A DNA stretch of 63,726 nt from the NCBI RefSeq assembly GCF_004010195.1, contig NC_057719.1, positions 17,780,165-17,843,890 of the forward strand, given 5' to 3'. The position numbers were made by a program, and so were the translations under genes. Of this stretch, positions 1 to 63,726 are shown in pieces. The notes below the pieces were generated by a model. That model searched no databases. It saw nothing but the letters and a program-made list of their open reading frames with translations, and was not told the origin of the DNA. How positions within the stretch are numbered: the stretch's first letter is position 1; each line of letters begins with the position of its first letter. The stretch is from Chiloscyllium plagiosum (Eukaryota).

Positions 1-496
1 ACACTTAGAGGTCATGAAAGACCCTATGTAAATGCAATGTTTTATTTAATTTATGTGGAACAGTGCCAAAGTAGAGAAAGTTGGAGGGAGAGCAAAAAGT
101 AGAAACTGTTGCCTAAAACAACTCACTCAATTCTGGCCAGTTGTACAGAACCTTGGCTTTTTTTTTGTTGTTTGTTGAAAATTTTGACAGGAGCTAGGCT
201 CAGCTCCCAAGATTTTTTAGCTGGGAGCTGTTGGCAGGGAGCTAAAATCTGGACTAAGCACTAGAGAGTTTGGCAAGGAAGTGTGCATTGCAATCTCTAC
301 AAGGTGTGATTGCAAGCAGGAGCTAAGTTTAACTCTAAAAGACACGGCTTCTGCAACATCCAGCTCTCCAGTACTTGTTTTCATTCCCGGTCGAGGTCTG
401 TGACCATAGGTTAGCTGTATTAATACACAGCCCATTATTACCAAGATATACAAATCGGAAGGTATAAGATTTTGACCCTGGCTGATGTAACTAATC

Positions 497-965
497 ACAG
501 AATCCTATAACAACAACATCAAAGGAGGTCGTTCTGTTAGTTATATTTGTACTGGCTCTCTGAAAGAGCAGCTCAGCTCATCCCACTCTATTGCCCTTTT
601 CCTTGCTGCCTTGCATTTTTTTTTCTTCAGACACCTATCTAATTCCTTTTAAAGGCCATGACTGTATTGTCTCCACAAATCTCTCAAACAATGCATGTCA
701 TATTGCAAATCATATTGCAATTAATTCATTTGACAGTTCAGTCTTCTCCCAATCCAAGCCAATACCATCATGGTACTGCCATTAAGCACCTTTGATCTCA
801 TCTACTTAGAGTCATAGAGTCTTGATCTAGACTCTTAGTGATTTTGAGCCCCTCTTCATATCTTCTCTTTCCCTTCCTGAAGGAGAATAACGCTGGTTTC
901 TCCACCTGTTCATCAAATTGAAGTTCCACATCCCTGAAGCTATTCTTCTCAATACTTGCCGTACC
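497..965 (-). mobile_element. Old CR1 LINE, 3' portion (continues at 1560-2230 after nested insertions)
   Basis: Reverse-complement CR1 3'UTR (agaatcctataacaac...aaaggaggtc) running into degenerate ORF2 C-terminal sequence (aaggagaataac...catccctgaagctattctt). Boundaries approximate. Confidence 0.6.
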
Positions 966-974
966 ATGTACTTG

Positions 975-1550
975 AGTTGGCAGCAGCTCAGAGTAAGTTC
1001 ACTAGACTGATTCTTGGGATGATGGGATTGTCGTGTAGGAAATGTTGAGCAAGTTGGACTGGGGCTTAGAAGAATGAAGTAATCTTATTGAAGCAATTAT
1101 TCTTAGGGAACATGACAGGGTAGATACCGAGAGGATGTTTCCTCTTCACAGGCATAATGAAGTATAGGGCAAAACAAAGGGTCTCCATTTAAGATGGAGA
1201 CTAGGAGAAATTTCTTCTCAGCATCACTAATCTTTGGAATTCTCTTCCTCAGATAGGAGTGGTGACTAGGTTGTTAAGTATATTCAGGATTGCGTTAGAT
1301 TCATTTTTGAGTGGTGGAATTGAGGGTTATTGGGGCAGCCTGTACATTGGAGTTATGATCATAGAATATAACAGCACAAAAGAAGGCCATTTGGCCTATT
1401 GTGCCTGTGCTCTTTAAGAGAGAGCTAACAAATTAATCTGTTCTGTCATCTACTACTTTGCCATGGCCCTGCAAAATTTCAGATGAACCGTGTCTTAATG
1501 AAGGCCAGAACAGACTTAAAGAGCTGTTTGGCCTTCCCCACTCAAGTTTA
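975..1550 (+). mobile_element. Degenerate CR1 LINE 3' fragment, split by a minus-strand CR1 tail at ~1361-1478
   Basis: aagttcactagactgattcttgggatg (FTRLI.GM-like), ggagaaatttcttctc, tggaattctcttcc, aagtatattcagg. The tail resumes at tcagatgaaccg...gagctgtttggcctt. Confidence 0.7.
1361..1478 (-). mobile_element. CR1 3' tail fragment
   Basis: catagaatataacagcacaaaagaaggccatttggcctatt is a reverse-complement CR1 tail, similar to the one at 53787. Confidence 0.6.
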
Positions 1551-1559
1551 AATTATTTT

Positions 1560-2230
1560 ATGTCCTTCTCTAAGGCCTTTACATCCTTCCTAAAATGTGG
1601 TGCCCAGCATTGAACACAATGCTCCAGTCAAGGCCAAACCAATGTCTTCTGCAGATTTATCAAGACTTCCTTGTTGTTGTACTCTATTCCTCTGCTGTAA
1701 AGCCCAGGATTCCATGTGCTTTTGAAACACTTTTTCAACTTGCCTGACCACCTTCAATAGTTTGTGCTGTTATATCCCCAGATCTCTCTGTTCCGACACC
1801 TGTTTTTGAATTGTACCCTTTGCTTTATATTGCATCTCCGTATTCGTCCTACCAAATTGTATTTCTTCGCCCTCTGCTGCATTAAATTTCATTGGCTGCC
1901 TACTTGTTCACTCCAATTAGCTTTTTGTCCTCTTGAAGTCTGTCACTACCCTCCTTACAGTTCACAATGCTTCTAAGTTTTGTCATCTTCAAATTTTGAC
2001 ATTTTGCCCATTACTCCTAAGTCTAATATGTATAGATCAGGAAGAACAGTGCACATCTCGGAAATCCCATTGTATATCTTCCTTTAGTCTGGAAAACAAC
2101 TGTTCAACACCACCTCTGTTTCCTGTCACTCAGACAATTTTGGTCCGATGCAGCAACTCTTCCTTTTATTCCAAATTTACATCAGCCTTGTTGACCAGCC
2201 TATTATATGGTATTTTATTCAACTCCTTTA
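1560..2230 (-). mobile_element. Old CR1 LINE RT region (upstream part of the 497-965 element)
   Basis: taaggcctttacatccttcctaaaatgtggtgcccagcattgaacacaatgctccag reads on the minus strand as LEHCVQCWAPHFRKDVKAL, a hallmark CR1 ORF2 motif. Confidence 0.75.
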
Positions 2231-2387
2231 GCTGCCTAGACCCTCACATCTGGAATTTCCTCACCCATCTCATTACATCTGTTTTCTTCTTTTCACATCA
2301 TTTTCTCAAATCATTGGCCAAATTTTTGCCTACCTGACTCAGTCTCCAGTCATTGGACTAAGGGTTTTTCGTGTTGCTATGGTCTGG

Positions 2388-2548
2388 CGCCTCATCTTCC
2401 GCCTAGGAACCCTTCAACCACAAGGGATGAACTCAGATTTCTCCAGTTTCCTCATTTCCCCTCCCCCCACCTTGTCTCAGTCAAATCCCTCAAACTCAGC
2501 ACCGCCTTCCTAACCTGCAATCATCTTCCTGACCTCTCCGCCCCCACC
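2388..2548 (+). mobile_element. Penelope-like element fragment: GIY-YIG endonuclease C-terminus and start of 3' region
   Basis: From 2388 it translates to RLIFRLGTLQPQGMNSDFSSFLISP, matching the Penelope ORF terminal motif (xIFxLxTLxPxGxN). Confidence 0.8.
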
Positions 2549-3048
2549 TAAATTCCAGTTTATCAGATCATCTTGCGCTATTAATCTAAAGCTGTCCTTT
2601 TGTTCAACAGGGATTTTTAGCTTTATTCTCAGATCTCTAATACCTATTTGTTTCTTTAGCTGGACCTTTAACCAAGACTGCTCTTACACATCCTCCCTTC
2701 CTGATGGAATTTGTGACTGCCTGTGCTTCATGCTCACACTTGCTTCTATGCTTCTCTTACCAGGTCTGAAGAAAAAGGCTTTATCATGAAGTGCTATTTT
2801 GCCCTTATATATTGTTTCATGCGTGTCTGTGTAAGCTGCCTCCATATTCAGCTGCTACAGCTGCCAACTCTCTGTTTAAGTATCTCTCAAAGCCGTAAAG
2901 TCTTTAAAGCTTCTCGGACAAATCGAAGTCCCTGTTCTAAGATCCACTGGAATTCTCTGCATGCGGGTCTCAATCCATCATCAGATTGGCTGGAATTTAA
3001 TGCAGTCTTCAACATTGACTCTTTTAGAACATTGCCATTTACAATAGC

Positions 3049-3263
3049 AGCTGAAAATGTGTTGCTTTAAAAGCGCAGTAGGTCAGGCAGCATCCAAGGA
3101 ACAGGAGAATTGACATTTCGGACATGAGCCCATCTTCAGGAAGAAGGGCTCCTGGACACACTTTCCTCATTTCTGAAGAAGGGCTTATGCCCGAAACGTC
3201 GATTCTCCTGCTCCTTGGATGCTGCCTGACCTGCGGCGCTTTTCCAGCAACACATTTTCAGCT
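3049..3263. mobile_element. Fold-back Penelope-derived mini-element, family A, with hammerhead-like core
   Basis: Inverted arms of about 90 bp (agctgaaaatgtgttgct...agcaacacattttcagct). Plus-strand core is CTGAAGA-A-GGGC-TTAT-GCCC-GAAA-CG-TC at 3173-3200. Confidence 0.8.
3173..3204 (+). ncRNA. Minimal hammerhead-ribozyme-like motif
   Basis: CUGAAGA (3173-3179), 4-bp stem II GGGC/GCCC, GAAA (3193-3196), palindromic ACGU, then C. Stem I is weak in this copy and activity is untested. Confidence 0.5.
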
Positions 3264-3819
3264 CAGTCTCCAGTCATGTCTGATAACCGTTATGAAGCTC
3301 CTTGAGGTGGGATATGAGTGCAACTTGTTTAAATTGGAATTGTGTTTTTATATCGGCGTTTACACTGCCCATACACAGAGTGCTTGCACGTTGTAACTCC
3401 TTTCATCGGAAACGAAGCAGTTCTGATGAAGCTGGTTACCTTGGTATTGCTCGTCAATTTTAAACTATTGCTGTGCCCAGATCTCCGCATTGCAAGACAA
3501 AACATTTTCACCTCTATGTTATGCTTTTGTTTGTTAGTTCTGTGTTAATCCAAACTATGTGCCACATAGATCTTAGTTGGGCTGTACAATGTAATGTTCT
3601 GATGTTAGGATGGCAGAAATGTTGTATGAACTGTGTTCACTGCAGCTACTGCATGCAGTTTTCAAACCTCACTCTCAAAGCAGACACTTGCAACACATGC
3701 CCTCCCGGGGCGATTCTGATTTTAAACGACAGGGTGCGATCACACCAGATTGTCCATCTGTTGCACACCCACTGATCTGATTTACAGTCAAAGGCCCAAA
3801 TCAAAATTGCTCCCATCTT

Positions 3820-5354
3820 TTTGCATCAGTATTTACTGTGAAAAAGGATATGGAAGATATAGAAAATAGCAAAATAGATGGTGACACCTTGCAAAATGTC
3901 TATATTACAGAGGAGGACTTATACACTTAATGGTAAGGTCCAAGAGACATTGGAGTGCAGGTTCATAGCTCCTTGAAATTGGAGTCGCAGGTAGATAGGA
4001 TAGTGAAGAAGGCGTTTGGAATGCTTTCCTTTATCAGTCAGAGTATTGAGTACAGGAGTTGGGAGGTCATGTTGTGGCAGTACAGTCATTGGTTCGGCCA
4101 CTGTTGGAACGCATAAAGGTGAATAAATCCCCAGGACCCAATCAGTTGTACCCTAGAACTCTGTGGGAAGCTGGAGAAGTGATTGCTGGGCCTCTTGCTG
4201 AGATATTTGTATCATCGATAGTCACAGGTGAGGTGCCAGAAGACTGGAGGTTGGCAAACGTGCCACTCTTTAAGAAGGGTAGTAAGGACAAGCCAGGGAA
4301 CTATAGACCAGTNNNNNNNNNNNNNNNNNNNNNNNNNNNNNNNNNNNNNNNNNNNNNNNNNNNNNNNNNNNNNNNNNNNNNNNNNNNNNNNNNNNNNNNN
4401 NNNNNNNNNNNNNNNNNNNNNNNNNNNNNNNNNNNNNNNNNNNNNNNNNNNNNNNNNNNNNNNNNNNNNNNNNNNNNNNNNNNNNNNNNNNNNNNNNNNN
4501 NNNNNNNNNNNNNNNNNNNNNNNNNNNNNNNNNNNNNNNNNNNNNNNNNNNNNNNNNNNNNNNNNNNNNNNNNNNNNNNNNNNNNNNNNNNNGGTTACCT
4601 CAGATTACAACAGGATCTTGATCAGATGGGCCAATGGGCTGAGAAATGGCAGATGGAGTTTAATTCAGATAAATGCGAGGTGCTGCATTTTGGGAAAGCA
4701 AATCTTAGCAGGACTTATACACTTAATGGTAAGGTCCTAGGGAGTGTTGCTGAACAAAGAGACAATGGAGTTCAGGTTCATAGCTCCTTGAAAGTGGAGT
4801 CGCAGGTAGATAGGATAGTGAAGAAGGTGTTTGGAATGCTTTCCTTTATCAGTCAGAGTATTGAGTACAGGAGTTGGGAGGTCATGTTGTGGCTGTACAG
4901 TCATTGGTTCGACCACTGTTGGAATATTGTGTGCAATTCTGGTTTCCTTCTTATCAGAAAGATGTTGTGAAACTTGAAAGGGTTCAGAAAAGATTTACAA
5001 GGATATTGCCAGGGTTGGAGGATTTGAGCAATTGGGACAGGCAGAACAGGCTGGGGCTGTTTTCCCTGGAGCTTCGGAGGCTGAGGGGTGACCTTATAGG
5101 GGCATGGATAGGGTAAATAGACAAAATCTTTTCCCTGGGGTGGGGGAAGTCCAGAACTGGAAGGCATAGGTTTATTGTGAGAGGGGAATTACAACATTTA
5201 AAAGCCGTTTGGATGGGTATATGAATAGGAAGGGTTTGGAAGGATATGGGCCGGGTGCTGGCAGGTGGGACTGGATTGTGTTGGAATATCTGGTTGGCAT
5301 GGACGGGTTGGACCGAAGGGTCTGTTTCCATGCTGTACATCTCTATGACTCTAT
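3820..5354 (+). mobile_element. HER1/CR1 LINE, 5'-truncated, spanning the assembly gap
   Basis: ORF 4059-4970 has KSPGP...YPRTL, PEDWRLANV.PLFKKG...PGNYRP and WQMEFN..KCEVLHFG. Downstream are LEYCVQFW and a 3' tail ggaccgaagggtctgtttccatgctgtacatctctatgactctat. Confidence 0.95.
4313..4592. other. Assembly gap (280 N)
   Basis: Run of N inside the CR1 RT region. Confidence 1.
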
Positions 5355-5590
5355 CTGCAGTAACCCCAGCCTTTTCATTTCATCTCCTCATGGAGAAGTT
5401 AAACCATATTTAAGAATCCATTTCACACCCGGAGTCTTTTCTCCCTTCTTCAATGACGACTAATGTTTGCAGCTGACTTCCTGCTAACTAGCTACGATGA
5501 CTTTTCTTTCTTCTTGTGTCTGGGTGTGGGGTAGTTGGAGCAGCAATAAGCAGGGGGGAGAGCAATAAGACCTCAATTTAATGAAAAAAA

Positions 5591-5830
5591 ATACCAAAAG
5601 AACTTCGGAGGCTGGCAATCAGAAACAAAGACAGAAATAACTGGAAAAGCTTAGCAGGTCCAGCAGCATCTCTGGAGAGAATTCAGAGTTAATGTTTCAT
5701 GTCCAGTGACCCTCCTTCAGAATTGATGGTAGCTAGGAGGGAGTAAGGAATAAACGATAGGTGGAGATAGAGCCCAAAGAGAGAGAAGAAGAGTTGGACA
5801 CACAAAGGAGTGTTTAATAGTCAGCCTGGG
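5591..5830 (-). mobile_element. Penelope-derived terminal-repeat fragment (third subfamily) with degenerate hammerhead core
   Basis: Shares ctggaaaagc...agcaggtc..gcagcatc with family A. The minus strand reads CTGAAGG-AGGGTCACTGGACAT-GAAA-CA-TT (5720 to 5691). Confidence 0.65.
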
Positions 5831-6549
5831 AGAATGAATGCAATTTAAACATCCATTTAAAACACCTCTGAGATTCAGGTCAGCTAAACCTTCTACATTA
5901 TTTCTGCCATGCTGGCTCAAAGTAGCCAGAGTCCTGAAGACAGTGCAGGTTAGAACCTGGTCCACATCACTTCTCCTTATGTGATAAATATTAATATTTA
6001 ATTATTAATTGTGTAATGAAGGAAGTTTAAAAAACATATTCTGCAGCAATATGGCTTAAAAGAAAATGTTTTTGTTCTTCATTATAAAACAAAGTGACCA
6101 TATAGGGGAGGAAAGCAACTCTTTCATAGCTGTTTAGAGGTAGAATTCATTTTGTACATAGTACAATAGATATAACTGCTTATTTTTGTGTAATTTCAAA
6201 CCAGGAAAGTGCGATTAGATTCAAATAACCTGTATTTCTGGTTTGCTGCCTTTTCCAGTGAACATATTTGTGGTAGGGTTATTTATTTTGCTTATTTCAT
6301 AATTTCTTTTAAACTCTGTTATCAATGGATTGGATAATCTGGCGAGATCATCAACACCATGAAATGTTGCTCTGGGTCCACTTGCTCGTGAACATTCAAA
6401 AGATTTATGTGAACCTCTCTCTGCTGTCTCAACAGAGGGATCCCCTGTTGTGGATTACTGTTCTTTCTTGACTAAATGAGTGGAATCAGAAAAATCATGT
6501 GAAAGTTTTGAGGACTTCCATGCCAATTTGCCAGATTTTTACTGTAGTT

Positions 6550-6647
6550 GGCAAATGGGATTGGATTAATTTAGGATATCTTGTCGGCATGGACGAGTTG
6601 GATTGAAGGGTCTGTTTATGTGCTGTATGTCTCTATGATTGTGACTC
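6550..6647 (+). mobile_element. Short HER1/CR1 3' tail
   Basis: Aligns to 5260-5354 (ggcatggacgagttggattgaagggtctgttt...ctctatga). Confidence 0.85.
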
Positions 6648-7729
6648 CTGGCAGATAACACTGATGTATAGCCTGCTTCTATGGTTTGAATTTTTTTGCT
6701 TTAAGACAGCATGGAAGTGTAAATGAACATGCTCCACTGGGTGTCTACACTGTACATCTTGGTAAATTGAGGTAAAAAGGGATACTCAGAAGTAAAGATA
6801 TTTATGTTGGTAGTCAGCTATTTAACCTTTCAAAATTATTACTTTTTTTATTTATTGAATAATTTTTGTTAAATTATTTGTTCCAAAGTAATACATTTGT
6901 ATTTATATTTCACAATAATAATGAAAGACCAGAATTAAAATTTCAGAAGTGTGGCATCAAGAAAGAAATCTCCATAAATATAATAAGATTGCATAATATG
7001 GAGAAAGGATTTTATAAATTACAGCAAAATAACAGCACAAGTATGTGTTGTGGGATTAACAAGACTGAATAACCAGCATTGACCTTAACAAGGGAATGAC
7101 ATGCTGGAGGGCGAGAGAAAGGCCGACCAGTACTGCCCCATTACAATCGCCGGAAAAGGTTCAGCTCATGGGCACTGTAAGAAGAAGGGAAAAAGCTGGC
7201 ATTTCTCATTACTTATTATAAATCCGGATATTTATGTGGCAGGGTATTGGTGGTTTTGGCAAAAAGTTTGGGTGTTTTGGAAGTGAGAATTCCTTGCGAT
7301 TGTCCAAAGTCAACAGGCTGTGTGTGTTACTTTAAAGCAGGATACTTTGGCCCATGTTCTGCTTTTGCTAGCAGACAGGTGATTGGTACAGCTATGTGCT
7401 GAAATGCTAATACTAGTATGAGCAAGAGCAAGGAGAGAAATGAGTGCTTACTGTCTCTGGCCACTGTTGTACTGACTAAGAAAACATTTGCTATATAAGG
7501 AAGTTGTTTGGCAAGTGGTATTGGTTCCGGTGTAAACTCCCTTGTTGACGGTGACTGTCGTAGTCCCACTTTCATATTCTTTCATTGTTTCTTTTTTGAA
7601 TTTATTTAATTCTGTTTCTCTCCTTAGATTTTAAAAGTCTCATTTTTGTTTTCAACTCCTTTTGTCGTGGCATGGTGACGTTCTGAGTTTCTCCATCTCT
7701 GGCCTGTTCAGTGTCTCCTGTTACAGTTG

Positions 7730-7985
7730 CTTCACTGTTGGCAGCTGTGCCTTCAATCACCTAAACCCAAAGCTCTATACCTCCCACCTCCCAACTATTT
7801 GTAATCACATTTCTTCATTTAGATAGTCTTAAATCCCTACTTTTTTGACCAACTGCTAGTCTCCTTTTGTAACATCTCCTTATGTAACAGCTCACTATCC
7901 AAGTTTTGTCTGATAAAACACATGGAAAGTAACTAGCAGCTATTCACTGCAAAAGATGGTGCATAAAAGCACTCCATTTCTGTTG
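7730..7985 (+). mobile_element. L2-type LINE 3' fragment (old)
   Basis: gtgccttcaatcacctaaacccaaagctct...ctactttttgaccaa...catctccttatg...ttttgtctgataa matches the other L2 tails in the window. Confidence 0.55.
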
Positions 7986-8133
7986 ATTTGGGTTTAATAA
8001 GTAGCCAAGTGTGATGAAGTCTGTCCAATCTTTACAGGACAGCAGTTTTGTGTATCTCCTACCTCAGGAATAGCATCTAAGTCAAATTTCTGTCTTAGAG
8101 CCAAGCCTTTTTTTTTGTTATTATTGGTTTGCA

Positions 8134-8480
8134 GTCATGATTTGGAGATGCCGGTGTTGGACTGGGGTGTACAAAGTTAAAAATCAGGCACAAGTGAGGA
8201 CTGCAGATGCTGGAAACCAGAGTTTAGATCAGAGTGGTGCTGGAAAAGCACAGGAGGTCAGGCAGCATCTGAGGAGCAGGAAAATCGACGTTTCGGGCAA
8301 AGCCCTTCATCAGGAAGTTAAAAATCATACAACACCAAGTTATAGTCCAATAGGTTTAATTAGACGCAGTAGCTTTTAGAGCGCTGCTCCCAACCACCTG
8401 ATGAAGGAGCAGTGTTCCTAAAGCTAGTGCTTCCAGTTAAACCTGTTGGACTCTAACCTGGTGTTGTGTGATTTTTACCT
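8134..8480. mobile_element. Fold-back Penelope-derived mini-element, family B, with 10-bp TSD
   Basis: Flanked by ttggtttgca at 8124-8133 and 8481-8490. Inverted arms run aaaaatcatacaacacc.../...ggtgttgtgtgattttt, with core CTGATGA at 8398-8404. Homologous to 59513-59713. Confidence 0.85.
8187..8314 (-). mobile_element. Family A Penelope-derived single arm nested in the family B element, 13-bp TSD
   Basis: TSD aagttaaaaatca at 8174-8186 and 8315-8327. The minus strand begins C-CTGATGA-A-GGGC-TTT-GCCC-GAAA-CG-TC. Confidence 0.9.
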
Positions 8481-9087
8481 TTGGTTTGCAATAACTGTTA
8501 TGTCCAGTTGCTGAACATCAATGTGAGACACCCTGGGATTGAAGCCCATTGTTATCCAGACACTTTCCTTCTGATTTTCTTTTCGCACTTAACGTGTTTG
8601 TTTTAAGTTCTGAGTTAAAGGAAAGAATAAGAATGTGCCTTTCTTTATTGTATATGCTGATGTCCCAGTAATATGTAAAATCAAAACGGAACTAGTTGTT
8701 ACAAGATAGCGGTGAGAGTGGTGAGTTTCTGTGAAGGCGCCTCATGGGCTTATGAACATTCACATTCCAGCTGTTGCCAGCAATCTCCCCAAATCATTTC
8801 AACTGTCCAGGAGGTTAGAATGCAGGGAAAACAAAACTTGGGATGTAATTGTGAGTGGGTTGGTGGATGTCCCTCCGGGAGATACAGGATACCAAAAATA
8901 TTCAGTGCATTTGTTCAGAGATTGTTTTGCATTCTGTGGTTACTCCGGGGAAGTTCTATTTATGTAACACATTTGGTTTCCTTCATTTGTAATTTTCTTT
9001 GAACGTTTAAGCTCAAATTGTGCGCATTAGCCGGACATTTGCCCAATTCTAAATCATTTCCTTCCCAATGGAGACTCAGTCATTGAC

Positions 9088-9200
9088 TAAGGTTGCCCCG
9101 GAGTTTCCAAGAATGCTGGGTTAATTTCCAGGAGACTATGGCCAGCAACACAGGAGAACAATTATAGGGTTACATTCTTTTAATAAAATTTTTATTCTAT
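9088..9200 (+). mobile_element. Possible old hAT-like non-autonomous remnant
   Basis: Begins taaggttgcc, resembling TAGGGTTGCCA-type termini, and shares ccaRgaatg...ttaatttcc with 38745-38860. Very degenerate. Confidence 0.3.
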
Positions 9201-10465
9201 CTGTTTGTAAGTTATTTAAAAAATTGGAACCAGGGAACCAGGCAGTTAGACCTTCTACCAGGTTCCATTCATTTGAGTGTTGAAGAGTTTGCTTGTTCTG
9301 CAGTTGATATCTGAAAGCAGGGCTCCAGGTAGACATGTTGGATTACCAGTGGGATAGGAGTTTGGAGCATGATGTTTCCTAGATGGAAGTTGTATGATGA
9401 GGTTCCGAACAACATGACCAACTGAGAGAGGTGGGATCTGGTAGGTGTAATCCAGTAGTGACTTAGAGCAGGAGCTCCAGTGCTAGGTTTACTCTGTGCA
9501 GTGCAGTGAGTAGGACAGTAATGTTTCAATTCAGGTCTCAGCCAGTCAGTGAGAAGAAAACTAGAAACCTGCCTTTATGGATGAGGTTTATTAAATACTC
9601 AGTCTCACAGTTCCTTCCACACACCAGTCTCACCTGTTCCCCATTCATATTGGTCCAGCCAGTTTTTTAATCAATCATCCTGGTCATCTGCTTAACTGTG
9701 TCCTGTGTTAAGGTATTGTAGGTTCTAACCTCTGATCTTCACACCTGCGTGGTCTAGTTAGTACTCAACATCCAATAGTACAACCAGCCCACTCTGATAT
9801 GAGGGGAGCTGCAAAAATTCACTTTTGTTTAATGGCACGAGTGGGAATTAAGATATTCTTTGTGTTGGGGGAGGCTTGTGGTGTTGGCTGATTGAATGCT
9901 GAATGAAGTTGGGTTGTGCAACCAGTGGCTGCACTTGCCTGATACCTGGGAGTTTTGTGACTGAGATTGTCTTTGACAGGTAGAAATCAATTGATCCTAA
10001 GTGACATGCATTTTAAATTGGTGATAGCATTCCTGCAAAGAACTCTGTTGCCAGTCATAAAATAAAGAATTTTTTTAAACCGCCTTTTATATACAAGCAT
10101 CTTTCGCAAGTGAAAGTTTTATCCAGAGTAGAGGTGTGCTGGCAGAGTTAATATGAATGGAGCTGTGAATGGCCACCGCTTGTGGTGTTAGTCGCTGTGG
10201 GGGTAGCATTTCTGTCAGAGCTATGTTTGCTAACGGGTTCTTTGAAAATGATATTTATTGTAACCAGGCACAGCTTCAGAAATGATGCACACCATGTAGT
10301 TGGCACATTTCCACTTAGATTAGGGAATGTACAGCCATTCCTTATTCCTGGTATTAATCCATGATTTAGCAGTTCAAATTAAACAGGCAGTACCTTACTT
10401 GTCAAACCTTACTAGATTTTTAGCATTTCTAATCCCGAATTGACAGGGAATTACATTAAATATTG

Positions 10466-10730
10466 ATGGAAAGTGGGCGTTGCTGGCTAATCCAGCATTT
10501 ATTGCCCAGAGGTCAGTTAAGAGTAAACGACATTACTGAGAGTCTGGAGTCAAATGTAAGCCAGGGCAGGTAAGGATGGCATTAGTGAACCAGATGTTTT
10601 TTTCTCAACAATGTTAATTAATTTCAGAATTTTATCATGCCCATGGCAAGATTTGAGTCTAGGTTCCCAGAATATTACCTGGGTCTGTTAGATTAATAGT
10701 CTAGCAATAATACCAAGCCATTACCTTCTC
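10466..10730 (-). mobile_element. Shark tRNA-headed SINE (family distinct from HE1)
   Basis: The minus strand has a tRNA-like head (ggtaatggcttggtattattgctagactattaatc...acctagactcaaatc) and a tail gggcaataaatgctgg. Related to 13295-13520 and 60858-61215. Confidence 0.65.
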
Positions 10731-11869
10731 ACAAGCCATTTTCATTTCTACCACAAACAAGCTAAAGAGCCCATCTGGTACTGTATATGCTATCCATAAA
10801 TTTTATTCTACTCTTTACTGTTCAAGAAGTTTGTTTCACCTGAACATTCTATTTAAAACATTTCTTACTTTCCCATGTTTCTTTGCTTTGTTTAATTTGA
10901 AACCAATGCAAAATGACCCAGAGTGTATATGGCTGTGTGTGGGTGTATGTCCAGGGTGGAGGTGTGGTGGGAGGAGTTATTGGAGATGGTGTTGGGCAGA
11001 GTCAAGTTTGCTAAGAGGCAGTAAATCCCTGAGATCAGGTGACATCCTAATCAGTGAGCCAGAGCCAAAATGAATGGTCAGCTTCTGCTGGTCCTTGCGA
11101 TCGAACACTTGTGTCATCTGACAAGTCATATCTTTGTGATATAGGGAACTTCTAACATCTTAACAGAAATTAGCAGCCAGGGCTGTACCATTTTCTGACT
11201 CCAAAGGGTACCAAGGCAATTTTGCATTGTGCCTTGCCGTATGCATAATATCCAGAATTAAAATGTCTTCTGTATGTACACTTAAATTATCTTTTTAACT
11301 GTTTCGCAACAGAAATAGAAATATTTAGCACAGGACTGTGTGGCGTGAAAAAGCAGTCTTGACATTTCCAGAATGTTGCATTAATTTGGAGTGAAAAAGA
11401 AGTCATTCATAATGATACAGTCATATCATTGCGGATATTTGGGTTAAAAATGAGAACTCAAATATAAGGTGACTCTGGAAGCTTTCCATATTACATAGGG
11501 GAATTTTCAGGTAGCTTCTTCTCAGCTGCTTTAAATGGGGGTTAATTTATGTTCATAGTCTTAGTGTCTCCGAGTGAGCACCTTTATTACCTAAGATATG
11601 ATTTATAGGTTGGACTCTGGGATAAAAATGATAGGGTCAGAGTGGTGTTATGCAGTGTAATCTCTGCAGCAACTGCATAAAAATACTAATATTGTAGATT
11701 AGGGTTTTTACAGCTTCCTACTCGAATTTTATTCTCCCAAAGGGTGTTTCCCACCTTTCCTGAAGGTGCTAATTGTTACTGGAGTATAGTTCTACAGTTG
11801 TTGGCTGCCTCTCCATCCCTCAGGAATTTATTTAAGTGGCCACTTCAAATGAGAGGCTGGACAAAAGCA

Positions 11870-12080
11870 TTGATACCTTGCACTTTATAGAAGTGCTATC
11901 AAAGAAGACTTGACATCAAGATTCTGGTGACAAAAAAAGGTAAGTTTTGAGAAGTGTCTTGGCAGGAGGAGAGAAGTTGAGAGATGGAAAGATTTCAGGA
12001 GGGAATCCCAAAGCTTGGGGTCCAGGAGGCTGAAGGCATAACTACCTTCGAGGAGCAGTTCAAAACTGAGGGTGCTCAGT
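11870..12080 (-). mobile_element. L2-type LINE 3' fragment
   Basis: gagggaatcccaaagcttggggtccaggaggctgaaggc is the reverse complement of the L2 3' motif gccttcag...ccaagctNtggNattccctc. Confidence 0.6.
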
Positions 12081-13294
12081 AAAGTGTATTTGACATAGAC
12101 GGCATCGCAGTGATATCTGATTCTCATCCTTGATTTTGTGATGTTCACACATGTATAGTGTGCAGTGAATTTCTGGTCAGTAATGATTGCAGTAAATGAT
12201 CTGGCTTGACCCATTTATCACAACCATGAGCTGGGATTGACTATATGAGATTCGCTATAATAAACTCACCATCCCAGCTATTGGAAGTTTGACATTACTC
12301 AGGTGCCTGTATAAGATGGATTCAGAAGCAGGCATTATGGCTATTAACGTTTTTTGCAGTCTCTGTGCTGTTAAATGCATTTCCAATATTTTTTAAGAAG
12401 TATTATTCGCCATTTTCCATAATGTCGTGGCGGCGCTCTGTTATGCTAGAGTTATAGTGTTCAGACCAGTAACGGATTACATTGTGATGGCCATGCCTGT
12501 GTTGCAGATTTTCTGGTATTTTTGGCAGTGAGTTTACCAGCAAGTAAACTGACGTTTATTCACCTTACAAAACTGTCACATCATAATTTTTATTTCCTTG
12601 CGGAAATGCTCCTGGTGTATTTTGGAAAGCAAACACAATATTAGCTTTACAGATGTGGAAAAAAATAAACATTGATGACATTTGGTGTAGATTAGAGATG
12701 TGATGTAATTTAAATATTCAGTTTTGAAAAGAAATGCTGGGCATAACATCTCAGTGCTATGTGCAAGATTTCAATCACTTTGCTAGGGAAGGAGAACCTG
12801 TCACAATCTGGGCAGCTACATGGAATCTGATTAATTACTGTACAAGTCTTTTCTTACCTTGCTCTTATTAAGTAATTTATTGCGTGAGCAGCATGTTCAC
12901 TCTTCCCAGTGTAGTGTGTGTCTGACTCACAAGTGCAAACATCTAAATTAATGCGGTAAGCACATGAGCTCTCTGTCAGCTGGTGCCCGTCCAGGTTTGT
13001 TTATCAGATTATGTGCTCTTTTTGGCCAGTTATGTAATTTAAGAACTAAACATAACCTTCACACAGAAAAAATTAACTATGTTCACTAATAAAATATTCT
13101 CTCTTGCTTAACGTGATGCAGAATTGAAATCTGTGGTTTCTGCCTCTGTGGAATTACTTTTGTTGTTAGAATGAAATGTAGTATTTGATTTAATTGTGGT
13201 GAAGCTGTTTCTTGTATTCTTATATGATGATGCACAGTAGGTGCATAATAAGTACAATAATTATTTTTGCAAATGTAGTACTTGTGTTGAACAA

Positions 13295-13520
13295 TAGTGA
13301 TCGGGATAATGTGCTCTGATCAATCTGTATATTTGCATCCAGGAAACTTGGATCAAAAATCAGGAAAATGCAAGTTCACATTACACCATGGCAATTTGAA
13401 TTCCATTTTAGTTTAAAAGTCTGGAATTAAAAAAGGTTGGTATCATTGATAGTGACCATTCAGCTATCAGAGTTTCATTTAAAAAGCAACTGACTTGCGA
13501 GCATCCTTTCAGGTGAGAAT
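13295..13520 (+). mobile_element. Degenerate tRNA-headed SINE related to 10466-10730
   Basis: agttcacattacaccatggcaatttgaattc...aagtctggaattaaaaa...gtgaccat. Confidence 0.5.
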
Positions 13521-13932
13521 CCCAGAAGTAATAGGTTAAAAAATAAAATTTCAAAATATTGTGTATTATTAGCAATTGTAATATCAATTGCAAAGTTGCT
13601 CAAAGCACATTATTTTGTTTTTTTTTCTTTCTTACTTCAGTTGCTGTATATTTTGCTTCAGCGTACCAGTGGAATGTGCATCTGAATTCTCTCAAGCAGT
13701 ATTTTCAGAGATTTATTCCTTTACCACACCACCACCCCCCAACCTTCCCCTTCTTTCACCACGACCGACTGACGTTGCTTTTGACTGTACTTAGAGAGGC
13801 GAATGTGACACACTGTCAAAGAATTAATGTGGAGCAATGCTCATCTGGTTTTGATTTTACTTAACCCTAGTGGAAATAGTTGCAGCCATTTTAATTTAGG
13901 CTGTGTGAGTGCTGAACCTCTCAGTATAAGGA

Positions 13933-13980
13933 GTGAGTGAGTGTATGTGTGTGTGTGAGAGAGAGAGAGATAGTGTGTGT
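13933..13980. repeat. (GT)n(GA)n compound microsatellite
   Basis: gtgagtgagtgtatgtgtgtgtgtgagagagagagagatagtgtgtgt. Confidence 0.9.
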
Positions 13981-14123
13981 TGCCATGGGTCAGCCACCTC
14001 CTCTTTCCACAACCATGCGGAGCTATGCTTCCCCACCACCCCAGAATGCCGGTTCATGCTTTTCCTTTACTGTAGGATTTCAGATGATTTGTGGTTGTAG
14101 TCAGGGCTTCGCTGAAGATTAAA

Positions 14124-14314
14124 TAATGCAGTGCCCAAGAAGGTGGTGGAAGCTGATACATGAGCAACTTTCAAGATGGGATTAGACATAATTCTTAAAA
14201 AGGGAAATCATTGTTGGGGAAGGGGCTGGGTAACAGGTTTAAATGAGAGAGTTCTTGGAAAGAGCCGGAATGGACATGATGGATGGAATGGCCTCTCTCT
14301 CTCTCTCTCTCTCT
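14124..14314 (+). mobile_element. Old CR1 3' fragment ending in (CT)n
   Basis: gtggtggaagc...tttcaagatgggattagac...gacatgatggatggaatggcctc, followed by about 10 CT units. Confidence 0.6.
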
Positions 14315-14719
14315 TTGTGTTGTTGAGAAGTGAATGAATATCTCACCGAGGCCATTTTGTTCTTCTTGTCATCAGTGAGGTGAAATCTCTGCCTTTTGTC
14401 TCCGACCTACAGTGCACAATTTGTGGGGCTTCACCAATATTGAAAAAGGTAAAAATAATTTTAAAAATGAAGCAATGAAGCTAATTTGTGTGCGTGTTTT
14501 TAAGCTCCTTGCATATTCCCTTCCTTTGGCTGCCCATTTTGGTGGAAGTGTGCTAACGTAATGTTGTTGCAGTCCTGCTTAAGCATTAACGTCTTTCTGA
14601 CAATTCCTTAAAGAAAGGGCCTTCTGAAGTCTGACAGTCATCTGAGATCTCTCCACTCCCCAAAATTCTTTCTTTCCTTGCCTCTCTCATTTATTGCGCT
14701 CTGCTAATGGTAGTCATGT

Positions 14720-14920
14720 CTTACGATATTTAGATGAAGCTTTACATAAATCCATCCCTTAGCTTTCCTGTCCTTATCACCGTCTCCATCTTAAATCTGT
14801 TCTTCAGTACTTTTGGGCACCTGCTGCCTTTTTCAGCTCATTGTCAGTTTTGGTCTGATCGTGTTACTGTGAAACACCTTGAAAGTCTTGCAATGTTAAA
14901 GTTACATAAAAGGTATTTTT
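14720..14920 (+). mobile_element. L2-type 3' fragment (old)
   Basis: cttttgggcacctg...tgtcagttttggtctgat...ctgtgaaacaccttga...aatgttaaag. Confidence 0.45.
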
Positions 14921-16307
14921 AAGAAAGGACAGCAGGTGAAAGTCATACATGCGCTTCATACATGGAAGGAGAAATCGTGGATGTCAACGAAAGAAATGAA
15001 CTCTAGTAGCAAATTAAGAATGGAAAAAGCTCAGTAAGTTGACAGAGGGGGGAGGATGAAAATCAGGAAATTGCATATTTCATCGAAGTTGTAACAAGGC
15101 ATGAGAGTGTGGTGAAGGGTGTATCAGTCTTTGGGTTCACGTGACAGCATTGCTGTGTGGTTTATGACGTCGTCCTGAGCAGTTGTTGTCTTGTAGACTG
15201 GTAAACAAGCTTGCAGCCATTTTGTCATTTTCTGCCTTAGTGCTCTTGTTGGGCAAGAATATTGCACTCTTGCTGGAGGTGCAGCACATGGCTAGGATCA
15301 AAAAAACAGTTAGTCTCAGAATGGGCTTAGTAATGATTCGCCAGAGCCACATGTAGCTTTAACACAAAGCTGACGCTGACAGTGCAGTGGGTCCTTGATT
15401 TGAGGTCCCACAGAAGTGATGTGATGGGCCTCAGCTGCAATAGAGAATAACAACAGTGCAATATTTTAACCATTTAAGGGTTTTAAAATAACTGAGGTGT
15501 AAAGGAGTTAGGGTAGAATCATGAGGCATAGAAGAAATCATTGACTTTGACAAGGAGAGAATTTGTGGCCGTTGAATGTGCACTGTGCCCTATCACTCTA
15601 GGTTTGTTGCTCTTTGACGATAGTGTGTCTCTGTGGTGTTAAAGCTGTCTTCACATTGTCATACAGCCATGAATTAGCTTTAGGTCTCTTTTTTTACATT
15701 CCCTCCACTCGACCAGGGTCATTTTCTCTTTATTAGAGATCAGAAACGAGCGGCAAGGAAACACAGCTTGAGAATAGTAAATGCCGGAAGTTCACAGCAG
15801 AAAAAAGAAATGACAGCAAAATTTTTCTGGGTGGTTCAGCTTTTTGAGTTCTGATGAATCTAGAACAGAGACAGCGACTTGTCTCTTCTCTTCACTGATC
15901 TTAATTGAGCTGCTGTGCAAATTCAGGCCAACCTATTAATTTATCTTTCTCCTCAGTTCTCAATTAACTGCTAAGGCTTTTCTAAAGTTGCCACTGAATA
16001 TAAAAAGACCAAAACCACTATTTGATTACCCACTTTAGAAATCACCCAAGACCTGAAAAATTATCTTGGTTGTGGTTGTTTTGAATTTTTTTTATTGCCA
16101 GTTGGGTGGCTGATTTTAAAACATTTGTTACTGTTTTGACTTGTACCTGCTTTATCTCTATCAAAACTTCACTTTCCTGGATAATTCTTTAATTTTTCCC
16201 AGTGTGAGGAACTCCAGTCCAGTAATCTGCTCTTTTCCTAGTATGGGTTACTGGTTTGTGAAGTGTTCAAAAAGATGCAGATATTGCTGTTGGTGCTAGC
16301 ATTTCTT

Positions 16308-16606
16308 TTAGATTAGATTACTTACAGTGTGGAAACAGGCCCTTCGACCCAACAAGTCCACGCTGACCCGCCGAAGCGCAACCCACGCATACCCATTCCC
16401 CTACGTTTACCCCTTCACCTAACACTACGGGCAATTTAGCATGGCCAATTCACCTAACCTGCACATTTTTGGACTGTGGGAGGAAACCCACCCAGACACG
16501 GGGAGAATGTGCAAACTCCACACAGACAGTCGCATGAGGCGGGAATTGACCCGGGTCTCTGGCGCTGTGAGGCAGCAGTGCTAACCACAGTGCCACTGTG
16601 CCACCC
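16308..16606 (-). mobile_element. HE1 SINE (V-SINE), full length
   Basis: The minus strand has the A-box tggcactgtggttagcactgctgcctcacag, a B-box, the V-domain gtgtggagtttgcacattctcccc, a HER1-like tail and (aatct)n. Confidence 0.95.
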
Positions 16607-16616
16607 ACTTAAATAT

Positions 16617-16930
16617 TGATTAGATTCCCTACAGTATGGAAACAGGCCCTTCGGCCCAACAAGCCCACACCAACCCTTCGAAGAGTAACCCACCCAGACC
16701 CATTTCCCTCTGACCAATGCATCTAACACTATGGGCAATTTAGCATGGCCAATCTACCTAACCTGCACATCTTTGGACTGTGGGGGGAAACCAGAACACT
16801 CAGAGGAAACCCACGCAGACATGGGGAGAATATGCAAATTCCGTGCAGACAGTTGCCTGAGGTTGGAATCGAACGCGGGTCCCTGGTGCTGTGAGGCTGC
16901 AGTGCTAACCACTGAGCCACCGTGCCGCCC
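16617..16930 (-). mobile_element. HE1 SINE (V-SINE), full length, second subfamily
   Basis: Head gggcggcacggtggctcagtggttagc, B-box gttcgattcc, tail ctgtagggaatctaatca. Confidence 0.95.
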
Positions 16931-17027
16931 AATGTTCTAATCTGCTGTATAATTGTTCCATATCTTGAGAGTTTGAAATCTTGACAACTGTTCAGAATTG
17001 TGAAGAGTAGAATAAACAGTGAGAAAC

Positions 17028-17310
17028 ACTTCCCATTGGCAAAATGGCTGAGAAGCAGAGGACATCAGAGGAAGGCAAATGGCAAAAGGAACAAATAAGC
17101 AATATGGAGAAACATTGTGAGTTGTTACACTCTGGAATGCATTGCCTGAAAGGTTGGTGGAAGCATTCTTCACTCTGCTTTCAAAAGGAATTAGATGAGT
17201 AATTGAAAATAAAAATGTGCAAGGCAATGGAGAAGAGTGTCAGACTAACTAACTCACTTTTGCAGAGCGCTAACAAGAACTTTGTGCAGAAACCATTCTG
17301 TAATTTTATG
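17028..17310 (+). mobile_element. Old CR1 3' fragment
   Basis: ctggaatgcattgcctgaaaggttggtggaagca...tttcaaaaggaattagat. Confidence 0.6.
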
Positions 17311-18407
17311 AGTTTAAAAAAAAGTTAGGAATTCCCTCCTAGATGTCTTCTGGTGCACCATTGACATGTAACTCCTGGAGTTGACCCCTGGTCTGTGCTA
17401 AGTTGGGTGATCCCTGCTGTAGCAGCATTCTGAATGTTACACCTGACCTCAGTTTCCCAAAGATACAGGTATGAGATCACCTCAGTTCTCTGTTTCCTCA
17501 GTGCTGTCCATCCTGTCACTTTGAAAAGTCTGTCATGGGCTACTTTACCTTGGTTACTATGGGCTACTTTGCTTGATTGCATTCCCCCAGTGTCTCTCAG
17601 TGTGTTGTTGTTGGGGCAGGACAGAATCAGGGGGTTTGTCTATGGTTTCCCCTCGTTTGAATGAGACAAAACTTGTAGTCTAGTTTGATGACACTGTTGG
17701 CTGACAATGAAATTGTGTCCCAGCATGAATGAGGTGTGCAAGAAAGATGGGGGAGGAGGAAAATAAAGAGAGAGCCACTTTTTCCACGCATGCTTTGAGA
17801 ACTCCTTGGCAGGCAGTTCCAAGAAGGGTGTTAAGAAAGTACAAAATGACTCAAAGGCCTTGTGTCCTGTCAGATGTGGACATAGCCCAGTGAAAAGGCT
17901 CGTTGCAAAGCAGAATGTTGACTGTTTTAAAATCATTGTTAGACTGGTAGTGTAATCGTGTTTCTATTTGACAGTTTCTTTTTTTAGCAGGGAATTTAAG
18001 CTGCCTGCTCAGAGATACACTATTGCACCCAGCTGAGCAAATAAGCAATCTCGCATCCCAGTTGGCAGGGCTTGTATACATGATAGACTGTGGCGAAAAG
18101 TATAATTTTTTTCTTGAAAAATATTTTAAACTGTAACAGATGTGCATGTAAGCACAAGCATACCAGCTCCCTTCCTCAGAAGTAGGATAAGTTGCATTGT
18201 TTTGTAGGGTGTAGGCTGGGCACAGTACAAAGAGGCACCTTGCTTTAAAGGCAGTTAATTGTAAATAAGATGTCGAATAAAGGGACTCATTTGACTTTAG
18301 GCACGAGGGTAAAACACCAGTTAAACATCTCTCCTGAATTTTTTATTTGACCTAATATCAGTCAAGGAGTTTCATAGGTGGTTAAACTGACTACTCGTTG
18401 AGTAATA

Positions 18408-18495
18408 TATGAAGTGGGAGTAGACAAATCAGCTTTTCAAGCTTATTCCACCATTCTGTGTGATCATGTCTGTTCTGTATCTTAGCTCCAAATAC
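18408..18495 (-). mobile_element. CR1 3' tail remnant
   Basis: ggagtagacaaatcagc...ccaccattc...gatcatgtctg is the reverse complement of the cagccatgatc-type CR1 tail. Confidence 0.45.
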
Positions 18496-20771
18496 CGGCA
18501 ACTGTTAACTCTCTTTCCTAATCTCAGATTGACACTGGGTACAGTTCATCTGTTACTAGTATCTTGCCAAAGTGTGTGAGGTCTTTGAATATTGTGGGGG
18601 GAATCGAAATGTTTGGTTTCCACCTGCCTCTTACCTTTGCATTGAGGATTCTTTAATATAGAGGTCTGGAGGTAGTTTCATGTTTTTGATTCACTCCTTC
18701 ACTAAAACAGTGGTGCTGAGGGCAATGCTGATGAGCTGAGTGCCATTTCAAATGAGGTCAGCTCAACAGAGTTGCTTAGACTTCATTGCTATAAGAAGAA
18801 AACCACATTGCTCAGCGATTAGGCGATCTGGTGACCGTAAATTGGTTTGTGTGAAGTGGGGAAAAGGTGATAGAGGAAAGTGTAGTAAAAGGGACAATAA
18901 TTGTTGCACCATGTTTATGCTGAACAGCATAATTGTTATACTGTACATCTACACATGTTAACTAGGATTGTTTGGGGTATAGTTGGGTGTTGAATGTCAT
19001 CATCTGATGAGTGTTTGAACTTTTGCTACAGGCCTGAATGTGCAAGCATGCTACGGATGTGCTGTACATGAGCATTCATTTCCCTAAATCCCTTGATTAC
19101 ACAAAGCAAAATGGGCATTTTGCGATAAAATGTTTCAGTAAGCATTGTAATTAAGATGGGCTGACAGAAGGATGACCTTTTCTAATTCTCACACCTCTTG
19201 CCCTCCGTATAGGGTCAGATACTGAAATGTTAAGTTATCAACTTATAAAAGAGATAAAGAACCACCAGCTGATCAGACTAAGCAGTCAGGCAAAACATGG
19301 GGTTACAAGGATAAAGATTTTTGTAAAAAGGAATCTCATTAACCAGGTGACTCTGCTAAGCAGATTCTGTTGTGTATGTGCTAATGTGTCTCTTTAATCA
19401 GCTACCTTCTGATTTCTGTACCTGTCTCTGTCATAGCAATCTTAACAGAGTTTGGGCCACATTTGGATGAAGCCTATGAGAAGGTTTTGACATGAAAGCA
19501 ATAATTTAGCGATGGGCCAAAGATAATAGTTTAATTTGCCTTCTTAGAGTGGATAGATCTTAAGTGAATTAGGAGACCTGCAGACAACACAAAAATGTCT
19601 CCATTGCTATTGGGTTTTGGGTATCCTTCGCTTTCACTGTGCCACCTTGAGAAAGAAAATATAATAATGTACAAGGAATGGAGGACGAAGTACGCAGTGG
19701 TACAAGTTGAAACTCACCCCTACAAACACAATAATCTTGTGTTGTCTTTTGCGGGTTAGAAAATGGAACCAACACTTTCAGACCGGGATGATCCCATATA
19801 TAGTTTCCCACCCTGCTTCTGTCATTGCATTGAATTAATGGGAAGGATAATTCCCCTGAATAGGGAAGGATTAATAATCTTGTGTTGGTCCTCCTGCTAT
19901 GTGGACTTGCTCTCCACAACTGTCTGGATTTGTCCCCTGCCCGTACACCCAATTCACCATCTTAGGAATATGGACAGCACTGAGAACAGACACAATGACG
20001 ATAGCTGTTGTGATGCTGAGGACACCTGGTGCCGTGCACTGTCAAGACTGTGGCTCGCATTAGAACTGCTCTGCGCCATAAGAAACCGGGTCATGTTTGG
20101 AGTGTAAAAATAGCAAAGGACTCTGATTTTGGAGCCTGATACCTGGTTAAAAGCAGGCCAGGTTCTGCTGGTCTTTTTACAGAATTATTGCCAGATGAAC
20201 GCTCAGATCTTTTAATATGAACGAGGCCCCCTTGCCTCTGAGAAAATTACACTGATGGTTGGGGTTGGACACAAAGGAGGAGGGGAAAACAACATAGAAA
20301 ACTCCTGAGGAATCGGGCTGAAGAATTTTTCATGAAATTTGATCGGTCACAAATCACCAGTTTAATGCCTGTAGTTAAAATACATAGAAACAACTGTATG
20401 AATTAAGAAATTCTGTTGCACTCTCAGGTTCAGATCCCAGTTGCAATTCCTCAGGGAACAGTTTTTTCTGATTTTAAGAAAATGGCATTTTACCTTCTCT
20501 TTAAAATCTTAAAAGTTAAGCTTAGCCAGAAGCTCAACACTTAGCTGTGGCAGAATGCCACTCATCATAAAAAGCACTGCACTGACTCTGTAACCTGAGT
20601 TTTTTGCTGAGTTTGGCACAGAGCTGTGAGTACTGAACTTAGGCTGTACCTTTACTGTACTGAGACGGGGGGAGAGCTGAAGTGTTGGGGGGGGGAGTCT
20701 ACACTCTGTCAGTCATACTCAGTGTACAGTCTAGCATTCGTCTGGTTAACCCTTTCTCAGGTAAGGTTTGT

Positions 20772-21190
20772 TTCAGCTATGGTTCAGTGGATGACACCCT
20801 TCCCTGAGTTACTAGCTTGTGGGCTCAACTCATACTCCAGAGCCTTCAACATAAAATCTAAGCTGACAGTCAAGCATGCTGTCTTCTTTCAGAGGTGGTG
20901 CCAGCCCTCTCCTGGCTGGATGTTAAAGCTTGCACAGTACTGTACTTGAAGCAGTACAGGAAAACACTCGGCAGGCTGGACCAATATGTATTCCTCAGTC
21001 AACATCACCAGAACTGTTTAACTGAGCATTACCGCATTTGTGGAAGCTACTGCGTGTAAATTGGTTGATTTTGTTTTCTCTGAAATTGCAACAGTCGCTA
21101 CGTTTCAATAAGTACTCCATTGTCTGCAAAGCACTCAGCAATGTCGAGAGGTTGAGAAAGGCACACTATAAATGCAGGTCTTCCTTTTGC
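20772..21190 (+). mobile_element. SacSINE1-like Deu-domain SINE, near full length
   Basis: tRNA head (tggttcagtgg...gtgggctcaactc), Deu-domain-like core (ccaatatgtattcctcagtcaacatcac...tttgtggaagc...aaattgg) and tail gaaaggcacactataaatgcaggtcttc. Confidence 0.75.
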
Positions 21191-21562
21191 TTTTATTAAT
21201 ATTTAGAGTAACTGCCTCAGGCTTTATTTTATATCCATTATGGTGCTGACCCTGGGTTTGCTATATGGCATCATTGGCACTGCATTTTCTCTTGTATCAC
21301 TTTGTTAATGGCTTTGTTTAGATGCTATTTGGGAATACTATCTGTCTTCACATAGGGAATTAGCCGTACATCGGGCAATAATTGCTAACGTGGATGTACA
21401 GTAGTGATGGAAAAGTTGTGAATGAGTTTTTAACCCTTACTGTTGGACATGACTGGGATAATAATGATGGTGCTCATGTTGCCTTGGATGCCCAGCCCTT
21501 AACCACACTCAGGGGGAGTGGGGAAGGCAGATACCCAGAGAAGGCTTGATGAGTAAGAAACT

Positions 21563-22733
21563 GCATGACAAATTTGTTGGAACTGTTTGAGAAGGTAACA
21601 GGCAGACTAGATAAAGGCGAGCCAGTAGACATAATATATTTGGATTAACAATAGGTGTTGGATAAGATACTGCATTTAAGGATACTTAAATGGATTAAAA
21701 AACCATGGTATTGGGGGTAGTACATAAGTATGGACAAAGGGTTGGCTATCTAATACAAATCAGATTTGACATAAAGGGAACATTTTTGGAATGGCAGCTG
21801 GTAGAGGGATCAGAACAAGGGGCCACTATTTGTTACAATATATGTTTTTGGACGATAGACTATGGCCAGATTTGCAGATTACAGAAATAGGTGGAAAAGT
21901 AAGCAATGAAGTGGGAAAAAAAGTCTACAGAGGAATAGAGACAGTTTGAGTGAGTGAGTGAGCAAACATTTGTCAAATGGCATCTAATCTGGGAAAATGT
22001 GAAGTTATGCACTTTGGCAGAAAGAACGGAGGAGCTGAATATTATTTCAAGGGCAAAGACTGTAGAAAGCTGCAGCACAGAGATTTGGAGTACTCATGCA
22101 TGGAATATAACAAGCTTGTATCTAAGTTGAGCGGGTAATAGGGAAGTCAAATGGAATATTGGACTCTATTTCAGCGAGAGTGGAATACAAAAGTAGAAGG
22201 TCTTGCTTAAACTATACAAGGTACTAATCAGACCACACCTGGAATAGTGAATAATTTTAGTCGTCTTATCTTAGCAAAGCAGTCTGGAGAAAGTTCACTA
22301 GGTTGATTCTGAGTATGGAGGGATTTTCTTGTCAGGGCGGGTTTAGTCAGTTAGGTTTGTATTTACTGCTGTTTAAAAGAGTGAGAGATGATCTTATTAG
22401 CTGAGAGGTTTTTTTCACCTTCTAGGATAATCTAGGGTAGATGCCATAGTCTTAGAATAAGGAGTCCGCCATTGAAAACAGAGATGAAGAGAAGTTCCTT
22501 CTTTCAGAGTGTAGTCAATCTGGAATTCTTCACCATAGAGTGCTGTCGAAGCTGAGTTGTTAAGTATATTCAAGGCTGAGGTAAACAGATTTTTAATCAG
22601 TGCGGGAATCGAAGATTATGGGGATTGGCAGGAAATAGAGTTGAGCATTATCATTATCAGATCAGCTATGAACTCATTGTATGGCAGAGCAGACTGAATG
22701 GACTGAATAGCCTGTTTCTGTTTCTATTATCTT
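21563..22733 (+). mobile_element. Degenerate CR1 LINE, RT to 3' end
   Basis: TNLLELFEKVT and PVDIIYLD-like remnants, aaatgtgaagttatgcactttgg (KCEVMHFG), and tail cagatcagctatga...ggactgaatagcct. Confidence 0.85.
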
Positions 22734-25221
22734 AAATTCTTCAGGTCTCATTGGTGCCTACAGTCTGGGTTAGCTTCTCTGCTCAGTGGCAGTCCTTGGA
22801 GGGTGTCCCTGTGAAAGCTGGCTGAGCACAGAATCTGGTTCCAATCCTGTCCGTTCCATTCATGCATTTGACTTGTTCCAGAGGTTCACTGGTGAAGTAA
22901 AGTTCTGTAGGAAGTGGGACACTGGCAAGGCTGCCAGGCATCTGTGGAAGTGTTCGCTGGTGCAAAACGCGGCATTATCAGCATAAACGTTGGAAAAATG
23001 ACCATGCTTACTCAACATCATGACACATAATTCTTTGTAACTGAGCAGCAAAAAGACCAAACTCTTGCTGAATCAGTATCTTCTGCTATACTGCCACTTC
23101 TTCCGCTTTCGTCAGATTGATTGTCTCTAATCTCACAACAACAGCTTCGAGAGGTTAGATCTGCCGGGCTCCATTTTATTATTTCCCTTTATACCTGTGC
23201 TTTCCACCAATCCAACTGGTAGCAGCCTGAGTTCACAAAGCACCTTTCACGTATAATATCCCAGTCAGTATTATCAAGCAAGAGTTTGAGGAGGAAAATC
23301 ACGGCAGTTCATCCTTTTGTCGGGTGATTGGCAGTCATGTGCTCCGCCTGCTGCCCTCCAAGTTGGGTCGCCCCATTTACTCTGTCTTTTAAACCACAAC
23401 TTTTTTAATTCCCTCAGTTCCACAGTGCATACTTAATGTTTGGCTGAGACAGTGAGCCAGTCTTTTTTTTGTTTTATTTTCAGAGGGAACAAAACAAGAA
23501 AGAACGCTTTTTAAGAGGGTTGGGGGTTGGGGGGGGGAGGTGGGGGGGTGTTGGTGGGAGAAGAAAACCACTACAAGGGAGGAAAAGAAAAGTTTGTCCA
23601 ACTCAATGGTTTTCAGATGTGGGCTCGCTTCCTTGTTGCCACCACAGCAGCGTTTGTTTACTGACGGCTTACTGATGGAAGTCAGTGCGCCTCTTTACTT
23701 TTGTGATCACCCCAACTGGACCCTCACCCAAATCCTTCGGTTTTCCTGGTTCCTGACTTTTACATTACACAGTGTTGTTGCTGATCTTCAGTCGCCAAAA
23801 GTCCAGGAACCATAAAGCAGATCTTAATAGATGTTCCTGCTTAGCCTAAGCTTGAGAAAGGAAAATCGCTGACTCTGTCCTCTTTGGATATGTTGCAGAT
23901 TGGCTGCACCCTTGAAGTCTCCACACCACACACACACGAAGATTTAACCAAATTGTAATTTTCCAGGTTAACAGCCTCAGACATGATTCTTAGATTAGCT
24001 GATCAAGCAGTTTGGCTAGAGACACAAAGCAAAAAAAAGTAAATGTTATTCACAGGGAAGAGATGACGACACTTCACTCGAATGCCAGTTAGCTAATGGC
24101 AGTTCGACTAAGCCATATATACGCATTTTGGCCATATTCTCTGGTTTGTTTTTTTTTTGTAAGAGCAGACAGTTAAAGGCGACCAAGGGAGTTACCACAA
24201 CTTCACCGCAGGAAAAAATGTCAAGCTTTAGCCAAGGAGAAAGGGAGTGATTCTGTCTTAGTGAAGAGTTAAACCCAGCACCGTTTAAGCAGCAATCTTT
24301 TCCTGAGACTACCACGACACAGGAACCTCCATTACACTTTGTATATTGCCTTGACTCAGCTTAAACCAACCATCAGCGGACAATAGGAATTGAAGTGACG
24401 GATATAAACGAAAAATTATCAGAAGTTCAGGAAACAAATTAAGATTTGGCCCAGATCAGAGATGCCAGTTGTGAGGGTTGGTATAATTTTCTCGATTTGC
24501 CACCCAGCATTAGCATTACGTGTCTTGAGTCAGTCAGCTACAGTGCTGTCTTGTTGCAGGGTAAAGCTTCCTCAGATCAGCCAAAACTGTTGGCTCTAGC
24601 CCAGCCTCACACTTTTTATCACTCGCTGCACCCAGTCATGCTCGTCATCTTTTTGAATGAGACGGTCAATTCAGTGTTTTTTTTAATGTAAAACACAAAT
24701 TACGCAGCTTTATTTATATTCAGTAGCTAAAAATAAAGTGAAATGCTCTTGTACTTATTGGACTAGAAAATTGTTGACTGCAGGAAAATTTAAAGGCGCA
24801 GTGTTAAAATGAAATTGAAAACAAATTTTTACAACATTTATTTGCTGAATTAACGAAAGCGAAAATGTTCCCACAATTCTCTATGAGCAAATCTCTTGAA
24901 GCCAGTTTTCAAGAAAACTGAAGAACTGAAACAGTTGCCCTCATCTCTGTTTCAAAGTCCTCAGCCAGGCCCCTGGTTGGAAACTCAAGCTGAATTGGAC
25001 TGCTCACCATTTGAGTTTCTGACCCCCGCCTTTTTATTCCAGCACTCGATTAGCAATGGTTTGTCCCAATCTGTTGCTAATACCTTCACCTATCCTTTTG
25101 TCATCTCTTGGCTGAAATATGTCAACACCTTGGTCAATTTTCTATCTTTCATAGTCTGAACTTCAGCACATCCAAAATTCTGCTGCTAAAACCCTGATTC
25201 TTCCCAGAATACCGTTTGTTG

Positions 25222-25322
25222 TCTCTGTCTCTCTAACTCTCTCTCTCTCTCTCTCTCTCACTCCCCCTCCTGGTCTATATCTCACTTCTCTTTCTCCGTC
25301 GCTCTATTTTTTTCTCTCTCTG
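25222..25322. repeat. (CT)n microsatellite / CT-rich tract
   Basis: Perfect CT run at ~25237-25259 within CT-rich sequence. Confidence 0.9.
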
Positions 25323-25446
25323 TTGGTCTGACTGGACAATTTGCATCCAGGGATACTGAGGAAAGTGATTGAAGGCTGAAGTGTAGGGATAAACCATTCA
25401 ACTACAGGCAGTTAGTGAACTTCGATAGTTGGAATTCTTTTACAGA

Positions 25447-26827
25447 CAATAATTTGGAACAAAATTGATAGTCACATGGATAAAGTGAGTTAATTAAGGA
25501 AATCCAACATCGATATCTTAAGGGAAAATTATGTTCAACTAACTTGCTAGAAGCTTTTGAAGAATTAACAACAAGTGTTCATCTGTGGTGTACACAGACT
25601 GATGCACAATAGATTTGTGAGAAAAGTTTTAGCTCTTGGATTAAAAGGAACAGAGGAAACATGGATACAAAATTGGTTGAGTGACAGGAAGCAGAAAGTA
25701 ATTGTTAATGGATTTTTTTTGGCTCGAGCAATGTTAATACTTGAGTTCCCCATTGGGACATTTATTTTTCTTGTTATATATTAATAGTCTAGACTTTGGT
25801 GAACAAGAGCACAGTTTCAAAATTTGTAGATAATGAGAAATTTGGAAGCATTGTAGACTAGGAGGGGACCACTGTAATACTGCAAAAGGCCATAGGCAAG
25901 TTGGCGGAGTGGGCGGGTAGGAACAGATGAAGTTCAATATGGATTTTGTAGAAGGAACATGGAGAGTCAGTATAAACTGGGGCGTCACGGCGACTCAGTG
26001 GTTAGCATTGCTGCCTCACAGTGCCAGGGACCTCTGTGACTGTCTGTGTGGAGTTTACATGTTCTCCCCGTGTCTGCGTGGGTTTCCTCTGGGTGCTGTG
26101 GTTTCCTCCCATATTCCAAAAGATGTGCAGGTTAGGTGAGTTGGCAATGTTAAATTGCCCCTAGTTTTAGGTGCATAGTCAAGAGTAAATGTAGGGAAAT
26201 TAGTCTGGGTGGGTTACTCTTCAGCGGGTTGGTGTGGACTTGTTGGGCTGAAGGGCCTGTTGCCACATTGTAGGGAATCTAAACTAATCTAAACTAAAAA
26301 GTACACCCTAATGGGGATATAGTTTTGGAGGGACTGGTGTATATAAGTACATAAGACATTGAAGATAGGAGGCTCAATTTGCAAGTAATTATTAAAGCAT
26401 ATTTTATTAATAGGGGCATAGAATACAAGTGCATTTAGGTTATGTTGAGCTAATATAGGAGATTAGATTGACTTCAGTCAAAGTGTACACTTTTGTTCAT
26501 CACACATTAGGAAGGATGTGAAGGCAAAAGAGAGAGTGTCAACTTGCAGCCCACCACGTCTCTGCTGACCAACAAACAGTGATACGAGAATAAACATTTT
26601 TGCATCATGGGTGGATCAGTGACATTGATTTGGATGTATTGCGCAAGTTTGCAGTGGGCGCAGGTTTAATCAAGGCATTCAAATGGCTAGATGACTATTT
26701 GAAAAAGAGGAGCATGCAGGATTACAGGCAAAAGAGAGGTGGTTAGCTCTGGATGAGATGCACGTTTGGAGACCTGGCAGAGACGCGGTGGGCTGAATTG
26801 CCTCCCGCACTGCAGAATCTCCGATTC
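25447..26827 (+). mobile_element. Highly degenerate CR1 LINE interrupted by an HE1 SINE
   Basis: WIQNWLSDRKQKV (ORF 25575), ggaaggatgtgaaggc and tail gtgggctgaattgcctcc. Confidence 0.75.
25979..26289 (+). mobile_element. HE1 SINE nested in CR1, 6-bp TSD
   Basis: A-box, V-domain and tail tgtagggaatct present, B-box deleted. TSD taaact at 25973-25978 and 26290-26295. Confidence 0.9.
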
Positions 26828-27774
26828 AGTGGGTAGAGAGAGTTGATTATGGTCCTGAAGTATATTAGATAAAGAGAATGGGAGAGGTGAGGCCTCTTTA
26901 CTTTATTGATAAACATAGTCAATGGAAATCAGTAATTTTACAGATACCAACCAGTGTTGTTCGGTTTTTATTGATTGGCTCAATGAATGCTTCGTCACTG
27001 TATATTATGTTTTGTTTGTTTGTTTCTGCCATGGCAACTTCGTGGCAAGTGATTGTAACCATGAGTGACACAGGAAGTAATCTGAATGTAATACAGCATG
27101 GTTGCTGATCTTGAAGTTGTCTCTGGTGACAACTGTGTGCTCATATGTGGCTGGATTTTCAACAATAAAGTGAAACAGGAAGCTGTGGCTAATGCATATT
27201 GGATCATTGCAGGGATATAGATAGCTGCCTTGAGTTAATTAACTACTTGCACTCTTATTGCTTCAGCAGTACAATTGTTCTTTATTTTATAAAAAATGAG
27301 AGTGAGCAAGACAAAATCACATCTGTCCCAGAGACAGGTATAAGAGAATCATTCCAATTAAACTTGGCACTGCCCTTAATACCGAGGGATCTGAGAAGGG
27401 TAGTATCTCACAGCTGAGTTAATGATTGCCTCACTGACTGAGTTGACCTTTGCCACAATATTTTTGCTAATGGCTTTGCTTTTGTTTCAATGGCATTCCC
27501 TTTAATTGTCCAAAACAAGCGTATGATTCAACCCTCCGTCGTATTTTTGTTCATATAGGTTAGTTATTTTAGACTTAGAAGTATGTGCCCCTTCACTTCT
27601 GAAAATCACTAATCTTCCATGGCCCCTCCTTGTCACTGAAGTTTCTGACAATACACGGATCTGTGTTGTCTCTGTAGTCCTCCACTTCTGGCTGCTCCTG
27701 CACCACACCCACCCTCTCTCGTTTTCGTTGCTGGTCCCTGACAACTGTACCATCAGCAGTCTCGTCCCTAAGCT

Positions 27775-27975
27775 TGAAAGTTCTGTCCTTTAAACCCATT
27801 TGCCTTCGTTGCCCCTTTTCTTCTTTTCAGAGGATCCTCAGAACCTGCCTCCTGATCAAACTTCCAGTCACCATTCCTAACTATTTCTGTGGCTCAGTGT
27901 CAAATGACATCTGACAATGGTCCTCTGAAAGCGCCTTGTTACTATATTGAAGATGCTATATGAATGCACACATTT
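27775..27975 (+). mobile_element. L2-type 3' fragment
   Basis: ccctaagcttg...tggctcagtgtcaaat...ctctgaaagcgcctt...gatgctatatgaatgca. Confidence 0.55.
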
Positions 27976-28874
27976 TTGGGGTGGTGCTCCAGCAACCCCT
28001 ACAAGGTGAGAAAAGTGGCAACACAGTTTGGCTCACAGTCTGTCATTATATTGAAAAGGGTGTTGGGGGTAGCTTTGATTGCTGGGTGAATGAATTTGTT
28101 CAGCTAATGGATTCGAGTGATGTTAGCCAGCAGAGACTGGCTACGATGTCTGGTGTGTGCTGAGTGCATTGTGTTGGAGTAGTGATTGTCATGGAATTGA
28201 AAATGAGCTATGTTTACCATGCCAGCTCACACCATTGGGTTTCATGCTGCCCTTCATACATGTAGTTCCGTGTAGAATCACTGGATAATGATTCGGAAAA
28301 GGTGGCTGGGCAAAGTTTCTGTAAAAGTATATACTACCTGGTGAAACAAAATCTCTCATGGTTAAAACTTTGCCAGATTCTACATCTCTTGCCCAAAAAT
28401 TCCAGATATTTGCAAATGAATAAATATACCTGAAGTGAAAGGTGCATTCAGTCTGCAAATGGGTCTGTGTGTGTGGGGCATAAGGAACTGTGGTTATTGT
28501 CCACCACACCAGCGGCTCTGGCTTGCTTGTCTTTCAGTTTCAAACAAGGTAGCTGGTTGATGTCGGTTTCTCTGCCTTACTTCAGTGAATTGGCAATATC
28601 CTCCCTCTCTTAGGTATGTTTGAGAATAGGCCAGGGCGTGAGGTGCTTGTTATGTGATTACGGCCCATTAAATCGGTGATTAATGGACCATTTTACAGGG
28701 GAAGGTCACTTTAGATCACCGGAGTGTGCAAAACTAAAAGAAAATAGTTACAGTGAAATAGAGTCACATGAAAAGGAGAAACTCGCCCCTAAGCTCAGAA
28801 ATCAAATGTGCATCCATTGGCTCCTACAATTTTTCAATATTCATCACCTTTCTTTAACAGAGAAAATAATTTAT

Positions 28875-28942
28875 TTATCTCTGTCTCACTCTGTCTCTCT
28901 CTCTCATTCTATAATTGTCTCTGTCTCAGTCTCTCTCTCTCG
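28875..28942. repeat. CT-rich simple repeat
   Basis: tctctgtctcactctgtctctctctctc...tctctctctc. Confidence 0.75.
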
Positions 28943-29838
28943 CTAAAACACTGTCAACCTCTCCTGGTTGAACAATATAGTATTGGGGATCATAACGGAG
29001 AGATCAGGGTGGGATGGAGTGTTGAAGTGGAATGCAACCCTTGAAGCAGCCACTTTCCCTTTCCTACTTTCCCTGCCCCTGAACTTCTCCTGTCAGCCTC
29101 AAAATTGAGTTGTTTTGGAAAGTAGCTACTTAGAGGCCTAAGTTGCCATGAGGGTAGACAGGCTGTTCTAGGACTTGCCTCCATGTACAGTTGCAGGCAA
29201 GTCGCTGGCAGGAAGGCCATCTGCAAGCAAGCCTGCTAGCCGGGTACTGCAAAATATGTAGTAAGTGAACACAGTGCTGTCACTGACTTTGATATAAAAC
29301 ATGGTGATCTTGGCACTGATGCATTGTCTATGTGTGCTCGGTGCCAAGAGAAAACTGAGACTATTGCAGAAGCCAGAATGACCTGCATCATTCAGGAGCT
29401 GGGGCTGCATCCCAATTCCATCACTTGAGCTTTTCTCAACAGGGAAGCCTTATGTTTCCTGCTTTTTGCAGGGCTCAGAATAACCTGTGTTTAATTATGT
29501 GGGATGTTTCTAAAACAAGTTTCTTCCATCCTCCTAAAGTTTAGTGTTGCCTTTTTATAATGAATCTCCATTTTTGGTGTAACTTTGTGCTAGATCATTT
29601 AGGCATAATTAGATTTAACCTAACCATCTACAATTCAAAAATAGTATTAAAGAAAATCCATTTGGTTCTGGCTTTGAATGATAAGAGGAATAAAATTTTG
29701 AGTCTACCTATGATTTGCATGTATGCAAGTCCAGAAGTTTCTTTTAGAGAGTACAGTACAAAATAAATTGCTTAAAGCAAGTTTCTGTTAAAAAGGAATA
29801 TATGTAATGTATAAATGCACTAAGCATTCACCCTGCAG

Positions 29839-30198
29839 TAAGAAAGACTTGCATTTATCTAGCCCCTATCACAATTTAAGTATATTTTGAAGTATTTTAC
29901 AGCTAGTCAACAGTTTTGGATTATAGTTCCTTCCGTAATTTAAGAAAGGTAGTAACCAGTTTGCCTAAAGAGATTTCCCACAAGCAACAATATGATAATA
30001 ATCAGCTGTTCAATAGTACTGAGTAAGAGATAAATATTTCTGAATATTAAATATTCCTCTGCTCTTTTTCAAAATAGTGCCATATGATGCTTAACATCCA
30101 TTTGAAAAGCAAACAGGATCTAGGTTTTCACATCCCATCCAAAACAAGTGTTACCTCAGAACTGCACTGGAGTGTCAACCTTAGATATTGTGCTTCAA
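29839..30198 (-). mobile_element. SacSINE1-like Deu-SINE
   Basis: Tail aagaaagacttgcatttat, core cccacaagcaacaat, caaaatagtgccat and ctgcactggagtgtcaacc. Confidence 0.7.
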
Positions 30199-31339
30199 AC
30201 TATGCAAATCTCACAAATTATCACTCCTGGTTGTAATAACTATCTTAAATGCCTTAAAATACGTCGTCACATAACCGTCTGTGCTTTTACATTTCGTGTG
30301 CTTAAGAACTCTTTTCTGACGAAGTACAGATTCTGACTGAAAGCTCAAGACTTGTTCAGTTCAGTTAAACTGACTGTGCGTTTTTGTGTGTGTGTAACTG
30401 AATATGCATTAAACAGGGCTAGTGCTGTGGAATGTTATTAGGTTAGAGCCTGTTCAGCTTCCTTTAAGACAGAGATTTTGACAGTGGAGCAGAGACCTTG
30501 CCCAGTTAATCAAAACCACCATGTAAATAATTTAAGGGAATAATGGATGCATATGTGAACTGTCTTGCTGCATTGAGTTAACTTGAATGATGGAGAAATG
30601 AGACACAAGGTTGAATATGTCAGTCCTTCACTGTGTCCTCTATTTGCTAAGACCCAATGTAGAAAGTCCATTATGGATATTTAATCAGACAAAAGAAATG
30701 TTGAATTTCTAGATTTTGATTTGCTCCACTCGAATTTTTATTTCAAATCCCTTGCTTAAGGATTTATTTCAATAAATCATGATCCACTTGTCTGCGTATA
30801 AATTTGTTGAGATCAGAATAGAAGGGTAAAAGACTGAAGGGTTAGGTGGGTAACTATTATTGTAACTGGAATTATTTGGTTGATTTTTCGATGAAAAATG
30901 AGTGGCCTAGTAATAGAGAGAACAATAGTACCAACAAGGATGAAACATTTAGTTTATTGAGCCTTACAAATGAAGGCATTTGATAGACTTCTCTGAGATG
31001 ATCATGAGTGTTTAGGCACTTGTTCGAAAAAAAGAAAGTCTGTAATGAAGAACACACATCTCTGGCTCTTTGAATCTAAAATGCCCTCAAAATTGTACTG
31101 AAGTAATTTGAAGGATGTATGGCTAGAATGAAACACCCCTCTTGTTTCAGATTACGGTGTACCCACAGATTATTTGACGTTGCAAGTGGAGACAACTTTT
31201 TCTCTTATCTCAAGAGGAACCAGATCATAAGAACAGAATTAGGCCCTGTGATTTTCCTCCATCATTTACTTTGTAATGAATGGTCTTTTCTTCATCTCCA
31301 TTTACATGCTTATGCTCCATCATCATTTTTATCTCTCTC

Positions 31340-31456
31340 ATTATCGCAGCACTGTTTGTGGGACCTGGCTACGTACAAATTGTCTGCTGCATTTCCTGTA
31401 TTACAAAAGCGATTAAACCCTGAAGTACTTTGCTGCCTGCAAATCACTTTGGGGCA
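31340..31456 (+). mobile_element. Deu-SINE core fragment
   Basis: ctgtttgtgggacctggctacgtacaaattgtctgctgcatttcctgtattaca. Confidence 0.6.
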
Positions 31457-31471
31457 AGGGATCAAAGGCTG

Positions 31472-31705
31472 TTGAATTTTATCTGCCACCTACCTGCCCA
31501 CTCCAAAGTGTCAGTGCCCCTTTTAAAGTTCTACACTGTTATCCTTACAGTTTACACTTCTCCCAAGTTTTATGTCACCTCCAAACTTTGGAATTGCCCC
31601 CTGCATACCAAGAGGTAGATCATTTAAAAATCAGGGAAAGCCTGTGCCCCAGTACTGACCTCTGGGGAACTCTACTACAAATCTTCTTTCAGCCTGAAAA
31701 ATACT
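31472..31705 (-). mobile_element. Old CR1 RT fragment
   Basis: ttgaattttatctgccac reads WQIKFN on the minus strand; cccagtactgacctctggggaactc reads GVPQRSVLG. Confidence 0.6.
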
Positions 31706-31949
31706 CATTACTCCATAAGACTAATAAAAACAGAACTAGAGGGGGCTGTCCTTGTACCCTTCCAGCCAGCGATGTCTCTCCTTACATTTTGAAATGTTTC
31801 TATAAAAAGCTACCTGTTCCATTGGTCCTTTCTTAAACCTTCTCACGAGATTTGATGTCTCGTAACTTTTAGTAGTACACCATGTGTGAACCTTTTTAGT
31901 ACATTAAAGACATTTGTTTCGTATAACAGCTTAATTTGATTCACTGAGG

Positions 31950-32125
31950 ATCTTCAGTGAACTGCTTTTGAAGGCTGTCGAATTTCACAATGTAGGCAAA
32001 TATGACAGCCAATTTGTGTGCAGTTTTATCAGATGTTATGATGAGTAACCAGTTAATCTACTTTTGACTGTGTTGATTGAGAAACAATTGCTATCCCCTG
32101 GAAGAATTCATTGTTGTTCTCAAAT
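31950..32125 (-). mobile_element. Deu-SINE fragment
   Basis: aatgtaggcaaatatgacagccaatttgtgtgcag...tgttgattgag. Confidence 0.5.
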
Positions 32126-32621
32126 CCTAAAATTAACTTGCAGTGTTGAGGTGAGCCATGAGAACTAGTGATTGTTAGTTAGTCCGAGTTAGTTCACATT
32201 AGTTAGTCCGATTGGACTCACGTATTTTCTCCCATCTTCTTTCATATTGTTCTTTCCAAACATTAACTTCATTGCTTTTCAGATGAATTTCTGACTTGAA
32301 TACGGGAATATTGAAGTACAGTTAATACTGAACATTTCACGTTCTAATTGACCACTTTCAAAATATCTTTCTTCCATCTGCTTTTTTAAAAACAATTATC
32401 TTAATATTTTTTACTCCTCTGTAACCTTTTCATTGACAATTTGCTGCTGTTTACCTTCAAAGTCCTTCATAATGCAGAAGACCTCTCATTTCACTCTCAT
32501 AAACTTGAGCTATGAATGTTACAGAAGCAGTAGGAACTCTTCTTTCTAGACAACTCTCACCTCTGATGAGACCTCCAGTGAACCTCTTCTCAAGTCGTAC
32601 ATTGTCCCAGGTTCGTACATT

Positions 32622-33063
32622 CACCCAGGTAAATAGTGCGGTGAAGAAGGCATATGGCGTACTGGCTTTTATTGGTAGAGGAATTGAGTTCCGGAGTACT
32701 GAGGTCATGTTGCAGTTGTATAAGACTCTGGTGCGGCTGCATCTGGAGTATTGTGTGCAGTTTTGGTCGCCATACTATAGGAAGGATGTGGAGGCAGTGG
32801 AACGGGTGCAGAGGAGGTTTACCAGGATGTTGCCTGGTATGGTAGGAAGATCGTATGAGGAAAGGCTGAGGCACTTGGGAGTTCATGGAATGCCCTGCCA
32901 GTAGCAGTGGTGGACTCTCCCTCATTATGGGCATTTAAGCGGGCATTGGATAGGTATATGGAGGATAGTGGGCTAGTGTAGGTTAGGTGGGCTTGGATCG
33001 GCGCAACATCGAGGGCCGAAGGGCCTGTACTGCGCTGTATTCTTCTATGTTCTATGTTCTATG
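32622..33063 (+). mobile_element. Younger CR1 3' fragment with internal deletion and (TTCTATG)n tail
   Basis: Open frame KKAYGVLAFIGRGIEFRS...LEYCVQFWSPYYRKD...RFTRMLPGM, with tail gggccgaagggcctgtactgcgctgtattcttctatgttctatgttctat. Confidence 0.95.
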
Positions 33064-33809
33064 AATTTGATATGTATTGGAGTTTGTTGCTTGGTGAAAA
33101 TCCTTCAGAGGAATCCCCTCGCTAACAGTACTGTGGACTGCAGCAGTTCAAACATTTAACTCACTGTCACCGTCTTGAGGGCTTTAGGGGATGAGTAGTC
33201 ATTTACCTTGCTAACAACATCCCTACCACTTCAAATTAGTTATGTTTATAGTTTCAAATAGTGGTTTGAGTTTTAAGTTGAAGTGAAAGCAAAAGGTAAC
33301 CTGGATGATCGCAGTTCCCTCAAGCCCTTACTTAAAGTGGTTCACTTCAGAAGTTTACATGTGGAAACAATTAGGCTTCCTGGTAGCTAAGCAAAGAGTG
33401 CAGCAGATCTGATTCAGTCTCCAGACATTTTCATGAAGCCAATGCTTTTACAGGTGGCTTCAACAAACTGAAAGAATTGCAACTACTAATCATCTAGGCA
33501 CACCCTCTAATAGAGTGACTCCGTACATGGGTGTTGGGTTAGGGCACAAGCCTGACATGTTTGAATGGTTTGCCTACATTCTTTGTAGAAGCAGACATAT
33601 GACTAAAGACTGATTGGCTGGTGATCCATTGGAGTCAAAGAAATAACTGTGAAACTGTATGCAGCAAAAATCCTTCAGATTCAGGAGAGAAGGGGAATAA
33701 AAGAAAGTTACCTTCTTTTTCAATGTGTCATTACTGTTCACCCCAACTACTCCCATGAGAGCTATTGGTAACTGACAATGATTATAAACTATCTGCATTA
33801 TCAATGCTT

Positions 33810-34065
33810 GTTGAGGAATACATTTTAGCCAGGACAATGGATGGAACTCTTGAATGGGTACAACCATGTTCTCATCCATTACAATGCCTGGGGAGGCTTA
33901 AGGCCTAACCAGTGGCTAAGATACAGTCTCTAACTTAAATTGTTCCCTCAGTTCTGCAGTTGATTATCAACCCAGATTTTATATTCAGATTTCTGGATTG
34001 GGATTTGAGACCGCAACCTCTTAACTCAAGAATAAGAGCTCTACCCGCGGAACTGCATCTGCCAC
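33810..34065 (-). mobile_element. Deu-SINE 5' fragment
   Basis: ccctcagttctgcag...cccagatttt...tgggatttgagaccgcaacctcttaactcaag is the reverse complement of the head. Confidence 0.55.
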
Positions 34066-34528
34066 AAGTTATAGAAGTATTTCCATTGGGGTTTCTTTCC
34101 ACTTGGCTCAAATAAAAGTCAGTGTAGAAAAATTTGGAAACAAAATAAGTCTGATGGAGGTTTTCCTTTTGGTTTTGCTTTGTTGGATTATATGGGCCAA
34201 AAGAATCATTTTGGGATTAAATGACATCTGGATTTGGCACTCGCATTAGAACCAAGAAAATAAAGTATTAATCAGCCAGAAAGAGACAGAGAATTTCAGG
34301 ATAGTGTTGTTTTCAAATGCAGATTAAAACATTTGACACTCTGTAGCTTCATGTCAGGGCAAGGTGTGTGAAGCCATTTTATTGTGAAGTTGTCTTGAGT
34401 TTTAAAAGATGAAGTGAGACCAGTTGAAAGAGGTAGGCTTGGACAGAGCATACAGCATAAAGCAGGAGTACGAAGAGCTCTTGGATGCAACTCTAGCCTT
34501 CCAGACCTCAGATGCACCAAAGAACAAC

Positions 34529-34764
34529 TTGCATTTGTATGGCACCTTAGCAATGTTGCAAGGTTCTTCAGAAGTCTGATTATTGAATATAATTTGATAC
34601 TAACCCACATCTGGATTTGTAGCGGCACGGTGGCACAGTGGTTAGCACTGTTGCCTCACAGCCCCAGAGACCCGGGTTCAATTTGCATTTGTATGGCACC
34701 TTAGCAATGTTGCAAGGTTCTTCAGAAGTCTGATTATTGAATATAATTTGATACTAACCCACAT
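34529..34764. repeat. Exact 82-bp direct repeat (34529-34610 and 34683-34764)
   Basis: Compared base by base and found identical. Confidence 0.95.
34621..34682 (+). mobile_element. HE1 SINE 5' head only (A-box to B-box)
   Basis: gcggcacggtggcacagtggttagcactgttgcctcacagccccagagacccgggttcaat. Confidence 0.9.
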
Positions 34765-35099
34765 TGGAGAATAGGAAGACAGAGCAAAGAGAGAGAGACG
34801 TTTTGAGAATGATCTTGTGGGAGGTCAGTGGTTCAGGGACAGAACTCCAGAGTTTTACGCTTAGGCTCCTGAAGTGTTGGATGCTAGTGACGGATGGCAT
34901 ACTTAAGAAAACAAAACTGGGAGAGTGCAGAGATCTCGGAGGTAATAGGTAGTGCTGGAGCTGTCCAATCCACAATGGTCAGCATACTGCATAATATTGA
35001 ATTCATGCAGATAGTGTAAAAATACCAATAAGAGCATTGACAGTTTTCGTGAGTTGAGAATAAATCTATATCAGCAAAATTGAGATTGGCAGGCATACT

Positions 35100-37011
35100 T
35101 TAATGGAACAGGGCACTGTGTTTAAAGAGTATTGTTGTGGTACTTTCTCATGACTGGGTAAGATGGGACAAGCAAAGCCAGACCTGTCTGGTTGACAAAA
35201 GAAATAGAGACTAAGGTGAAGCAGAAAAAAATTGCATATGACAAATGTCAGGTTGGTAACACAAGTCAACTAGTCTGAATGTCAGAATTTCAGAGGGGAG
35301 CGACTAAGTCAAATAGAAGCAACGAAAATGGGGAAAAAACTGACAGCCAACATAAATTCAGAATTTTTAAAGGATATTCTATAGATATAAAGCAGTGGTG
35401 GGGTCAATTAAGAACTAAAAAGGAAACTCTGCATTGAGGTCAAGGTCATGGTTGAATACTAATGAAGCATTTTGTATCTGTCTTTACCAGGGAAGAAAAT
35501 ACTGCTAAATGTCTTGTGAAAGAAGAGATGATTGTGATACTAGATGGGCTAAAAATTAACAGAGGTTAACTTTGGTGTTGGAAATGCTTTTAAAACTTAC
35601 AATCTGGGACAAAAACAGCAATTATTTGGATAAGGGTAGTTTAATTAAGAAAAGCTGACACAAATTTGTTAAAAAAGGCAAATTGTGATTACCTAAGTTA
35701 CCTCAGTTAATAGAACACTTCTATTGATGTACTTATGGACGTTTTAAGGTGTTTGACAAAACGCTGCAGAATAGATTTACCGGCAGAGTTGAAATGTGAG
35801 ACAGTGACAGCATAGATATGAAGTTGGCAGAGTGACAGGTAACAAGAATAGTGGTGAATGGCCTTTTTTTTCCAGAAAGAGGCAAAGTAAACAGAGGGGT
35901 TCTCCAGGCATCAGTATTAAGACAGCTGCTTTTTGTGATTTAGATTAATGACCTCAACTCTGGTGTACATGACACAATTTAAACATTTTTAGGTAATAAA
36001 AAAAGGTAGAAATATTGTGAACCGTGAGGAGGATAGTGATAAAAGTCAATATAGTTCTCCCAGACCATAAGGCTGCTCTCTCTGTAACGATGACCCTTTA
36101 AGCTGAGAGTCATCATGCCTCAGACGAAGGGAGGGATTGAGAAGGAACGTTCTTCATGGTAACCTCAGCCAGTGTCGAATTGAATCCACACTGTCAGCAT
36201 CACTGCATGTTAAACCAGTTATCCAAGGTATCTGACCGACTGGACTTTAAGAGTAGGTGGATAGGCTGGAGGATTTACCAGAGAGAAGTATGAACTAATA
36301 ATGTTTGATAGAATCAATGAGGAGATGCAATATAAAGTGAAAGGTGCGTTTCTAAGGGAGGCACTGGGGCAGAGAGATAATTGGGGTTTACCTGCACAAG
36401 TGAATTGCAGAACAATTTGTAAATGGGCATATGTAGCCTTTATAAACGGTACCATCGAGTACAATACCAAGAAGGTTATGATGAGTATTTGTATAACATC
36501 AGTTCATCTTCATCTGGACTGTTGTGTCTAATTCTGATTACTCCACTTCAGGAAGGATGTGAAGGCTTAAGGGAGGGTGCAGAAAAGATTCAGAAGAATG
36601 CTGCTAGGAATGAAGCAAAGCTATAATGGGAAAGTAAAGAGTCATCTCCTTGGAGAAGGGAACACTGAGAGAAGGTTTGATAGAATTCTTCCAAGTTATA
36701 AGGACTCTGTTCAGATTAGATTGGGAGAAATTGTACCCATTGGTGGAAAGATTAAGAACAAGAGGACACAGGTTCCAGGTGATGGCCAAAAGAAGCAAAG
36801 ATGAAATGGTGCTAATCTGGAATATCTTGCTTGAGCGAATGGTGAAGGTAGATTCATTTGAAGCATCGGGAATGGAAATGAATAAATATTTGAAAACAAA
36901 AACTGGGTAACGAGGTGGAAAAGGTTCAGGTGAGTGACCAGCCACTTTGTCATGAATAGACTTGATGGGCTGAATGGCTTCATTTTGTGCTTTAGCGATT
37001 CTGTTATTCTA
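35100..37011 (+). mobile_element. Highly degenerate CR1 LINE, interrupted by a SINE
   Basis: ttttgtatctgtctttacc, ggggttctccaggcatcagt (GVLQASV), QKRFRRM, LREGLIEFFQ...RTRGHRFQV and tail gatgggctgaatggc. Confidence 0.8.
36050..36240 (-). mobile_element. tRNA-derived shark SINE (third family) nested in CR1
   Basis: The minus strand has B-box-like ggattcaattc followed by ctggctgaggttaccatgaag...gagagcagccttatggtctgg. It interrupts colinear CR1 sequence. Confidence 0.55.
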
Positions 37012-38744
37012 AGATTATACAAGATTTATGTAGTTTATTTCTGTTTGAATCCATCTATTTATCTTGCTCATTCACCACTGAACTATATTGTTGTGTTTAT
37101 GCAGAGATAGTTATTGCATGGCTGGATAATGGCGTACGTCTTGTTGAATAATGGCTCACACCTATTCTGACGTTCCAATCTAAAATTCAGATTGGATTGT
37201 CAACAGTATACAGTACTGACTGCTCCTTGTTGTGTGTAACCAATGTTATTTTTACCATCAGTATACACTGACTTGCTTGTCGCAAGGTTTGCTACTTTAC
37301 TGGCCCATAAATTCAGATCATTTAACTTCAGTATTGAGGGTTCCATCTAATTCAAGGAAACTCAGGGTAAGGAGCAGAATATGACATTTTCACTGGTTAA
37401 ACTTCAGTTTTTAGTGAACTGTTGAGGCGTTAAACAGAGGCATTTAGTTGAATAATGAAAGGATTAGCATTTGTAAAGGTGAGAATAGGGTCATTAATCT
37501 GCTGCTTAAGAGTGCATTGTATCAAAAACACCAAAAACACTATATTTTGAAATTAATATTGCCCCTTGTGCTTAACACTTTTAACTAGACTCCCTTAAAA
37601 AAAGAGATAAAGTTGCAGCTTTAAAAAGAAGCATTTTACAAAAAGAGATTGACTTCTGACATAGGGTGCATTGCACTGGAGAGGGGTGAACATCATCAAT
37701 TCTGCTGTCAAGTCACTGGTGGATCCCTTCACTGTGTGTTGAAGGCCTGAGCTACAAAGCTGCATTTCTCCTAGAGGTGAAGATTAATGCGGAAATAACA
37801 ACATGTCTGTAAATGAAAATGAGGAACAGATGCTTGTTGATTAGGAATGTGCTTTTGATAACAGGACTGCGCTGGTACACTGAGCACACCGATAGAAAGC
37901 AGCTGCTTTCCAATTCCTCAGTCTGATAACTATATAAATCATTCAGTAAATATTGGAGATGAACTGATACCTGGTACCATTTATCTAGGATCTGACACAC
38001 ACAAAAAATGTTGTCTGTGTTGTTGGCTGGTATCGGGTGCAGCGAAGAATTGAGGATTATCTCCTCTTAAAATCAGTTTCCACTTGGATAGATTCCCTTT
38101 CACTGTAGAGCTACAGAAATCACTTTCACTGTACAAGGGTGAGGAAATGACACCAAGCATTGAGACAAAACGTAATTAGCAATGCACAGTATTTACGTTA
38201 GTTCTCCTGAAATGTGTGCATGGCAGAATTTTAATAATAGGCACTCATCACACATTACAGCTTCAGAAATAATAAGTTTCTTTTATGCTGTATATCATTA
38301 AACCACAAAGCCAAAAACGCTCAGAAGTCCTTCTTTCCAGAGTTATGAATAAACTGCTTAAAAATAAAATTACTTTTTTTTTGTCTGTGCATTTGATGAA
38401 ATGCCAAGTTTTTTTAGGGATTGAAAACGAATCTTTTTGCATTGGGAGAGGGCCTGTTTTGAAGGTTTAATGGCAGTTTTCAAAGGTTTATAATATTTCA
38501 GCGTGAGCCTTTTCGGCTCTCTAGGCTTGATGTCAACAGTGACTTGATTTGCTTCGATTGTCTTTGAATTCAAGTGCATGGGAATGTTGCTCAGCTGAAA
38601 TCCTTTGGGTTTGAGGGTGTTGTACATGCCATTCCCTTTTTGTTGCGAACAATCGAACGATTTCGAGAAAAAGTTGACACAACCGGACTATCAGGTTATG
38701 CTGAAAGTTAAAGTTGGCCACATAACCATTCATGGTTACGCTGG

Positions 38745-38860
38745 ACAGTTGCCACTCCTCCAGGAATGAAAGATTAATTTCCTGTATTCTGCCACGACCT
38801 TCAAGGGAAAACAAAAAGCATGGAAACATCTAAAAATAAACCTTTGTTTCATTTTCTTCA
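38745..38860 (+). mobile_element. Possible old hAT-like non-autonomous remnant
   Basis: gttgccactcctccaggaatgaaagattaatttcc shows weak similarity to 9088-9200. Confidence 0.3.
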
Positions 38861-40039
38861 GGTATATATGTTTTAACTGGATATGAAAGGAAAATGGAAA
38901 AAGGTAGAAAAAGAGGTGGTTTGACGGATAGAGCAGGAATCCTCAGGAATATGTCAAACCAGCCTTGGTTATCCTAAGGTAGTGTTGGAATGACAACATA
39001 TCTCTGATGTTGAGGCATTTTTATTTTTCGAACAGAATTGATGAAATGTTGGGAATTAATTTGATATTTCAAATATCACAAAAGAGGAAAACATCTGGAT
39101 CTTTAGAGCCACTTCTTTAAAATTTTGTGGGTGATCTTCCAGGGAACAATCTAAGCTATTTATAAAAATACAGTTCATTGGATTTTTTTTTAACGAATTT
39201 GTAAGGAATGATTCATCTTTAGGCGCTCATAGCTTCACGCAGTGAAGGGAACACTTCTTGTTGCAAAAATAAAAGGAAAAGTATGCTGCATGCAGATGAG
39301 AGATTTCTCAGCCAAATGTACATTTGAGTTGTCGTACAAATGTTTAACTGTTTGACAACTTTTAAGTGACTAGTAATAACTATGAAAAATCGGTCACCCC
39401 CACACCCCAAAAAACCCATCTTCGTCTGTGTTAATGTTAAGTGCCAGTGTCCATCGTCTCTCCAAACCCGCCACCCCCCCCCCCATATGCTACTATTCTG
39501 AAACTCTTTCCATGAAGAAGAGATGAGGGGGGTGGAAATTGTTCGATTATTATTGCAATGAATGCAACGTCAGTAAGACGAGGTGTGAAATTAGAGCCTG
39601 CCAACAGCAAGTGGCAGATTTAAACTAATGAACTGCGGGCTAAATAACAGAGCTATCTCACAGAATTGTCAGGTCAATTTAACACAGCTTGAGTCCCAAC
39701 CTCAGTCACACAGTACATGTTAACTCAGCCCTGGCCGCTGTCAAGCAACACAATAAAATGGATATCATTTAAAGATAATTCAATCTACAGTTTTTTTTTC
39801 TCTTGCTCCCTGGCAAGCTGAGACTGTCTCTGTTCTGATGGGGTTGGCTGATATGGAGGGAGCAACAGTGGTGGGGTGGGAGGGGGAGCTATTTTCTCTT
39901 TAAAGCAGCCAGTGCAGAGGGCACAAAGGATAATACTAACACACCTTTGGGCAGATTTGTACCTTCACATTATCCATCTGAACTGTAAGTCTACAAATAT
40001 CAGTCACTGCCTGCCTGGGCAAATTCATTGAATGAGTCT

Positions 40040-40189
40040 AGATTAGAGTGGTGTTGGAAAAGCACAGCAGGTCAGGCAGCATTCGAGAAGCAGGAAAATC
40101 GTCGTTTCTGGCTTTTGCCCGAAACGTCGATTTTCCTGTTTCTCGGATGCTGCCCGACCTGGTGTGCTTTTCCAGCACCACTCTAATCT
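40040..40189. mobile_element. Family A fold-back mini-element with collapsed centre
   Basis: Inverted arms of about 70 bp (agattagagtggtgttggaaaagcac.../...gtgcttttccagcaccactctaatct) meeting at gtttctggcttttgcccgaaac. Confidence 0.9.
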
Positions 40190-40289
40190 TGATGTAATCT
40201 CCAGCATCTCCCGTACACACTTCTGCCACATTCACTGAATGGCTTGTTACTTGGTTTAAAGTCAAATGCCCCCTTCAAGCTAAGGCTAT

Positions 40290-40490
40290 TGAGTTGGAAG
40301 TCTGTGGGTTCAAGCCCCAAACCAGAGAGTTCTGCACAAAATCCAGCCTGACGCTCCAGGATAGTGTAGACTGAGCGCTGGTCTGTCAGGGGTGCTGCCT
40401 ATCAGTTCCCCACTCCCATCTGTCCTCTCAGATACCCTGGGCAACATTTTGAAGAAGAATAGGAAGCATTTATTTCTCTCACTTCACCAA
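40290..40490 (+). mobile_element. Deu-SINE 5' fragment
   Basis: tgtgggttcaagcccc...cacaaaatccagcctgacgctccag...atttTgaagaaga. Confidence 0.6.
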
Positions 40491-41374
40491 GCAGAGTACC
40501 TTGAGGCATGGTGGGGGTAAGAAAGACAGCAGGGTTAGTAGCCTTCTAGCTGTGCTCATACTATGTACCATTCTAGACGCAGTGAGCTCATTGGTCAATG
40601 TAAATTTGAATCATGCACAAAGTAAAAAGTATGACTAACATTGCAATAGGGAAACGAGTAATTATCCACTCTGGGGCGAGGTAATATAAGCAATCAACGA
40701 GTCAGAAGCACACTTGCGGTATGCTGGTGTACATATCCTGATGGACAAGCCTGAAGTACCTACACCGTGCTGAACAGTGTTTAATAGAAAATCTTCTCAC
40801 AAATACACTCCTTCAATCATGGCCATCTTTCTCTAATCACATGGGGTGAGGGAATGAAAGGTTGCTCAAAGAATACTTTTGAAATTGCTGTGTATCCATG
40901 ACATTTTGTACATGATTTATACAGTACCTTCAGTTAGTATCTAATAGGTTCTGATGGTAGATATTAAATGCCTCACAGCTAAACGTAATAAGGTAACTGG
41001 GTGTTGGGTATTAATTTAGTTAATTACACTTCAGTGTGTATATAAAGACAAGCCAGCCAGTACTTGGGTGGATACTTTAGCTTGGAGACGTAAGTTCTGA
41101 GGCAAACAATAAACAGTCTTCACCAGAATATTTTATTCTTCGTGTATTCTTAGCCAATAGTCTTGGAAGTCCTCTAAGACTGTTCACAATCTCAGTGCAA
41201 TCTCAGACAAATAAGTACTTTTGAAAATGTGGTTAGTTTTTTAAAAAATGTTGAACAGTTTGCCTAAATGTAGGCAGTTTGTATACAGCAAGGCTCAAAA
41301 TCAATAACAATCAGATTATCACTATTGGTGCTGATGGTTTGAGGAATAAAATTGCATAGGAGAAATTTTGGTCT

Positions 41375-42004
41375 TAGAGTCATAGCATTAGAGGTGTACA
41401 GCATGGAAACATACCATACCGACCAGCTATCCCAACTCAACCTAGTCCCACCTGCCAGCACCCGGCCCATATCCCTCCAAACCCTTCCTATTCATATACC
41501 CATCCCAAAGCCTTTTAAATGTTGCAATTGTACCAGCTTCCATCACTTCCTCTGATAGCTCATTCCATACACATACCACCCTCTGTGTGAAAAAGTTGCC
41601 CCCTAGGTCTCTTTTATATCTTTCCCCTCTCACCCTAAATGTATGCCCTTTAGTTCTGGACTCTCTGACCCCAGGGAAAAGACTTTGTCTATTTATCCTA
41701 TCCATGCCCCTCATGATTTTGTAAACCTCTATAAGGTCACCCCTCAACCTCTGACTCTCCAGGGAAAACAGCCCAGCCTGTTCAGCCTCTCCCTGTAGCT
41801 CAAATCCTCCAACCCTGGCAACATCCTTGTAAGTCTTTCCTGAACCCTTTCAAATTTCACAACATCTTTCCGATATGAAGGAGACCAGAATTGCACGCAA
41901 TATTCCAACAGTGGCCTCACCAATGTCCTGTACAGACGCAACAAGACCTCCGAGCTCCTGTACTCAGTACTCTGACCAATAAAAGCAAGCATACCAAATG
42001 CCTT
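41375..42004 (-). mobile_element. HER1/CR1 LINE 3' fragment (relatively young)
   Basis: ORFs 41744-41992 (LEYCVQFWSPSYRKD) and 41442-41747 (RGDLIEVYKIMRG...FFTQRVV..WNEL). Same subfamily as 3820-5354. Confidence 0.95.
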
Positions 42005-42024
42005 AGGGTATCCTCCTGTAAGCC

Positions 42025-42192
42025 TAACATCTCATCTTACATGTGAAACCTCTGACGCTGCAGCAGTACCTGAATATGGCACTGCTGCATTGGAGTGGCG
42101 ACCTTGGTTTTGCACTGGAGCCTCTGGAGGGGGACTTGAGTACATAGTTTCCTGAAACAGAGTTGGCGGTGTTACCTACTGAGCCACAGGCA
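42025..42192 (-). mobile_element. Deu-SINE 5' fragment
   Basis: aacatctcatc...acctctgacgctgcagca...ctctggagggggacttga...tactgagccacag. Confidence 0.6.
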
Positions 42193-44045
42193 CCACCTCT
42201 GCACCAAGGCAGGGTCAGAGCTCCCCAGTCTGAATGGCTGTATGGTTAGTTTCAGTCAACTTTCAGAGTCTGTTGGAGGAAGCCTGACTGACCCTTATCT
42301 CGCTAATTACAGCCCAGTTCCAGCCTTCCATTTGTGGGAGGCCGTATACAAGCGCAAAGGAGAAAGTTTCAACCCCTTGGCAAAGCATTCTGTGATAAAA
42401 TAGTCAAGAGTTGACTTCAGAGCTGCTCAAGACATTGAACTGATGCATGATGTCATACAATCAACCACGTCACACACTTTGTAGCACTGAGGTGGTGCCA
42501 CATGAAGGGAAAGCTCACCGGTCAATACATTCTGAGCGAATGTATACAGTTGGAATGAATTTACAGGTAACTGGCAGATCTGAATTCCGCACCGAGCAAG
42601 TTATTACTGCCTTGCAATTGTTGTTTTTATTGGGTTATTAAGAGCACGGACAAATGAACAGGGATTAAAAAATGATGTGACTGTAGCTTTCCCAGCTCCT
42701 TGGAACTAACTTAACTGATTAAAATTGCTGGAATTGCAGAAACTGTCTGATGTAAAAGCAGATCTCTTGCAGAGTGGGTGGAAAAATTAAACTGGACTCT
42801 GTGACTTCTTTAAATTGTATCTTTTGTGTTGTGTATTCATCGATCTTAATATATCATGTGCCATGACAGGCTCTTCACTTAATTTTCTTTGACTGTTGCT
42901 TTGACCGAGAGGAAGTGAAGTCTGAGAATCAGTAAGAGTATCTTCGTTTACAGCCTGTACTAGTTCTTGAAGCAGCAGTAGGAATGAAGCTGCAACAGTG
43001 CAAGGTGTAAAATCCAGCATGGCAGGACGGCATAAAAGGCTTGGACATTGAGACCTCTGAGTGCAACAAAGTACTAGATATGCCTTGTTCCTAAGCAGTC
43101 CATTACTAAAATATTCCAGCATTATCTTAAAAAGCTTGCCAGATACTGTGCCTTGTTGCAAACTGTCGGGAGATGTGAGGTGGGTGGGGGGGGTAGAAGA
43201 AACTTCAGCCACAGTCTGAAATATAATGCAGAACAAGCTTCCATCCAGAAGGACTCGGGCTACAGGAACTTTAATTACAGTGAAATGAAAAGGACATATA
43301 CAGTGCTTTGAACCCAGTTTAGGGCTTGTGTTCAGACAGCCTGTCTAAATCCTTGAAGAAGAATGTAAATCCTGGCTTGCTGAGTTCTTTCAGCCTCCAG
43401 TTTGTCTAGTTTGGATTCCAGCATCTGCATTTTTTTTTGTCTTTGACTACACCCCTCAACTGTCCTGCTCCTATCTCATGATGTTCTCCAGCTGACAAGA
43501 CCTTCCTTTTGCCCCCGATAGGAAATTACTTCTGGGGGACCCTGTCACTTTGTTAAGCTAATAAATCCCAGTTGCAGCTGCTGCTTTTGCTATAGTAGCT
43601 AGATATCTGCTCTGGACCAGTGGGCAAGTAGGTTTCTTACATTTCACACCATTGGGCATCAGTGATTGGATGTGCATGTGGCATGCAAGGTATTTCTGGT
43701 GGGTCCCATCCTTCCATGCTCACTGTGGGTTGTAACCCTATAAGTAAAGTGAACCATGAACTTTTCCATGTATGCCTCCAGTCAAGGTTTCCCACAGTTA
43801 TAAGCCTTTATTTAGTTTGCTGAAGGTTACCTGTTCGAAGTGATTTGAACCTTTGTGTGGAGTACCATGCTTTTGAAGTTGTGGACCCTATATATTGGGA
43901 AGAAGCAGTTTCGGTCATTGTATGCCAAAAGCAGTGCAACTTACTGCATTATTAATGTGTGTTCGTTTTGAAGTGCCATCCTGGATTGTGTGCAGGAACA
44001 AGGCTGGAGCCCATACATTTCTAATTAGAAACTGAGAACAATACC

Positions 44046-44346
44046 GTGGGCAGCACGGTGGCACAATGGTTAACACTGCTGCCTAACACCGCTAGTGACG
44101 TGAGTTCAATTCCTGCCTCAGGCAATTGATTGTGTGGAGTTTGCACATTCTCCCCGTGTCTGCGTGGGTTTCCTCCGGGTGCTCCGGTTTCCTCCCACAG
44201 TCACAAAGATGTGCAGGTCAGGTGAATTGGCCATGCTAAATTGCTTGTAGTGTTAGGTGAAGGGGTAAATGTAGGTGGGTTGCGTTTTGGTGGGTCGGTG
44301 TGGACTTGTTGGGCCGAAGGGCCTGTTTCCACACTGTAAGTAATCT
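44046..44346 (+). mobile_element. HE1 SINE, full length, 6-bp TSD
   Basis: A-box, B-box, V-domain and tail ctgtaagtaatct. TSD aatacc at 44040-44045 and 44347-44352. Confidence 0.95.
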
Positions 44347-44644
44347 AATACCAACCGAGCCAATTTCTCTCCAGCTGTAGGACACCATCTCCATTTTAAG
44401 CTGTTCAGTAATGTCCTTGGGGATCCATAGCAAAAGAAAATCAGAGCAGGAAAGTGTAGTTCTGGTTAAGTTGGCTTGAAATTATACTGAGTTGGTCAGG
44501 GAAGTATGTTAGTATTAAATCAGAATGTGATGATTTGTCGCCCTGGATGGACTTTCTGCTCTGCTGGAGATAGGTATGAATACAGGTGGCATGGAAAGTG
44601 GGGTCACCCATGAGTGTGGACACCTTTCTTCCAGAGAAGAAACA

Positions 44645-44790
44645 ACAAGTTGCATTTCTATATTACCTTCTAACATATTAAGAACATCACAAAGTGCTTC
44701 ACAGGGGAATTATGAAACAAAACCCGATGGTCAGCTATATAAAGGAAGAGTAGGACAAGTAGCCAAAAGCTTGGATAAAGAAATGACTTG
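44645..44790 (-). mobile_element. L2-type 3' tail
   Basis: caacaagttgcatttctatattacctt...aaagtgcttcacagg...ccaaaagcttgg. Confidence 0.6.
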
Positions 44791-45145
44791 ATTCTGCACG
44801 GCTGCTGTGCGTTTGGAGATTTGTTTTTCCAATTATGAAAATTCATCAAAATCTCCAGGGACTGTATCTCAATAGGTAGTATTTCTTCAGTAAACAATAC
44901 AGTAGGAGAAATGAGTGATTATTGTTCCTGATAAGTCTAAAACCAGACCTGAGCTCGAAGTGTCCAGAGAGCTTAATTGAAATTTGGACGGTATGCTCTA
45001 AAAGCAAACAGATTGACGTTCTCTGTAAAAATGATGTTTTATTCAAACGAAACAGGACGCTGCCCAGTATACTGAGCCATATTTAATTGGTGCTGTAAAA
45101 CTGCAAGCTGTGCAGGACTTAAAACCAGAGCTGGAACTAAGATCG

Positions 45146-45860
45146 TAAAGATAAGAAGAGATAAGGGCGATCACTCAGCCCACCTTGCTTACCTTACCAT
45201 ACAACAGTCCAGTCTCACCAGCACACATCCAACTCCCCCACGAACCACTCTTAAAGAGTTTTTGTCTTCACTGCCCTACCCAGTAGAACATTCCAGATAT
45301 TAATCACCCTGTGAAGAAGTGCTCCTGAGCATGCTTTTTTATTAGTTGTGTCTGTGCCCCTTGTCTTGCAGCCAAGGTTTCAACAGATTACTTAGTCCTG
45401 CTTTTCCATTCTGCGTATTTTCTTTTTCACGACAAAGCAATCAAACTTTCACTAATGTTTCCTCATCACTCATTCCTCTGACACGTGGAATCAGCCGTGT
45501 AGCCCTCCCCTGTGTCACTTCCAGACCTTTTGTGCTTTGATGATAAGAACTGAAAGCAGTGATCAAGGTACAGCCTGAGCAGAACAATACACAGCTTCTA
45601 CATAATGACCTTCGACTTGTACTCTACTGATTGGCAGCATGGCTCAGCATCCTGTTTGCTTTAATTACTGCTTCGCAGTGCCTGGGCATGGTCATAATTG
45701 AGTCTACTGTCACTCCCAGATCTTTCTAAGTTTCTTCCCCTAGATAGCACACACCACTCATTAAGTGAGCATATTTTACTTTTTTTTTCTCCCTTTTAAT
45801 CTGTATCACCTCGTACATCAGCTTTGAATTTCATCTGCCAAATTGTTTACTCCCTCCAGA
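45146..45860 (-). mobile_element. Highly degenerate CR1 LINE
   Basis: Reverse-complement tail gatcactcagccca, plus cattccagatatt and ttgaatttcatctgcca (WQMKFK). Confidence 0.6.
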
Positions 45861-45954
45861 TTTAGTCCTGCTTTCTACAGCTTTTCCTTTGCTCCCTGTA
45901 GTTTAGTGTCTTGTGTGATACTGACTACTCTGTGCATTGTGTTTAATTTATACA

Positions 45955-46068
45955 AGTCAGGGCTGTAGGATGAAGGTGAATGGGTGTATTTAAGATTCAG
46001 ATCAGCCACAGTCTAATTGAAAGGTGAACCTGGTTCGAAAGGCTGAATAGCCTATTGCATGTTCCTAC
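45955..46068 (+). mobile_element. CR1 3' tail
   Basis: cagatcagccacagtctaattgaaaggtg...ggctgaatagcctattgc, similar to 51500-51580. Confidence 0.6.
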
Positions 46069-46227
46069 ATCACTGGTAGGAATCATCTCTCTAAGCCCTA
46101 GCACTTACATCTTTCCAGCTTCATAGCACTCCTTCAAGTAATAACCAGATGCTTTTGCTGTTCTTCTCTCACACCTCACAGTCTCAACCTCCATGTCTAT
46201 TTCTATCCTGTTTGTTTTGTTTTCTCA

Positions 46228-46330
46228 TTTACTCTCTGCGTCTGTCTCCAACTCTGTGTCTTTCTCTGTATCTCTCCTCATCTCTCTTTCTCTCTCTGTC
46301 TCTCCCCCCAACTCCCGCTCCCCCCTTCAT
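46228..46330. repeat. CT-rich simple repeat
   Basis: Pyrimidine-rich tctctc/tctctg array. Confidence 0.7.
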
Positions 46331-47322
46331 TTATTTTGATTAATTTATTTTCAACCTCCTGAACCTTCAACAACCCCAACCCTACAAGTTGCTAGCTACC
46401 TTAAAGCTGCCTTAAGTTAGTGTGATATAGACTCATATATTTGGGAAGTCTGGTGGGGTTTTACACCTTCTGTTTGAGGAAATAAGTTCTTCAGAAAATG
46501 TTGGACAGGCAGGATCTCTGAAAGTTTGCTACCTGCTGTTCCCAGTATTATTTTCAGGCAATAGCAAAAGCAATGTATTTGGAGAATGAAAATCTGAAAC
46601 AAAAATCTAAAACACTGGAAATAGTCAGCAGGTATGGGAGCATCTGTCGAAAGAAGTTAACATTGCAGGTCAACAAGCTTGCATGAGATAGTTTGCTTCC
46701 AGTTGATTCCACTATCTTCGCTGGTTATCAAAGTAAAAAGAATTGGCCTGTACAGTAATGGGATTGTTTGGTCATTTTTATTTTGAAAGCAGACATCACC
46801 TCAGAGCTTGTTTGTAATCTGGTGAAACCTTCTGAGTGCCTCAGGAGGCTTCAACCTTTAACCACTGGGATTGCATGACATTCATGTTAAAAACACTTAG
46901 TCCTTGTGATCACCCAGCTTGGTTTCATGCACCTGAAGAGATGGGAGAGGAGTTTTCATTTTACTTGTTTTTCCTTTGTCGGCCCTTTGTGTGTCGTTTA
47001 TAAATCTCCCAGGAAATTAAAGGATGGGATTGGGGAAAGCTATCGAGGGATGAATTTCATATTTGTGCAATGGGGCCAGCTTGCTGGGCTGACTGATCCT
47101 TCTCTACTTGTAAATTTTATTTCATACTATGGTACTTGGTGTTTTCCAAACTCGCACCTTAGCAATGAGTACAGTGTGTGTGGTACAGCAGAGAGACTTT
47201 AATGATAACTTGTAAAGATGTCTCAAAATGTTCACACAAACTAAACAGGCTGGACGAGGATTCTGAACTGAAAATGTTTGAAGGTGGGATCCTCAAAGTC
47301 CAACCTTTAGCACAGTGCTAAT

Positions 47323-47697
47323 ATGCATTTATCTAATGCCTTGCACATGAGAAACAATCAAGATACTTCACAGTAAGGAGTCCTGAAAGAAAATTGTGAC
47401 AGCTCCAACACAAGAAGCTATTAGTTTCCTCACAGAGGTAGGTTTTGGAGAACATTTAAAAGGAGGAAAGTGAGGTGGAGAAATTTAGGGAAAGAATTCT
47501 TGAACTTAGGGCCCAAGCAACTGAAGGCATGGCCTCAAGTAGTATAGTGAAGAAAAGTGAAGGAGATGCTGAAGAGGTCAGAATTGGAGAAGTACAGAAT
47601 CTCTGTTGAGTACAGAGCCACAGAAGCTTGTGGAGGTGTGCCGGGCCAAGCTATGGAAAGATTTGAAGACATGAATGAGAATTTAAAATTGAGGCAT
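47323..47697 (-). mobile_element. L2-type 3' fragment
   Basis: tttagggaaagaattcttgaacttagggcccaagcaactgaaggcatggcc...atgagaatttaaa. Confidence 0.7.
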
Positions 47698-47744
47698 TAA
47701 CGACTTTATTAGAAATGGAGAGAAATCAGTGTTGTCAGGTCAAA

Positions 47745-48798
47745 GAGTCAGAGAATGATGTACAACACGGAAACAGACCCTTCGGTCCAACTCATCCATG
47801 CGGTTAGATAACCTAAACTAATCTAGACCCATTTGCCAGCATTTGGCCCATATCCCTCTCAACCCTTCCTATTCATATACCCATCCAGATGCCTTTTAAA
47901 TGTTGCAATTGTACCAGCCTCCACCATTACTTCTGGCAGCTCGTTCCATACATGCACCATCCTCTGCGTGAAAAAGTTGCCCCTCTGATCCCTTTTAAAT
48001 CTTTCCCCTCTCACCTTAAGCTTATGCTTTCTAGTTTTGGACTCCCTTACCCTGGAAAGATGGTCTTGACGATTCTCAGTATCTGTGACCTTCATGATTT
48101 TATAAATCTTGATAAGCCTCAGCCTCTGATGCTCCAGGGGAAAAAAATGCCCCAGCATATTCAACCTCTTCCTAAAGGTCAAACCCTCCAATCCTGGCAA
48201 CATGCTTGTAAATCTTTTCTGAATCCTTTCAGGTTTAACAACATATTTTCTATAGCATGGAGACCAGAATTGAATGCAATCTTCTAAAGGTAGTCTAACC
48301 AATGTCCTGTACAGCCACAAAATGACTTCTATATTCAGTGCACTTACCAATGGAAAGCAAGTGTGCCAAATGCCTTCTTCATCAACCTGTCTACACGCAG
48401 CTCCATTTTCAAAGGACTATCCACCTGCACCTTCTAGGTCCCTTTGTTGCCTCCCCCCCCAGTGTCCGATCATTAAGTGTATAAGTCTTGCGCTGATTTG
48501 CCTTACCAGAATGCACCACCTCACATCCATCTAAACTCCATCTGCCACTCTTTGGTCCATTGGCCTATATGATCAAGAGCCCATTGCCCTCTGAGATAAC
48601 CTTCACTGTCCACCACACCACCAAATTTTGGTGTCATCTGCAAACTTACTAAACAAACCTTCTATATTCACATCCAAGGAATTGACATAAATGGTGAAAA
48701 GCAGTGGACCCAGCACTGATTGTTGTGGCACACCACTGATCACAGGCCTCCAGTCTGAAAAATAACCCTGCACAACCACCCTCTGTCTCCTACCTTCA
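47745..48798 (-). mobile_element. HER1/CR1 LINE fragment, RT to 3' end
   Basis: ORF 47859-48350 (RKYVVKPERIQKRFT...FFTQRMVHVWNELP). tggtgtcatctgcaaacttact reads SKFADDTK on the minus strand, the RT catalytic motif. Confidence 0.95.
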
Positions 48799-48897
48799 AT
48801 TCATTAAATACATCTTCTGTCTTTTAAGGATTCTGATTTATGCTTGATACAGAGAAATACACGGAGGTCCAAAACACAACCAGCAAGTGCTGCTAAT

Positions 48898-49013
48898 GGT
48901 CAGGCAATATCTGTGAAAAGAAGGGATGAGTTAGCATTTCACATTTGGACTCTTTTGTCCAGACCCAAAATGCTGACCTCATCTGTTTCTCCTCCTGCAG
49001 ATGCTGCCTGACC
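48898..49013. mobile_element. Old fold-back Penelope-derived element
   Basis: Imperfect inverted arms ggtcaggcaatatctg...gatgagttagcattt / aaatgctgacctcatc...cagatgctgcctgacc. Confidence 0.55.
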
Positions 49014-49600
49014 CACTAAATGATGTCCATTTGTCTTTGTGGAGAATCTTGAATGAAAGAAAGGAAGAACTTGTACTTATTTAGCGCCTTTCACAACTTC
49101 AGGACAGGGAACTGTGCCACTTGTCTTGCACACCTCATCGATTCCCCAAGTAGGTTAGCTATTGCCAGACCAGTACTTGTACTGCTACGGGAAGCACAGT
49201 ATCTGCTATGTGACACCTCCCCTTTAATTGCAGAATGTCAGGACCACAGGCAGTTGTGCAATTAAGTAGTCTCCATTAACATGAATGGGGAAGTCTCCGT
49301 CTCTCAGCGCAAACATTTTATTTTCTGTTGTTTGGTTTGCTATTTTCAAAAGGATGCATGGAAAAAAACAATACCTACTACTGAAAGAGTGAAACACTTT
49401 AAAAAGGGGGAGGCGTGATTGTCCCAGTGGGGCGTTTCCTGGGATAAGCCAGCTCTTGACAGTTCACCACTGAGCTGCTGTGTTTAGCAATTGGGGAAAG
49501 TTCGGTGCTGCAGCACTGGGAAACTTTTTTCATTGTAGTGTTGTATTTTTAGCATTGTTTTAATAGATAATTGTTATTAGCCTAAACTTTGACACGTTAC

Positions 49601-50186
49601 CCATTACTGAAGTCTAGCCAACTAACACTGACATTTAAATGCTAAGTATGTTCCTGTCCACAGCAGAATCTCTCATTCATCCTTTCATTCCTCCACACTG
49701 ATTTGTTTTGGTACTGTACTCCCCTGGCTGTCAAGCTGTCCTGCACCTTCAGTAAGTTGGAGCCACGCTGTATCCTAACTTGCACCAAGTCCTGCTCTTC
49801 CATCACATTTGTGCTTGACAGCTCTCACTTCAGGGTCACCTTTTATGGATCAGTTTTAAAAATTCTCATCCCGTATTTCAGATCTCTCCATGACTATATT
49901 TTGAACCTCTTTCAGCTCGAGAACATTTTGGGATTTCTGCACATTTCTAACTGCGGTCTTTCATTCCCCCTCCCCCCAATCCCCACCAACACGCGCACAC
50001 TTTTAATGAAAAGCCAACATCGACAAAGGAACTTCAGAACATGGGATGCATCAAGTGTCATTCCATACTGGACAGTTGAAGTCCACATCAGGGTGTAGTG
50101 ACCATTGCTGAAGTCTAGCCAACTAACACTGATATTTAAATGCTAAGTATGTTCCTGTCCACAGCAGAATCTCTCATTCATCCTTT
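49601..50186. repeat. 85-bp direct repeat (49601-49685 and 50102-50186; 2 mismatches)
   Basis: Compared base by base: 83/85 identical, with a 416-bp spacer. Confidence 0.95.
49662..49965 (+). mobile_element. Old L2 ORF2 3' fragment
   Basis: tcctaacttgcaccaagtcc...catcac...ttttaaaaattctcatcc...tctccatg. Confidence 0.6.
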
Positions 50187-50897
50187 GTTTCCCCCTGCTG
50201 CCATGTCTCTGTACCCAAACAGCAGATAGCTTGATAGTTCTGATCCCAGTTCATGTGTGAAAAATGTCCACTTGCTGCATCTGCCATTCAGATATGGGAA
50301 TCCTTGCTCGTGTAACCGCCACCTGTCCACGGAACGTGGCCTTCAGAAGGATGGGAAAAGACTTGTCATAGTAGTTTGGTCAACACACATGGTGGCTGTT
50401 TTGAATGGGGATGCTCAGAATTACTTCAGTTTTCAGTTAGTTTTTGCATGTGTATTTTTGGTGGCATGTTCCTCAGAGTTCTCTGAAACATCATTATTAC
50501 TTCTGATTGATATTGGTTAGATGGAGGAGACGGTGGTGGAAGATGTGAATAAGCTGATGGAATTCAATCCAAAGGCAGAATTTGGTGTGTAAACACACAT
50601 TTTACACATGTGAGTCAATTTGAGTAATAATGTTACTGATACAAGGAAAATGGAAGAAAAATTAGAGACTTGAGACACTTTATGCAATTAAATGAGTACA
50701 CAATTGACTGCTGTAGAATTAAATGGGAGGTACTGTCCTGGAATAGCAATTTCATTACAATTGTGCCCATACCACGCGCAATGCTCCAATTACTAAAGAA
50801 TTGTGAAATGGAAACAAAAGGTGCTAAACTGAGGCAGTGGATTCTGTATAATAGAGAGGGGAGAATTAGCTGTAATTTTATGTTTAAGTTGTGTTAT

Positions 50898-51289
50898 TTT
50901 TTTCACTCGAGCGTAGGAGGTTGAGGAGTGACCTTGTAGAGGTTTACAAAATAATGAGGGGTATGATAAGGTGAATGGCAGGTGTCTTTTCCTTAGGGTG
51001 GGGGATTTCAAGTCTTGGGGCATATTTTTAAGGTGAGTGGAGAAAGTTTTAAGAAAGACATAAGGAGCAAGTTTTTACACAGAGAATGGTTTGTTTATGG
51101 AATTAACTTCCAGAGTTAGTGGTTGATATGAGTACAGTTACAATGTTGAAATGGCATTTGGGTTAGTACAGGAATAATAAATGTTGGAGGGATAGGTGCA
51201 GGCAGCTGGGACTAATTTAGTTGAGGATTATGGTCAGCATGGACTGGTTGGACTGAAAGGTCTGTTTCCATTGTGTATGACTCTGTGAC
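50898..51289 (+). mobile_element. HER1/CR1 3' fragment
   Basis: ggaggttgaggagtgaccttgtagaggtttacaaaataatgaggggtat and tail ggactgaaaggtctgtttcc...tatgactct. Confidence 0.9.
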
Positions 51290-51434
51290 CCTCATTGGAT
51301 AATACCTGAGTATCAAAGAGGTTTCCACTGGATTGAATTGCACTTTTCTCTTTCTAGTGGCAGTGCTTGATAAGTGGTGGGAAATGTAAACAAAAGGTAA
51401 ATTTTGAAAGAAAAATTATTACGTAACTCTGTCC

Positions 51435-51580
51435 TTTCCATGGGTATTTGTTGGTAATGATATTGTGGGATGTGAAACTAAATCTGGTAAATGCAATTGA
51501 AATACAGATCAGCCATAATCTAATTGAAAGGTAGAACAACTTTGATGGGCTGAATGGCCTATTGCTGCTTCTCTGTTCTG
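51435..51580 (+). mobile_element. CR1 3' tail
   Basis: cagatcagccataatctaattgaaagg...gatgggctgaatggcctattgctgct. Confidence 0.65.
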
Positions 51581-53499
51581 TCCATAGGAGGAGGTAAACC
51601 TCATCATTGCCTTTTTTGGGCAGGGTATTTTTCATTCTTGATGCCCTTTCCATGTCCAAGGTGCGCACATTGACTTAAGTTATTCTCGATTATCTGCGCA
51701 TGTTCATCAAGAATTAGGAGGCTTGGTGATCTGAATTTGATTTTGGAATCCCAGTAAATGGGTTCTTGGGTGCATATATGCTGTCAGTTGTGATTATTTG
51801 AAATTTGGCATTCTTGGATTTGTCCTGATGAGTGCAAATCGAAAAACTTGCACAACATTTGCTGTGGTGTTCAAGTTGTATATGAGAGAATGACTGACTG
51901 TTGTCAATTTGACTTTAGAATTGTTTTTATTGATCAGTAATGGTGCCCCAACACCTGGTACACCTTTGCTACATGGAGTATGAACAGAGATTGTGATACT
52001 GTTTGATACAGGAGGGCTTCAACAAGCCAGCAAGCTTCCAACCTTACCTGATGCATGTGTGTGCACATGGAGGTACAATTTTCAGCAAATACCCCTAGAT
52101 AATGTTCATGTGTAGCAAGCCTAGCCCTTTATCCCATCCCTACCCACCAGAAATGGACAGGCAAATTACAGCACCCGTGATGTGAGCTAAAATCAAAAAA
52201 AGAATTAAATAGCCTTGATTAAATCTCTCCTCACCCTAGCATTTACTGAATTACGATCGGAAGAAACCTCTGTAGCGTGTATCCAATAGTACAGACCAGC
52301 AAGTTAAAATAACCTGTTTCTGTGCTTTAAATGCTGTACAGTCCAGAGATACACTTCACTGGATTGGCAAATGCTAGGTGAAGGAGGTGATTGGCATTTC
52401 AGCTGTGTTGGGATGATATAAATTTCTCTATAGTGTTACAAGGTAGGGGATGGTTTGCAATGAAAAGATTGGAGTTGCTTAAGAATGCGGTTTACCACTT
52501 GAGGGCAGTTGGGGATGGATAACGAATGCTGTCTCTGCTAGAGATGCTTATGTTCTATGAAAGATTAAAATAAAATAATGTCAGAGACGGTATCCCTGTA
52601 CTTTTGCTGAAGACGCAATGGCCATTGTAGAGGTCTGCTGGGGCCTGCCTTAGAATACTGTCCAGAGTTGGTAAGCTGTGCAGTATCTATTTACTGATTT
52701 TTCAAGAACTTCAAAGGCACAGCTGATATTACAGTAGCGATCACATGGAACTATTCAGAAATCTCTGTCAATTTAAATTCCCACCCTCCCCTTTAAATAG
52801 AGAAAGGTAAACCCCATTCAATTGCTGTGTGTTGTAATTGCAATAATTTAATTTAGCTATTTAACCTGTAATTCGGCAATATTTATTAAAGCGCTGTTCA
52901 CAGAATGAGGCCATTAAGAGCAAATGATGAATACATTTAAATTAAAATTAACAGTTCTAAGAGCTAGTTGACCTCCATTTTGTAATGGTTTTATTAGACT
53001 GGTCACACTAATTATAGCCAATGATTCACTCGAAAATGAAAACATTTTGCAGTGCAATTTTTCTGTGTTTATTTGAGAGCATTCTCCACTGAAATGCAAA
53101 GAGAAGGTCTTTCTATGTTTAAAACAAAATTAAATTTTGCTTCTATTCGTTGGTTACACAGATTGCTGTCAGTGTTCTGTTTGTTTTCTGCATATATTCC
53201 AGGGATGTATGTGTCACTGAATAGCATTAGTATAATTATTCGTGTCACAAATGAGACTTAATACTTCTTTCTTTGTGAGAAAAATTGTTTACATTGTGTT
53301 CTTAAATTACACAATGACAGTTTTACCCCATGTTGTTGATTTCTTTTGGTGGGTGTGGGATGTGGGGTGTAGTTAAAGGATTTTGGGTTTTAAAATCTGA
53401 TAGGTCTCTCAAGTACGTATCAGTCTACTCACTACCCCAAGAATAAGTTCAGTGAGGTATAAACTACCCCTTTGACAGAATATAGTGTGGGGAGAAGTG

Positions 53500-53685
53500 G
53501 TGTCCCAGCCACATTTATCCTTTGGGGCCAACATCACCAGAAGAAAATTGCTCATTATCGAAATGTTTTTGCTGAATTTGCTGTGCAAATCCAAAGCTGG
53601 GGTTCCCTACACCTCAACAGTGATTCCACTTCACAAGTATATTATTATTTACAAAGGCCTTTAGGAAAATGGGAGGTCATGAGTT
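53500..53685 (+). mobile_element. Deu-SINE core/tail fragment
   Basis: tgtcccagccacatttatcc...ccaacatcacc...ttgctgtgcaaat...caacagtga...cacttca. Confidence 0.55.
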
Positions 53686-53786
53686 GAAATTAGATCCCAA
53701 AAAGAAAGAAAAGGGAGTATTCTGAAAATAATAGTGTTTCCTGTTGATGTTTTGTATTTAATGTGGTTGTTTGTGTTTTGTTTCTT

Positions 53787-54330
53787 AGGAATCCTACAAC
53801 ACAGAAAAAAAAGTCCATTTGGCCCATTGAGCCTCTGCTGGTCCTTTGAAAGAGCAATCTAATTAATCCTACTCCTTGTGGGTGGCACAGTAGCTCATTG
53901 GTTAGCACTGCTGCCTCACAGCATCAGGGACCCGGATTTGATTCCATCCTCAGGCGACTGCCTGTGTGGAGTTTGCACATTCTCCCCTTGTCTGTGGGGG
54001 CCTCCTTTGGGTGTTCTGGTTTCTTCCCACAGTCTAAAGATGTGTAGGTGAGTTGGATTGGACCATATTAAATTGCCCATAGTGTCTAGTAATGTGTAGG
54101 TTAGGTGGATTAGCCATGGGGAAATGCAGGGATAAGGTATTTGGGGTGAGTCATGGTGGGATGCTCTTCTAAGAGTAGGTGTGGACTTGTTGGGCCAAAT
54201 GGCTTGTTTCCAAACTGTAGGGATTCTTGTTCCTGTCCAATAAGCCAACACATTTTATTCTTTTCAAACATCGTCCAGTTCCCTTTCTGAAGTTACTGCA
54301 TTTCTAGGCAATGTATTGCATATCATATTT
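53787..54330 (-). mobile_element. CR1 3' tail remnant split by HE1
   Basis: taggaatcctacaacacagaaaaaaagtccatttggcccat; it resumes after the SINE with tccagttccctttctgaag. Confidence 0.55.
53880..54225 (+). mobile_element. HE1 SINE, full length (older)
   Basis: ggtggcacagtagctcattggttagcactgctgcctcacagc, V-domain and tail ctgtagggatt. Possible TSD cttgt. Confidence 0.9.
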
Positions 54331-56256
54331 TATCCCATGTGACAAGTTATCTTCTGTACCTTGTATGCTGCAGGTATTGGTGAACAGTAGGCATACCTGC
54401 TTCAGCATCCCGTCGAAGCAATGACGAATTTCAATGTGCAGGTTTCTTCCTACTCCATTACAAAGAGTTTTCTATCCATCTGGCAGCTGAGGGAACAGTG
54501 AGAACAAAGCTTCTAATCTTGGGCATCTTCTTAGGTATTTTGCCACCCATGCAGTGCCACACTCCACTTAGCGTACCATGTTAAGCACACAGTAATCCTC
54601 CCAGTGATGGCTACTTCATTAGGGTAAAAAAGTAAAATGCTGCATGGATTGAGTGCTATATGGACTGAATCCATGCCATTCACCCCCTCCCGTTACCTAG
54701 TCAGTGACTGAACCACTTGCAGATTGGTAGGGCAGGGATTGTTCCCTCCTCACAAAGAAGACAGTAGAGTCACCTCAGTTTGCTTCAACACTACGCTCTG
54801 AACCAGGAGGAACAAAATATGCTGTTTTTGTTGATGCAGCGTACTATTCATTGGTGCCTGCTAAGGCGTTGTTGGGTCTCTGAAAGGAATGGACTCCACT
54901 TCTGAAGTCCTCTCCTTAACTCCACAGATGTTCAGTTTCTAGAAAGGTCTAAAAAAACTGTGGCTGTTTGGGGGAGAGGTAATGGCAAAGACGAGTGTCA
55001 ACAATAATGGATGTTGGGGGTGATATAGCAGAGTACTGTTAGCACCCCTTGAATCTGGACTCTGCGATAATCAATTCCTCCTGCAGAACAGGACATTTTT
55101 TTTATTAGTATGTAGTTATTTATCTTTTACTTTGCACTGCCAGTGCAAATCCAGTTGAGAAATTGTCGCTGACAGTGCAATACAGAGACAAACCTTGATG
55201 ATGGAGAGCCCTTCACTGCCTCAGTACGCCCTAAGTTCTTTACAGCTAATTAAGTACTTTTTGAAGTCTAGCCACTGTTGTGTAACTTAGGAATTAAGTT
55301 TCATAATGTAGGAATGAAGTTTCGAGCAGTCTACAGCAGGTTGCTAGTGAATGGCTAAACCGCCCATGTAATTCAGTGTGCATTGGACTTTTTCCAAAAG
55401 GCCATAAAGGTGGACAGGGTGGGAAATCAAAATGATGTCTTGATGCAGTATGAGTGCTTTTTTGAATGTGTGGTTAATATTGACTCATTTCCAGAGGGTG
55501 TGATTATAAAACATTTTGGCTAATTTTGAATTCCTATTGCATTATCCAGAACAGTGAGCTGCTGGCTACTGACTCTTAGTAACCTGTGGCATGGTAGTGG
55601 CTCCAAGATCTCAGACAGTGTTATTAGTGGTGAGGGCTGTACTAAATGGCTTGAAGCATTATGTAAATTTGGAGAAAGATAGGGCTGAACAGAAACCAAA
55701 TCTTAAACTGGCCAGATTTGAGAAATCTTAATGTTGGTTAGGTTTCCTGTATTCACCTGCTATAAACTGTAAGCAGTGGTCCACAGTGAGTTGAATGTTT
55801 GCTGATGTTCTGCTAGGTAACACTGTTTGTGGAACACTAATTAATAGGGGTTTTGATGGAGCCCTTTGCCCCTCTCTTACCTGGTGCACTGGGGTCCGGT
55901 AGTCTGACCAAATATTGCCCTATCCAAACTTGCGCAAAGGGTTTGGAAAGTAGGATTGGGGAAACCATCGAATCAAGATCAAAACTGCCATGTAGATTTG
56001 ATGCCAAATAATTGTTTAATTTTTAAAAATGAACTGAGGAATGCTAACTTAACACCTATTCATTCGTGACTAAAAGTTACCACTTTTAAAAAGAACTTAG
56101 GAGCAAGTTTATAAAGTGCATGGAAAGAAGGGAAGGTAGGAATTTAAATCATTCACTGATGTTCAGTAGAAATTTCCGAGCAGAAAATGCCTTATAGCAC
56201 CTGCACAATGCAATAATCTTCAGATATTTAAATACAGTGGCTCGGTTGCTAGGCTA

Positions 56257-56452
56257 AAGAAATAAATGTTTGCACTTAGATAGCACCTTTCATGACCTCA
56301 GAAGTCCCAAAATCTTTCTGGTCAGTGACATACTTCTGAAGTTTTGCCACTGTTGAAATGAAAGAAATTTGGTCGTAATTCTGTGTACAGCAAGCTCCCA
56401 CAACAGCAGATGATTTGTGATTTAATGATGCTGGTCAGGGATAAGTATTGGT
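56257..56452 (-). mobile_element. Deu-SINE 3' fragment
   Basis: tagcacctttcatgacctcag...cagcaagctcccacaacagc...agggataagtattgg. Confidence 0.65.
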
Positions 56453-57127
56453 TCAACTGAGTAATCCAAAAGCCAAAGGAAATTCTGAAATAACGAAGAT
56501 ACTCCAGTTCTTTGTCATTGCTTGGTCAAGCTTCATAGTTTCCCTGTCCTGCCATATTCTGAGTTTTTAAAAAATATTTTCTGTTGCAGTGTCTGAAGTA
56601 AATGAGCACAGCTCTGCTGGATAATGTGCTTATTAATCCAAATTCAACTCACAATTGTGGTGTCACTTTCAAAGCCATTAATGATTTAATAAGCAACTCA
56701 GTGGATCAAAAGAAACACTAAAACAAACTGACATTGGAAGCATTCTAAGTTCTGCCCTTTTTTGCAGTTAAGCTGTGTTCCTGATTCATGATTACTGATT
56801 TTATTTGTGTTGTTTTGTAGTGTCAACAGTGCAGTTCTACAGTTTAATACTGATCCTGGCCTTAGGCTGGTAGAAAAGTATGTGTCCACAGCAGCTTTCC
56901 TCACTTAACAGTCTCATTGTTCATTGAGGCAGATGCATTAAAAGAGATTTGCACATTGATGCCATCTACTTGATATGTGTTTTTGTTTAAATTTGCATAT
57001 TGCTTGCCCGGTCACATCCATGCTGTCCACATGCCTTGGAAGGAGGGCAGAAAAGGGTGCTGCTAGTTGAGCCCACAGGCTATTTCCCCAGTCCCTGGAA
57101 ATATTGCACTCATTAGCTGATTTACTG

Positions 57128-57200
57128 CTGCGTTGTCCAGTACATTAGATACTAGCCACATGCGGCTAATTGAGAATCCAGATGTGGCTAATTGCATTTC
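57128..57200 (+). mobile_element. hAT-Charlie (MER3-like) terminal/subterminal remnant
   Basis: ctgcgttgtccagtacattagatactagccacatgcggctaattgagaatccagatgtggctaattgc closely resembles the MER3 block as I recall it (CTGCGCTGTCCAAT...CACTAGCCACATGTGGCTATTGAG...AATGTGGCTA). Confidence 0.5.
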
Positions 57201-59512
57201 TGATTAGTAAGTTAAAAAAATGTTATAGACACTGATCTCAATATTCATTCCTGCAAGGTGCTTGCAAAAATACATGAACCTTTCCATGTTGGTGAAATGA
57301 AAAGCATGAAAGGCCGTTTATTTTTGATTGTTTTGTAAGTTGTAGCTCTTTGGGTGTTAGATGTTTGTTTAGTCAACATGGGAAGGCCTTGCTTAGTGTT
57401 GTCCCAAGCAGCATCATTTTGCATTAACATTTCTGTCCAATTAATATTCTGCATTCCTGTTGTATTGTTGCTGTTACATGCTAATGTTATTTCTGCGTCT
57501 GAACTGAAGTGTCTAGACAGTCCTGTGTAAACCTGTGTGAGAGTTGAAGGTGGGTGGAAAACAGGGAGGGTGTATCAGGTCTTAGAAGGACTGGAAGCAG
57601 ATTTTTAAATGTGCTGAGAATAGTTTTGTCTTGGTTTCCTGTTGTCCTACTAAATAAAGACAACAGGTTACATACTCACTGCCTTCTACTGAGGTAATAT
57701 GGGCTGAGGTTAGAAACAGGAAAGAAGAGGTCATCCCGTTGGGAGTTTTCTATAGGCTGCTGAATAGTTCTAGAGATGTAGAGGAAAGGATAGAAAAGAT
57801 AATTCTGGATAGGAGCAAGAGTGACAGGGTACTTGTTATGGGGGACTTTAACTTTCCAAATATTGACTGGGATTACTATAGTTCAAATACTTTAAATGGG
57901 TCAGTGTTTGTCCAGTGTGTGCAGGAGGGTTTACTGACATAGCATGTAGCCAGGCCAACAAGGGGCGAGGCCACATTAGCCAGGTGTTAGATTTGGAGGT
58001 AGGTGAGCACTTTGGTGATAGTGACCACAATTTGGTTATGTTTATTTTAGCGATGGAAGGGATAGGTGGATACCACAGGCCAAGAGTTGTAGCTAGGGGA
58101 AAGGCAATTACGATGCGCTTAGGCAAGATTTAGGATGCATAGGATGGGGAAGGAAGCTGCAGGGGATGAGCACAATTGAAATGTGGACCTTATTCAAGGA
58201 ACATCTACTGCGGTTCCTTGATAAGTATGTACTGATCAGGTAGGGAGGAAGTTGTCGAACGAGGGAGCCATGGTTTAATAAGGAAGTTGAATCTCTTGTC
58301 AAGAGGAAGAAGGCTTATGTTAGGATGAGATGTGAACGCTCAGTTAGGGTGCTTGAGAGTTACAGGTTAGCCAGGAAAAATCTAAAGGAAGAGTTAACAA
58401 CCAGGAGGGGACATGAGAAGTCGTTGGCTTTCTTTTCTTCCTGATATACCTGTAGAATAACAAGAGTAAGATTAGGTCCAGTCAAGGATAGTAGTGGGAA
58501 GTTGTGTGTGGAGTCTGAGGAGATTGGGGAAGCGCCAAATGAATATTTTTCGTCAGTACTCACACTAGAAAAAGACAATGCTGTCGAAGAGAATACTGAG
58601 GTACAGGCTACTAGACTAGATGGGATTGAGGTTCACAAGGAGGAGTCGTTAGCAATTCTAGAAAGTGTAAAAATAGATAAGTCCCCTGATGGGATTTATC
58701 CTAGGATTGTCAGGGAAGCCAGGGAGGACATTGCCAAGCCTTTGGCTTTGATCTTTATGTTGACATTGTTTACAGGAATAGTGCCAGAAGACTGAAAGAC
58801 AGCAATTGTTGTTCCCTTGCTCAAGAAGGGGAGTCGAGACAACCCTGGTAATTATAGACCAGTGAGCCTTACTTCGGTTGTGGGTAAAGTGTTGGAAAAG
58901 GTGATAAGAGATAGGATTTATAATCATCTAGAAAGGAATAGGCTGATTAGGGATAGTCAACATGGTTTTGTGAAGGGTAGGTTGTGCCTCAGAAACCTTT
59001 TTGAGTTCTTTGAGAAGGTGACCAAATAGGTGGATGATGGTGAAGCGGTTGATGTGTATATGGATTTCAGCAAGGTGTTCAATAAGGTTCCCCATGAAAG
59101 GCTATTGCACAAAATACGGAGGCATGGGATTTAGGGTGCTTTAGTAGTTTGGATCAGAAATTGGCTAGCTGAAATAAGACAAAGGGTGGTGGTTGATGGG
59201 AAATGTTCATCCTGGAGTTCAATTACTAGTGGTGCACCACAAGGGTCTGTTTTGAGTCCACTGTTGTTTGTCATTTTTATGAACGACCTGGATGAGAGCT
59301 TAGAAGGATGGGTTAGTAAATTTGCGGATGACATTAAGATCAGTAGAATGGTGAATAGTGACGATGGATGTGTAGGTTACAGCGAGACATGGATAAGCTG
59401 CAGAGCTGGGCTGAGAGGTGGCTAATGGAGTTTAATTCAGAAAAGCGTGAGGTGATTCACTTTGGAAGGAGCAAGAGGAATGCAGAGTACTGTATTACTG
59501 ATAAGATTCTTG

Positions 59513-59713
59513 ACTTGGAGGTGCCAGTGTTGGACTGGGATGGAAAAAGGTAAAAATCACACAACACCAGGTTACTGTCCAACCGGTTTCTTTGGAAGCA
59601 CTAGCTTTCAGAGCACTGCTCCTTCATCAGGTGGTTGTCAACCTGATGATGTAGCGGTGCTCTGAAAGCTACTGCTTCCAAATAAACCTGTTTGACTGTA
59701 ACCTGGTGTTGTG
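59513..59713. mobile_element. Family B fold-back Penelope-derived element inserted in CR1
   Basis: TSD taagattcttg (59502-59512) and taagattgttg (59714-59724). Arms of about 74 bp surround an 8-nt loop, with CTGATGA cores on both strands. Confidence 0.9.
59596..59636 (-). ncRNA. Minimal hammerhead-ribozyme-like motif (best-preserved copy)
   Basis: The minus strand reads aaccac-CUGAUGA-A-GGAGC-AGU-GCUCU-GAAA-GC-UA-gugcuu: stem I 5/6 bp, stem II 5 bp, palindromic AGCU as stem III. Activity untested. Confidence 0.55.
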
Positions 59714-60857
59714 TAAGATTGTTGGTAGTGTAGATGAGCAGAAGGGTCTTGGTGTCCATGTACACAGATTCCTAAAAGTTGCCACCCAGGTTGATAGGGT
59801 TGTTAAGAAAGCGTATGGTGTGTTAGCTTTTATTAGTAGAGGGATCGAGTTTCAGAACCATGAGGTCATGCTGCAGCTGGAACAAACTCTGGTGCGGCCG
59901 CAGTTCTAATCACCGCATTACAGGAAGGATGTGGAAGCTTTGGAAAAGATTCAGAGGAGATTTACTGGGATGTTGCCTGGTCTGGAGGGAAGGTCTTATG
60001 AGGAAAGGCTGAGGGACTTGAGGCTGTTTTTATTAGAGAGAAGAAGGCTGAGAGGTGACTTAATTGAGACATATAGGATAATCAGAGGGTTGGATTGGGA
60101 GAACAGTGAGAGCGTTTTTCCTCGGATGGTGATGGCAAGCACAAGAGGACATAGCTTTAAATTAAGGTGTGGTAGATATTGGACAGATGTCAGAGGTGGT
60201 TTCTTTACTCAGGAGCGTGGAACACACTGCCTGCAACAGTAGTAGACTTGTCAACTTTAACGGCATTTAAATGGTCATTGGATAGACATATGGACGAGAA
60301 TGGAATCCTGTAGGTTAGATTGGTTTCAGATCGGTTTCATAGGTCAGCACAACATCAAGGGCCAAAGGGCCTGTACTGTGTTGTAATGTTCTATGTTCTA
60401 CTGTATAAATGGATAGAGTATGTGACCCCCCCCAACTTGTACGCCAACAATGCAAAGAACCCCTTACAACATCTAACCAAAATGTCAACCTAACCTCCTA
60501 TAAAATCCAAATCCATCACTGTTCATTCATTTACCTAATTTCAAGGTTTCACAGCTTGGTGACTACTTAAACTTGGTTGTTGTAGCTTTTTCACGGAAAG
60601 ACAAATTTATTGTTGACGTTCTATACGATTTCCTAACTTTATATTGTCAGTGTACTTATTTTTATGGGAATGTGTACCCCACACCCTCCTCCATGAATGT
60701 AACCCCTAGTTATAACATTGTGTGTATGGGAAATTATGTTTCATTTAATGTTGAGTTTTCCAGGAACTAATTTTGAATGCTCAGCAAGGACTTACTCTGT
60801 TTGCACATGAGTTGCATTCCTTTGTTTAAATTTATCTTCTCTGGAGTTGTGGAGGAA

Positions 60858-61215
60858 CTAGCATTTATTGTCCTTTTCCAGTTGAGTGTTGGTGGGTCAT
60901 CTTCTAAGTAGGAATTGGATGAACTGGGTGCCTTCCTAGGCCCATTAATAATGGTCTGGGACTAGAAACATATGTGGGCCAAACCAGCTAAGGGAAACAG
61001 ATTAATTTGACTAAAGGTATTAAGGAACCCAGTCAAAAATTTAGATCAGTTTGAAAAGTTCCTGGTCATTTTTACTGATAACACTTTTAATTTTCAGATT
61101 TTTAAAACTACCAGTAAAACACTAAAAATTTACAAAACCACAGTTGGAAATAAATCCACATTTTCTAGATTATTAGCCGAGACACCTGGATTATTTGCTG
61201 TATTACATAGTTGTG
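60858..61215 (-). mobile_element. Degenerate tRNA-headed SINE related to 10466-10730
   Basis: agcatttattgtcc...acatatgtgggccaaaccagctaaggg...cagatttttaaaact...ctagattattag. Confidence 0.5.
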
Positions 61216-61906
61216 ACATAACCCCATACGTACATCTACAGGGTACACACAAATAATATGCTTAGGAGTGAGGAGATGTCTGTGATGCTACTTCTATGAA
61301 GCGTTAGGTTAGGTGCTAAGACTGCCAATGGCTTTGCAATCCTATCTCCAATCCAAAGCTTCTCTGTGATCATGTATTCTTTATTAGGAGCAGAATAGCA
61401 CAGAACCATTTCTCTGGGATTGCAGAGAGGTGCAGCCGTAGTCCTACGAATTTCAAATTGTTATCGTGTCCAGCTAACCTTATGACCAACAGCTAGTTAG
61501 AACATTCGAGGTAAGGATTTGAAGATGAAAACATACAGAGAAGTTATAGAAGAGAATTTGTCGAGAAATTATATTACAATCAGGCGATGTCAATCAAGCA
61601 AAGGACCTTCTTCTGGCCTGGCCTTTATTTGCCTACTGTGATTTTTGCCGTGTCAGTGTTGCTAAACCCACAAAGACTATTTGAAATGGTGTAATCTGGA
61701 GTGAATATTGGCTGTTGGTTGTTCTAAGGGCATTTTGAGAGAAGCATATCATTATTGTCCATGAACCATTTAAAGCTGAACATGACGTGGCCACAAGGTT
61801 GTTTACACGATCTTTACCCCCATACACCCCCATCCCCAACAGACTTCAGTCCCCCAGGCACATGTTGTTCGGCCTTGCAATAGTGAGATTGTGTAATGCA
61901 ATTTTG

Positions 61907-62145
61907 TAAAGATTTATAGCACAGGAGGTCATTCAATTGGAACAGTCCAAAACTAACTCTACTGGCCTGTGCTTTCCCTGTAGCTCTCTCTCTGCTTCAA
62001 ATATTTCTTCAGTATTCCCCTAAAAGACTTTGTTCCTGTCTTAATTCCTTCTGATGGCAAAGCAATCAAATATCCTTTGCATAAAACTTTTTTTCCAAGC
62101 CACCTTCCTTGCTCTCTTTGTGACCAGTTTAAATTGATGACTCCT
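61907..62145 (-). mobile_element. Old CR1 3' fragment
   Basis: gatttatagcacaggaggtcattc...ctttccctgtagc...cttcaaatattt. Confidence 0.45.
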
Positions 62146-62904
62146 TGTTACGGAGGAAAGAGTCTAATATATATTGCCAGCTTTGGTATCACACCACTAA
62201 CTTAATGTACAAATTTATATGGAACAACTTGATGGTCTGGAAAATGTTAGGAAACACAACACAGGTAAAATCATTGAGAAAGACCACAGAAAGAACCACC
62301 TCACAGGAACACAGCAATGACCCTAAACTTTGGTTGATTGAAGCAGTCAGGTTGTTCATATCTGGCTTCACACCTCCATTGTTTTTTGGTGACTATGCGT
62401 TAACTGAGCTGTTTAATGGAAAGCGAAATATATCATTAAAAAAAAACAACATGTTAATAACCCGTTGCTGCTCTGATGGACTCTTTCATTGTAGCCTGAT
62501 GAAAAGAAAGCTTATCACTCAGTAGCTAGCCTGTGCCTCTTAATTACTGCAGCACTGACATTTTTATATACTGTGGCTCATAGCCCGCACAGCTGATAGC
62601 CCTAATGTGCATGACCATGACAACTGTTCAGCTCAAAACAGAGTACCAAGGCTTGTTTTCTCAATTCATTTCTGGCTGGTTTCTCCCTTCATTCACACTG
62701 CTGTTCAAAGGTAGGAGCGTTCTCCTGGATTCCCCAGTAGTGCAGGCATCTCTCTTAGCTGTCCTGTCTCAGCTGTGATGTCCCGGTATTGAATTGCACT
62801 GGTGGACAAAAGGTTGGCAGCAGAGCACTTTGGAAGCAAGTAAGATCCAGTGCATTTCGAGAGCCACCTGCCACCTCAAACTGATCTGCCTTCCCACCGT
62901 TATA

Positions 62905-63243
62905 GAACTTGGTGGTTTATTAAAGATCATTAAAAATGGTAGGATCAATGACCGGGGAGGGGGCAGGGGGCATAGGTTTAAGGTAAGAGGGAGAAGGTTT
63001 AGAGTAGATATGAGAAATACAACTTTTCACCTGCAGGGTGGTGGTAATCTGGAACTCGCGACCTATAATGACAAAAACCTTCATCATCTTTAAGAAGTAT
63101 TTAGATGTGCATTTGTGATGCCAGGCCATAGAGCTCTATGGATCAAGTCTGTGGAAAATGAGATTAGAATAATTAGGTGGTTGTTTTTGCCCGACACCGA
63201 CACAATAGGCAGAGGGTCTTTTTCTGTGCTGTAACTCTCTATG
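62905..63243 (+). mobile_element. CR1 3' fragment
   Basis: RGHRFKVRGRRFRVDMR (ORF 62794) and tail agggtctttttctgtgctgtaactctctatg. Confidence 0.8.
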
Positions 63244-63254
63244 GCGGATGACTC

Positions 63255-63726
63255 TGTGGCATGGCAGGTTGAGAAAGCAGCTACTAAGGCAAAGGCAAGA
63301 ATTTCATAAATGAGGTCACATCGTACAAAAGCAACAAAGTTACTGATGAACCTGTAAAAAGTACTGGTTTGGCTTCAGATGGAGTCTTTTGCCCGTTTCT
63401 GGACACCATGCGTTAGAAAAGATGTGAGGGTAGAAAAACGATTCATGAGAATGATTCCAGGATTGAGAGACTTCAGCTACATGTATAGATTGGAGAAACT
63501 GGGGGTGTTCTTCTCAGCTAATGAATGGGGTGCTCTAAATCATGAAGGTAGAGTAAATAGGGATGAACTGATCTTATTGCTGGGAGCATCAAGGACTAGA
63601 TGGTACCAATTTAGGGTGATTTGAAAAGAAGAAATGGTGACATGAGTGAAAACCTGTTTGGTTAGGATCTGCGGAGAGTGTGGTAGGTTCATTGTGGCTT
63701 TCAGAAGAGAATTGGGCAACTCCTGA
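63255..63726 (+). mobile_element. Degenerate CR1 ORF2 C-terminal fragment, runs off the window
   Basis: FWTPCVRKDV.VEKRFMRMIPGLRDFSY..RLEKLG (ORF 63379). Confidence 0.8.

Follow-up and report, generated by a model that had tools for sequence, protein, structure and literature searches.

Short hammerhead-bearing repeats in Chiloscyllium plagiosum as probable truncated ends of Penelope-like elements

Repeat families and insertion layout

The window, that is the whole stretch analysed here (63,726 nucleotides of Chiloscyllium plagiosum, NC_057719.1, positions 17,780,165 to 17,843,890), contains short repeats of families A to D that carry minimal hammerhead motifs (Table 1). Target-site duplications bracket all five A/B inserts (10, 13, 11, 12 and 16 bp), and a repeat of 8 bp flanks the family C copy. 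The window holds four fold-backs, in which arms of 70-130 nt are inverted head to head. Three of the four have a tail of ~40 nt on a single arm, and both arms of the 3049 unit are short. Each of the nine A/B arms includes the cut site, the starts lying between about -20 and +10 of C3 and not at one shared base; since all nine span the cut site, the templates had probably not been cleaved. The inserts end away from the cleavage site.

Table 1. Features of the hammerhead-bearing repeats and neighbouring sequence (window positions).
Feature	Position	Strand	Remarks
16-bp exact direct repeat, left copy	2338..2353	.	likely target-site duplication around PLE ORF end, spacer and A fold-back
C-terminal codons of PLE GIY-YIG endonuclease (~2388-2447), then C-rich 3'-UTR-like sequence	2370..2540	+	
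~500 nt enclosed by the 16-bp repeat; may be host DNA that was captured	2541..3048	.	no second copy in window
Family A inverted arm	3049..3142	-	decayed hammerhead (C3 at 3139) with AUGU in stem III and no stem I left
Second short scrap, 5' half of family A hammerhead, at fold-back junction	3140..3152	+	sequence
Family A direct arm	3153..3261	+	hammerhead 3173-3200: intact boxes, 4-bp stem II, ACGU stem III, weak stem I
16-bp direct repeat, right copy	3262..3277		
Family C copy	5582..5840	-	decayed hammerhead 5720-5691; flanked by an 8-bp repeat (5574, 5841)
Family B fold-back	8134..8480	.	10-bp target-site duplication 8124-8133 and 8481-8490
Family B minus arm	8134-8186 and 8328-8390	-	carries tail; truncated in stem II
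Exact 13-bp duplication bracketing A stub	8174-8186 and 8315-8327		
Family A stub inside B arm	8187..8314	-	hammerhead 8313-8287, boxes intact; 5' end 1-3 nt before C3
Family B plus arm	8390-8480	+	hammerhead 8398-8426, G12 lost (UAA, not GAA)
Family B poly(A) signal position, with the poly(A) sites that serve other copies	8436..8456	+	RNA reads
Family D hammerhead	30311..30351	+	motif at 30316: boxes intact, stem I of 4 bp, stem II with a bulge, stem III AGCU
Family A fold-back	40035..40229	.	junction within stem II; tail on plus arm only; 12-bp duplication, 1 mismatch
C-like 3' piece, strongly decayed	46578..46690	-	core not recognisable
Solitary core-box match	51820..51855	+	both boxes, 4/5 stem I pairs; hammerhead identity unconfirmed
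Family B fold-back in CR1-type LINE	59513..59713	.	11-bp duplication, 1 mismatch
Its minus-arm hammerhead	59630-59602	-	intact boxes; this arm has tail
Its plus-arm hammerhead	59643-59671	+	decayed: U.C mismatch in stem II, broken stem I

A paralogous LINE piece (4653-4847) is without the B insert of 59513-59713. Behind 8186, where the A stub interrupts the B arm, the loose ends of the family run on as B sequence, and a contig of organism B covers 7804-8212. The loose ends of family A reveal two 3' ends ~40 nt apart (8192 and 8234), and the bases upstream of the 3173 copy agree with the family A loose-end consensus. In the 40035-40229 fold-back neither arm has CUGANGA, the junction being inside stem II. 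Families C and A have downstream sequence in common, and the C copy likely includes ~120 nt of upstream element sequence. Family D is represented by one copy in the window, around which no convincing target-site duplication was found. The preliminary description of this DNA lacked the decayed A arm (3139, minus), the fourth family (30316, plus), the 40035-40229 fold-back and the 8328-8390 B arm (minus), as well as the insertion of A into B, the target-site duplications and the PLE ORF end.

The copy number of these families is high: from a single DNA run, 130,899 contigs aligned to a 1.1-kb stretch, almost all of them on its element part. The numbers seem far above the 4,000-9,000 of coelacanth and Xenopus given in the survey of minimal hammerheads (min-HHR) in metazoan PLEs (Cervera and De la Pena, 2014, PMC4209133), where the motifs occur mostly as solo copies in truncated PLEs, with opposite-strand pairs 100-700 bp apart. 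The words 'shark' and 'Callorhinchus' are absent from the supplement file of that survey that was searched, and a literature search, mainly of open-access papers, found nothing on these families in sharks.

Hammerhead motifs

A descriptor composed after the motifs had been seen (both core boxes, stem II of at least 4 bp, a paired 4-nt stem III) matches the window 4 times at 0 deviations, 7 times at ≤1 and 16 times at ≤2, while 100 dinucleotide shuffles gave means of 0, 0.2 and 3.95 and maxima of 0, 2 and 10. The motifs of families A, B and D are therefore genuine and beyond chance. That they are accidental matches in ordinary repeats has next to no probability and is refuted for these families by the exact and near-exact matches and by the family majority, which restores the core (G12 in 71-78% of the depth at 8419). 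What can be said for chance concerns looser patterns. The core boxes alone match the window 10 times, against 2.64 expected by shuffling, and a core-only pattern run on prokaryote genomes as a control gave 120 matches, 6 of them also with a 4-bp stem II and palindrome; the pattern was too loose, and these count as chance matches. Chance may hold for the motif at 51825, which had been described as a degenerate hammerhead: two of three stem II positions fail, stem III is non-palindromic and position 17 is G. Its identity as a hammerhead is unconfirmed because boxes alone arise 2.6 times per window by chance.

Of the six A/B arms that extend as far as the core boxes (CUGANGA, GAAA, UH), five have them intact; both boxes, stem II and palindrome survive together in only three of all nine arms. 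After the unpaired base before stem II, the 10.1-11.1 pair is G-C in all three family A arms; in family B the copy at 8398 has G-C and the 59513 insert has G.U on each arm. Positions 15.2-16.2 are palindromic but form no true helix III, with ACGU in two of three A motifs and AGCU in all three B motifs and in D; at 3139 and 5720 the palindrome has decayed. Where a canonical stem I would have 6 bp, these motifs have 2-5 scattered pairs: 3 bp and 2 bp flanking a C.C mismatch in family B, 2 bp, U.U and 1 bp in the family A consensus, and 4 bp in family D. Pairs were tabulated by script, as a MAFFT alignment of the eight cores was out of register. Rfam returned no hammerhead family in the window at E≤10, only miRNA-type hairpin matches, under gathering scores, at two fold-backs and one AT-rich stretch.

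The min-HHRs of PMC4209133 share with these motifs the CUGANGA core, the extra base before stem II, G10.1-C11.1, the palindromic 15.2-16.2 and, possibly, the short helix I (3-5 bp); unlike them, the window motifs have short stems II of 4-5 bp. The early reading as minimal hammerheads of the Penelope type, with a palindrome in stem III, is supported. So are the formula of family A (3173, plus; 8313, minus) and the motif at 5720 (minus) as a decayed third family. The formula of family B fits one of its three motifs, that at 59630 (minus), since the copy at 8398 (plus) has UAA and that at 59643 (plus) has its stem II mismatch and broken stem I. The proposed covariation in stem III comes down to a single between-family difference, ACGU in A and probably C versus AGCU in B and D, with none within a family. 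Nor is this switch new, as both forms are in the 2014 min-HHR alignment: Fig. S3 of PMC4209133 has ACGU, AGCU, AUAU and AAUU rows, with AGCU (the G-C form) in turtle and S. mansoni. By eye, the downstream bases of the turtle row resemble family B.

Between the two arms of fold-backs, 25 of 211 downstream sites differ versus 2 of 32 core sites, which gives no significant sign that the core was conserved once inserted (p=0.27). Against the family majority, 3 of 81 core positions are changed versus 53 of 514 (p=0.036), so that the core looks somewhat conserved, a comparison confounded by subfamily differences and base composition.

Links to PLE ORFs

The PLE ORF in the window consists of its final ~20 codons. 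By tblastn, 2388-2447 matches the C-terminus of a PLE protein (P0052) at 13/25 positions. A profile of 120 PLE C-termini, made after that match had been seen, places it at E=4.3e-6 with the runner-up at 0.89; the C-terminal profile alone matched, a profile of the whole PLE alignment having no match in the window. One 16-bp duplication encloses this ORF end and the family A fold-back, and on the strength of this single repeat the ORF end may be family A's own; against this, the two pieces are separated by 500 nt of DNA without explanation. Among 20000 random window positions, 127 have a 16-mer repeat within 2 kb upstream. Pieces of the intervening 2541..3048 had no match in PDB, Atlas or Pfam.

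Pfam searches of 122 of the 217 ORFs of at least 65 aa brought up fragments of LINE endonuclease and RT, besides two weak matches under the cut-off, and neither a PLE nor a host gene; protein searches with the translated C and A stubs gave no match. Two viral-contig scans and a first metagenome scan for the motif found none. In a second metagenome scan, one contig (L125) carries a B-type hammerhead, 32/35 identical, 750 nt downstream of an ORF with a CX3CxxC linker and GIY-YIG domain on the same strand. The match to family B spans the 35-nt hammerhead only, and the contig comes from another organism; it has G-C at 10.1-11.1, and its linker is of the CX2-5CxxC type, as in Neptune/Nematis. A second contig (L122) joins a B-type hammerhead to an inverted RT fragment and shares sequence with the first, so the two were counted as one element. 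The other four of six loci (L121, L123, L124 and L126) were dropped as chance matches lacking stem II. Toxin families that NCBIfam listed for the RT fragment of L122, at E 0.03-0.11, fell well short of the cut-off and were set aside as noise.

Origin of the repeats

We consider the repeats to be dead, 5'-truncated 3' ends (pseudo-LTR, pLTR, plus tail) of several endonuclease-bearing (EN+) PLE families, with a probability of roughly 0.8. The duplications, one-sided tails and two 3' ends agree with published EN+ PLE insertion (Arkhipova et al., 2013, PMC3846280; Craig et al., 2021, PMC8557442) and with the two internal RT starts downstream of the hammerhead in PAc, a Poseidon element of Anolis with AT-rich targets (Frangieh et al., 2024, PMC11167929). 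EN+ PLE units have head-to-head inverted pLTRs like those seen here, a 30-40-bp tail at one end and 8-10-bp duplications; their palindromic junctions have been read as self-priming, and captured host DNA lies between pLTRs. In contrast to them, nearly all window units are cut down to arms of 70-130 nt that end at the hammerhead. In PAc, uncleaved RNA is the main substrate and the hammerhead needs protein for activity. The PAc ORF begins at stem II, whereas the AUG within the A and B core meets a stop after 9-18 codons (read by eye).

We infer both the inactivity of the repeats and the following steps of copying. The PLE protein would nick AT-rich DNA, and reverse transcription of uncleaved RNA would begin at either of two sites ~70-130 nt downstream of the hammerhead. 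At the hammerhead 5' edge or the stem II hairpin the RT would usually halt, leaving a stub, or fold back on its own cDNA, leaving an inverted pair. The hammerhead would be inherited from the parent element, where, with help from the protein, it would work as a dimer joined at the palindromic stem III, while the genomic copies decay. The ACGU and AGCU palindromes would then be lineage characters of separate parent PLE families. Mobilisation by PLE machinery, as originally proposed, is supported.

The 5' ends crowd around the hammerhead in a way that random truncation does not predict, and a short dedicated template fits them equally well. A and B could be SINE-like non-autonomous families, in which the stubs are transcribed into a short RNA that starts immediately 5' of the hammerhead and the PLE protein copies this RNA again in trans. 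All nine arm starts lie within ~30 nt around C3, the loose-end consensus of family A differs from run to run in a position a few bases ahead of the core, and the arms of 59513-59713 have common changes missing from the other B insert; moreover, the PAc cis-signal requires only ORF positions +20 to +172 (PMC11167929). However, the C copy seems to reach ~120 nt and the 3173 copy ~20 nt upstream, and the PLE ORF end lies within the same insertion as A. Dedicated families are possible but unlikely, and truncated PLE ends account for the data.

The repeats had also been called retrozyme-like. They do resemble non-LTR retrozymes in being non-coding, hammerhead-bearing and PLE-related (PMC7229834; Li et al., 2026, 10.64898/2026.07.22.740005), their hammerheads are of type I, and the 2026 preprint derives retrozymes from PLE pLTRs and lists some in its sole chondrichthyan genome. 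However, retrozymes are defined by tandem hammerhead units and circular RNA (Cervera and De la Pena, 2020, PMC7229834), and the first of these does not apply in the window: no head-to-tail units, each with a hammerhead, occur there, and the inserts end away from the cut site. Stem I falls short of its canonical length, and the double-hammerhead fold lies 9-17 kcal/mol above the cofold minimum for window copies (11-17 for the best of them). As the fold-back arms are on opposite strands, a double hammerhead in cis is impossible. Self-cleavage into unit-length circular RNAs is scarcely credible, and the retrozyme-like label is not supported.

Truncated PLE ends bring little that is new, the ribozyme variant, the palindrome and the insertion layout having been published already. 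Their value is as material on the in vivo role of the PLE hammerhead, through copy number, 5' ends at the hammerhead and not at the cut site, and read-through poly(A)+ RNA.

Folding, transcripts and poly(A) sites

The fold-backs have folding energies of -112 to -159 kcal/mol, and stem II has a probability of 0.0 in the four cases computed. On this prediction, a long hairpin traps the hammerhead in fold-back transcripts and keeps it from folding, which accords with the sequestration suggested before. Family A RNA reads come from both strands. Among RNA changes, A>G and G>A are both raised (18 and 20 places), with no editing-specific signal. In X21, from a poly(A)-primed library, no read ends pile up at the cut site, which is a weak test, and poly(A)+ RNA runs through it.

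In family B a poly(A) signal follows 9-10 nt behind the cut site; a report of such a signal behind a PLE hammerhead was not found in the literature searched. The hexamer is mutated in two of four B arms (59630 and 8398), the family majority being of the A/U-U-A-A-A type, and 8436 reads G>A in 1885/1948 and 314/326 RNA reads. Behind 8452 there are 749 reads with a poly(A) loose end, and behind 8456 there are 624. The poly(A) site in use, 26-30 nt beyond the cut site, is supplied by family B copies elsewhere in the genome.

The repeats might instead be RNA regulators kept by the host, as fold-back dsRNA or as a cleavage switch just upstream of the B poly(A) signal. The fold-back energies, the use of poly(A) sites from B copies and the A reads from both strands would suit such a role. 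Against it, the arms have decayed ~12% from each other, the hexamer is mutated in half of the B arms, X21 (2% of the run read) has no RNA reads on the flanks of 8134-8480, and editing leaves no specific mark; we regard it as very improbable.

A more far-reaching proposal, a long shot, is that the stubs propagate themselves from an RNA starting at the hammerhead, with the stem III palindrome and stem I as a family-specific pairing code and with decay of B-ended mRNAs in trans. ACGU and AGCU would then each pair with their own kind alone, and a B-ended host mRNA could shed its tail on meeting a second B-bearing RNA and PLE protein. This would amount to a copy-number-sensing, trans-acting decay switch across the genome, with a transposon ribozyme acting on host mRNA 3' ends. 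Computed dimers gave +7.6 kcal/mol across families versus -7.7 and -10.7 kcal/mol within the same family.

Hammerhead motifs in the window

The family A motifs at 3173 (plus strand) and 8313 (minus strand) and the family B motif at 59630 (minus) are present in the sequence exactly as claimed. A minimal type I descriptor finds 4 matches in the window with no deviation allowed, 7 with one and 16 with two; 100 dinucleotide shuffles give on average 0, 0.2 and 3.95. The descriptor was drawn up after the motifs were known, but the excess is nonetheless large. The two other named family B copies are damaged: 8398 has lost core position G12, and 59643 has a stem II mismatch and no stem I. The motif at 5720 (minus) does represent a third family (C), decayed, with downstream sequence akin to family A. 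At 51825, only the two core boxes (CUGANGA and GAAA) and 4/5 stem I pairs are found; as the boxes alone occur 2.64 times per shuffled window, this motif is not counted as confirmed. Motifs at 3139 (minus) and 30316 (plus) are absent from the preliminary description, as is an entire family A fold-back (two arms head-to-head on opposite strands) at 40035-40229, which lacks CUGANGA because its junction falls in stem II. A junction inside the stem II hairpin is also seen at 8390 (fold-back or truncation). An Rfam search of the window did not detect these hammerhead motifs.

Stem II varies in sequence among families A, B and C and stays paired. The stem III sequence is ACGU for family A; families B and D share AGCU. 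The stem III switch is one between-lineage change, not co-variation within a family. The stem III palindrome is named a consensus feature in PMC4209133, and rows of its Fig. S3 read as ACGU, AGCU (turtle, S. mansoni), AUAU and AAUU, so that the ACGU and AGCU variants are already in print. Only 3/9 A/B arms have kept the palindrome together with stem II and the two boxes. Departures from the family majority are seen at 3/81 core sites and 53/514 downstream sites (p=0.036), the latter figure being inflated by subfamily differences. Between arms of the same fold-back, presumed identical at insertion, 2/32 core and 25/211 downstream sites differ (p=0.27). Given the inflated downstream figure and the result between arms, selection on these copies is not established.

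Anatomy of the inserts

The A/B set comprises five inserts with nine arms, each insert flanked by a direct repeat.

Coordinates of the inserts and of the family D motif
Feature	Position	Remarks
Family A unit	ending at 3261	16-bp flanking direct repeat
Family B fold-back	8134-8480	10-bp flanking direct repeat
Family A stub nested in family B arm	8187-8314	exact 13-bp duplication
Family D hammerhead	30311-30400	fourth family, AGCU stem III; single copy in window
Family A fold-back	40035-40229	12-bp flanking repeat, one mismatch
Family B fold-back	59513-59713	11-bp flanking repeat, one mismatch

The insert at 59513 splits a LINE RT region, and a paralogous LINE piece (4653-4847) lacks it; the RT fragments in the window are presumably CR1-type. 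Decayed LINE fragments lie at 57658-60240, the longest, with Pfam matches to AP-endonuclease and RT, and in shorter pieces at 3942-5350, 32600-32900, 41414-42004 and 47806-48550. The left junction of the A-in-B insertion also occurs on a contig of a second organism (labelled B, unrelated to the family name).

Four of the five inserts are head-to-head fold-backs, and in 3/4 of these one arm is longer by ~40 nt at the 3' end; family-wide loose ends give two 3' ends for family A, 8192 and 8234. This layout is shared with endonuclease-bearing Penelope-like elements (PLEs), described as having an inverted pseudo-LTR, an optional tail, a short duplication and a palindromic junction (PMC3846280, PMC8557442). 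The tail has been explained by RT starting at either of two internal sites, both downstream of the hammerhead (PMC11167929).

Link to Penelope-like elements

The link to Penelope termini, on which the preliminary description depended, was found twice, in a metagenome locus (L125) and at 2370-2444. A metagenome scan with the B-type pattern gave 6 loci, and in L122 and L125, which carry a PLE, the hammerhead is 32/35 identical to 59633-59599, the likeness being confined to the hammerhead, with different flanks. On L125, from a contig labelled marine, an ORF that encodes a GIY-YIG domain and a CX3CxxC linker precedes the hammerhead; longer homologues of this ORF have Pfam matches to RT and GIY-YIG, and the closest named relatives of the protein are from sea turtle and sea urchin. 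L122 has the same 3' end joined to an inverted RT fragment.

When 152 L125-type proteins were compared with the window by tblastn, one weak match (2370-2444) was obtained apart from LINE matches, which came from one chimeric query. A profile built from 120 PLE C-termini matches there with E=4.3e-6, the next best match in the window being 0.89. This PLE ORF end sits between the two copies of the 16-bp exact repeat (spanning 2338-3277) that closes the family A fold-back; a comparable repeat within 2 kb occurs at 127/20000 random positions. Most likely, 2338-3277 is one composite insertion in which a PLE ORF end, ~500 nt of so far unexplained sequence, the inverted arm and the direct arm follow one another; we infer the ORF end to be family A's own. 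Possibly the insertion captured host DNA. On its minus strand, the ~500-nt spacer has stretches that look protein-like and, near 2760, a site resembling a splice donor.

The suggestion that these elements are retrozyme-like does not hold in the window: tandem units and the canonical fold are both absent, and retrozyme membership was rejected on these grounds. Retrozymes are reported in one chondrichthyan, the sole one examined (10.64898/2026.07.22.740005). The papers searched gave no description of these families from sharks.

Folding, transcripts and insertion

By nearest-neighbour energies, which ignore tertiary contacts, the best cofold is more stable than the double hammerhead by 11-17 kcal/mol in the best window copies and by 9-13 kcal/mol in the intact L125 motif. 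These predictions fit the low or protein-assisted activity reported in PMC4209133 and PMC11167929. Being on opposite strands, the arms of a fold-back cannot form a hammerhead dimer in cis. Sequestration of the ribozyme by the fold-back, as proposed earlier, is predicted to hold, its effect being to silence the ribozyme: stem II probability is 0.0 in the four fold-back transcripts computed and 0.82 in the nested A stub, which lacks an antisense partner.

Four sequencing runs were aligned to positions 7800-8900. One DNA run placed 130,899 contigs there, with a summed depth (not a copy number) of 4e4 to 1e7 in element bins (8133-8502) versus ~10 on the flanks. In the family majority the B core is restored, position 8419 being G in 71-78% of depth and 8415 being C; bases 5' of the family A core, taken from loose ends, form only a weak stem I. 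In a poly(A)-primed RNA run, only 31/6349 aligned reads are at least 99% alike and the flanks are without reads, so the reads derive from copies other than 8134-8480. In these other family B copies, poly(A) begins behind 8452 in 749 reads and behind 8456 in 624, 11-15 nt past the family B hexamer and 26-30 nt past the predicted cut (8426/8427), and poly(A)+ reads are biased 4- to 7-fold toward the hammerhead-sense strand. The hexamer and a GU-rich tract lie directly 3' of the hammerhead. No A-rich stretch occurs there in the family sequence, and the GU-rich tract follows; genuine polyadenylation is thus judged more probable than internal priming. The literature search gave no account of a poly(A) signal 3' of a PLE hammerhead; AAUAAA does stand downstream of it in several Fig. 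S3 rows of PMC4209133. RNA depth is 1948 at 8436 and still 1746 at 8419, and no accumulation of read ends is listed for this run on 7800-8900, which suggests that much of this RNA is uncleaved, in a library that would miss short cleaved products.

The cut site is included in 9/9 arms, which start from ~20 nt upstream to 10 nt downstream of core position C3. As a cut in sense RNA would block reverse transcriptase, the insertion templates were likely uncleaved, unless antisense, a case discussed in PMC3846280; an uncleaved template likewise applies to PAc, a Poseidon PLE of Anolis (PMC11167929). Copying of such a template would halt at the hammerhead front, which may act as a roadblock, or fold back at stem II. 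In a SINE-like alternative, the same front edge may instead be the start of a short RNA.

Other repeats

Copies of a second SINE-like repeat family lie at 16311-16931, 25982-26280, 34622-34683, 44046-44349 and 53878-54227. Local direct duplications of 94 nt (49601-49694 / 50102-50195) and 86 nt (34525-34610 / 34679-34764) show 95-99% identity.
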